Positions 1 through 64,000 of a stretch of DNA of 64,000 nucleotides are shown here, one piece after another. Within the stretch, counting starts at the first letter, position 1. Every line of letters starts with the position of its first letter. A program made the translations under genes and the position numbers. This DNA is from Octopus sinensis (taxonomy: Eukaryota): NCBI RefSeq assembly GCF_006345805.1, contig NC_043003.1:21762001-21826000 (forward strand), given 5' to 3'. The notes beneath the pieces were generated by a model that was not told where the DNA came from, did no database searches, and saw only the letters and a program-made list of their open reading frames with translations.

Positions 1-717
1 CAATTTCAGTGTTCAGTAGAGCATAACAAAACTAAATCAAAATGAATTGTCCAACTGATGTGTAACAGAGTTGACAACTATAATGTTACATTTTTCTATG
101 GAATGGGAAAATAATCAGAAAAAGTAATTGCTTCTGTTATTAAAAAACAGCAATTATAATAATAAAATGTCAGTATTGACAGAGAGAATGTATTTGATAA
201 AGAAAATATTAATGATTTTCATTATAAAATAATTTCCATATTCGACTAGAGTTGTTTACAGTCCATTTTATGTCCTTTATATCCTTCTGTATAGAAGTAC
301 AGAAAAATATAAAGGACATAAAACGGAATGTTAAACCAGATACTGTTTTACAATCTACACCGGTATGGTTCAAAGGTCATATCCGAATATGCTTCATGGA
401 TTGAAAATATGAATATTTTCGATGTATTTCTGTCTGAAATCATAAGTTGGACTAAACACTTCCCTTCCTGCACATCATAAAACTATTTTTATAGGTTTTC
501 ATTGTTCATAATTTAGTGGTATGCATGAGTGTATATCATAGAAATAAATACAGTAAGTGGAGCTGATACTATACCAGTTAATGATGAATAAAGACATTAA
601 TCAAAGAATTTCTGAAAATTAATATGAAATATAATAATAATGGTGATGATGTCTTTAAAATTTATTCACAGTCATGAAAAATTATTTGAGATAACTTAAA
701 GCCTGTTGTATACTTAC

Positions 718-792
718 TTCCAATTCCTCAAAACTTGTGTTACCATCAGTGATTTTTTTCCCAATCCCAGAATCGAAAGAACTGTAGCGTTC
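718..792 (-). CDS. xylA: xylose isomerase exon 14 (ERYSSFDSGIGKKITDGNTSFEELE), 75 nt
   Basis: Acceptor poly-T-ctacag|, donor GAA|gtaagt. ERY.S...GIG motif. Ends at a donor with no stop, so at least one more exon follows. Confidence 0.95.
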
Positions 793-1799
793 CTGTAGAA
801 AAAAAAAAAAGGTGATATATCATTCATTTAGGGAAAGACTAAGCTACAAAAGTCAGATGTTAAGTATATTTAACAAAGAAGAAAAGCTGAGAGTAAAAGA
901 TTTGCGCATGTTCTGTGATGTAATGATCAGATGTGCGAGGATTCCTGACAGCAAGACAAAGTACTAGAGACAATTTTGAGAAGGCTGTGCGAAATGATAA
1001 AGCCATTACTAACAGGGAAAAGAAAAAGGTATGGAAGTATTATTATAAGAGGTTGTGGTGAACAAAAACAAAATCAAAATCGATCAACATCAATGGAAAT
1101 CGTAGCTGTGATACCATAAGAGAACCATCCGAACGTGGCAATTGCCAGCGCCACCCCGACTGCCTCCATGCCAGTGGCACATAAAAAGCACCATCCAATC
1201 ATGGAGTGGTTGGCGTTAGGAAGGGCATCCAGCCGTAGAAACATTGCCAGATCAGACTGGGCCTGGTGCAGCCTTCTGGCTTCCCAGACCCCAGTTGAAC
1301 CATCCAACCCATGCCAGCATGGAAAGCGGATGCTAAACGATGATGATGGTGATGAATTGTTCATAAGGTGTTGTTACATCATTCACACACAGCCACATGC
1401 AAATGCCTTGCAACGCTGGCGATCATACTGGGTCACCAAAGTTGCAAGGCATTTGTGTGTGGCTGTATGTAGATGATGCAACAATATCTCACAAACATTT
1501 AATAACTTTTTTCATGTGATGTCTGGATGCTGATTGTTCCATAACCTGGCCACTCACAAGAACAAGAAGTTGTGATGCCATGGTTTTAACTTAGCAATTT
1601 GTTGACTTGGTTTTGAGTCTTGCTACAAGGTTGGTGAATGAAGAGAAGATATGGGAGAAAGAGCATCTATTAGGGACCAGCCATTGAAGTTGGTAGCTTT
1701 GTGACTAAGTGTGAGATTAATGGAAAGTCTCTGGAATAGTTGCTGAGATACTGGAAATATTTGGTGAGGTAGGTTGCAAGTTAGTAACTCACATTAACA

Positions 1800-2260
1800 T
1801 TTAGGCAGTATAGGGAGATACCATAGCCAATGACTGGAGTAATAGTAACATTCTAAAATGTCACAAGAGCAAAAGAGATGCACTTGAAGGTGGTAATGAC
1901 AAAAGCATTAAATCGATGGACAAGATTATGGAAGTTATGTAAAGAATTATAAAATTTTCGGAAACATTTTTTCACTCTAAGAGTTGCTAAAGTATGGAAC
2001 AAACTGCTGGCATTAGTTGTTAGTTGTCAGAGCACTGCATCCTTCAAAACTTCCATGCTTCCTGAGATTCGCCAACACTACACCTGATTTTCTCCCCTCC
2101 ATACACACGCAAGCATGTATCTGATTCATACACTGTTCACTTTCCAGACATTTGTACATTACTGCATATGCTTTATACGCACTTTTGACAAGTTGTGATG
2201 CACCCGAGCACTGTATACAATAATTTTATTATTATTATAATTATTATTATTATTATTACA
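1800..2260 (+). mobile_element. CR1/L2-type LINE 3' fragment with (TTA)n tail
   Basis: Degenerate RKHFFTLRV...WNKL coding end plus 3' UTR shared with copies at 7265, 18690 and 57189. Confidence 0.75.
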
Positions 2261-2261
2261 A

Positions 2262-2740
2262 TTGATTAGGAACAAAATTAGCCTTGATGTAATGCAGTTC
2301 AGCTTTGTACCAGGAAGAGGTGCTACTGATGCTTGCTTTTTAGTGAGACAACTGCAACAGTACATAGCTAAAAGTAAACCATTATACCAAATTTTCATTA
2401 ATCTGAAGAAGACCTTCAACAGAGTTCAACACACTGTAGCCTAGAGGTCACTAAAGAAACAAGGGAGTTTGTAAGGTCCATACAAGCCATGCACAGAGAC
2501 ACAGCCAACAAGATGAAACTCAGCAATGAATTCAGTGACAAATTTATTGTGTCAGGAATGGGTCTGTCAGGGCTCAATCCTCAGCTGCCTCTTGTTTGAT
2601 AAAGTTATCCAAGCTCTAACAGGAAGTTACGACCAGCTACCTTCTGAGCCAATGAACAAGTTCTTTAAGAAAAATCTGTAGAAGATTAAGTGCAGAGTTT
2701 CCAAATGAAGGACCTCAAAGTAAACCTAACAAAGACTGAG
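2262..2740 (+). mobile_element. Degenerate RTE-clade LINE reverse transcriptase fragment
   Basis: ISLDVMQFSFVPGRGATDACFLVRQLQQYIAKSKPLY parallels the RT of the 50860-53668 element (VSLDEMQFGFVPGKSTTDAIFLVRQLQEKYLAKDKPLY). Confidence 0.85.
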
Positions 2741-3785
2741 TTCAGCATTACCCTTTAAAACTACTATCACAACATTCATGTAACAATGGATGGCACTAGA
2801 TGTATATAGGAAGAGCATCCAGCTGTAGAAACTCTGCCAGATCAAGATTGGAGCCTGGTGCAGCCATCTGGTTCACCAGCCCTCAGTCAAAATCGTCCAA
2901 CCCATGCTAGCATGGAAAGCGGACGTTAAACGATGATGATGATAGAAATATATTATCCTCGTGCCATCACCCTTCTTTACTGCTAATCATCACTTTCTTT
3001 CTTCTGTTTATTAACATTATCACTCTTTATTAACATTCACCACACTTTCTCATACCATCACTAACTTGCTCTCATCATTATCCATTTTTATGGCTTTCTT
3101 TCAGTCCTTTACACACACACACACACACACACACACTATCTCTCACACACATTACGCTTTCTTCTAATACTGTGTTCACATACATTGTTCTCCCTCCTTC
3201 CCATTACTCTCCGCATTTCCTTTTCCCCCTATAACACTGCACTCATTGCATTTCTAGTCAGTCTCCTTATCAACAAGCAAAGTGTCTCTTCTATTACTAT
3301 TTCCTTTGCCAACCTATTGCTCTTATCACTGTTCCTCTATTATACTCATACTTAGCCTTCAATTCACCTTTTGGCTTTGTTTGCCTTGAATGAATGAAGT
3401 CTTTTATAGAGTAGAGAGGACATTTTAGCCTTCCCAAGAGCAAAACAACTTCTCTAGTCCTGGTGCAAGGAGGAGGCAGAGGAGGAGGAGGAAAGTAGAG
3501 CAAATCCAGGAAACAACACTCCTTGGAAGTGCAAAGAGTCTTAGTTCATGAGAAATGAACAGCTGCTTTACTAATGACACTTCCAGCAACAAATTGTGTA
3601 TGTTAGATATAATAATAGTAATAACTATAATGATACAGCTTTTAAATCATCTAAAATCAGCTTTAAAATTCATCTTCTGCTCTTTTTAACCATACACACA
3701 CATAATTGAATACTTGTGATTCAAGTATAATATAGCAAAAAACACTAAAATGGTAAGCAAGTGATAGCATAGAATTAATCCTTAC

Positions 3786-3865
3786 CTTAACTGCAGCGGG
3801 AATAACACCATCAGACAGAATTTTGGCAGCCACTAATAAACCTTGAGCAAATGTATCCATGGCTC
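3786..3865 (-). CDS. xylA: xylose isomerase exon 13 (G-AMDTFAQGLLVAAKILSDGVIPAAVK), 80 nt
   Basis: Acceptor cttattcag|, donor AAG|gtaagg. GMD.FA.GL..A motif. Confidence 0.96.
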
Positions 3866-5227
3866 CTGAATAAGTCAAAAACAAGGTTTTATTTTTCGTT
3901 TTGGGATTTGGTTTACAAGATTCTTTATATGAGTTCGTGTGTTGAAGCATATTCTGTTGTGTCTGGGGAGAGTCATTTTCTTTTTGTGCCTTATAACATA
4001 ACACACTCACTAGTAAAATTTCCACTTTTTATTATTCTTATTTTCCTAAAATTTTCGTTGCATCTTGCAACCTTTCCAATAGTTTTGACTCTGAGAGTCA
4101 AAACTATTGAAAAGTGGAAATTTTACTGGTGAGTGTGTTATAAAGCACAAAAAGAAAATGACTCTTCCCAGACACAACAGAAGGTTTTATTTGTTTCAAA
4201 TCTCTGAGCGAGAGATATACAGTAACAGTACCAAATAGTAAAGTTTATATGACAACAGAATGTGGCAGTCCTATAAGGTAACATCGTCCTTTACAGGACT
4301 GCCACATTTTGTTGGCATATAAACTTTACTGAGGCGTTATTTGTTTTTGTGTGCTAAGTATTGTAAAAATTCATGAGTAATATGTTATCATGGTATAAAA
4401 CACAATGTGATTTATCTTCTCAGCTTTTATTTGTTTCAGTCATTGGACCGTGGCCATGCTGGGACACTGCTTTGAAGGGTTTAGTTGACCAAATCAATCC
4501 CAATATTTATTTTTTCAAACCTAATATTTTATAATATTGGTTTTTTTTTGCTGAACCACTAAACCACAAGGATGTAAACAAACTAACACTAGTTGCCAAG
4601 TAGTGGCAGTGGTGCTCAAACACAAAGATATACACATATATATATGATGGGCTTCTTTTTATTTTCTGTCTACCAAATCCACTCACAAAGTTTTGGTTGG
4701 TTTGGAGCTATAGAAGACACTTACCCAGAGTGCCACACAGTGGAAATGAAAGGGATCTAAATTATCTTATAAAAAAAAATATCATGCCATGTATAAAACG
4801 CAGTATTGCACAACTGCATATAGAGTTTGTGCAAGCAAGTCTCTTTTCTTAAAACCAAAGTTTATTGAAAGGAAAACCCACTGACTTGGGATCAATACAG
4901 CTTGGTACAAATGTCTTTGATACAAAGATTCAGAACAAATACTGCAAGGCACCTTGTTTGACCCTCTAGCAATACCTATTTCTTTACTACCCACAAGGGG
5001 CTAAACACAGAGGGGACAAACAAGGACAGACAAACGGATTAAGTCGATTATATCGACCCCAGTGTGTAACTGGTAAAATAACAAAAGACAGGATTGAATG
5101 ACAAGAAACAACTGTAAATCTCTTTTTCTCTCTCTCTACCTTCGTTAATAAGACAATATTGATATTGTATAGTCAGATGGTAACAAAGAACTTGAAAAAT
5201 GTCCAGATCAAAGACAAGCATACACAC

Positions 5228-5330
5228 CAATGTGAGAAATGAACATATCATTCAAATGTGTCGACTCTCGGCGTACTTTACAATCAAAGTTCAGACCTCC
5301 AGGCTGGAGTCCACCTTGCTGCAAGACTGT
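5228..5330 (-). CDS. xylA: xylose isomerase exon 12 ([35 protein letters not shown]), 103 nt
   Basis: Acceptor tatttcag|, donor G|gtgtgt. GGLNFD.KVRRES motif. Confidence 0.96.
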
Positions 5331-5629
5331 CTGAAATATAATGAGAAATCATTAGAAAAATTATAATGAACAAAATTATTGAAAATATGCTACGATATTA
5401 CAATCTGAGCTTTCTCTTATAATTCCATTTACATTCCATTCACATATCAGCAGAGGTATGGTGGAATGATTGAGTAGTTTGCTTCCCAATCATGTGGTTT
5501 TGGATTCAATCTGATTGTGTAACACCTTAAACAAGTCTCTTCTACTATAGCCCCAGGCTGACCAGAAGCATCATCCAGCAGTAGAAAAAAATCTACCTCA
5601 ACAAATTCTGTCTGACCCATGTAGACATT

Positions 5630-6402
5630 AAAATGATAAATGATTAGCCATGCTACATGGCTGTGACAGCTGAGAGCATGCATAGGTTTGAAAGAAATGA
5701 AGCTAGTATGCTTTGCTGGATGTGTAATATCAGTGTGCATACATGACAAAGTGTAAGCGCCCTGAGAGAAAAGTTGGACATAAGAAGCATCAGATGTAGT
5801 GTGCAAGAGAGACGACTGTGCTGGTATGGCCATGTATTGCATATAGATGAGGACAGGTGTGAAGAAGTGTCACACCCTAAAAGTAGAGGGAACATGTGGA
5901 AGTGGTAGACCCAGGAAGACATGGAATGAGGTGATGAAGCACGACCTTCAAATGTTGGGCCTCACAGAGGCTATGACAAGCAACCGAGAACTTTGGAGAT
6001 ATGCTGTGCTTGAGAAGACCCGGAAAGCCAAGTGAGATTGTAGCTGTGGCCCATTTAAAAGTACCCTTCAATCATCAGGTAAAATGCTGTGCTTCAGAAG
6101 ACCTGTTGAGTCAAGTGAAATTGTAGTCATGGCTGATACCAGTGCCACCTGACTGGCATCCATGCTGGTGGCACGTAAAAAGCACCATTCAAGTGTGGTT
6201 GATACCAATGCCGCCTGACTTGCCCTTTCCCCCTTGCCAGTGACATGTAAAAAACGTCCACTACACTTTTGGAGTGGTTGCCATTAGGAAGGGCATCCAG
6301 ATCAGATTGAAGTCTGGTGCAGCCTCCTGGCTTGCCAGTCCTCAGTCAAACCGTCCAGCCCATGCCAGCATGGAAAGCGGACATTAAATGATGGTGATGA
6401 TA
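5630..6402 (+). mobile_element. RTE LINE 3' fragment plus its (GAT)n-tailed 3' repeat
   Basis: VKKCHTLKVEGTCGSGRPRKTWNEVMKHDLQMLGLTEAMT matches the RTE C-terminus; followed by the catggaaagcggacattaaatgatg tail. Confidence 0.85.
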
Positions 6403-6709
6403 TGTATCATCATCATTTAATGTCCATTTTCCATGTTGACATACACAGATATATATATACACACACACATGACAGGCTTCTTTCAGTATTCAAATTCAAC
6501 TAACAAGGCTTTGGTTAGCCTGGAACTATAGTAACAAGACACTTGCCTAAAGTTCCACACAGTGGGATTGAACCCAAAACCATACAGATGGGAAGCAATG
6601 TCCGTGCCTAAAACCAAATTATGGACCAATTTCACTGCTATATCATAGACCTTGTGTAAAGAAGACAAAAAACAAAACAAATTCAATTTCAAACAAGTCC
6701 GGTGCTTAC

Positions 6710-6815
6710 TTTCATAACAAATGCTGTGTTTTTAACATCCATTGGAAATTCATCTGTATCCCAACCAAGTTCAGGGGATCCTGTGTTGGAATCAATTGAG
6801 CCCAGCATACCAAAA
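6710..6815 (-). CDS. xylA: xylose isomerase exon 11 ([36 protein letters not shown]), 106 nt
   Basis: Acceptor atttgcag|, donor AAA|gtaagc. GSID.N and GWDTD motifs. Confidence 0.97.
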
Positions 6816-7264
6816 CTGCAAATAAGAAAGACAGAAGAAAACACAAGAATGTGTAGTATTATTTCTGATATCATCATCATTTAACGTCCATTACACATGC
6901 TGGCATGGGTTGGATGGTTCAACAGGAGCTAGTGAACAAGAGGACTGCAGCAAATTAGTGTCTGCTTTAGCATGGTTTCTACAGCTGAATACCTTTCTTA
7001 ATACCAACCATTTTACAGTTTGTAGTGAGAACTTTTTATGTGATACTGTTATTAGTGAGGTCACCAGGTAGCTTGCAAGACAAGACTCATATCAGCTGAG
7101 TGAGGAGTAGTATTGAGGGAGTTGGCCATATGCCAGTTGATGAGAGGTAAAGTATGACAGAGAGACAGGGACAGATGTTTGACTGTAAGGAATGTTCAGT
7201 TGGCTATTCTCCACACGTATATTGTTGTTGTTTAGCTCCAGATTAGCTCTAAATCAAGCAAATT

Positions 7265-7590
7265 TAATAATAATAATAATGAAATTATTGTATACAGTGC
7301 TCAGGTGCACCACAACTTGTCAAAAGTGCATATAAAGCATATGCAGTAATGTACAAATGTCAGGAAAGTGAACAGTGTACGAGTCAGATACATGCCTGCG
7401 TGTGTGTATGGAGGGGAGAAAATCAGGTGTAGTGTTGGTGAATCTCAGGAAGCATGGAAGTTTTGAAGGATGTAGTGCTCCGACAACTAACAGCTGATGC
7501 CGGCAGTTTGTTCCATGCTTCAGCAACTTTTAGCATGAAAAAATGTTTCTGAAAGTCATGGGAGGTGTTTGACAGCTTCACAGTCATAAT
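7265..7590 (-). mobile_element. CR1/L2-type LINE 3' fragment
   Basis: Reverse complement of the family at 1800-2260; ends in (AAT)n. Confidence 0.75.
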
Positions 7591-8066
7591 CTAAAGATTG
7601 TATTTATTTTTTCAGAAATAGCATGACTGTGAGGTGCAGGTATGGAAGTTTGTCTTGCAACCATGTGGTTCCAGATTCAATCTCATTGTGTGGCATCTTC
7701 TTGAGCAAGTATCTTCTATTTGGCCTATTCACTCATTGTGAGTGGAAACTGAGGAAGTGTGTTGTGTTGTGTGTGTGTATGTGTGTTTACATGCTGATTG
7801 TAAACAAAGTCACCTTTCACACAAAAACGGCCTCATTTGTCTGATGGGCAGACAGACAGAGGCATTGTGATGGTTTCTGCACAGTTCCATCTACCATATT
7901 TTATTCATAAGCTATTGGTCAATCTGATGTTATGGTAGAAGGCACTCGCTGAAAGTATCCTTGCTGTAGGATTGAACCTGTGATCATTTAACTGGGAAGC
8001 AAACTTGTTAACCACACAGCCATCAGATGATCAAATAAAAAGAAGTGGAAAATAAAAGTTACTTAC

Positions 8067-8137
8067 GATGAAGCCATGGCAACATCATGATCGTAACAAT
8101 GTCCGGCTAATGTTGTGTGATTTGGTTCAATGTTGAG
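8067..8137 (-). CDS. xylA: xylose isomerase exon 10 (LNIEPNHTTLAGHCYDHDVAMAS), 71 nt
   Basis: Acceptor cttcctcag|, donor TC|gtaagt. NIE.NH metal-ligand motif. Confidence 0.97.
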
Positions 8138-9548
8138 CTGAGGAAGAAAATATAAAAAGAAACTTAAAAAGTAATTTTCTACTCAGATATAATTTTTTCT
8201 CAGTTATTTTTTACTTGTTTAAGTCATTAATCAACGGCCATGCTGGGGTACTACATTGAAGGGTTTAGTTGAAAACGTCTACCCGAACACTTGTTTTTAT
8301 GTCTCATGCTTTTTCTGTCAGTCTCTTTTTTAAACCTCTAAGAGTTGTGGGACATAAACAAACCAACATTGGTTGTCAAGAGGTGGGGTGATGACAAATA
8401 CAGAGACACACACAGACATATATATACACGCAACCAGACATGCAAGCTTCCACACAGTTTCCATCTACCAAATTCATTCACAAGCTACTGGTCAGCCTGA
8501 GGCTATAGTAGAAGACATTTGTCCAAGGCATTGTGCAGCAAGACTGAACCTGGAACCACATAGTTGGAAACTGAGCTTTTTAACCACATAGCCATGCTTG
8601 CACTGAGTCAATAACGAATTAATCATATCTACACAATGCTTCTAATAGCTTAAAATCTGAGACAAATGCAGACATGAAAGATGATGATGATGATGATGAT
8701 GATAATAACTGTCATATCTTTAAATTAGATTCTTTCATCTAAATATTAGTAGCAGGAGATGTCTAATCATCTAACTTTGACTGAGTGAAAAATGTTGTGG
8801 CTTAGCCCCAGCTCAGCCCTGGTAACATAGACCTATGATTAATGACATTCCAGCTGTGACCTTCCCGTCTTTATTTTTAGACAGTGTAACAAATATATCC
8901 TTTACTTTAAGACAGCAGGTATTCTAACGATTTCATCAGTTCACCATCCTAGATTGATATTTCATAAAGGTAAAAAACAAAGACAACCATAACAGGGTTT
9001 GAGATCAGAATATATGTGTAAGGGTGTATACCACACTGCATTTCACCTGATGTTCAAATCATCATCATCATCATCATTGTTTAACGTTCGTTTTCCATGC
9101 TAGCATGGGTTGGACAGTTTGACCGGGGTCTGGGAAGCCAGGAGGCTGTGCCAGGCTCCAGTGTTTGCTAATTTGCCACCTAATTTTAGATTATTTCAGT
9201 GAGGCATTAAATACTTGCAGAATATTGGACTTGGTTCATCTTCATCATCGTTTAATGTCTGTTTTCCATGCTGGCATGGGTTGGACGGTTTGACAGGAGC
9301 TGGCCAGCCAGAGAATCACCCAGTTCATGAAATAAGTGGTTGGTGTTAGGAAGGGCATCCAGTCATAGAAACCATACCAAAGCTGACTCTGAAGCATGAT
9401 AAGGACTGCATCATTGGATCCTGTCAAACTGTTCAGTCCATGCCAGCATGAAACATGGATGTTAATGATGATGATGACTGGAGTGAGATACCAAAGGAAT
9501 GAGAAAGAAAAGCAGGCAGTTAATATTGTATTGTGTTTCCTTTATTAC

Positions 9549-9604
9549 CTTAAAATGTTTTTCCAATCCAAAATGCTTCAAAAATGCTATCACAGTCATG
9601 GCAT
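9549..9604 (-). CDS. xylA: xylose isomerase exon 9 (D-AMTVIAFLKHFGLEKHFK), 56 nt
   Basis: Acceptor ttttgcag|, donor AAG|gtaata. Phase fits both neighbours. Confidence 0.93.
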
Positions 9605-9874
9605 CTGCAAAAGTTAACGATACATTGATATAATCATCTACTTTCAATAAATTTCTTTCTATAATAGTACCACTAGGTGTAATTAATCTAGGACACAATT
9701 TAAAAATGAATTGTATTACTCTTCCTTTTCTACAACTGGGATCTCTTCCTGTTATTAAACATCACATGTTTTCAAACAAGGTAATATTTCCCACAGCCCT
9801 TTGAATATGAACATAGACATGTTTTCATGAGAGAATGTAGACAAATGACACTGCTTGTATGATGGTAACATACC

Positions 9875-10290
9875 TATTTCTTTACTACCCACAAGGGGCT
9901 AAACACAGAAGGGACAAACAAGGACAGACAAATAGATTAAGTCGATTATATCGACCCCAGTGCGTGACTGGTACTTATTTAATCAACCCTGAAAGGATGA
10001 AAGGCAAAGTCGACCTCGGTGGAATTTTAACTCACAACGTAACGGCAGACGAAATACCTATTTCTTTACTACCCACAAGGGGCTAAACACTGAAGGGACA
10101 AACAAGGACAGACAAACGGATTAAGTCGATTATATCGACCCCAGTGCGTGACTGGTACTTATTTAATCGACCCTGAAAGGATGAAAGGCAAAGTCGACCT
10201 CAGCGGAATTTGAACTCCGAATGTAGCAGCAGACGAAATACCGCTAAGCATTTCGCCCGGCACGCTAACGTTTCTGCTAGCTTACCACCT
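9875..10290 (-). mobile_element. tRNA-derived SINE (family B), head-to-tail dimer with 16-bp TSD
   Basis: A/B-box-like head. 184-bp internal duplication. TSD atgatggtaacatacc at 9859-9874 and 10291-10306. Confidence 0.85.
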
Positions 10291-10609
10291 ATGATGGTAA
10301 CATACCTTTACAGTTAGCATGCAGTATCAAGAATAGGAGGTATGAAAACACACACAGAAAACAGTCATCTTTCAATTTCTTTCAACCAAATCCACTCATA
10401 AGGCTTTGGTCAGCCCAGGACTATTGTAGAAGACACTTCTCCAAAGTGTCACACAGTGGGAGTGAACATAAAACAAATAAAAAATTTTGGTTGGACATGG
10501 TGTATTTAATATTAAAGGGTTAAATGAAGTTAAAAGCCTGTGTGTGTTTTTGAAAGGCTAATAATGGTCTGTATGTGTCTTCCATGCTGTAAAGTAAAAG
10601 AACACTCAC

Positions 10610-10693
10610 CATAATCATATTGGTGTGAAGTTGGTTCCTTAGGTTTAGGCTCCAAAAGAAACTGGCATTTTAGGCCTATTTTTTCCTTGTAAG
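10610..10693 (-). CDS. xylA: xylose isomerase exon 8 ([28 protein letters not shown]), 84 nt
   Basis: Acceptor aattttag|, donor G|gtgagt. EPKPKEP motif (metal-ligand Glu and catalytic Lys). Confidence 0.97.
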
Positions 10694-11199
10694 CTAAAAT
10701 TACAAAATGGGTAAAGTTTCATATAAAACAACATCAGAATAATGAATTTTCCTCGAAAATAGCTCAATGAATTATTGTTGTTGTTATTGTCCTACATTCT
10801 TGGAATTATGAAAGAGAAGAAGATCAGCTACTAGGAATGAAAAAAAAGAAGTTAATTTGAGAGGAATTTAAATTCAGAGTGAAGGTATATAACTATATAC
10901 AGCTAAAAATTTTATCAAAAATTACTGTTATCTGTCTTACTAATAATGAATATATTAATGTAAAAAATTAAAAAAACAATATTAATGTAAGAAATCAATA
11001 ATAATAAATATACTTTTACAATCTAATGAGTGAATAGACAAGAATTAATTAAAGAACTTAATACAAGTTATACAAATAATTTAGTGAAGTATAAACCAGT
11101 GTGCAAAGTGACGCCTTCCAGAAAAACCTGTTTTGTAAGATCCTTCCTACTTGTCAAAGAAAAATCAATTTTATAAATTTTCAACTATAAAGGGCTCTT

Positions 11200-11710
11200 T
11201 AAGTAATGAATAACTATCCGTCCATCTTTGCACACTGTTCCTGGGAGGGTAATGGGGATAGAGTCCTCAGGCACCTCCTCCATAAACTCCTACCAGAATC
11301 AACTGTCTTTACACTTTCTGACTGGATTCCCAAGCATGAACTGAGACTATGGATATTATTCAACCATCTCATGCTTGGTCTACCCTTAGATTTCCTGCCA
11401 GTCATTTTGGCTTCAAGGATCCATTTTGCAATTCTTTCCTGCAACATTTTAATCACATGTCCATAGTACTGAAGCTGTGACTTCTCAAGGCTGAGATGTA
11501 ACAACTTGGCCTGGAGAGAATCACTGATCTTCAAAGCTACATAATGTTACTCCAGAGATCCTTCAAAAGAACCCCATTTCAGTTGCAAGTATTCATGATC
11601 ATACACCTTTGGTCATTATCCAACATTCACGACCATAGGTGAGGATAGGCATGTAAACTGAACTGAAGATAGTGAAGTTGGCTTTTTACTAACCTCTCCT
11701 CTTCTCAGGA
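11200..11710 (-). mobile_element. RTE/BovB-like LINE 3' fragment
   Basis: QLQYYGHV...ILEAKMTGRKSKGRPSMRWLNNI is typical of the RTE-BovB C-terminal region. Confidence 0.8.
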
Positions 11711-12076
11711 TCAAATGCTGAAGCTAGACCATTTTGCAATTCTAGCATTCACACAAAAAATTATAGATTTAAAAAAATTTTGATATTTTTAATAATATGA
11801 AGTAAAAATTTATTTCATTTTTGGATTTTGTTTGCAAGATTCTTTATATGAGTTCGTGTGTTGAAGCATATTCTGTTGTGTCTGGGGAGAGTCATTTTCT
11901 TTTTGTGCCGTATAATGTAACACACTCACTGGTAAAATTTCCACTTATTTCTTATTTTTATTTTCCTAAAATTTTTGTTGTATCTTGCAACCTTTGCAAT
12001 AGTCAGTAGAAATTATATCTTGAGAAAGAGAGAGAAAATAAAATGATATATAAACATGCAGTGAAATGATAATTAC

Positions 12077-12172
12077 CAACAGCCATTTTGAAGAAATTTG
12101 CCATGTGTGTCAGTTCAGCAAGAATATTAGTGTTGAGTAATGTCTGGAATCCTTCTCGTCCACCCCAGAATA
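12077..12172 (-). CDS. xylA: xylose isomerase exon 7 ([32 protein letters not shown]), 96 nt
   Basis: Acceptor ttttaaag|, donor G|gtaatt. WGGREG motif. Confidence 0.97.
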
Positions 12173-13082
12173 CTTTAAAAGAAAGAAGAAAAGAAAGAAA
12201 AAAGGTAAAAAAAAAAACAAAAAAATTATTACAGCAACAATTCAAAAAAAGAAAAAAGAAACCCTGCCCCGCTATAGTTGAGACAGAAAAAAAATATCAT
12301 TACAATTATAGAAGTCCCTTCCTAATGCTAACCACTCTGAGAGTGTAGTGGGTGCTTTTACGTGCCACTGTCACGAGGGCCAGTCAGGCGGTACTGACAA
12401 CGGCCATGAAAAAATTGTGTTTTTTTTTTACGTGTCACCTGCACACAGGCACAAGTGCCAGTAAGGTGATGCTTATAATGATCACGCTCGAATAGTGCTT
12501 TTTACGTGCCACCAGCACAAATGCCAGTTAGCTGCTCTGGCAACAATCACGCTCGGATACTTTATAATTACAATCTGTAAATAGATCAGTAAAAATATGC
12601 AAGATTTTTCTAAAGTTCAACAAGTAACAGGTATCATTTTTGTTATCCAAATTCCAGTAGTGGCACTTTGTTTCTTTGTTAGAAACCAGCTCGTTCTTTA
12701 TAGGAAGAATTCAAAGCATCAAAAGAGAAAGAAAGATATATACAAACATACATACACACAGCGGCCTTCCCCAACAGTTTCCATCTACTCACAAGGAATT
12801 GGTCAATCCAAAGCTACAGCAGAAGACACTTGGCCAATATGCTGTATTGTATAATGGGATCAAGTCCCAAGCAGTTGTGAAATGAACTTCAGAAATACAT
12901 GGTAATTAATGTCTGCACCTAAATTATGCCTAAATTAATGAAGAAGTAAGAAAATGAAAGAGAAAGAAAAAGGAAGATAAAGTAAAAGAAGAAGAAAAAG
13001 GAAAAGAAAGAAAAAAGAAGGAAGGAAAGGCAAAACAAAACAAAAAATATATAGGGAGAATAAGAGAGGAAGGTTTGTTCCT

Positions 13083-13373
13083 TCTTGAGCTATGCCTGGC
13101 TCATAGGGCTGGTTTTCCGGTTTCCTTGGCGTATAGGTTCCCCACCTGGATGGGACGCCTGTCCGTCGCAGGTGAGCTGCAAAATGCAGGAGGAAAGAGT
13201 GAAAGAAAGTTGTGGTGAAAGAGTCAGCAGAAGTTCGTCATTACCTTCTGTTGGAGCCGTGTGGAGCTTAGGTGTTTCACTCATAAACACACACATCGCC
13301 CGGTCTGAGATTTGAACCCGCAATCCCTCAACTGCAAGTCCACTGCTCTAACCACTGGGTCATGTGCCTCCAC
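13083..13373 (-). mobile_element. tRNA-derived SINE (family D)
   Basis: Head gtggaggcacatgacccagtggttagagc...gggttcaaatctc (A/B boxes); central gcgacggacaggcgtcccatccagg block; different tail. Confidence 0.75.
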
Positions 13374-13512
13374 AAGAGAGGAAGGAAGAGAGGGAAAAAA
13401 GATACTCCAAGAAAGAACTTGAAACTGTCTTTTTTTTCCATACAACTGAGATTTCTTGTTTACAAATGTACCTTCTAATACTGTTAAATATAATCATGCA
13501 CACTTCACCTAC

Positions 13513-13622
13513 CAAAGTTTTCAGCTCCCAGCTTCTTGGCAATTTCTAATCCTTTTTTCACTTGAGCAGCAGCATAAGCAAAAACATGGGCATTGGGACT
13601 AGTGCTTGCACCAGTCATATAC
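13513..13622 (-). CDS. xylA: xylose isomerase exon 6 ([36 protein letters not shown]), 110 nt
   Basis: Acceptor cattttag|, donor G|gtaggt. Hallmark GA.T....[11 protein letters not shown]. Confidence 0.97.
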
Positions 13623-14007
13623 CTAAAATGGTAAATCAGAACTTTCCATTAGACATAAATTCAGGCACAAAACCAAAAAGTATGAGATGATGATGCATAG
13701 ATTCTTCCATTGACAGGTGGTAAACCAAAGTTACTAGTATAAAACAGACATGGTTAATAATAATAATCCTTTCTACTAAAGGTGCAAGGCCTGAAATTTT
13801 GGGGGAGAGGACTAGTCGATTACATTGACCCCAGCACTCAACTGGTACTTCATTAATCGATTCTCAAAAGAATGAGAGGTAAAGTCAACCTCGGTGGAAT
13901 TTGAACTCAGAATGTAGCAACAGGTGAAATGCCGTTAAGCATTTTGTCCAGTGTACTAATGATTCTGCTAGCTCTCTGCTTTACTACTACTACTACTACT
14001 ACTACTT

Positions 14008-14038
<31 letters not shown>

Positions 14039-15561
14039 TAAAAAAATAAAATTTTAAAAAAACAGACAAAGCAATCTGAAATTCTGCAGTGAGTTCATAG
14101 AATCTTTTCTTTTTTATGTATTTCAGTCATTGGACTGCAGCCATACTGGAGCACTGTCTTGGAAGTTTTAGTCAGATAAATCAACTCCTGCATGTATTTT
14201 TTTTTATGTCTGGTACTTATTCTATCGGTCTCTTTTGCCAAAAAAGTAAGTTACAGGATGTAAACAAACGAACGTTGTCAAGTGGTGTGAGAGGATATAC
14301 ACAAAGACACATATATATTCATATAGGACAGGCTTCCACAAATTCACTCAAGGCATAAGTCCACAAGGGTTACAATACAAGACACTTGAAGGGCCATGCA
14401 GTGGGACTAAACCTGAAACCACATGGTTGCAAGACAGGCTTCTTAACTACACAGCCATTTACCACAAGGTATAGGAAGTCTAACTTTCAATACTGTCTCT
14501 GATAATGTTGATCCCAGTACTTCATATGATACAAATCTTATCAAGCTTTATTTATTCAATGGCTAGGAGGCACCCCAGCATAAAGGGGCATAACTCAAAC
14601 AGAATAAATACGACAAGTTACTGGTACATTATCAGTGCTTTTATTTCATTACTATAATGTACCATAGACCATGTCTATGGATTTATCAGCCAACACTGTG
14701 TTATGAGGGTGCTAAAAAGATTCAAAACATATGTAGAATTGTTCCTTAATTTTCTGTCAACAAATATATTGTATATATGTATTGTTTACAATCATAGCAC
14801 AGAATGTTGGTTAAAAAATCTTTAGCTATGTTCTATAGAATATTATAGCACTGAAACAAAACCCTTAATGCACCAGCAATTAAGTGTTCGATCTAGATGC
14901 CAAGAAAAATGTTCTCTGCAGTTTATTTTAATCTATAACATTAGTAAGTTTACAGGCAGTATATTCATGAATAGTTAAAGGGGAGTACACAGTTGCTGAC
15001 AACAATTCCAGTAAGACTCATCAAAATATATGTATAACAGCTCTTTGAGAGGACCAGACTCCCTTAAGTTAGCTGAACCCATGCTCAAAGTGCTAAATAC
15101 TGAAAAATAATGAATATGAATCTGTCTTCATTTGTGATAATTTATGATCTTTTTTTTTTCTTTTACTTTATTGAGATTAGTTACCACCCTTAGATTTAAT
15201 ACTGAAGAATGTTGTTTTGTTAAATCTGAAAATGGCTAAATTAAAAATGATAAAGAATGAACATACTGTTAAATATATCACTTTATAATGAATTTATTCA
15301 GTCATATAGCCATGCATGTTTCTAATTGGTCAAAGTATATTTCCCAAAATGTTTGCATTTGTTGAAAATCTCTGATCTGATATTTAAATAATCCACAGAT
15401 TTATTAATTGAAAACAATCTCATACTCATTAACCTTAGGGTTACATGGTTACAACTGGAATATTTTTGATCATTGATTTATTTGATCAAAGTCGACTTAG
15501 GCTAAATAATATCAACAACATATTGAAAAGAATTTTCCATTTCTAAAATGATTGTACTTAC

Positions 15562-15699
15562 CGTGGATGCGCAAACAAGTTGCATGTAGCCCAGAGCAGT
15601 TTCACACCGGTTTTTTTCTGAAGTTCCTGAGCAAGATCTGTTAGCTCATCTAAGTTTTTATTTGTTTCCTCCAAAGTAGAACCTTCAGGAGCAATGTCT
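15562..15699 (-). CDS. xylA: xylose isomerase exon 5 (DIAPEGSTLEETNKNLD...KLLWATCNLFAHP-R), 138 nt
   Basis: Acceptor tgaatag|, donor CG|gtaagt. Lies within ORF 15558..15965. Confidence 0.97.
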
Positions 15700-16354
15700 C
15701 TATTCACAGAAAGATTGAAAGTTTGTTTCAATAATTGAAAATCTGCATTTAATCTCAAATTAAAAATCATAGAAATCTTTTGAGAATATTTTGTTGATTT
15801 AAATTCAAGAATTTTACTGAAGAAGGCTTTTGTGCCACACAAAATACCTGAATGCAAAAGGTAAAACAAGGTCAGGTTAAAGGTTTCACTATCTTTAGAC
15901 ACAATCATCATCAAGTTTCCCATGCTGGCATGGGTTAGACAGTTTAACTGAGACTGGTAAGCCAAAGAGCTGTACCAAGCTCCAGTTCAATTTACCTTGG
16001 TTTCTGCAGCTGGATGCCCTTCCTAACACCAACCACTCCAAGAGTGTAGAGGGTACCTTTTACATGTCACCAGCACTGGCCATGACAATGATTTCACTTG
16101 GCTTGATGTGTCTTTTTGAGCAGAGTAAATTGCCAAAGATCTTGATCACTTGTCATCACCTCTGTGAGACACAACATCCAAAGATCATGCTTCACCACCT
16201 CATCTCATGTCTTCCTGGGTCTACCTCTTCCATATCTATGTGTGTGTATATCTACTTGTTTTGGCACAGCATGATAGATGGAAATGAGTGTCATTCATAT
16301 CTAATATTCTACAAGAACATATCTAGTCATGAGGAAATATTAACTTGCTTAATA

Positions 16355-16595
16355 GGTGCAGGAGTGGCTGTGTGGTAAGTAGCTTGATTACCAACCACAT
16401 GGTCCCGGGTTCAGTCCCACTGCATGGCATCTTAGGCAAGTGTCTTCTACTGTAGCCTCAGGCCGACCAAAGCCTTGTCAGTGGATTTGGTAGATGGAAA
16501 TTGAAAGAAGCCCGTCGTATATATGTATATATATGTGTGTGTGTGTGTGTTTACGTCCCCGTAACTTAGCGGTTCGGCAAAAGTGACCGATAGAG
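16355..16595 (+). mobile_element. tRNA-derived SINE (family A, with internal TA/TG microsatellite); representative copy
   Basis: Head ggtgcaggagtggctgtgtggtaag...gggttcagtcccactgc. Further copies at ~43134-43527(-), 43628-44015(+), 47575-47955(-), 56279-58160(+, split) and many partial copies. Confidence 0.85.
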
Positions 16596-17138
16596 TAAGT
16601 AATAGTCACTGGATTGCAGCCACACTGGGGTACCACCTTGAAAGGTTTAGTCAAACTAATTGACCTCAGTACTTATTTTTAAATCTAGTACTTATTCTAT
16701 TGGTCTCTTTTGCTCAACTGCTAAGTTACAGAAATATATACAAATCAACACCGGTTGTCAAGTGGTGGTGGAGGACAAACACACACACACACATATACAT
16801 ACACATATATATATACATACATACATACATATATATATATATGACAAGCTTCCACACAGTTTCCATCTACCAAATTCACTCACAAGGCATTGATTGATCC
16901 AGGGTTATAGTTGAAGATGTTTGCTCAAGATGACATGTAGTGGGACTGAATCCAAAACCATGTGGTTGCTCAGTGAGCTTCTTAACCACACAGCTGTGCC
17001 TGCACCTACATCTGAAAAAAAAAGTGGATTCATCATAGCAGAAATGCTTTTGGTCACAGTTATACTCATCCAAGATGAACTAAAGCTAAACAACAGCCTG
17101 TTGAGGATTTGCAGACACTATATAATAATACATTATAC

Positions 17139-17280
17139 CTGTCATGGAAACACCAGTGTTTTATTCCCAGCTTGCTGAAAAATTCGAACGCTGCCCTTAA
17201 TCTTCGCTTAGCGTTTGCTATTGTGTTGCTGTTGTCATCCCATGGTCGGAATAAGGTTGGAAATCCAAAAGGATCCGCTC
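17139..17280 (-). CDS. xylA: xylose isomerase exon 4 (ADPFGFPTLFRPWD...AAFEFFSKLGIKHWCFHD-R), 142 nt
   Basis: Acceptor ttttactag|, donor AG|gtataa. Contains the catalytic His motif FHD. Confidence 0.97.
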
Positions 17281-18689
17281 CTAGTAAAATAAATACATAC
17301 TGGGTAACAGTTTGTGAAGTCTTTTTAGCGTTAATGAAACAGTTTTACTTTACATTTGGTATTCAAATACTATTTTCCCTCACTAGTTTTGCACCAATGT
17401 GCTAAAATTTCTTTTTTTGCAATTGTGTGTGTTTGTATGTGTAAATATAACATCGGGAGGTTTGAGAGCTGAATGCATATTTATTTAACCAAGTAATTTC
17501 CATAGGATTACGGCCGTTTGGAAACTTTTTTTATATAATATTAATTTCAGCATACAAGAAATTGTGCATACATATTTACATTAATATGTATGCTCAGCAT
17601 TCATCATCGTTTATCATCTGCCTTCCATGCTGGCATGGGTTGGACAGTTTTTCAGGAGCCTGCACCAGACTTCTGTGTCTGTTTTGGCAGATTTCATATG
17701 GCTGGATGCCCATCCAAACACCAGCCATACAATACAATTGTATATTCACAAATTAATGCAAATAAAGAAAGCTAGCTCATCAGATCACCAAAACATCATG
17801 GTTACATCAACAGTTCAACTCTAAATATACACAAAATTTACTCTTTATATATACAATGTATGTACAAAATTACATTGGTTTGGTCAGTAAAAGGTAAGCA
17901 TTCTAGTCAAAATATATTGTGTTGCTGTTATTACAAAAAATTTTCATTACATTTGAACACCTCCATATCAAATAAGTAAAAAACCATACTTAATTTAAAC
18001 AAGATAACAAAATGTAAAAAAAAAAGATAGTTAAAGATAACATAAAGTAGAAATAAAAGAAGGAAAATATAAGCAAATAATGTAAAAACATTTTGTACCA
18101 AAGTAATTATATAGATGGATAAGTGGGGAACAAAACAGCTGGTGAATTGAAGATTCTCCAGAATTCATGGATGTATGCATGAAGTCAGAGAAGTCAAACT
18201 AATACCAAGAGATTGTGTTCAACAACAATAAACTTCTATATAAAGCCAACAATAATAATCCTTTCTACTATAGGCACAGGGCCTGAAATTTTTGTGGAGG
18301 GGGCCAGTCGATTTGATCGACCCCAGTACGCAACTGGTACTTAATTTATCAACCCCCAAAAGAATGAAAGGCAAAGTTGACCTCAGCAGAATTTGAACTC
18401 AGAACATAACAGCATATGAAATACTGCTAACATTTCTACCAGCTTGCCGCCTTGAAGTTAACAATAATAATAGAAACACAATGTACATGACTGGGATTCT
18501 TACCTTATACTGACCAAATAAATCTAATTTTGTGTAGTTCTGGCCTTCCATATCTGAAGTGGTCTTTCATACTTGAATCTCAAAAGTAACATTAGTCTTC
18601 TTTGTTTTTATTTTTTATTTTTTTCATAAGTCAGTATTTTGCTGCTCTTGTCATAAAATGTCAGCACTAATCTTACATCTAATTATTCA

Positions 18690-18960
18690 GGAAGTTTCCT
18701 TTCACACTCAGAGCTGCTGAAGCATGGAACAAACTACCTACATCAGTTGTTAGTTGTCAAGACATTGCATCCTTTAAAACCACCATTCTTCCTGAAATTC
18801 GTGAACACTACACCTGATATCACCCCTCCATATGCATGCACACATGTATATCATGACTTAAAACACTGTTCTTTCCTGACTTTTGTACATAATTCTATGT
18901 ACTATGCATGCACCTTTAATGAGTTATAGTGCACCTGGGCACTATACACAATAATTTTCT
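18690..18960 (+). mobile_element. CR1/L2-type LINE 3' fragment
   Basis: Same family as 1800-2260. Confidence 0.7.
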
Positions 18961-18992
18961 TCTTCTTCTTCTTCTTATTATTATTATTATTA

Positions 18993-19460
18993 TATGTTTG
19001 ACTTTTGCTTTACATTTGTACAAGTTGGCTCCAAGTCTCACCCAGAGACCTCAAGAGACAACAAATTGGAAGTTTATGTTGGTATTATGCCTAGGGTGCC
19101 ATATATTTTGTTTTGTACTTAGTGTTGTATTAGTGAATGTCTAAAAAACCATACGAAAATTATGTTTGTTTTAAAACTTGAGATTACATAGAAAGTATTT
19201 TGCGTAGGATATGAGCAGTTCCCATGAGCACTATCTTTTGAATTTCTGCCATTTTGGGGTTTCCTGGTATCTGAATTAGGTAGCAATCAGCCCTTTTTGC
19301 TATCATTCCCAGGGCACCAATGACAACAGGTATTGTTTTAGTCTTCAGGTTCCACATTTTGCTGATTTCTATTTCAAGGTCTTTATATTTGCTCAGTTTT
19401 TGGTAGGTCTTGATAGATACGTTTATATCGATTGGGACAGTCATATCAATGAGGAGGTAT
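18993..19460 (-). mobile_element. 5'-truncated R4/Dong-like non-LTR retrotransposon (restriction-like endonuclease C-terminus plus 3' UTR)
   Basis: LIDMTVPID.NVSIK..QKLSKYKDLEIEISKMW...IPVVIGALG...IQKIVLMGTAHILRK; flanked at both ends by (TAA/AAT)n. Confidence 0.8.
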
Positions 19461-19554
19461 TATTATTATTATGATCAAAACAGATTTAGGAATTTTAAGA
19501 CACGTTAGAATTAGTTAAGAAACTTTGTTCAGAATTATATACTCCCATACTGAC

Positions 19555-19627
19555 CTGTTCCACGAAATGTGTGCCAGAAGCAGACAGAAAACCTCAGCCA
19601 CTCTTCCATTGTTTTTCCATAAACAAC
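19555..19627 (-). CDS. xylA: xylose isomerase exon 3 ([25 protein letters not shown]), 73 nt
   Basis: Acceptor ttttaatag|, donor G|gtcagt. Hallmark GKTM...LRF....WHTF. Confidence 0.96.
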
Positions 19628-19929
19628 CTATTAAAATTAAAATATATATTTATGTTATTCTTTTACTTGTTTCAGTCATTGGATTGCAGCCATGCTGGGA
19701 TTACATTCATTAAATATTGATTCATTTTAAATTAGTTTGTAGTAATTTTTGTCTGGGGAGGTACGTTTAATCAAATCAAGCCTACTATATTACAATACCA
19801 CACTATCTCCACATCTTTGATGTGTTTTATTTTTCCCTACATCCTGTGATGCACCTGGACACATCATCAATGATATTTCCTGGGGTCATTAGGAGTTTTG
19901 GGTTTTTCAACATCAGATACCTTCATCCA

Positions 19930-20230
19930 AGCAATTAGCACTACCTTGATAGCACTTCCCTTTCAAGGACTCACACCTCTTGATCTACAGCCACCTTGAG
20001 GCAACCTTGGCTACCTCTACAGCTAACCTGATGGCCTTTTGTCTACTTGCCCCTGTGGTACCAAGCATGATGTAGGCTCTGAAGAGGGACTCCCCTGAAA
20101 ACCCTAGATGGAATCAAACCTCGCTTGCCACCCTTTCCTTTGGCATAACTGCACTTGCTCAGCATATTTCCTCCTCCTCTTCTCATTGGTCTCCAGTAGA
20201 AGAGGTTAGTCCACCATCAATAATTACCCA
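19930..20230 (-). mobile_element. Degenerate Hero/NeSL-type RLE LINE 3' fragment
   Basis: Frameshifted CQRKGWQARF...GFSGESLFRAYIMLGTTGASRQKAIRLAVEVAKVASRWL*IKR. Confidence 0.55.
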
Positions 20231-21522
20231 TGCCAACATTTTATTGTATATCACACAATTTCAGGGTCATATCTGAAGCCTAAACTAGGGATAACCCTAT
20301 TTTTTTTCATCCCTAAAATACGGATAACCATATTTTATGACAAGAGCAACAAAATACTGACTAGTGAAAAACAACAAAAACAAAGAAAACTAATGTTACT
20401 TTTGAGATTCAAGTATGGAAGACAACTTCAGATATGGAAGGCCAGAACTAGACAAAATTAGATTTATTTGGTCAGTTTAAGGTAAGAATCCCAGTCAAGA
20501 ACATTGTGTTTCTATTATTATTGTTGACTTCATCTAGAAGTTTATTGTTGTTGAACACAATCTCTTGGTACTGGTTTGACCTCTCTATCTTTATGTTAAA
20601 GATAAGGAGGGTCACCTCATGTGCTTGGATATACAATGCATTATTTAATACAACAACTTACTATTTTAGTGAAGTTAGCTCTCAGTATTCTTTAAATATT
20701 TATCATAAGTGACAGCTACCCATTAGTTCTAATGGTGGTGGTTGCTTGGTTGCATGTTAACTCATATAATCTATGACCAAAGGTATCCTAACTGTAACCG
20801 TCCCGTCTTTTTAGAGGTAATCATCACTTTTTAACGTCCATGTTTTGGACAAAGTTTATTAAGGTAGATTTTCTACAGCTGGATGCCCTTCCTGTCACCA
20901 GCCCTCACTGTTTTCAAGCAAAGTAATATTTCCCCGTAGCCAGCTATGTTTATGCAGAATATTGGAAATGAATGATACAGCTTGTATGACAATGAAATAC
21001 ACATCTATTATGTTGTCAAAGGAAGGTGATGTTAACAGACACACACTCAAACACACACACATACATGATGAACTTTGTCCAGTTTCCATCTACCAAATCT
21101 ACTCACAAGGCATAGGTTGGCCTAGGGACATGAAAGAATACACTTGCCAAAGGTGCCCTCAATGGGACTGAACCTGAAACCATGTGGTCACAAAGCAAGC
21201 TTCTTAACCACACGGCCATGCCTGTGCCTATAAAAATAGAATAAAATTTGTACAAAAGTTCTTTGCAATCTAAAGTAGTTTATGATGATAATGTGAAAAA
21301 GTTTTGCTTTGTGACAGAATATGTGAACTATGATTTCTTGAGTACATGTAAACCTGAAAAATTATCAAGATAATTTTGTCAAGTATCTCATGGCTCCTAA
21401 AAATAATTTGAATTTAGAAAAAAAAGATTAGATTATCTGAAGTATCCACTTTAAATAGTGCATGGCGTCAATGAACAAATTCTGTTTTTGCACATTTTGA
21501 ATATGCACAGAATGGGTACATC

Positions 21523-21569
<47 letters not shown>

Positions 21570-22495
21570 AAGTAACAAACTAAGGAAAGGAATCCTTCAA
21601 AGTGGTGCGTAAAACATCCAATTCATTGGTACATCAGTTGAATACCACGTAAATATGGGTATAATATGGTGACTCAGGCACTTTGGGCATTCGGACTTAG
21701 CTTGAATATAAATTTAGTAAAGTGAACATGTATTTGCAAGCTCATTTTAATTTCTGCCAACACTTCAAGTATGTAATTGAAGCCCATAACTTGGGCTCCT
21801 TTCATTGAGCCTGGTCACAGTTAATTTTTTTTTTTGTTCAGCATCTGGCAGTCATTTTAGAGATACCCTGTGTCAAAAAATATCATTTGTAGCAGACGTT
21901 CTCTCGACATTGCTCACACATGCCTGACTTGGGCTCAGAAGTTACAGCCTAAGTTGTTATTTATATTTATAAAAATTAAAAGTAATTCAAATGCAATGTT
22001 TTCTTCAAACAATAAATTTCTATAGAGATTAGGATTTAAATTCCAATCTATAAAAAGTTTACGTTCTACAATTTTCTTAAAGGAATGAAAAATTATCCAA
22101 CAACTCAGGCTAAGACAAATGAGATTGCAAGATGTAAAAGACGAACTAGCATCTCTTGTCAAGAGTACAAGCGACAACCAGATTGCTGATGTTTGTTGTG
22201 CACTATGCTGTCTTTATTTGATAACAGTTATTCTGTGCATCTGTGCGTAATGACCAGTTGTGTTTTGCAGGGTAGCTTTATTTTTACCCTGAATTTAGAA
22301 ATGGAGAAAGACATAGTGCTAGATATAAAAAAAAAAAGCCATTTGGGGCTATAAATATTGTGGAAAAACATCAAATTCTTCAAGCAGGCATATGTCTTAT
22401 GCAAAATCTGTGAAGAGACCAAGTGACGAAATCTGTGATGAGCCCAAGTGAAGCTGATGACCTGACGTCGTCTCTGGTGTATATATATATATATA

Positions 22496-23583
22496 TTAGG
22501 TCATCTCATAGATAATGGGATTTTTTATACTTTATTTATCTTTCGAAATTAAGATAAACAAAGTTCTTTTTTAATCTAAAATATACTCTCCCTCATTTTC
22601 TACACTGCTCTTCCATCTATCTTGTAGACTTGCAAGGCCCCTCTTGCCAAAATTCACTTGTCCATGACGTTTCTCCAGTACTGTTCTGAACTTGTCTACA
22701 GAATTCATATTCTTTCTGTCTAAATGATTTTGAAGACTGCAGAATAAATGATAATCACATGGGGCAATGTCCAACGAATACGGTGGGTGGGGCATCGTTT
22801 CCCATTCAAAATGCTCCAGCTTTAGGAATGTCGTCCTCGCTGTATGTGGCCGAGCATTATCCTGATGGAATAACACCTCTCAGTTTGGAACCAAAGATGG
22901 CCATTTTTCTTCTAGCACTGACTTAAGCTGCTAAAGCTGCTCACAGTAGATCTCCTTTGTTATCATTTGGTTTGGATTTAAAAGTTCAAAGTGGACTAAA
23001 CCTTTCATATCCCACCAAACAGATAACAACACCTGAAGTGCAATTAGACTCAGATAGTTTGTGAGGAACCCAATTTGCTGAATTTACCGATGGCACGCAG
23101 GTGTCGATGAATGGTCGAATGATCAAATCCAAGCTTCCCTGCTAGTTCCTCAACAGTTATGATGGGATTTTGTTCCGCCAGGGTTTGCAGAATGTCCTTG
23201 TCAAGCTCCATGGATCTTCCAGGACGAGGCTCATCTTCTAGGTTGTAGTTTCGGGCTCAGAATTTCTGGAACTACCATTGACACTGGCTTATGCTTATTG
23301 TCCAATCCCCATAAACTGTATTAATACCCCTCGCACTTTCTGTTGCGTTTTTGCGTTTATTGAACTCATAAAGCAAAATATGTTGAATATGCTCCTTTGT
23401 CACTTCCATTATAGCTTTGAAAAAATAATTGCTAAAATTGAACTGCACTCTTCAAAACTTGCACTAAGAATAAGTACTACCTGATTTTATAGTAAGTTGA
23501 TGCAGGTAGTTTATCTCATCCTCCTCTGACTTTTAGTTCATGCAGTTGAAAAAAAAAACCACATTGTTTATGGGATGACCCAA
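22496..23583 (-). mobile_element. Mariner (Tc1/mariner) element, both TIRs, decayed transposase
   Basis: TA|ttaggtcatctcatagataatggga and its imperfect inverse ..acattgtttatgggatgacccaa|TA. Remnants of LEDEPRPGR, (W)VPHKL, HQDNARPH and HPPYSLDIAPCDYHLF. Confidence 0.9.
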
Positions 23584-23654
23584 TATATATATATTTGTGG
23601 ATTTGCACAGATGGGAGATGACATTATGCTGGGCAAATGTTTTGTAGAATTTAC

Positions 23655-23731
23655 CTTTGTTGGGTTGTAGTGTTTAAACACCATAGTTTCAGCAGGTCCA
23701 GCATCAGGTTGGAATGGTATTTTTTCAATAC
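23655..23731 (-). CDS. xylA: xylose isomerase exon 2 (G-IEKIPFQPDAGPAETMVFKHYNPTK), 77 nt
   Basis: Acceptor tatttcag|, donor AAG|gtaaat. Corresponds to the KI.Y.....F..YN segment. Confidence 0.92.
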
Positions 23732-24178
23732 CTGAAATATGATAAAAAATATATTTTTAAATAAAAATCAAAAAATTCTCAGGCAAATATAACATTCTTA
23801 AACATGGGATATCAAGTCGGTGCAGAAGTAAGTGAGTAAGATATGTTATTTTCTGCTGACTAGTTTAGAGGCAAAAGTTCCTTCATTCAAATCCTGTCAT
23901 GGCCAGTGTAACAATTTATCCATCCAAGACTCATAAAATATAACTCCCAGATTAACAAAATAAAAGAAGGATGAGCCAAGCAAGTGATACCAAACAGACA
24001 GGTGCTTAACATAGCAGTAAAATCGTTTTGGCTTTCAATTTCACCCCAGTCTGTTGGGGAACAAAACTGTAATACATTACCCTATTTATCAGCAGAGAAG
24101 TGTCTCACATAAAAACTATGAATATGCTTAAGAACCATGAACCAAAAATCTGGTCTTGATAATGAAATAACTGTGGGT

Positions 24179-24398
24179 GAACCCTTTTGGTACCATATTT
24201 TCCTTAAACTACTCTGCCATTGTTTTAACTAAGTTTGAAAAAAGTGAAATACTTAGTAAAATAATTTTGTCATTATTAAGCAAGTGTTTAGAACACAAAC
24301 TAACATGAAATTTTGATTTAAATTAAGTCATTTAAAAATGAAATTTGCATCACAGAACTAGGGGCCATCTCTGGTTGGTTGGTATCAACAGGGTTAAG
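24179..24398. mobile_element. Non-autonomous MITE with TTAA/CCC-type ends (piggyBac-like)
   Basis: Degenerate left end aacccttt, right end cagggttaa; related sequence at ~29560-29780. Confidence 0.5.
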
Positions 24399-25679
24399 AG
24401 TGTTGCTATCAAAGTACCCAAGGCTGCCTTGGATTTGATGACAAAAAGTCATTCATAATAAAATGCTAATTTAACATTGAAAACATGCAACATAATTTTA
24501 TGTGAGAATCTTTCATTAGGTTAGGTTCCAAACATCAGTTTAAAATTTTGTTTACTAAATTCTTGATTACTTTCAAAATTAAGTTATAAACACAAGTGGT
24601 ATGAGAGAACATACGAAATGACCATTGTACATTCTCTCATGAAGACAGTGGCTTGAGGAATATGATAAACCAAGTTGAATACATACACTCACACACATGA
24701 AATTCTGACTGCAAAGGTATTTATTGTGTCATTACAAATGTGACATGAAAGAGTTAATTAAGCACAGTAACTTTAATTAATTAGGCACAGTAACTTTAGT
24801 TAATGCAATCAGTTTTAGTATATCACTGAAATAAAATGTTTCATTGCTTGAAAACCAACTCAGTTCCATGAAATGAGTGCAGTACTGGAACCAAAGACTA
24901 GCTGAATTGCATGTAATAAAACAGCTTATTGGTTCAGTCTACAGGATCTAATATGCTATGATATTCAACTCAGTCATGTATGATGACAAAATTGTGATTT
25001 ATCACATAGGCACAAAGTTTCAGTTTTATAGGAAGCAGGGAGATGTGATGTTCATTACTTTCTTTCTCAGATTCTTTATATAATGTGTCTACAGGTGTTA
25101 GCATTCAGGAACCTCCATGTCAAAGATTGAAAATTCATGATTTTCCTTGAGAAAGATACAACAGTGATTTCCCATTGCCTTTGTTCTAGTTCATTTACCG
25201 TTTACTCTGTTAGTTTCCTGCTCACCCAAGCTTACTGTTGAAGCACAAAGACTGATTAATGTGACATCAGGGTATGTTCACACACTGGTGATCCTAATGA
25301 CACATATTTAGGGACCATCCCTCTCATGACATTATACACAGGACTATCTTCTACTATTCAACCAATAACTAGGATCCTTGACAGGTACCACCACTTCAGG
25401 CTAGAGTGAGCCTAAAAATAGTGGTAACTAAGCAGTAACTCCGTACTCCCCTAAAACTTCCAAAATGGAGTCTCATTACTGGCTGCAGTTTAACCCTTTA
25501 GCATTTAAATCAACCATATCTGGCCCAAATGTTCTGTTTTATATTCAAACTGACCAGGTCTGGCCTCTCACACTTACCCTACAATATCATTCTAAAGCTA
25601 AACAATTACATTATCATAATCTCAAAGCTACAAGATAATACATAATTAATTTAAAACAATGCAAATAAATAAGCATTAA

Positions 25680-26870
25680 GCCTCAAGGAGGCAAAGTGGC
25701 TGAGTTCCTTTCGAGTGTTGGGCCTCAAGGAGACTGAGTTCCTCTGGAGCATTGGGCCTAAAGGCAGCAAAGTGGCTGAGTTCCTTTCGAGCATTGGGCC
25801 TCAAGGAGACTGAGTTCCTCTGGAGCATTGGGCCTAAAGGCAGCAAAGTGGCTGAGTTCCTTTCGAGCATTGGGCCTCAAGGAGACTGAGTTCCTCTGGA
25901 GCATTGGGCCTAAAGGCAGCAAAGTGGCTGAGTTTCTTTCGAGCATTGGGCCTCAAGGAGACTGAGTTCCTCTGGAGCATTGGGCCTAAAGGCAGCAAAG
26001 TGGCTGAGTTCCTTTCGAGCATTGGGCCTCAAGGAGACTGAGTTCCTCTGGAGCATTGGGCCTAAAGGCAGCAAAGTGGCTGAGTTCCTTTCGAGCATTG
26101 GGCCTCAAGGAGACTGAGTTCCTCTGGAGCATTGGGCCTAAAGGCAGCAAAGTGGCTGAGTTCCTTTCGAGCATTGGGCCTCAAGGAGACTGAGTTCCTC
26201 TGGAGCATTGGGCCTAAAGGCAGCAAAGTGGCTGAGTTCTTTCGAGCATTGGGCCTCAAGGAGACTGAGTTCCTCTGGAGCATTGGGCCTAAAGGCAGCA
26301 AAGTGGCTGAGTTCCTTCGAGCATTGGGCCTCAAGGAGACTGAGTTCCTCTGGAGCATTGGGCCTAAAGGCAGCAAAGTGGCTGAGTTCCTTTCGAGCAT
26401 TGGGCCTCAAGGAGACTGAGTTCCTCTGGAGCATTGGGCCTAAAGGCAGCAAAGTGGCTGAGTTCCTTTCAAGCATTGGGCCTCAAGGAGACTGAGTTCC
26501 TCTGGAGCATTGGGCCTAAAGGCAGCAAAGTGGCTGAGTTCCTTTCGAGCATTGGGCCTCAAGGAGACTGAGTTCCTCTGGAGCATTGGGCCTAAAGGCA
26601 GCAAAGTGGCTGAGTTCCTTTCGAGCATTGGGCCTCAAGGAGACTGAGTTCCTCTGGAGCATTGGGCCTAAAGGCAGCAAAGTGGCTGAGTTCCTTTCGA
26701 GCATTGGGCCTCAAGGAGACTGAGTTCCTCTGGAGCATTGGGCCTAAAGGCAGCAAAGTGGCTGAGTTCCTTTCGAGCATTGGGCCTCAAGGAGACTGAG
26801 TTCCTCTGGAGCATTGGGCCTAAAGGCAGCAAAGTGGCTGAGTTTCTTTCGAGTGTTGGGCCTCACGGAG
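25680..26870 (+). repeat. 76-bp minisatellite, about 15 near-identical units, in xylA intron 1
   Basis: Unit gggcctcaaggagactgagttcctctggagcattgggcctaaaggcagcaaagtggctgagttcctttcgagcatt. Starts step by 76 from 25720 (two 75-bp units at 26176 and 26251). Confidence 0.97.
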
Positions 26871-27154
26871 GCAATGACTGAGACTTTTGGCATTATGTCA
26901 TGCTTGAGAAGACCCATCAAGCCAAGGAAAATCGCAGTCATGGCAGATATGGGTGTCACACAAATAGGCCCCAGTGCCAGTGACATGTAAAAGCACTCAT
27001 TACACTCTCGGAGTGGTTGGCGTTAGGAAGGGCATCGAGCCATAGAAAACCATGCCAAATCATTTGGAGTCTGGTGCAGCCTTCAGCTTACCAGCCCTAG
27101 TCAAACCGTCCAACCCATGCCAACATGAACAACAGACGTTAAATGATGATGATG
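26855..27154 (+). mobile_element. RTE-tail-derived, (GAT)n-ending repeat (family C); representative copy
   Basis: gggcctcacggaggcaatgact...gagaagaccc...gtggttggcgttaggaagggcatc...acgttaaatgatgatgatg. Many copies in both orientations across the window (e.g. 1130, 2795, 6873, 9060, 45230, 50230, 61690, 63595). Confidence 0.8.
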
Positions 27155-29172
27155 AATCTAAATGCTAAAGGATAAATGTCTTTCACAGGACATTACAAAA
27201 ACAATTAGTGATGTAAGAAAACCAGTTCTGATTGAGAACTGAAAACATAGTTACAGACTTGAACACAGAACAATGAAATGTCTTCTGTAGGTCTCTCCAA
27301 AAACCTAATACAAGCCTCGTATAACATGACCCCTTTATGTTCTTTGATAATGAACCCTGAGACTTTATGAGAGAAAAGGATTAGAGTAGCTCCTAAGTTT
27401 TCGTTACAAATCTTAAAAAACAAAAGAAAAAGGAACAAAGAAACTTTTATACATCTGGACGATTGAAAAACGATCTGGGGTTCCTAACAATTTTTTTAAC
27501 AGAAAAATTAATGAAATCCATTATAAATGTGAAAAAAAAATTAATGATCCGTAATTAAGTGCGAGTTGTCTACCTTTAGGTTAAATAGCTAACCCTGACA
27601 TTTACAGGCAATTTGTAACGTAAACAAAGTGACATTTAATGACTAACAAGAGATACAAAACCGGGTGATTTGCCGACGATTCTAAGTACTTGTCATTACC
27701 AACAACATGAATTTGCATATTTTTTAAAGTTCACCATCTCATTGAGAAGTTATGTTTAACCAGACGTCAACCCCGACTTGGCAACCCTACAATCAAAGGT
27801 GGTCCAGTCAGACCAAAACAGTCTTTTTTTTAATGAGATTATACTGCCCAATGTATTTCTTATTTAAAACAGTACGAATATGATTTGAGGATAATTTGGC
27901 TGCTATTTCTTGCAGATCGACAGAATATGTATAATAGGGGTGAAGGACCCACCATCAACATGGAAATAACCCTCAAATTAAATTCTCTTAAAATCTATAT
28001 AAAAAGACCTTAAGACAAAAACAGTAATTTAACATACGTTTCATAGCAAGTAAAGATAAAATTAAAGATCCGCTATTTTACTCAGTACAAATGGACCATA
28101 ACAAGTTCTTATGCACCCGAAATCTACTCCGGGTGCTAACAATGTTCACTACTCTTGGCGTAGAGACACCGAAGATGTTTCAGAAACGAATGTTAAAAGT
28201 GGGTGGTTATTACATCTACATAATTAAAGATGGAATTTAGAGATCTTATTTTAAAGTCGCTGCGGTTAGGATTGAAGGAGTAAAACAAGTTTAGTTAAAG
28301 GCGACCATTACCATCTATCTTCTTTTAATTGAAGATGTATAGACAACAAAATTTAACGACTACGAATGGTGGATTAAAAGAACCGTGGGAAAATGCTGGT
28401 AGTTTAATAGCTCCAGAATTTACGTTGTGCGTGCAAATCACGCCAGGATCAACTTTGTCTTCCATATTTCCTGGGCCGGTAAAATAAAGTGCTGCGAATG
28501 ATTTGATATTTGTACGAAGCATCCTAGATATAAATGTAATTATAGCACAAAGCGAGAAGACGAAACTAGGTCGACAGTTGGATATTTAATTAAATTAAAT
28601 AATTATTATAGAGAACAGAATTACTGAGGCGTGATGCTAATGCCCTTCCGAATAGCACAAATAAAAACAATAATAAAGCAATTTCTGAAATTAGGTACTA
28701 GCATGGCATGGGATAAAAATTAAAAAGAAACTATACTGCCAACGTTTACGGCTTTTGATGCGTTTTGCAAGGCCGTCTTAACAGCGTTAAAGGTTCGTGG
28801 ACAACTCAGCGCACTGGGCCTTATTTATTTATTTATTGACAGCAAGCTACAGCATACACAAAATAAAGTTAGACCTCCTTGAGCTGTGAGGTCTCGGACA
28901 ACTGTCCAGGTGCCCGTGTCTAAAGATGGGTACTGGCTTTAGGAATATTTAAAAAAAGAATCAGAAACTATTTGTTAAAGTATATGGAAACAAACAAACT
29001 GAGAATTGCTATAAGTACATTACGATAATTGAAAATCATTTATAAATATAAGAAATCAATGAAATATTACAAAGAAACATGAGAATCATAACGGGTTGAG
29101 TGCAATAAATGCTAAGAGTATTTAAAATTTACAGTATAAAAACACAAAAAACTTCGATAAAAATCATATTAC

Positions 29173-29257
29173 CAGGGAAGAAGACTGCATCGGGTTTATC
29201 ATAGCTCTCAGAGCAAATTGATTTTTTATCGGCGCTTGTTGGTGCGAAAGAAGACAT
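29173..29257 (-). CDS. xylA: xylose isomerase exon 1 (MSSFAPTSADKKSICSESYDKPDAVFFP-G), 85 nt
   Basis: ATG at 29257-29255. Ends ..FFP G|gtaata, matching the YF-P/G start of XI. Phase 1 fits exon 2. Confidence 0.85.
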
Positions 29258-29420
29258 GATCAGAGACGAGCAGTCAATTAACAAGAAATTTAAAACTTGT
29301 TTAAAGAAGTGAAGTGATAATAAAAAAACAAGGGAGGTAACTACGGTACTATAAATATAAAATCTTAAATTCTCTTTCTCTGATAGCATTATCGCAAAGT
29401 TGGGGGTGGGGCATAGTTGT
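29258..29420 (-). promoter_or_regulatory. Putative 5' UTR / proximal promoter of xylA
   Basis: Immediately upstream of the exon-1 ATG, within a zone that visibly retains CpG dinucleotides. TSS not determinable from sequence. Confidence 0.35.
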
Positions 29421-30339
29421 TTAGAGCTAACTCAACACTTGACTTGTACTTGACTTTTATCGACCCTAGTAAAATGAAATGTCATGTCGACCCCGACGAA
29501 AATTGAACTCGGGAAGTTTTATGTATTCGTTTACTTTTGACTAGATCGCAGTTATAAAAGTTGATGTTGTTGGTACTAACCCCGCCTGTGATCTGCTCCT
29601 GGGTCTATGGCATAAATTTTCTGTTTAAAACGATCTAAATTAAAACCTTCGATCAAACTTTCGTGTAAATTTATGTTTCAAACACCAGCTTCAAAAATGA
29701 CAAAGTTGTTTTGCTAAATTCTTTATTGTTTTCGAAATTAAGTTAAACAAAGACAAAAATACGATAACGAAAGCGTTAACCACACGCTAATCCTTATTGA
29801 ACACACATACTAAAAGGCTTTCCAACTGTGATCAGTCCGTCTTTTGAGGTGTATCTAAAAATATATTAACTTTTAGACGCCTATATTGTATTATTTGGAG
29901 AAGATTTGGATGCTATTTTTATTGAAAGTGAAGGTTCCTCAACGAGTTTGTTAGGGAGATATTAGATACGTTGAAATCCATAAAGGGTTAAACAAAATGC
30001 CTTGCAGTATTTAATTAAGTCCATTTTCGTGTTCGAATCACATCGAAGTCATCAGTCATTTTCTCTGAGGTTAAAATCAGTACCTGTCAAATACTCAGGG
30101 TGATATCGACGACTATACTCTCATCAGAAAATCTGTAGCTTTTAGCCTAGGTGAGGAATTGATGTATTTCAAGAGGGAAGAACATATTTCAATGCTGTTA
30201 ATAGTGAATGTGAAGTGAAATGGAAAATGACTTTGTAGAACGAACGGGCGAAAGGAGAGGTGACGAATGAATGATTCCTTTAATACACCACACGGTCGCT
30301 TACAATAAAAGTAAAAATGGATAAATGAGTATGAGTGCC

Positions 30340-30394
30340 AGAAAGGAAAAGAAAGACAACACAACCGTAGAATGTTAAGAGAAATGTTTTTATT
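30340..30394 (-). terminator. Candidate polyadenylation site (AATAAA plus downstream GU/U-rich tract) of an upstream minus-strand transcript
   Basis: Minus strand reads cctAAATAAAaacatttctcttaacattctacggttgtgttgtctttcttttcc, at the end of a repeat-free GT-rich ~1 kb stretch. Confidence 0.3.
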
Positions 30395-33217
30395 TAGGTG
30401 TTAGCAGAGTGTGTGTGTGACATAAATACATATATAATGATAATAATAACAATAGACAGGCCGTCATGCATACAGAATGTGTATGTGTGTACAAACAAGG
30501 GTGTATGCATGTGAGATAAAATACAGAGCATAGAATGAGTCTATAACAGGACACTAGAAGTTCAGACACAATGAAGATAAATACCAGTGGTGGAATTTCA
30601 AGCTAACTAAATATTGATAGCATTTACCAATATTAACTGGTTTTCCCCGAGTCTTTATTCTAAGATGATTTGAAAAGATGTGTAGTGAACTCTAGTGAAC
30701 TTCCTCTCTCCATTATAGAACAATATGTACATATGAATGTAGCAGGTAACAGCTAACATTTCGGCTCTGTTTTGGACCATGTTGTGTCTACCACTCTGAT
30801 TGGTTGGTATTGGTGCAATTTGTCTCTTACTCTATCACAACTTTCAAATAAATCACATGGGACAGTCTGTTCTAAACTCCATCTGAGCCTACTGTTAGCT
30901 ATAAAAACTCATCTCCTCCTCGTCTCAAAGTCTGTTGGTTCCAAACCTTCTAAGGTCTAACCACTGACCACATTACAGCAACCTCCATCTTCATTGCCAC
31001 CATCATGTCTCTCACCAACATCGTCAACAACATCTCTACACAGCACCGACAACACTGCACAGGTTCTAACATATTGCTGTTTGCAAGCTTCCTCACCAGG
31101 GTTAACAGCAAGCATACAACCCACACAGATGCATGTAGATATATGAATAAATGTTCAACCATTTCCATTTATTATTCAGCTTGTATATATACGTGTGGCT
31201 GGCATTAAAGACATTTAAAGTTACCACCTTGTTCCATGTATTTCTTTATACTGTGTTCCTGTCAAATGATATTACAGCTTTTTGAGTAGAGTCACATTAA
31301 ATGGAATACAACCTATCCTTCTATAATGGTAGCCCGATGCAGCACACACTACAATTCCTTCTATAGATGGTCTGAAAAAGCTATGGCTGCTGTTCTTAGA
31401 TTATTGAATGAGAAAATGCAAGACTGAAGAATTAAGGAACTGGCTAAGTGTCAGAAGTAAAAATAGACTCAATGTGGATTTGAAGAGTAATGGATGTGAT
31501 GGTTAAGTGAAAATGAAATTGCTATACAATTTCCTTAAATGAACAAGGGCCTACATGAACAGCAAGGCTGAATAAAAACTAAAAACTCTAGGTTGAGCTT
31601 GAATACTGGACTTCCTTCCTATCTCTTGGAGGACTCAGCATTGTAAGATTACAAATATTTATTTAGAGTTTTTAAAGGGAAACCATGCTGAGATTTGATC
31701 TGCTAATTTTTTTGTTTCCATATTCACACCTGTAAGCTTCTTTCCTATAAACTTCACATGAAAACTTTCATTCAAGCACTATTTCTGATGTTTTCTAATG
31801 GACAATGTATTTGAAGTTTGTCTTCTTATTTCTTTACACTGAAAAGCCTTTTCCTTTAGCATACATTTTTTTTCCTTTCATATTTTTTACTTTGTTTTAT
31901 ACACACACTCACATTGATATGTATGCAAATATACACTTTTGTGCATGCATGTGCAAACATATTACAAGTATACATGTGACAGCAAATGGCTTTTTTCTTT
32001 TTTGCTTTTTCTTTGTTGATAGCAATTTCCACACTTTGCAAACTAGTTCATGTCAAATATGTGGTAGCACATGTATAAAACCTTGCAACACAGCAGTGTT
32101 CAATTTTATGCAGTTCACTAAGCATAAAACCCAACATAGTAACATTTTATTTACATTAATCTCAGCTCAGAGGTTTTCAAAAGTGATTTATCTACTGAGA
32201 AGGTTACCCAGTTTGGTGACAGCAAGGATGAGTAACCTGATAAAATCTTTAGGCATTCATATAGAAAGAAAGGGAAAATATCTTTGGCAGTTACACTCAA
32301 CATGGATGGTATGTGATGATTGACTTTCCTATGGTGGCCATCTAGCAGTTTCTGAACAGAGTACATCTTTATCTTTTACTTGTTTTAGTCATTAGACTGT
32401 GGCCATGCTGGGGCACCACCTTGATGAATTTTAGTCAAACAAATTGACTCCAGAACTAATTTTTTTTTAAGCCTTGTATTTATGCTATCTGTCTCTTTTG
32501 CTGAAGTGCTAAGTTACAGAGACATAAGCATCACTAACACCAGTTGTCAAATGCTAGTGGGAGACAAATATTGACACTAACGCACACACACACATGGGGT
32601 TCTTTCAGTTTCTTATTTCTTTATTGCCTACAAGGGGCTAAACAGAGGAGACAAACAAGGACAGACAAACGGATTAAGTCGATTACATCGACTCCAGTGC
32701 GTAACTGATACTTAATTTATCGACCCCGAAAGGATGAAAGGCAAAGTCGACCTCGGCAGAATTTGAACTCAGAACGTAATGGCAGATGAAATACTGCTAA
32801 GCATTTCGTTTCTGCCAGCTCGCAGGGTTTCTTTCAGTTTCTGCTGACCAGATCCACTCACAAGATTTTGGTAAAAGTCACTTGTCCAAGTCGCCATACA
32901 ACCAGGAACCATGTAGCTGGGAAACCTCTTACCACATAGCCATGCCTATGGATCTTTTACTTTTAAGCTAGCTAATTACCCACAAAAAAAGGGCAACACC
33001 CAAACAGGTGAGACTGATATGGTTGATGTTTAGTTTGAAAGACTATAAGTTGATTTATGCAGGAAAACTGTGAATAAGAAGGGAGTTTCAGGAAAATGCA
33101 CCTCAAGGGAGAAATGACTGATTTAAGTGTTTTGTGTGAATTCAGTTGGGGAGATGAAACATAATGAGAGTGATAGGAGGAGGAGACAAAAGTAAACAAG
33201 CAAAAATTAAATTTTTC

Positions 33218-33670
33218 ACTCATGAAATCTAAATATTCATATTAGTACAATGAAATATTAAGATCTATTAATATACATATGTATGTGTGTTTAATACATA
33301 CATACATACATACATACATACATACATACATACATACATACATACATACATACATACATACATACATACATGTATGCATGCATACACACACATATGTATG
33401 TGTGTGTGTATATGTATGCATATATCAATGTATGCATATATATACACACATACATATGTTTAGTACACGCACACATTTACATATGTATATGTATGTAAGT
33501 GTGTATGTATATATTTAGGTAGGTAGGTATGTGTGTATGTATGCATGTGTGTATGTATGTATGTATGTATGTATGTATGTATGTATTAAACACACATGCA
33601 CACATACATATGTATATTGATAGATCTTAATATTTCATTGTACTAATATGAATATTTAGATTTCATGAGT
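33218..33670. repeat. Near-perfect inverted duplication (fold-back palindrome) with (ATAC)n/(GTAT)n spacer
   Basis: actcatgaaatctaaatattcatattagtacaatgaaatattaagatctat... at 33218 is mirrored at ..33670. Confidence 0.95.
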
Positions 33671-35120
33671 ATGTAGGTATGTATGTATGTACTTATGTAT
33701 GTACTTATGTATGTACTTATGTATGTACTTATGTATGTACTTATGTATGTACTATGTATGTATGTATGTATGTATGTATGTAGGTAGGTAGGTAGGTAGG
33801 TATGTGTGCATCTATGTGTATATGTATGTATGTATATGCTTATATATGCTTAATACATTTCTAGAATCTCTTGGGACAAGTGAGCTGAGAAAGTAGCCGA
33901 GCTACGTAAAGCACTGCCCAATGCTTATAGAGGAAGCAACTACACTAAGTTGAGCATGTGATGTGAATGGATGATGACTCTATGAATTACCATAAGAAAT
34001 TACACTGCTTTCAATTAGAAGTGTTGTCAGGAAAGTCTGGAAGGAAGCTGGTACACAAAACATTGATGACATAACACAGAATTTCAGCACAAATTTTTTT
34101 TATCAGTGTCTATAGGACACCAGTGACAGCAACAATATGCCCTCAAATCATTATTTTATTCACTTCTCTAATTTATCAGCAACTTTGTCACTTTAATCTT
34201 TTGATTAACTTTAAGCTCTATTAGAGTTTGGACCTATTAAGGTGACAGACAAACAATCATTATTCACCAGAGCAACAAACTTCAGCCACAAACAACAACA
34301 ACAACAACAAATGATTGATAGCAAACACACAAATATGAATTGACAATTCATACTCGACATGTTCGGATTTTTGTATTTTTGTTGAAATCATATTTACTAT
34401 TTTGGTGGAATTATTTCAATGGCAGGTCAGTAATGTTCCTTGTTTAGTTAACAAAGATTTCTTGATGTTGTCATAAGTATTGTTCGGTTATTATCATGAT
34501 GTTTTCATAAACATATACATGTATGTTTGTGTGTGTGTATTCCATCTATATAGCTAGCATTATCTCTAACTTTGGGTCAAAATGCATAAGATACAAATGC
34601 AAAATGCATAAGATACAAGTCCAACACACACAACTCCACAAATGTAGAATGAAGTTATGTATATTACAACTAATGAAATATTTTGCATATTATAGGAGAA
34701 ATGAGTTAGAAATTGTCTAGTATGTGTCACAGCATCTTTATTTTTTCATATGCTCAGTCCACCAAACTTTAGAACCTGGCTATGCCTCTGAGTCCCAGGC
34801 CTACCAAAGCCTTGTGAAAGGGTTTAGTAAAAAGAAACTGAAAGAAGCCTATGTATGCACATGTCTGTTTGTGGGGGTGTTTGTATGTAACCTTGTCTAG
34901 ACATCACATGATGATTGTAAATAAGCATTGTCGTCATACAAGCTTGGTTGTTTGTCTCCAGTCTTCCTTGAAAAACATGTCCAGTTATGAGAAAATATTA
35001 CCTTGCCTGGAAGCAGGTGAGGGAAGGTGACAGGAAGAGCATCCAACCATAAAAAATCTGCCTCAAAAAGTTCCATTTGACTCATGGGAGCATGGAAAAG
35101 GTTATGTTAAATGATGATGA

Positions 35121-35152
<32 letters not shown>

Positions 35153-36540
35153 AATCAGTAACATACACACTTACATACAGTCACAATGCCAAATATATGT
35201 ATGTATCTATCTTTTCTCTTCAGAAACATAATGGCACTCTAGGGCCACAATAAAGTATTCCTTACTTTTTATGGTTTTGTTTTTTTACAAGAAACAAATG
35301 GAACTCGAACGTTTTGAGCATAATGGATCATTCCAAGAATCTTTCCGGGGTATGTTCTTATAACCATTTTTAGCATTTCAATAAATTTAAAATCCACCAT
35401 TAGTATGCCATCACATATAGAGTACATGCTCACATCTTAGTATATCTTCCAGTTCTTTATGCTCTGAGTTTGAATGTCACTGAGATCAACTTTACTTTCC
35501 ATCTTTTTGAAGTCAATAGAATAAAATACCTATTTCTTTACTACCCACAAGGGGCTAAACACAGAGGGGACGAACAAGGACAGGCAAACGTATTGAGTTG
35601 ATTATATCGACCCCCAGTGCGTAACTGGTACTTATTTAATCGACCCCGAAAGGATGAAAGGCAAAGTTGACCTCGGCAGAATTTGAACTCAGAACGTAGT
35701 GGCAGATGAAATACTGCTAAGCATTTCACCCAGCGTGCTAACGTTTCTGCTTCAATAGAATAAAATACCATTTAAGTACTAGGGTGGATATAAGTGCCTA
35801 CCCACTACAACTGCCACCGTCACCACCACCACTGCCACTGCCAACATCACTGCTGTCACTGCCACAGCCACTGCCACCGCCACCATCACCCCGTCAGTCA
35901 TCCCTACTACCCTTAAAATTGCTGGCCTTGTGCCTAAATCAGAAATCAGTTTATTGTAGGATATGAAGTTTGGAATCTTAGAATGTAAGTCTACAGAAAG
36001 ATCTACTTGCTGATCAGTAACACGAATAAATATGCCTCACCCAGCCTCCACATCCTAAGACAGTAATAAACATTTGAAAAGGTTTCTTGATGTATCCAGA
36101 AATGGCAGCCTAATTTATCTCAAAGATTGGCAGGACAGAAATAGAATAGACAATATCTAGCCCAGGTATTCATCATCATCAAGTAGATTTTAACACCTAC
36201 TTTTCCATGCTTACATGGGTTTGAAAGAGTCTAACTGAGGTAGATTTTTTTACAGCTGGATGCTGTTTCTGTTGCCAACCCTCACCTGTTTCCAAGCAAT
36301 GTAATATTTCTCCATACCCAGACATGTCCTCACAGTATGTAGTAAATGAATGATGCTGCTTGTATGACACTGACAATCACTTACAACTATCATGTGATGC
36401 CAAAGCAACATGACACAAACACACACACATATTCACACACACACACACACACACACCACACACACACACACACAACAGGCTTCTTTCAGTTTCTGTGTAT
36501 GAAATTCACTCACAAGGCTTTGGTTGGTCCCGAACTATAA

Positions 36541-36775
36541 TATATTTCTTTACTACCCACAAGGGGCTAAACATAGAATGGACAAAGAAGGACAGACAAA
36601 GGGATTAAGTCTATTACATCGATCCCCAGTGTGTAACTGGTACTTAATTTATCGACTCCGAAAGGATGAAAGGCAAAGTCAACCTTGGCGGAATTTGAAC
36701 TCAGAACGTAGCGGCAGACAAAATACGGCTACGCATTTCGCCCAGCGTGCTAACGTTTCTGCCAGCTCGCCGCCT
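36541..36775 (-). mobile_element. tRNA-derived SINE family B, near-complete young copy
   Basis: Head ggcggcgagctggcagaaacgttagc...gagttcaaattcc; tail gccccttgtgggtagtaaagaaata. Other copies at 13776, 18260, 32615, 35528, 48995 and 62793. Confidence 0.85.
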
Positions 36776-37222
36776 TTCTAGAAGTATAATAGAAGAGGTT
36801 CCACAAAGCGGGACTTATATTGGAACCATGTGGTTAGGAAGTAAACCTCATTGTTATAAATTCAATATTGCAAGATATTATTAACTTTACCTTTCTTCAC
36901 CATGGGTCAGTGAAATCAGTGTTAGTAACAAAATGAAATTGATTTAATTGTCATATACTTTACTCCACCACATCCCACCTCTTAAAAAAATCTGGACATA
37001 TGGCGACTGAAAAAAGAAATCAATGAATATTTATGATTTCTCTCTTTGTCCTACACACACTCTCCCCTTTCCTACCCCCTCTCACTTTTACACTTTTTAC
37101 TTTTTGTTCGTTTTTCTTTTCACTAGGACCTGAACCAAATTTAGCCAGGCAGTTATACGATGAGACGCCAATATTCATAATAGGAAGTAAGTTAAAAAGG
37201 ATATTTTATACATGAAAATGAA

Positions 37223-37950
<728 letters not shown>

Positions 37951-38095
37951 CACACAGATAAGAGTTGTAATGCTCTTCTCTACTAGGAGACTGAGGCATG
38001 TGCATTTAGATGCACCAGTGAGATGTATAAATGTGAATAATAAAATTACTTTTCATCTCTAAACATGCAGTTTGATAGAATGAAAATACACACAT

Positions 38096-38142
<47 letters not shown>

Positions 38143-39059
38143 CATGTGTATGTGTGTGAAGGTGCATGTACAGGTATGCATAAGAACATGTTTTTCAAAG
38201 AATTTTCAGATATTTCAGATTTTAGAAATAAATTCTTGTCATTATTTTAATTATTCCTTTGCTAATAAATTGCTATCACAAACAAGGTAACTTTGATTAA
38301 AAACCAAATCCCGTTTACTCTGCATTGTCTATATAAATTCAAATTTTCAATCAGAATTTAGTGGAGTTATTTCCCTTGTTGCTTGCATTTAAATTTTAAA
38401 GATTGGATAGGAGGAATTATTTTTTGTATTAATTACCTGAATTATCAAGTTAATTGGAGTGTTTCAACTTATAAATTATAAATGTGAGGCCCTACTGTTA
38501 TTTGTATTTTATAGGCAGAATCCTATCTGAGGTATTTTCCCCCAGTGATATTGTTGTTCTGTTTGCGTAACACAGTATAATACCAAGTCATGTGCAGAAT
38601 GTTTAGAAACTTCTGCTTATTCTCACAATTCCATCTACAAAGAGCTTTATTATTACTATTCCGTATAACTCCAATTCCTCAATGTTACTTTTATATAAAT
38701 TTGGTCATGTAATCAACTGCATCAAATAACTATAGATACAAATGCGGCATCTTAGAAGACTCCATATGGATATATGTACATGATACTAGATTTGTATGTA
38801 ATACTGGGCTGGATTCATGTTCAGAACTCTTATTTATTTCTAGACAAAGAGCTGTAATGCTCTTTTGCTCTGCAACACTGATGCATGTACATGAGCATGT
38901 AGAAGCAGTAGTAGCACATACAGAGGTGAATATTAAAAGAAATTCTTCAGGGTTGATGAAAATAAGTGCCAACTGAGCACTGGAATCGGTGTGATTGACT
39001 TACTCCCTCCCCAAAATTGCTGGCCTTGCACTAAAATTTGAAATCAATACTGAAAGAAA

Positions 39060-39274
39060 TTAACCCTTTAGCATTTAAACTGGCAATATCTGGCCCAAAT
39101 AATCTATCTTTCTTATATGTTCAAACTGGCCAGATTCAGCCGCTCTTCCAACGTCATTCAAAAAATAAACAGTCATATCATTGAAATCTTGATAGTACAC
39201 GATAATGCATAATTAATTCATAACAATGTGAGTAAATAAGCATTACGTTTGACAGAATAATCCAAATGATAAAG
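39060..39274. mobile_element. piggyBac-like MITE (ttaaccctttagcatt family)
   Basis: TTAA-CCC left end; same body as 25490 and (inverted) 55694-58217. Confidence 0.65.
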
Positions 39275-39820
39275 TGAGAGGAAGACAGAAAGTTATCCTC
39301 AGAATGTTACAAGTATTTGACCTGGTTCAAGTGCTGAGGGCACTGAAGGGTCAGATAATGATATTAAACAAAGTAATGACAGACATCTAGTCTATAGAAG
39401 CTCCGTTGTTATAAACAATTTCATTAATATTATATAATGATTCTTATTAGGAGTGAGTACATAATGACAATATAATGATTATATAATGGAAAATGATAGG
39501 AAATGAGTGAGTTTAACAATCAAGCATTCATAGAAACTATTGTATATTAAACAGTAGTTCCAGACTATATTACTGATATTATTTCACTGACTAAAAAATA
39601 CAATGTAAAAAAAGGTAAAGACAGAAGGTAGCAGTCAACTGCTGGATTTAGCTTTCTCTTCATGCATGAAAGTTTTTGATTGGCTGTGTGGTTAAAAAGT
39701 CAGCTTGCTAACCACATGGTTTTGGGTTCATTCCCACTGCATGGCATCTACTGTAGCACAGGGCCAAACAAGGCTTTGTGAGTGGGTTTGTAAGATGGAA
39801 ACTGAAAGAAGCACATCAGC

Positions 39821-39886
<66 letters not shown>

Positions 39887-40600
39887 ATACGTGTGCATAT
39901 GTGTGTGTGTGTGCATGTGTTTGTGGTTCCTTGTCTTGACATTGTTATTCATTATCTTGTATGGTACTCTTAGCGCTCCACTAGCACAGATGCCAGTCAT
40001 TGAATTTGATTTCGATTTTGATTTCATGGTACATATCAGTATTTCATTTTATTTATTTATTTTTAAACCCCCAAACCTATATTTAATTTGTGAATTTTTT
40101 CTTTAAAATATTTTTCCTTTTTTTTTTCTTCAATTTTAGTAATTTTATTTGATTTTTCTTTTTTTTATTTAATGGAATGGCAAAACTAATCACTAAACAC
40201 ACAGAGTAATACAACCAGCTGCCACATTTTAAATAAAACTGAAACTACCAATAGCTACAATGACATACCAAATCTAAATTGATATGTCTCTGTACTTATG
40301 TGACATAAACATGTAGGTTTATATACAGCCAGGTGCAAGCATGGATATATGGCGATGGTTAAGAAGTTTCTTTTCCAACCATGTGGTTTGGGGCAGAGTA
40401 GCTTCTACTTAAGCTTTGTGAGTGGACTTGGTAGACAGAAAATAAAAGAAGCTACCCGTTATATATTTATATATATACATGTGTGTGTGCACTCACACAT
40501 GCACATGTGCATATGCATGCATGTGTGTGTGCGTGTGTGTGTGTTTGACACATTGTCATTCTCCTATTCTCATATCGAACACAGACACACACACGCACAC

Positions 40601-40646
<46 letters not shown>

Positions 40647-40897
40647 TAAATACATATAGATATTCTTTTATCCTTTTACTTGTTTCAGTCATTTGATTGT
40701 AGCCATGCTGGAGCACCACCTTTAGTCAAACAAATCGCCCCTCCAAGACTTATTTTTTGTAAGCCTAGTACTTAATCTGTCAGTCTCTTTTGCTGAACCA
40801 CTAAGTTATGGGGATGTAAACACACCAACATTGGTGATCAAAGTGATTGAGAGGGGACAAACACAGACACACATACAAATATATATATATATATATA

Positions 40898-41131
40898 CAG
40901 GGTGACCCAAAAGTGGGCTTACAGTTATTCAACTATCTCTTTCACATTCATATATTAACAGTTTAGATCTTAATTATAAAAAAATATGAAACGATTATTC
41001 TATGCTAATTTACTTAATTTTTGTCAAGCTCCCATTTCAGTTTGTAAGATAGAAATTTAAATGTAATAAAATGTTAGAAGAAATTTAAAGTGCCTACGAG
41101 ATAACTGTAAACCGACTATTAGGTCACCCTG
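40898..41131. mobile_element. Tc1/mariner-type MITE with ~31-bp TIRs and TA TSD
   Basis: TA|cagggtgacccaaaagtgggcttacagttat ... ataactgtaaaccgactattaggtcaccctg|TA. Confidence 0.85.
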
Positions 41132-41411
41132 TATATCTATATAAATATAAACAATGGGCATCTTTCTGTTTCTTTCTGACAAATCCACTCACAAAGCTTT
41201 GTTAGGCCTAAGGTGCCACACAGTGGGACTGAACCCAGAACCATGGGGTTGGGAAGCAAGCTTCTTACCACACATCCACTCCTACATACAAACATACATA
41301 CACACACATACATACATACATGCATGCATACATACATACATACATACATACATACATACATACATACATACATACATACATACATACATACATACATACA
41401 TACATACATAC

Positions 41412-41778
41412 TTGACTCCATCGGTCATGAATAACAATGGGTGCACCTATGAGGTTCCCCTCTGTGGCACAAGCCTGGGCAGAAAATTGCCTCAGCAGCT
41501 AAAGCACAACCTAGGGTTGTTTTTATGGAAGACTAGCAGTCACCCATGCATACCAGCAACCCCTCTCCACGCCACCAATGTTATCCAAGGGAAAGACAAA
41601 GGCCAATACAGCTTGGTACCAGTGACATCGCAACTCATTTCTACAGCTGAGGGAACTGGAGCAATGTGAAATAAAGTGCCTTGCTCAAGAACACAGTACG
41701 CAGCCTGGTCCGGGAAGCGAACTCACAACCTCATGATCGTAAGCTCGACGCTCTAACCACTGAGCCATGCACCTTCAC
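41412..41778 (-). mobile_element. tRNA-derived SINE (family E)
   Basis: Head gtgaaggtgcatggctcagtggttagagcgtcg...gtgagttcg followed by a ttcttgagcaaggcacttta central block. Confidence 0.75.
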
Positions 41779-44700
41779 ACATACATACAAACATACATTC
41801 AGGTGTCCCAAATGAACCAACTTCGCGGCAGGAGGTGTAGATGAGGGCAGCTGCATCAAACTCTCTCATGCACCAAATGTCAATTGCTAAAAAGCATTCG
41901 TGAAGTAAAATTATGTAGCAACACCAAATGAACGTGCCCCAGCAGGGCCACAGCTCATGAGCTGAAACTAGATGAAATAAAAAAATAAATAAATACATGC
42001 ATGCATACATACATACATACATACATACATACATACATACATACATACATACATACATACATACATACAAACATACATACATACATACACTAGTGTAGCT
42101 AGAGTGTGTGCCATCCAGAGAGACCCTTCAGTTTGCTGCCTCCAGACCCCCTCAAAATATACATGTTGCCTACAGCAAAAGTGGTGTCGCCCCTATAAAA
42201 GTGTGACCTGGAGCAGACTGCCCCTCTGCTCAACTCTCACTATGTTAGTGCATACACACACACACACACATGCATGTATACATACATGCATGTATACATA
42301 CATGTATGTATACATACATGCATGTATACATACATACCTACATGCATACATACATTCTACATTTTTATTGCCTATTTTGTTTTTACCAAATCTTTTAGCC
42401 TCATTAATTATTTTCATTGTAAAAAATGTGACATTCCTTAACATTGCAATGCATATTTTTAGAAACGTGCACCAAAAACTTTAAATGCCTTTGTAATAAT
42501 AATACCATTTAATGCTGTCTGTCACTTTCTTTCCTTCCTCTCTCTTTCTCTCTCTCTCTCTCTCTATTTTCCTCTTACTCTCTGTGTTTGTAAATCCTCC
42601 ATAAGTGAATTTAACAAACATATTAAGAGAGGAACAATTTAATATATAAGAAGAACAGATGTAGAAAGCAGTTTCATGTAATTCAAATATAAATACATAC
42701 ATACATACACACACATGCGTACATACACAAGCACACATACATACTACATCCATACATATATACATATATGGTTTTTGTCACCATGTAATACGAACTTACA
42801 ATAAATCCTGTCTGCTACTTGATTTCTAACTCAGCAGTATTAAATGAAGGAGACAGATATATTATATTCCGCATAGAATAACACATTACATTAATATTGC
42901 TACGAAATCTGTGAGACGCTCCCAAGAGTAGCCGAAAGACATAAAGAATATATACCATACATAGAAATAATCATTTGAATACCCATTCAGGGTGGAATTA
43001 GTGCTCTAATTACCAATACTTATACACATTTAATAACCTCCCCACACTTCCACCCCATGTGTAAATCGAGCCCTTAAATGTTTTTGAAAATATAATCCCT
43101 CATCTCATGTATCAGAGATCAACCCTTTACCTTACTCTTTTACTCTTTTAATCTTTTATTTGTTTCAGTCATTTGACTGTGGCCATGCTGGAGCACCGCT
43201 TTTAGCCAAGCAACTCAACCCCAGGACTTATTCTTTAGAAGCCTAGTACTTATTCTATCGCTCTCTTTTACCGAACCGCTAAGTTAAGGGGACGTAAACA
43301 CACCAGCACTGATTGTCAAGCGATGTTGGAGGGACAAACACAGACACACACACACACACATATATATGACAGGCTTCTTTCAGTTTCCGTCTACCAAACC
43401 CACTCACAAGGCTTTGATCGACCCAAGGCTATAGTAGAAGACACTTGCCCAAGGTGCCACGCAGTGGGACTGAACATGGAACCATGTGGTTGGTAAGCAA
43501 GCTACTTACCACACAGCCACTCCTGCATTCTTGTTCATTATTCACTACATCTACCCTTCAACTCAAACCAATCTCTACAGTTATTACTTATTCTTCCCTA
43601 TCTTCTCTCTGTATTTGTCATCAAGTATAGGAGTGGCTGTGTGGTAAGTAGCTTTCTTACAAACCATATGGTTCCGGGTTCAGTCCCACTGCGTGGCACC
43701 TTGGGCAAGTGTCTTCTACTATAGCCTCGGGTCGACCAAAGCCTTGTGAGTGGATTTGGTAGACGGAAACTGAAAGAAGCCCATTGTATATATGTATATA
43801 TATATATATATGTATGTGTGTGTATATGTTTGCGTGTCTGTGTTTGTTCCCCTAATATCACTTGACAACCGATGCTGGTGTGTTTATGTCCCTGTAACTT
43901 AGCAGTTCGGCAAAAGAGACTGACAGTATAAGTACTAGGCTTCCAAAGAATAAGTCCTGGGGTCAATTTCCTCCAGCATGGCTACAGTCAAATGCCTGAA
44001 ACAAGTAAAAGAGTAAAAGATCCACTTCTTAAACCCTTTTTCTTCATTATATTTACAATTTCTCATTCTCCTCATACACTCTTGTTCTTCTGTGCCTACT
44101 TCTATTCTCCCTTTTTACACTTAGGGTCCACTATTTTATCTCTCCTTCCAGTTCCCACTCTGGTTTCTTCCATCCACTTTTACATAGCTTGGGTATCCAT
44201 GCTGCTTCTCTGCAACAAGAAACCTGTTCTGTTCGGGATCTTACTTTCATTTGTAAATCTCCCATCTCCTTGCACAAAGCTACCTTCCTCTGTTGTAGCC
44301 CCACTCAATCAAAAAAAAACTTAATCTTGCAAGCTGCATGGCGACCTCACTAGTGTTGGTGTCACACACACAAAAAGAAAGGTGTCCAGTACACTCTGTA
44401 GAATGGTTAACATTCAGAAACGCATCCAGCCATAGAAACTATGCCAATACAGCCACTGGATCATCATCGAGTTCTTGAACTCATTGGATCTTGTCAGAGC
44501 CTCCCACCCACTCCAGCATGGAAGAAGGATGTTAAAAGATGATGATGATGATGATGACGATTATTATGATTATAATAATCATGGTGATAATGAGGAAGAT
44601 GATGACAGCAGTGATAATGACGATGATGATGAATCATGAATGCATGCTTCCTACTGTATATACATCTGTGTATATAAATACATTTGTAGTGGAAGTGTAT

Positions 44701-45120
44701 TGGATCTGTTATGTATGTATGTATGTATGTATGTATGTATTTATGTATGTATGTATGTATGTAAGTGTGTGTGTGTGTGTGTGTGTGTGTGTATCTATGT
44801 ACGTAAAGAGGTAATTAGAACATTAAATCCTTACTGTATGTATTATTGCTGATGTGTAAGACTAGGTTATTCTGACTGAACAGGATTATCATCAAAGCTA
44901 TTCCAGCTGAGACCCTCCAGTTTTATTTTCTATTTTTTTTTTTTTTTTTCAGACACAGAGCATCTAGGATTGCATTATCCACAGTTTTCTTTTTTTTTTC
45001 TTTAAGATTGGGTGGGGTTGAGATTTGAGAAAGTTTTGTCTCATATTCTTAACCAATTAAGTGATTACACAGTGGTTCCATACTTATCAAGAGAAAGTAA
45101 TAAGGGGAGATATATATCAT

Positions 45121-45195
<75 letters not shown>

Positions 45196-45197
45196 TG

Positions 45198-45228
<31 letters not shown>

Positions 45229-45452
45229 CATCATCATCATTATCGTTTAATGTCTGGTTTCCATGCTAGCATGGGTTGGACGATTTGACTGAGGACTGGT
45301 GAACCGGGCGCCAATCTTGATCTGGCAGAGTTTCTACAGCTGGATGCCCTTCCTAACGCCAGCCACTCTGAGAGTGTAGTGGGTGCTTTTATATGCCACC
45401 AGCATGAGGGCCAGTCAGGTGGTACTGGCAACGACCACGAAAAAATCGTATA

Positions 45453-45485
<33 letters not shown>

Positions 45486-46544
45486 ACATATTTCAAGACT
45501 AGCATTTTTGCTTGTTAATATCAGTGACTGTGTGTTCACTTGAAATATATATATTGTGAGCAGAAGCGAGCTACTGTTTTGTCTACTAGAGCAACTCCAG
45601 TAGATGATGTATCCTGTACTGAAGAGTAGCAGACATAGCCTGAAACCAGGACAGGTCTGCTGGTCCTGCCACTAGAAGGTGGTAGGGTTTCGCTCCCCTG
45701 CTTGCAATTTATTAGATGCAGCTCAGCATTGTTAACCAGCTAAAGGAGATATCCTCTTGGGGTTAAAAAATTGCGGTAGAGTCTGTTTGAACGGACAGCC
45801 ATGTTGAAATGGCTACGAATATTTCTTGATAGTACAACTACTGTGTTGATCTCTCAGAGAGATATGTATACATACAATAGGCTTCTTTCAGTTTCTGTCT
45901 ACCAAATCTGCTCACAAGGCTTTGTGGTGAGCCCGAGGCTATAGTAGAAGACTTCTTACCACACAGCCATGCCTGCATGTGTGTGTGTGTGTGTGAGAGA
46001 GAGAATCCAGATGCTTGTAACAAGATAAGCTCCTCTAAAGGAACCCCAGTATGCCAGATGGTAGTATTAACCTGGGTGATGGATTAAATAGGGACATGGC
46101 AAGATTTGAACTTGGACATGGCAGGATTTGAACAGAATGAATGTGATGGGGCCCGACATTCCTACAGTACTAAGAATTCTCTCCCTAGATTCATACTTTT
46201 ATATTGATCCCCTAAAATGATGAAAGATATTGTTGGTCAAGGCAGGATCTGAACTTGGAGCACATAGAGACAAAAGATGAAGTATTCTGTCCAATTCTAT
46301 GATTGCCAATAATATTTCAGCTTGCATTAGTTTTAAACTGAGGTTAGTAAACGTAGCTTCATTTGTCTCTCATTCATTCATCACTGATTCAGGATAATAG
46401 GTTGGTGATCAATTGAAGATTCTGCTAGTACTGCAAAAATATGCCCTAGTAACCATCTACAATATTCAACTATCCAGAATGCCCTGACTGTCGTATTTGA
46501 ACTGTATTTTATGTATTTGAACTGGGACTAGTTAACAGAATAAA

Positions 46545-46730
46545 ATATGAAGGTACCTGATCCTAAAAAGGAAGGGAGATGAGTGTATTCTTTACAGGAA
46601 AAGGTAGAGATGAACAAGAAAATTCACTATGGTAGAACCTTCACTATTGCAAGTGTAAGTTTGGCATCGATGAATCTACCATTTATTCCATTTACAAAGT
46701 GCATGATATGATTCATTTACCACTGTGCTA
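46545..46730 (+). mobile_element. Decayed pogo/Tigger (CENP-B-type HTH) transposase N-terminus
   Basis: Frameshifted MKVPDPKKEGR*..SLQEKVEMNKKIHYG.. / KFGIDESTIYSIYK, resembling the L.EK..I.....G......A..FGI..ST...I pattern. Confidence 0.55.
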
Positions 46731-48458
46731 ATTTGGAACCAAACACCCATAATAAACAAAGACAGATGCACTTATTATACAACTTTAATCTTGGTCTTAT
46801 ACTTTTTCAACTGAAATAAAATCCACAACGAGCCAGACAGACAAAATAAAACTTGCCTAATCAACAAAATGTTTCTATTTCCTTGGAGAAGAAGAATGGT
46901 TTTCAAATATGGCTAAATTTTATATTTCTTCTAAGTGGTGACCAGAAAATAATGGGTGGAACCTAGAAGTAACGACTGAACTCTGTTTTTAAATTTATTT
47001 TTATTTTATATTATTTGTAATTATATCATCATAGTCTGAGCCTAGTTTTCAGTGCACTTGTATCAAATTCCTCACCAACTAGGACTCAAGTTACAGGATT
47101 TAGTTCAGGGTATTGTATTTATTATTCAATTCTTGAAGGATATATGTAATGTTCTACCAGTTGTATATAACTCTCAGTTCTTGAATGACGTACACGATTA
47201 GTTTCTTTTGTGTGTGTGTGTGTGTGTGTGTGTGCTGGCTTTTATATAACATAATAGTTGTAAATGTATGTTTGATGTCATAAAAGCAGTATCATTTTTC
47301 TTATTTCTTCTGTGAAAACATGCCTGGCCATGAGGAAATATTAACCTTACTTAGAAACCGGGAAGGCCCGATGACAGGAAAAGCACTACCACCACAACCA
47401 CTCCACATTTATTATAACCACCACCACCACCACCACAACCACAACCACAATCATCTCTAATCACCACCACTGCTAATATTTATCATCACCCCATTACTGC
47501 CACTGTTATGATTTCCTCAAATAGTTCACAGAAAGTTGGAAACCTGGCAGAGTTGTTACAGCATAGGACACTGCCTTTTAGTCGAGCAAATCGACCCCAG
47601 GACTTATTCTTTGTAAGCCTAGTACTTATTCTTTTTTGCCGAACCACTAAGTTAGAGGGATGTAAACACACCACCATCGGTTGTCAAGCAATTTTGGGGT
47701 GAAAAACACAGACACACAAACATACACACACACATACACACATATATATATATATATGTATACATATCTACGATGGGCTTCTTTCAGTTTCCGTCTACCA
47801 AATCCACTTACAAGGATTTGGTCGGCCCGAGGCTATAGTAGAAGACACTTGCCCAAGGTGCCATGTAGTGGGACTGAACCCGGAACCATATGGTTTGTAA
47901 GCAAGCTACTTACCACACAGTCACTCCTACGCCTATACTTACCACACAGCCACTCCTAAGGGTCATGGGTACTGCCCTTCTCTCCATGACTTAGGTCTGT
48001 CATGAATCCTAGGGCTTAGAAGGTTGGAAACTAGCCTGGTTTCAATGGCATATATGTGACTGGCATCATATTTCACCTTGAATGAGATGCCAGTCCATCA
48101 CTGGGTTAACTTCCCAGCTATTACTGGAATTCCTTTGCAACTGAGTGTGCTGTGGAAATTACTCAAGAACACAATGCACTGCCCAGTCTGGGAATTGAAA
48201 CCTTGCTCTTATGGTTGCCTTCACTCAGGAATAAGAAAAAAAAATTACAGAAAATGTTTTTCAATCAGCCCCTTTAGTACCCACTCTACACACTTTTACT
48301 CCAACAAGGAAGATTCTACATGATCATTCAATCTGCTAGAAACAGAAACAAAATCTTCCACCATCTTCACACCCTGTCATCTTCAAAAAGAAACAACACA
48401 TTGGACAAGATATCATCGTCATCATCATCATCATCATCATCACCACCACCACCATCAC

Positions 48459-48500
<42 letters not shown>

Positions 48501-50402
48501 TTAACATCAGGATTCCATGCTAGCATGGGTTGGACTGCTCAACAGGATCTACTGAGCCAAAGGGCTGTATTAGACTGTAATGTCTGCTTTGTCAAGATTT
48601 CTATGGCTGGATGCCATTCCTAACACCAACTACTTTACAGAATGTACAATGTACTTTTTTGTGTGGCACCAGCACTTGTGAGGTCACCAAGTAACTTACA
48701 AGACAAGATCCTTTGATAGATTGGTGGTGTGGTATTGTGATGGTTTTGTGCCAGTTGTTAAAAGGCTAAAATATGATAAAGAGAGACAGGATCAGGTGTC
48801 TTGCTATAGAGGAAACACATGGATGCACCAACAAGAAATGGAGGAAGGATGGAGGAGAAAAGGTGCTGGGGTTTATCCTCAAGTAACAAGGTGGATAACA
48901 AGAAAACAAGGACCAAGAATCAAGGTTGACTGGATGGGTGGGTTCATGAGAGGAGTGTGACAGACAGTAGAGATGAGGATAGAAATGAATAAGGCGGTGA
49001 GCTGGCAGAAACGTTAGCATGCTGGGCGAAATGCTTAGCTGTATTTTGTCTGCCACCTTTCGGGGGTCAATAAATTAAGTACCAGTTATGCACTGGGGTC
49101 GATGTAATCGACTTAATCCCTTTGTCTGTCCTTGTTTGTCCCCTCTATGTTTAGCCCCTTGTGGGCAATAAACAAATAAGAAATGAATGCAGCAAATGGT
49201 GAACACGAATGGAGGCATTTGACAGTGGTGAATCTCAGTTTGGGGGAATGTAAGGAAAATAGGAGTGGGACAGCAGGGAATAAGTGATAGGTGGTAATAT
49301 TTAAATGAAAAAGTGGCGTGATGAGCAACTGTATAATAAAACTGTAGATAGGGGAGAAATAGGGAGCTGATATGTAGTGTGGAGGAGAGAGAAGTGGGGG
49401 CATTGATGGCAGATATGAGAGGGTGTTCAGTGAAAATAAAGTGGTAAAAAATGATGTTGGGAATGCAGTGTGGGTTGTAAAGGGAGTGGATAACTGGTAA
49501 TACAAAAAAAAAACAGGTGGATGGAATATATGCAGTTCTGCCCTTCATAAAATTACAGCAGCTAAAAAAAAATATAATAATAAAGGATCACTATGGCTGG
49601 AGTTACTTTAATCTTTGATCTGCTTAATCAAAGATGAACTAGGGCTTAACAACAGCAACAATAACAACAACAACATTAACAACAGTTGCAACACTATTTA
49701 CCATCATAACCAACACCATGCTCATAACCCCTACAAACAAACCACCACCACTATTGCCCTCACCACCACCACCACCACCACCTCTACCTATCAAAAGAAT
49801 CAAGTTATACTATTTAGCATTCTTAAAAAATATACAGTAAACATTTTCATAACTCAACTTCAAATTCCTGAAATGTACACATAACTAGAATTATTCTCCA
49901 TATACCTAAGTTTCACAAAAATAGCCCATTACGATTCTCTTGAGGCTATATGAAATTACTGCAAGTGATGGCTTATTTTGTTTAAATTCAGTATTTATGT
50001 AACAGTGCAAAAGAGCTGTGAGTTGAAAAGAATGTTAGAGCTTTAGATTAAATTCATTTACAGTAGATATCAATTATATCAATTTAATCTGACTCTGTCT
50101 TCAATAGAGAGAGGGGAGGAGAGAGAGAGAAAGAAAAGGGAGAGATGATTTTAAATAAGAAATCCATATGTATGTACGTATGACTCTATCCATCCATCCA
50201 TCTGTCTGTCTGCCTGACTATCTATCTATATCATCATCATCATCATCATCATCATTTAGCGTCCGCTTTCCATACTAGCATGGGTTGGACGGGTCAACTG
50301 GGGTCTGTGAAGCTGGAAGGCTTCGTCAGGCCCAGTCAGATCTGGCAGTGTTTCTACGGCTGGATGCCCTTCCTAACGCCAACCACTCCGCGAGTGTAGT
50401 GG

Positions 50403-50835
50403 GTGTTTTTTACGTGCCACCTGCACAGGTGCCAGACAGAGCTGGCGAACGGCCACGAACGGATGGTGCTTTTACGTGTCACCGGCACGGGGCCAGACGA
50501 TGCTGGCAACGGACACGAACGGACGGTGCTTTTACGTGTCACCGGCACGGGGGCCAGCCAAGGCTGGCAACGAACACGAACGGATGGTGCTTTTACGTGC
50601 CACCGACACGGGGCCAGACAGAGCTGGCAAATGGCCACGAACGGACGGTGCTTTTACATGTCACCGGCACGGGGCCAGGCGAGGTTGGCAACGAACACGA
50701 ACGGATGGTGCTTTTACGTGCCACCGACACGGGGGCCAGACAGAGCTGGCAAACGGCCACGAGCGAATGGTGCTTTTACGTATCACCGACACGGGTGCCA
50801 GACGAGGCTGACAGCGGACACGAACAGATGGGTCA
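50403..50835. repeat. Tandem array of 7 units of ~60-63 bp inside a family-C repeat
   Basis: Units start gtg(c/t)ttttac at 50403, 50466, 50526, 50587, 50648, 50708 and 50770. Confidence 0.9.
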
Positions 50836-50859
50836 CTTAACCCCTGCTTTCTGATATAT

Positions 50860-53668
50860 GATTTGATTTTGATTGTTCTCACTGGTCTTGCCGGGTCTTC
50901 TCACGCACAGCATACTTCCATAGGTCTCGGTCTCTGGTCATTTCCTTGGTGAGACCTAGAGTTCGAAGGTCGTGCTTCACCACCGCGACCCAGGTTTTCT
51001 TGGGTCTACCTCTTCCACAGGTCCCCTCAACTGCCAGGGTGTGGCACTTTTTCACACACCTATCTTCATCCATTCTCGCCACATGACCATACCAGCGCAA
51101 TCGTCTCTCTTGCACACAACATCTGATGCCTCTTAGGTCCAACTTTTCTCTCAAGGTACTTACACTCTGTCGACTATGAACACTGACATTACACATCCAA
51201 CGGAGCATACTAGCTTCATTTCTCGCGAGCTTACGCATGTCCTCAGCAGTCACGGCCCATGTTTCACTGCCATGTAGCATGGCTGTTCGTACACATGCAT
51301 CATACAGTCTGCCTTTTACTCTGAGCGAGAGGCCTTTAGTCACCAACAGAGGTAAGAGCTCCCTAAACTTTGCCCAGGCTATTCTTACTCTAGCCGTTAC
51401 ACTTTCGGCACACCCACCCCCACTACTGACTTGGTCACCAAGATAACGGAAGCTATCAACTACTTCTAGTTTTTCCCCCTGGAAAGTGACGGAAGTTGTT
51501 TTCTGCAGATTTTCAGAGGTTAATGCTCCCGAGCATCTGCCACATACAAAAACCATCTTCCTAGTTAGCCTTCCTATGACATTGCTGCACCTCTTATGTG
51601 TCCATAGCTTACACTTGGTGCATCTTATAGAGTTTCTGCCTACACCTTTTCTACAGATCGAACAGGGCCATCTACCTGAAGGCGTTTGTGATTTGTCTAC
51701 CTTCCTACTTATTACGACTTTGGTTTTAGTTAAGTTGACTCTAAGGCCCTTCGATTCTAAACCATGCTTCCACACCTGAAACTTCTTCTCCAGTTCTGAT
51801 AATGACTCAGCAATAGAGCAAGGTCATCAGCATAGAGGAGCTCCCAGAGGCATCCTGTCTTGAATTCCTCCGTTATTGCCTGGAGGACTATGATAAATAG
51901 GAGGGGGCTGAGGACTGAGCCTTGGTGGACCCCTACCTCTACCCGGAATTCTTCACTGTACTTATTGCCAACCCTCACCTTACTAGCAGCATCCCTGTAC
52001 ATGGCTTGCACAGCTCTCACTAACCATTCATCTATTCCTAGTTTCCTCATTGACCACCAGATGAGGGATCGGGGGACCCTGTCGAAGGCTTTCTCCATGT
52101 CAACAAAAGCCAGGTACAGGGGCTTATCTTTGGCTAGGTATTTCTCCTGCAGCTGCCTTACCAGGAATATAGCATCAGTGGTACTTTTCCCTGGCACGAA
52201 CCCAAACTGCATCTCATCTAAACTAACTCTCTCTCTAATTAGTTGGCTTATGACCCTCTCTGTAACCTTCATCACCTGATCCAACAGCTTGATACCTCTG
52301 TAATTATTTGTATCTAGGGCATCACCTTTACCTTTGTAGCAGTTGACTATTATGCTGCTACACCAGTCATTGGGTATGACTCCTTCATGTATCACCTGAT
52401 TAACTATACAGGTGACTAGGCTATAGCCGACACTACCAGATATTTTGAGCATCTCTGCAGTGATACCTGATGGGCCTGGGGCTTTCCCTGTCTTCATGCT
52501 TCTAATTGCCTTAGCTACCAAGGAACTATCAACCCTGATCGCTGGTCCCTCTGTTGGGTCAACGTTCAGCAGACTCTCTTTATCCCATTCATTTTCTTTA
52601 TTCAGCAACCTTTCATAGTGGCGTCTCCAAGCCTCTCTCTTTGCATCCTCGTTTAGCGCAAGTGAACCATCTTCCATGCGAACACACTTCTCTCCTACCA
52701 CATCACAATTCTCTCTCACACACCGTCTTGCAACGCGAAACACCTCCAGTCTTTGGTCCTCATGGCGCAGAACATTGGCAAATTTTTTCTTATCTGCTTC
52801 CCCTCTGGCTAGATAGACCTGTCTCCTAGCTTCCCTTTTAGCAGTCTGATACAATTCCCTGCTACCACCATTCTTCCAGTGCTTCCAAGTCTGTCTCTTT
52901 TCTCTAATAGCCCTGTCTACAACACTGTTCCACCACCACATTACCTTGGGACGAGAGGGCACTTTGCACCAGCCACAGATCTGGTCAGTGGCTCTCAGCA
53001 GGTTGTCCCTTAGAAACGTCCAGTTGCCCTCTACCCCATGTGATACTCTATCCCCTTCTACTTCGTCAAAGGTTTCAAGTAACATGTCTCTAAATCTCTG
53101 TCCATTCGCAGGGTCCTTAAGCTTCCAGATCCTTCTTCTCCATGCTGGTCGTCTTCTGGTTGTCCTCCTACTCCTGATCCTAAAGTCACTAACTACCAGT
53201 CTATGTTGTGGGGTACATTCTTCGCCTGGGAAGGTTTTGGCATTTATAAGTAGCCATCTCTCCCTTTGCCTGGCAAGGATGTAGTCAATTTGGCTGGTAT
53301 GTTGGCCCGATCGGTAGGTTTCCTGAAGTTAGTGTTGCAAATCATAAGATTATTTGCATCGCAGAACTCCAGCAGCCTGGTTCCCTCCTCGTTGCGGGAA
53401 CCAGAGCCATAGCCTCCATGTACGCCATGGAAGCCCCCAGCATGTTGTCCAACGTGACCATTGAAGTCGCCAGCCACAAAGAGAAGGTCTCTGTCGTTCG
53501 TCAACGAGGTAGTCTGCAGTAGAGTGTCATAGAATCGGTCTTTCTGTCCATCAGGTAGCCCCGACTGAGGAGCATAGGCTGATATAATGGTTGCTAAACT
53601 ATGATGAAGCGCTAATCTAATCTTAAGTATTCTGTCGCATACTCTGATTACCTCAATTACTTTATCTT
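50860..53668 (-). mobile_element. Young 5'-truncated RTE-clade LINE (APE endonuclease C-half, RT, C-terminus) with two frameshifts
   Basis: AYAPQ, VAGDFNGHVG and QIDYIL (APE); KAPGPSG, YRGIKLL, QFGFVPG, FVDMEKAFDRV, GVHQGSVLSP and YADD (RT); short (ATCAA)-type tail. Frameshifts near 53312 and 51770. Confidence 0.97.
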
Positions 53669-53799
53669 GATTACCTCAATTACTTTATCTTATATATAAA
53701 ATGATATACAAGCAAGTGTCTTCTATAGCTCCAGGCTGACCAAAGCCTCATGAGTGAATTTGGTATATATATATATATATACATACATATACACACTAA

Positions 53800-55460
53800 G
53801 GTTATGACTTTTTGGGGTTTTTGGGAAGTAAACAATTTCCTGTATGAAAAGTCAATGGACAAGTTCATATAAGTAGGGAAAATAATTTTTATTTTAAGTT
53901 TTTTTAAAAAATGTCTCCTCCAACTGAAGAAATCTAACACGAATTTTGACCAAAATCATGCAAAATTCTAGGGGATTCATAACGCCTACTCAAGGTTTTA
54001 CCAAACTTGGTGTGCTGAGTTAATGCAATACAGAAGCAGTATATCTCAAATTTCAGCTTTCAAGTTTAAGTAGTTTAGGAGTTATAGAGTTTATGTTACC
54101 ATTTAAGCCCTACTTTAGGAAATAACCTCTTTCTTTCCTTTTTTATTTCTGTGACTTTAAAAACTCTGACTATATTAACTGTTTTTCAGAACAGTAGGCT
54201 TATCCAACTAGAGTATCTAAAATAATGTCTCATAAGTGAAGCGCTTGTGTCACTCAAAGAAACACACAATCTGGATGAAGAATCTCGTGCAATTTCGAGA
54301 CTCACATAGGAAAAGAAGACCTGTTCCTCTAGAAGAGCATTCTTTGGAAAACAACTACAGGATACCAATGAAATTGCAAAATGTCGGTTGCTACCTGAAA
54401 CTTGGAGGTACCATCAAAGGAAGGAAACAAAGAACAAAAGAAGGCATGAAAATTCATTTCCCAGAGTTTTTCATTTCTTTGAAGAAACCAGAAAATTTCC
54501 TACTGTAAAGTTTCAAAAAATACCCAACATAAGTAATGCAAGATGGAATTCTCAAGGAATACTCACTCTTTTGGCATTTATTCTTCTACCAGAGAAAAGA
54601 GTTTTACTTCTCAATGTTTGTTGATTCATCTCTTACAGTTGGACAGATTTTTGGTTTACTGACCAAATGTACAATGCACATGATTATCAGAAGTTATGTG
54701 GTAGCCTGCAAGTTCATAAAAAAACATTGAACTCTGTAAAAACCTTTGGAGTCGAGAACCATCAAAACTGGAAATTCTCAGAACAAATCAGATTGCAGAA
54801 CAGGCAATCAAGTGCCTTCAAGATCTTTATGATGTTTGTAAAAAGGAGGAACTTCAGCTTCAATTTCTTTTAATATTAATTCTTTAAAAATTTGCTAACA
54901 TTCAGCACCCTTTTTCTTATACTGCTATTTAAAAGTGGTATAAAAAAGTTAAAATTGTGTATTGTTTTTAATTTTGTATGTTATCAAATGCTTGTAGTGG
55001 CCTCTGTCTTAAAATAGTCTAGTTTTGAACCTTTGCATATAACAATTTCAATTCAGTAATCTTAAAAATGTATAAATACACTTTTATTCCACATCTCTCT
55101 TGCATTTACAAGGATTTAGATAGCAGAAATACTTAAGTGTGAATCTAGTGCCACCTAGTGATTATAGTTTTAAAAGCCCATAACTCCAAAACTTCTTCAA
55201 CTAGAAAGCTGAAATTTCAGGTATACTATTTCTGCATTGCATTGAGTCAGTGCACCAAGTTTGGTAAAAACTTGAGCAGGTGTTATGAACCCCACCCTGC
55301 TAGAATTTTGCATGATTTGGGTCAAAAGTGGTGATCAATTTAAGTTGAAGGTGACATTTTTTTTTCAAATGAAGCAAAATAAATGTTAGTTTCCTGACTT
55401 TTATGAAATTATTCATCAAATTACAGTATAGGGCTATTAGGTTGTGAAAAAGTCATAACC
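53800..55460 (+). mobile_element. DNA transposon with ~290-bp imperfect TIRs, 4-bp TSD (CTAA), decayed transposase (Sola-like?)
   Basis: ctaa|GGTTATGACTTTTT ... AAAAAGTCATAACC|ctaa; 53930-54085 mirrors 55178-55350; internal ISNARWNSQGILTLLAFILLPE and NQIAEQAIKCLQDLY remnants. Confidence 0.7.
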
Positions 55461-55771
55461 CTAACACACACACAACTAAAAGAGCCAGAATACCACACAT
55501 CTCTCAGTTCATCTAGCAATCCTCTTCTGGCACTTTCCATTCTGCATTCAAATCCTTCAAAGGTTAGCATTGCTTTCATCCTTTTGGGATCATCAATGAA
55601 TACAGTACCAATCAACTACTGTGGTCAATGTAATCAAACCAAACCCTTCCTCATAAAAATTGCTGGCCTTGTACCAAAACATGAAAGAAATATTTAACCC
55701 TTTAGCATCCTGATTACTTACACAAATGTTATGTATGTTCATTCACATTATTTTGAATTACTCATGCATTA

Positions 55772-56182
55772 TCTATTATATAAAATCCGTTCTGTCTGTC
55801 TGTGTGTGTGTCTTCTAGGATCTTGGGCATCCTCCATCCGATTGCGCTCAAATTTGATATGTAGATACCAATGGTATCAGGGTCATGTATAAGTCTTGAA
55901 AAAATTACAAAAATCGATTTCAGGTGAGAATGCGATCGATAAAGCCGTGGTAACGTGCATTTGTACGCGCGTGTACATTGGCTGTTGCGATTGATACAAC
56001 TAATACGTGAGAAAGTTTATCTTTATTTCTTCTTTTGCTGGTGTCTCAAATTTAAGTTAAATCAGTGTTTCTCAAAGGGGAGGCCTATGGGACGGTCGGA
56101 CAAGTTGTTTTGAGAAAATTTGGTCTAAATGTTTGACAACTCAGCACCGTCCATTGGACGGGGAGGGGGGGCGTTTTGCTCG
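55772..56182 (+). mobile_element. Non-autonomous Helitron-like element
   Basis: Inserted at A|T; 5' TCtattatataaaatccgttctgtctgtctgtgtgtgt; 3' hairpin ccgtcc-att-ggacgg then CTCG (CTRR variant); no TSD. Confidence 0.65.
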
Positions 56183-56457
56183 TCTTATATATTTGAGATT
56201 TCTAAGTTGTGATTATTTATGATTTGAATGGCATTGTCAGGTAGTTGTGAAAGGCCAGATCTAGCCAGTGTGAACATAGGCGTAATAGTGGCTGTGTGGT
56301 AAGTAGCTTGCTTACAAACTACCTGGTTCCTGGTTCAGTCCCACTGTGTGGTACCTTGGGCAAGTGTCTTCTACTATAGCCTCAGGCCGACCAAAGCCTT
56401 GTGAGTGGATTTGGTAGATGGAAACTGAAAGAAGCCCGTCATATATATATGTATATG

Positions 56458-57870
<1,413 letters not shown>

Positions 57871-57877
57871 TATATTG

Positions 57878-57964
<87 letters not shown>

Positions 57965-58628
57965 TTGTGTGTCTCTGTTTGTCTCCCCAACATCGCTTGA
58001 CAACCAATGCTGATGTGTTTACATCCCCATAACTTAACAGTTCGGCAAAAGGGACCAATAGAATAAGTCCTGGGGTCGATTTGCTCGACTAAAGGCGGTG
58101 CTCCAGCATGGCTACAGTCACCTGACTGAAACAAGTAAGAGTAAAGAGTAAAGAGTAAAATAAAACAGGTAGAACATTTTGGGCCAGATATGGCCGCTTT
58201 GAATGCTAAAGGGTTAATTTATTTACAAGTCTATGTGTTTGTATGAGTTTGCGTGCACCTATGTATATATTTGTTTTTTTATGTACAGCCACATTATTTT
58301 CTATTGTCTTTCTCCTATCAATGGAGAGAAGTAATCTTTCTGTGTTGATATGATACAGAGTAAAATTCTTCTGCTTTGAGGGTTAAAGGGCCTAGAAAAG
58401 AACTGGAAGTGATTTTAGGCCATAGACGAATGTGTGTTTAAAAGTACATTAGTCATGAGATTTTGTTGACATATTAAATTATTTTTGGAATATAGATTTC
58501 CTTGCTGTGAACTTTACTATTACACAGAGGTATGTCATATAATTGATATTTCTCATAGTGTGTGTTTTCTTTAACTGGTTTAATCATTGATCTGTGGTAA
58601 TGTAGTGGTACACATGTGTGTGTGCACG

Positions 58629-58661
<33 letters not shown>

Positions 58662-58775
58662 CACACACACACACACACACACGCACACAAACACACACAC
58701 ACAATAACTGTGTCTCTTCTCATCCTCTCTTTTAGTAACTTCTTTCCCTGTTGTTGAGTTACACATACACAGACG

Positions 58776-58807
<32 letters not shown>

Positions 58808-58812
58808 CACAC

Positions 58813-58851
<39 letters not shown>

Positions 58852-59309
58852 ATTAGACACAAACATGCTCACATGCACACAAACACACAAACACACAAGT
58901 ATGCATAAATACATTCTTTCTTGAGAGACTTACCATATATCTTGATATATGACTTTCTATTGGCAATAACTGAATCTGGGTACATAGTAAAATTTACCCT
59001 GTGAAGCAGGCCTAAACTGCTGATTTACCCCCACTTTCTCATGGTTGACTCCTGGTACCTGTCAGACAGTCACAGAGCTTACTTGGCAGATTATAGAGGT
59101 GGTTTTCCATTGCCTTCTTTCAGGGACTGGTTTATCCCCCTGGATTATGGTTTCTGCCAGCTAAATTCCACTTGTAAAGCATTGAACAATCCAAGGCCAT
59201 AGAAAAAGATAATTTTTTAAAGAGGTCTTTTAGCAAAATTGAACCCAGAATCATGTTGTAGTGAAGTGAAATTCTTAACCACATGGCTATGCCAGGACTT
59301 TATAATATA

Positions 59310-59362
<53 letters not shown>

Positions 59363-59422
59363 GAAACATGTATGTAAATACATAGTGAAAGTAAGAGAAA
59401 TGAAACTAATATATATATATAT

Positions 59423-59463
<41 letters not shown>

Positions 59464-59966
59464 TTAATGTCCACTTTCCATGCTGGCATGGGTTGGACAG
59501 TTTGACAGGAGCTGGCCAGACAGAAGACTGCACTAGACTTCTGTATCTGTTTTGGCAAGGTTTTTCAGCTGGATGCTCTTCCTAACACCAGCCACCCAGC
59601 AGAGTGGACTGAGTGCTTGGCACAGGTGAGATCAGTTTTGGCATGTTTTTACAGCTGGATGCCCTTCCAAATGCCAACCACTTTACAGTGTGAACTGGAT
59701 GCTTTTTAGCTAGCATCAGCACTGACAGGGTCACCGAGTAAGATCCTTTGAGAGGGGAGGAGACAGATGGAGGAGGTGATCTTGCATCAGATGATGAAAG
59801 GTTATAGTGAGAGAGACAAGACAGAAACAGGTGTCTTATTGTAGAGGAGGTATATGATTACCCAACCAGAGAGAGAGGGAGTGATCAAGAATGAGAACAG
59901 AAACAGGTGTACTGCTGTGAAGGAGATACATGGTTATCTAGCCTAAGGGATGAACAGGAAAAGGAA

Positions 59967-60008
<42 letters not shown>

Positions 60009-60233
60009 AAATTATCATGTTTATTCTCAACTGAAGCAAGGCTCTATAACCTCACTACCTCCTCCTGGTCCAATAAAAAAAAAGAGAATGGACGTTGTGG
60101 AGGGGGTCTCTAATAAACCAGCCTCTCAGTCCACAAAAACAGGTGTGTTGCTGTGAAGGAGATATGTGGTTACCCAGCCTGAGGGATGAGCAGGAAAAGG
60201 GGAGAGAGAGGGAGAGGGAGAGAGAGAGAGAGG

Positions 60234-60290
<57 letters not shown>

Positions 60291-60699
60291 AAGAGTGCAA
60301 GAGAAACCAGGAGAGAGATGGTGGTGAAATGCTGGGCATACTCACAAGGGTCAGTGATCAGAATATAAATGGGATAGTAGAGTAAAAGTAGAGAGAGGTA
60401 GATGGTGGCAAGTGCCAGGACATACCCTTGAGGCATGGCGGTCATAATATAAGTGACAGGGTATTGCCAAAGAAGTGTGAGTAGAGAGTGGGGGTGGGGA
60501 ATGCAGTGAGTGGTTGAAACCTGTGTATATAGAGTGGGGTGGATATATACTGGATAGCAATGATACAGTGAGCAGTGCCATGAGGATAGGATTGGGGAGT
60601 GAGAGATAAGCATGAATAAGGAAATGTGAGGAAGAGATGTAGTTTGGTTTGTTGGGGTTGGGTGTGTGAAAGGTTTTCTTGTTATGTGTGGATGGAACA

Positions 60700-61480
60700 A
60701 ACAGCACACTTCTAGAACTCAGTTTCGCTGATGTGGTTGGGTCTTTTTCAAGAACCTCATATGCCGGACATCTCTGTCCATTGTCATTTCCTCCATAAGG
60801 CTAACGGAGTCACATGATTGATAGGTTATCAGGTGGCTAGCTGGCTCCCTGAAGTTGGTGTTGCAGATCAATAGGTTATTTGCATCACAGAACTCCAGGA
60901 GCCTAGTTCCCTCTTCATTTCTGGTACCAACTCCTTAGCCCCTATGTACACCGTGGAAGATACCAGATTGCTGTCCGACATGCCCATTAAAATCTCCAGC
61001 CACAAAGATGAGATCATTATCACTCACTCTTAAGGTAGCCTGCAGAAGAATATCATAAAAGTGATCCTTCTGTTCATTTGGTAGGCCCGCTTGTGGGGCA
61101 TAAGTGGAGATGATTGTAGCTCTACTATTCTGCAAGACTAGCCTGAGTTTAAGTACACCCTCACTACCTCTACGACCTTATCCACCTATTTCTCTGCAAG
61201 AAGTATGCCCACACCCCTATTCCATCACTATTACCATCCCAGAAGAGTTTATACTTAAGTGCTTTGCCTGTGAGGACTCTGGTTGAAGCTCTTCTCCATC
61301 TTACCTCTTGCACACAACATATATCAACATGTCTCTGTTCAAGCATCTCTACAATCTCACTAGACCTACCTTTCAATGTGCCTACATTTAGAGTGCCAAC
61401 TCTGAACACTAGGAAAGTGATATTGGAGGTAACACAGGAAGGAGAGATGTTATTCAGTACCTGAAAAGAAGGATCCCGTG
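60700..61480 (-). mobile_element. Degenerate RTE LINE 5' (APE endonuclease) fragment
   Basis: FRVGTLNVGTLKGRSSEIVEMLEQRHVDICCVQEVRWR and ISTYAPQAGL...FVAGDFNGHVG. Confidence 0.88.
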
Positions 61481-62753
61481 AATGTTTGGTAAGAGGTGTC
61501 ATAATAGTTGTTATTGCTTATAACCTACCGTCATTTGGACATGTTAGTGTTGTTAAGATTATTACCTCTACTGGAAGGAGGGAATGAGGAAGCATTGTAT
61601 ATGAAAGTGTTTGGGGCATTGTTGTGAGCCTTGTAGGAGAAGCATTATTGATGCTGCAGAAAAAAAAACATATATACATACATATATATCATCATCATCA
61701 TTTAACTTCCGCTTTCCATGCTAGCATGGGTTGGACGATTTGACTGAGGACCGGCGAACCAGATGGCTGCACCAGGCCCCAATCTTGATCTGGCAGAGTT
61801 TCTACAGCTTGATGCTCTTCCTAATGCCAATCACTCCAAGAGTGTAGTGGGTGCTTTTACGTGCCACCGGCATGGGGCCAGTCAGGTGGTACTGGCAACG
61901 ACCTCGCTCGAATGTTTTTTTTATGTGATACCGGCACAAGTGCCAGAAAGGCAATGCTGGTAATCACAAGGCTTTGGTCGGCCCGAGGCTATAGTAGAAG
62001 ACACTTGCCCAAGGTGCCACGCAGTGGGACTGAACCTGGAACCATGTGGTTCGTAAGCAAGCTACTTACCACACAGCCACTCTTACACACACATATATGT
62101 GTATATATATATATATATATATCATCATCATATGTATATGATGGGGTTTATTACAGCTAGTTTTCTATGACCTGATGCCTTTCCTGTTGCCAGTCCCCAC
62201 TTGTTTTTCACAGAAGATTGGAAAAGGATGACAGTAAATGTATGTTACACATAGTATGTGGCAGCTGCTTATTATGATTACGTCATCAAATAATTACCAT
62301 CAAAATTAGTCAGTCCAAAACTCTACCATTAAATTGTGAAATATTCCGTTTAATGTTATCAGTTTGTTATGGTTATCTGAAAGTTGCTTTCTCAAAAAAT
62401 AAAAAACAAAAAACGATCACAATAAGCAGCTTTCATTGTATACGACTTGCTATTGCATGTCATATGTACAACAAATATGTGATTTTTCAGCTGTTGCTAA
62501 AATGGATAGGCAACTATTACTTTCAGTGATGCCAGCTGTTTTTTACCATCTCAAAACATTATTACCAGTTTACATATTTACATTTACCTCTCTGTATCTT
62601 TCTTTCTGCCTGCCTGCTTGCCTGCCTGCCTGCCTACCTACCAACCAACATACCTACCTAGATAGTTCCTTCTAAATCTCTATATCTCTCCCTTTCTTCA
62701 CTATCTAGGTATTTCTGTGTCTATTTCTCTCCCTATCTCTTTTTACCCCTTTA

Positions 62754-62792
<39 letters not shown>

Positions 62793-64000
62793 AGCAGTGA
62801 GCTGGCACAAACGTTAGCATGCTGGGTGAAATGCTCAGCTGTAGTATTTTATCTGTCTTTACTTTCAAATTCAAATTCCACTGAAGTCAACTTAGCCTTT
62901 CATCCTTTTAGGGTCAATAAATTAAGTACCAGTTGTATACTGGGGTCAATCTAATGAAATGGCCTCCTCCACCAAAATTTCAGGCCTTGTGGTTAGAGTA
63001 GAAAAGATTATTATTATTATCATTAATCGGCAGAAGTTACAGAGTGACTCAAGGGCTGAGAGTTTCATGTATTGACACTTATCAAACTTTGCTGCTTGTT
63101 AATAATAACAAAATATAAATATATATTCATGTTGCAAGTTCTGTTTTTCTGTTTGCATCACCAAACTCATACATACATAACATATAGCTGTAGAAGCATG
63201 TGCCGACCTCTAATTGTGGAAGTAACCTGAGGAAGAGGTAGTCCCAGGAAGATATGGGATGAGGTAATGAAATGTGATCTTTAGATGTTGAGACTCGTGC
63301 AGGTTATGACAAGTAACTGGCGAATTGTTGTGCTTAAGACACGTCAAGATAAGTGAAATTGTGGTTGTAGCTAATGCTGGTGATGTGTGACTGGCACCTG
63401 TGCCACTGACACATAAAAGGCATCCAATATACTCTGTGGTTCAGCTGGGGTTAGAAAGGGCATCCAGCCATGGAAACCAAGCTAAAACAGACTGGAGCCT
63501 GGTGCAGCTCTCTGGGTTACCATCTCCAGTCAAATTGTCTAACCCAAACCAGCATGGAAAATAGATGTTAAATGATGGTGATCATTTTATATATATCATC
63601 ATCATCATCATCATCGTTTAATGTCCACTTTCCATGCTAGCATGGGTTGGACGGTTTGACTGAGGTCTGGCGAACCAGATGGCTGCACCAGACTCCAATC
63701 TGATCTGGCAGAGTTTCTACAGCCCTTCTTAATGCCAACCACTCCGAGAGTGTAGTGGGTGCTTCTACGTGCCACCAGCACGAGGGCCAGTCATGAGGTA
63801 CTGGCAACGGCCACACTCAAATGGTGCTTTTTATGTGCCACCTGCACAGGAGCCAGTCCAGCGGCACTGGCAACGACCTCGTTCGAATGTTTTTTCACGT
63901 GCCACCAGCACAAGTGCTAGTAAGGCAATGCAGGTAACGATCATGCTCGAATGGTGTTTTTAACGTGCCATCAGCACGGAGGCCGGCTTGTTGCTCTGGC

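Follow-up and report, generated by a model that had tools for sequence, protein, structure and literature searches.

The minus strand of the 64,000-nt stretch of Octopus sinensis DNA analyzed here (the window) carries a gene that very probably (about 0.93), as judged from sequence comparisons, represents the octopus orthologue of the metazoan gene for class II D-xylose isomerase (XI; EC 5.3.1.5), functional and passed on by vertical descent, with 15 exons, 14 of which lie in the window. The original prediction described this gene as hidden, a description that does not hold, since a public annotation already names its orthologue as a xylose isomerase; the gene has been annotated in animals ranging from sponges to fish, Octopus bimaculoides among them, and the protein matches include hundreds of animal orthologues. 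As a discovery, a correctly recognized and already annotated housekeeping-type metabolic gene carries little weight. The useful yield consists of a clean gene model for the window, proof of an animal, not contaminant, origin, and evidence for a 14-intron structure that has barely changed since the animal ancestor. The papers searched gave no account of the function of XI in animals, predators in particular, or of the reason for its strongly conserved N-terminus.

Gene structure in the window

The 14 small exons (56–142 nt) that had been predicted over 28.5 kb were recovered exactly, lying within 29257–718 and joining in frame into a spliced sequence of 1296 nt that encodes 432 aa with no stop. 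Exon pieces were located by tblastn with E. coli XylA as the query, and their boundaries were then set by inspecting splice sites. No splice signal deviates from the canonical form: a GT donor follows each of the 14 exons, and an AG acceptor preceded by a pyrimidine-rich tract stands directly 5' of each of exons 2–14 (13 acceptors), which makes 27 canonical signals within the window. The limits given in the original prediction are precisely those of the start codon (29257) and of the end of exon 14 (718). As had also been noted, the gene as a whole is invisible to the open reading frame list, which holds just fragments, each overlapping a single exon.

Exon 1 (29173–29257; 85 nt) opens with the ATG at 29257 and encodes the hydrophilic N-terminal extension, MSSFAPTSADKKSICSESYDKPDAVFFP and the first base of G29; its donor is gtaatatg, and its size equals that of O. 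bimaculoides exon 1. Exon 2 (23655–23731; 77 nt) encodes residues 29–54 (GIEKIPFQPDAGPAETMVFKHYNPTK) between the acceptor atcatatttcag and the donor gtaaattc, and exon 3 (19555–19627; 73 nt; residues 55–79) holds a 10-residue peptide reported from Octopus vulgaris ink (PMC10142993). The catalytic His124 is found in CFHD at the end of exon 4 (17139–17280; 142 nt; residues 79–126), while its partner, Asp127, is encoded by exon 5 (15562–15699; 138 nt; residues 126–172). A further ink peptide, LGAENFVFWGGR, crosses the junction between exon 6 (13513–13622; 110 nt; residues 172–209) and exon 7 (12077–12172; 96 nt; residues 209–241, VFWGGREG...). Exon 8 (10610–10693; 84 nt; residues 241–269) contains EPKP with Glu255 and Lys257, and is followed by exon 9 (9549–9604; 56 nt; residues 269–287) and by exon 10 (8067–8137; 71 nt; residues 288–311), in which NIEPNH provides Glu291 and His294. 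Both SIDSN (Asp319) and WDTDEF (Asp330 and Asp332) fall in exon 11 (6710–6815; 106 nt; residues 311–346), and NFDCK (Asp362) in exon 12 (5228–5330; 103 nt; residues 347–381). The C-terminal helical domain begins in exon 13 (3786–3865; 80 nt; residues 381–407) and continues with exon 14 (718–792; 75 nt; residues 408–432, ERYSSFDSGIGKKITDGNTSFEELE), which is bounded by the acceptor ttttttctacag and the donor gtaagtat. All the expected motifs (FHD, EPKP, NIEPNH, SIDSN, WDTDEF and NFDCK) are thereby found in the spliced product.

Positions 1–717 represent the 5' part of intron 14 on the minus strand, and exon 15 is absent from view because the window edge falls within this intron; a search of the same interval with the O. 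bimaculoides C-terminus yielded chance matches only. Window positions 293–1 align to 34149–34443 of the O. bimaculoides locus (L002), where the last exon, visible in that locus only, occupies 35891–35986 (96 nt; 31 aa plus stop). Since the two loci are collinear, the missing 96-nt exon 15 is placed about 1.45 kb past the left edge of the window. In the upstream region, a tblastx comparison with the O. bimaculoides flank did not clearly reveal coding exons of the neighboring gene, of which only the position of the start codon was mapped. ARAGORN and Rfam searches over the window gave no matches.

Family assignment and predicted active site

The assignment to class II and the presence of all known catalytic and metal-binding residues, both put forward in the original prediction, were borne out by comparison. 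Against the NCBIfam profile suggested there as a check, TIGR02630 (xylose_isom_A), residues 26–432 matched profile positions 1–407 of 435 with 622.7 bits (E = 3e-187, well outside what chance would give), above the curated equivalog cutoff of 533.25 and without the last 31 aa, whereas the class I profile TIGR02631 (xylA_Arthro) gave 122.1 bits, short of its curated cutoff of 447, which places the protein outside that family. The top matches among solved structures were the class II enzymes 1a0d, 1a0e and 1a0c (E = 1e-145 to 1e-150). Furthermore, a model of the 97%-identical O. bimaculoides orthologue (pLDDT 90.4), which carries PF27526 (XylA2_C), superimposed on class II structures with a TM of 0.94–0.96 and an rmsd of 1.8–1.9 Å, compared with a TM of about 0.8 for class I structures. 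The class II architecture, comprising an extra N-terminal segment, a (beta/alpha)8 barrel and a C-terminal helical arm, was recognized on this orthologue model; the window ends before the codons for the final 31 aa of the arm.

By alignment, ten of ten catalytic and metal-binding residues are kept. His124, Asp127 and Lys257 align with E. coli His101, Asp104 and Lys234 (the FHD.D pair and the EPKP lysine), and Glu255, Glu291, His294, Asp319, Asp330, Asp332 and Asp362 correspond to E. coli metal ligands 232, 268, 271, 296, 307, 309 and 339. Seven ligands thus make up the two-metal site: each metal has four, one glutamate being common to both. By the established XI mechanism, the octopus enzyme would fold as a (beta/alpha)8 barrel with a C-terminal helical arm, in which His124 and Asp127 would open the sugar ring, metal 1 would be held by Glu255, Glu291, Asp319 and Asp362, and metal 2 by Glu291 (bridging both metals), His294, Asp330 and Asp332. 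With Mg2+, Mn2+ or Co2+ as the metals, the pair would act with Lys257 in a C2-to-C1 hydride shift converting D-xylose to D-xylulose, which xylulokinase could then direct into the pentose phosphate pathway.

Probable activity, sequence variants and possible physiological role

There is good reason to infer that the enzyme is active, based on a dN/dS of 0.13 relative to O. bimaculoides and on the reported activity of the Ciona XI in yeast. Two papers (PMC4436767, PMC5591498) cite the Ciona enzyme as active in S. cerevisiae at 30°C, and among the papers found no other animal XI was reported as assayed. With respect to expression, the two XI peptides from the O. vulgaris ink proteome were credited by their authors to a Crassostrea entry (PMC10142993); given this assignment and the conservation of both peptides across molluscs, they are consistent with the present gene and not specific to it. 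In addition, XI protein has been reported in scallop hepatopancreas and is abundant in the digestive gland beside glycosidases.

NIEPNH, SIDSN, WDTDEF and NFDCK had been proposed as local variants of the octopus protein. Among the 120 best matches, nearly all of them animal, WDTDEF is indeed the only octopod-specific variant, but the other three are common among animal XIs. Similarly, the predicted N-terminal extension of about 25 aa is present and hydrophilic but is not local: it opens with MSSFAP, a motif that is invariant from sponge to tunicate, is lost in fish, is missing from the bacterial and algal enzymes in the comparison, and is followed in several phyla by a basic K/R cluster. MSSFAP and the disordered, often K/R-rich linker could form a localization or regulatory module giving animal XI an undescribed compartment or role, a speculative and rather unlikely suggestion. 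If correct, one example of such a role would be to salvage directly the xylose that is set free from the linkers of proteoglycans and from other xylosylated glycans.

It is also conceivable, though improbable, that the enzyme, while intact, mainly serves animals for something other than xylose catabolism, the substrate being another aldose/ketose pair (e.g., glucose/fructose) or a second role being tied to MSSFAP. An octopus is a predator and eats little xylan. Beside the metal ligands, animal and bacterial XIs differ at Pro292 in NIEPNH (Ala in bacteria), Ser320 in SIDSN and Cys363 in NFDCK, which, like the retention of MSSFAP and its neighboring basic cluster and the absence of any physiological study of animal XI from our literature search, would fit such a role. 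However, the catalytic residues are all canonical, and the Ciona XI, which is 68–69% identical and shares these substitutions, is listed as working in xylose-utilizing yeast. The abundance of scallop XI beside digestive-gland glycosidases likewise fits a role in sugar catabolism.

Orthologue in Octopus bimaculoides and selection on the gene

The XI of O. bimaculoides (P0001; chromosome CM046607.1), annotated "xylose isomerase", shares 97% aa identity over 432 aa, with 13 conservative aa differences, 39 nt differences in the coding sequence and identity at all residues checked; this similarity and the collinear locus substantiate the cephalopod host that had been proposed. Its gene has 15 exons, the first 14 of the same sizes as here, with collinear introns and flanks. 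Intron lengths differ, intron 1 measuring 5441 nt here versus 2843 nt in O. bimaculoides, largely because of an insert of about 2.1 kb that includes a 76-bp satellite. Nucleotide identity of the coding sequence is 97.0%, compared with roughly 84–94% in most collinear intron blocks, and the dN/dS of 0.13 demonstrates, at the level of coding sequence, that the gene is under purifying selection. A pseudogene or decaying copy that merely seems intact over these 14 exons is therefore very improbable: the final exon is missing from the window, but the position of the window edge accounts for this, and 1296 nt free of stops and frameshifts, together with the 27 canonical splice signals, also speak against decay.

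Age, introns and phylogeny

Coral and abalone have all 14 introns at the same positions and in the same phases; for sponge and amphioxus the count is 13/14 each, and for cod 12/14. In the phylogeny, a check that had been recommended, the animal sequences form a monophyletic clade (100/99 support) that mirrors the species tree, with the window XI sister to that of O. bimaculoides; shared introns and animal monophyly thus place it in the metazoan XI orthologue group. Although bacteria are the best-known source of XI and also supply the top solved-structure matches, the idea that the sequence comes from contaminating bacteria or symbionts, or that it recently entered the cephalopod lineage by horizontal transfer, is almost certainly wrong, as was originally argued, being refuted by fourteen spliceosomal introns with octopus repeats inside, by flanks collinear with CM046607.1, and by introns common across animal phyla and a species-tree-like animal clade. 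In keeping with this, the gene is not missing from other molluscs, nor does it fall within a clade of bacterial sequences.

The gene was further predicted to be an old eukaryotic one. It is indeed old and vertically inherited, and introns common to coral, abalone and sponge date it at least to the animal ancestor, since when the 14-intron structure has been almost frozen. The antiquity that introns show reaches that ancestor only: in a green-algal XI, 1 of 17 introns coincides with an animal intron, so that introns give no support to a pan-eukaryotic origin. The tree does not discriminate between a grouping of animals with the alga and one with bacteria.

Comparison with known xylose isomerases

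Among the enzymes compared, the XI of Ciona intestinalis (P0103/P0111) shares the MSSFAP start, NIEPNH, DSN, NFDCK and all catalytic residues with the octopus protein, and differs in the linker after MSSFAP and in having WDTDQF in place of WDTDEF. The best non-animal representative, the XI of the green alga Monoraphidium minutum (P0121; 53% identity), has FHDRDIAPEG and WHTFRG as in animals, but carries a hydrophobic, signal-like N-terminus instead of MSSFAP; the single match among its 17 introns lies at residue 126 in phase 2. The solved bacterial class II XIs of Geobacillus stearothermophilus (1A0D), Thermotoga neapolitana (1A0E) and Thermoanaerobacterium (1A0C) are 51–53% identical and adopt the same fold (TM 0.94–0.96). 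Together with E. coli XylA, which aligns full-length with the octopus XI, they match the octopus protein at each of the ten catalytic and metal-binding positions and have the class II N-terminal segment as well. Bacterial XI genes, however, lack introns and the 25-aa MSSFAP extension, and the bacterial proteins compared read NIEANH, DAN, WDTDQF or WDTDEF, and NFDAK. The class I XIs of Streptomyces rubiginosus and Arthrobacter ("glucose isomerase") share the barrel, the two-metal site and the hydride-shift chemistry, but are only 21–24% identical, with a TM of about 0.8, and lack the class II N-terminal segment.

Gene structure and enzyme class

A motif scan located WDTD, NIEPNH, SIDSN, EPKP and NFDCK at 5.2-10.7 kb, all on the minus strand, and a tblastn search of the window with E. 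coli XylA (strain MG1655) hit eleven minus-strand segments in order, running from 19627 to 3762, with an extra weak piece at 23684. By setting exon boundaries from reading frames and splice signals, a xylose isomerase (XI) gene of 14 minus-strand exons was defined: 29257-29173 (exon 1, 85 nt), 23731-23655 (exon 2, 77 nt), 19627-19555 (exon 3, 73 nt), 17280-17139 (exon 4, 142 nt), 15699-15562 (exon 5, 138 nt), 13622-13513 (exon 6, 110 nt), 12172-12077 (exon 7, 96 nt), 10693-10610 (exon 8, 84 nt), 9604-9549 (exon 9, 56 nt), 8137-8067 (exon 10, 71 nt), 6815-6710 (exon 11, 106 nt), 5330-5228 (exon 12, 103 nt), 3865-3786 (exon 13, 80 nt) and 792-718 (exon 14, 75 nt). A pyrimidine-rich tract and AG precede exons 2-14, GT follows 14/14 exons, and the joined exons (1296 nt) encode 432 aa without a stop. 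The original prediction, made from sequence alone, matches this splice-site-defined model exactly in limits, exon number, size range and protein length; as it also noted, the gene is not visible whole to the ORF track, since the six-frame ORF list contains only fragments.

On NCBIfam TIGR02630, an equivalog model for xylose isomerase, the protein reaches 622.7 bits (cutoff 533.25); its score on TIGR02631, the class I model, is only 122 bits, below that model's cutoff of 447. Pfam identifies an XI-like TIM barrel. The closest solved structures are the class II enzymes of Geobacillus (1a0d), Thermotoga (1a0e) and Thermoanaerobacterium (1a0c), with E = 1e-145 to 1e-150 over residues 24-432, against about 1e-27 for class I structures. 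Furthermore, the AlphaFold model of the O. bimaculoides orthologue, 97% identical to the window protein (pLDDT 90.4; below 50 at residues 1-13 only), superposes on class II structures with TM 0.94-0.96 and rmsd 1.8-1.9 Å, and on class I structures with TM about 0.8. Altogether, these matches bear out the class II identity first proposed.

Catalytic residues and function in animals

The catalytic and metal-binding residues were likewise reported correctly: alignment with E. coli XylA found ten of ten functional residues retained (E. coli numbering in brackets), namely His124 (101), Asp127 (104), Glu255 (232), Lys257 (234), Glu291 (268), His294 (271), Asp319 (296), Asp330 (307), Asp332 (309) and Asp362 (339). 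The established mechanism of the well-studied class II enzymes suggests, by homology, that the pyranose ring would be opened by His124 and Asp127, that the extended sugar would be held across two divalent metals, and that D-xylulose would be formed by a metal-assisted C2-to-C1 hydride shift, with Lys257 assisting.

Published work supports a real XI function in animals. Two XI engineering papers (PMC4436767, PMC5591498) include Ciona XI in their lists of enzymes that work in S. cerevisiae. The O. vulgaris ink proteome includes two XI peptides, one of 10 residues in exon 3 and the other LGAENFVFWGGR (PMC10142993); both match the window model exactly, and LGAENFVFWGGR crosses the exon 6/7 junction. 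In addition, XI protein is present in two scallop hepatopancreas proteomes, being the top-scoring protein in one. Xylose salvage by the octopus enzyme, as suggested in the original prediction, keeps the status of a hypothesis because no study of the xylose source served by XI in animals was found.

Ancestry of the gene

Orthologues at 66-82% identity were recovered by protein search from other molluscs, annelids, brachiopods, nemerteans, cnidarians, sponges, echinoderms, hemichordates, amphioxus, tunicates, crustaceans, one nematode and ray-finned fish. Annotated XI proteins were mapped to their own genomic loci and the introns placed on the protein alignment. The 14 octopus introns are shared, in position and phase, 14/14 with coral (Orbicella) and abalone (Haliotis), 13/14 with sponge (Corticium) and amphioxus, and 12/14 with cod; amphioxus has one additional intron, which cod shares. 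A maximum-likelihood tree supports the animal clade at 100/99 and branches in the order sponge, coral, bilaterians, with abalone, Argonauta and then O. bimaculoides plus the window sequence within molluscs, in agreement with the species tree. Contamination or recent transfer, already argued against on the basis of intron number, is therefore excluded by the common introns and the species-like phylogeny, which show that the gene was already intron-rich in the ancestor of animals. The broader claim of an old eukaryotic gene holds to that depth but no further age is shown: the best non-animal representative, from the green alga Monoraphidium (53% identity), has 1/17 introns coinciding with animal ones, and the tree gives no resolved sister group for animal XI.

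Among the best 120 protein matches, nearly all animal, most of the supposedly local motif variants proved widespread (99 sequences have NIEPNH, 87 have the SIDSN serine and 69 the NFDCK cysteine), whereas WDTDEF is confined to the three cephalopod sequences. The N-terminal extension (residues 1-25; exon 1, 29257-29183) is hydrophilic (highest 11-residue Kyte-Doolittle mean 0.87) and predicted to be disordered in the O. bimaculoides model, so it is not a signal peptide, as originally stated; it is not local, however, since an invariant MSSFAP start occurs in 59/120 orthologues, those of sponge, coral, amphioxus and tunicate among them. MSSFAP is often followed by a K/R-rich stretch, which is NLS-like in cnidarians, amphioxus, hemichordate and sponge, and fish XIs lack the entire extension.

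Neighbouring genes and repeats

The O. bimaculoides locus has a mucolipin/TRPML-like gene (PF21381, PF08016) on the upstream side of XI, head-to-head with it; by collinearity the predicted start of this neighbour maps to an ATG at 35298 on the plus strand (MELERFEHNGSFQESFR followed by a GT donor), which puts the two start codons about 6.0 kb apart. A tblastx comparison of this region with the O. bimaculoides flank gave no clear further exons of the neighbour. NCBI labels some fish XIs (P0068, P0089) 'E3 ubiquitin-protein ligase RNF144B isoform', and in cod the gene directly upstream of XI encodes an IBR domain; the names probably reflect read-through or fusion gene models. Just upstream of XI in Orbicella faveolata, a second gene (positions 1-675 of the coral locus, L003) gives a faint XI-like TIM-barrel match and may be a tandem relative.

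Intron 1 carries a 76-bp tandem satellite (25672-26870; 15.8 copies, 98% matches), which accounts for a ladder of overlapping ORFs of mostly about 62 aa. About 2.1 kb around it (about 24893-27025) lacks an equivalent in O. bimaculoides at the orthologous site and explains most of the extra length of this intron (5441 nt, versus 2843 nt in O. bimaculoides). Intron 8 contains a tandemly duplicated 184-bp unit (9870-10242, 93% identity). Two adjacent ORFs of a non-LTR retrotransposon occupy 50879-53085 on the minus strand, where the GC content of the window is highest (0.44-0.49). The 442-aa ORF has a reverse transcriptase domain (PF00078, E = 4e-24) and the 298-aa ORF a weak PHD-like zinc finger; a GC-rich tandem repeat (50408-50831; 61-bp unit, also periods of 122 and 182 bp) adjoins their 3' end. 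The 110-aa minus-strand ORF at 61170-61502, with a borderline PF03372 endonuclease/exonuclease/phosphatase match (23.5 bits, cutoff 24.5), is probably what remains of another LINE's endonuclease. A dispersed SINE-like element of about 200-300 bp is present in many copies in both orientations (63880-63598, 61946-61688, 50514-50236, 45453-45226, 6401-6139, 1352-1131 and others), each matching the same four or five O. bimaculoides locus sites at 72-88% identity; ARAGORN found no tRNA-like gene in the window.

Comparison with the O. bimaculoides locus

The top protein match is the 463-aa "xylose isomerase [Octopus bimaculoides]" at 97% identity, followed by Argonauta at 89%. Its gene (locus L002, chromosome CM046607.1) comprises 15 exons; exons 1-14 are sized exactly as in the window and exon 15 is 96 nt. 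The two loci are collinear over introns and flanks, most collinear blocks being roughly 84-94% identical in nucleotide sequence. Nothing like the last exon occurs within 1-717. Window positions 293-1 align with 34149-34443 of L002, where exon 15 lies at 35891-35986, so by collinearity the exon is placed about 1.45 kb past the window edge, cut off rather than lost. The coding sequences are 97.0% identical, with 39 differences, 13 of them amino-acid-changing (dN 0.013, dS 0.100), and the resulting dN/dS of 0.13 indicates purifying selection. This degree of divergence places the window in an Octopus species that is a near relative of O. bimaculoides yet distinct from it. Altogether, the original reading was essentially right, and the gene is an ordinary octopus xylose isomerase that is already annotated, a good annotation rather than a discovery.
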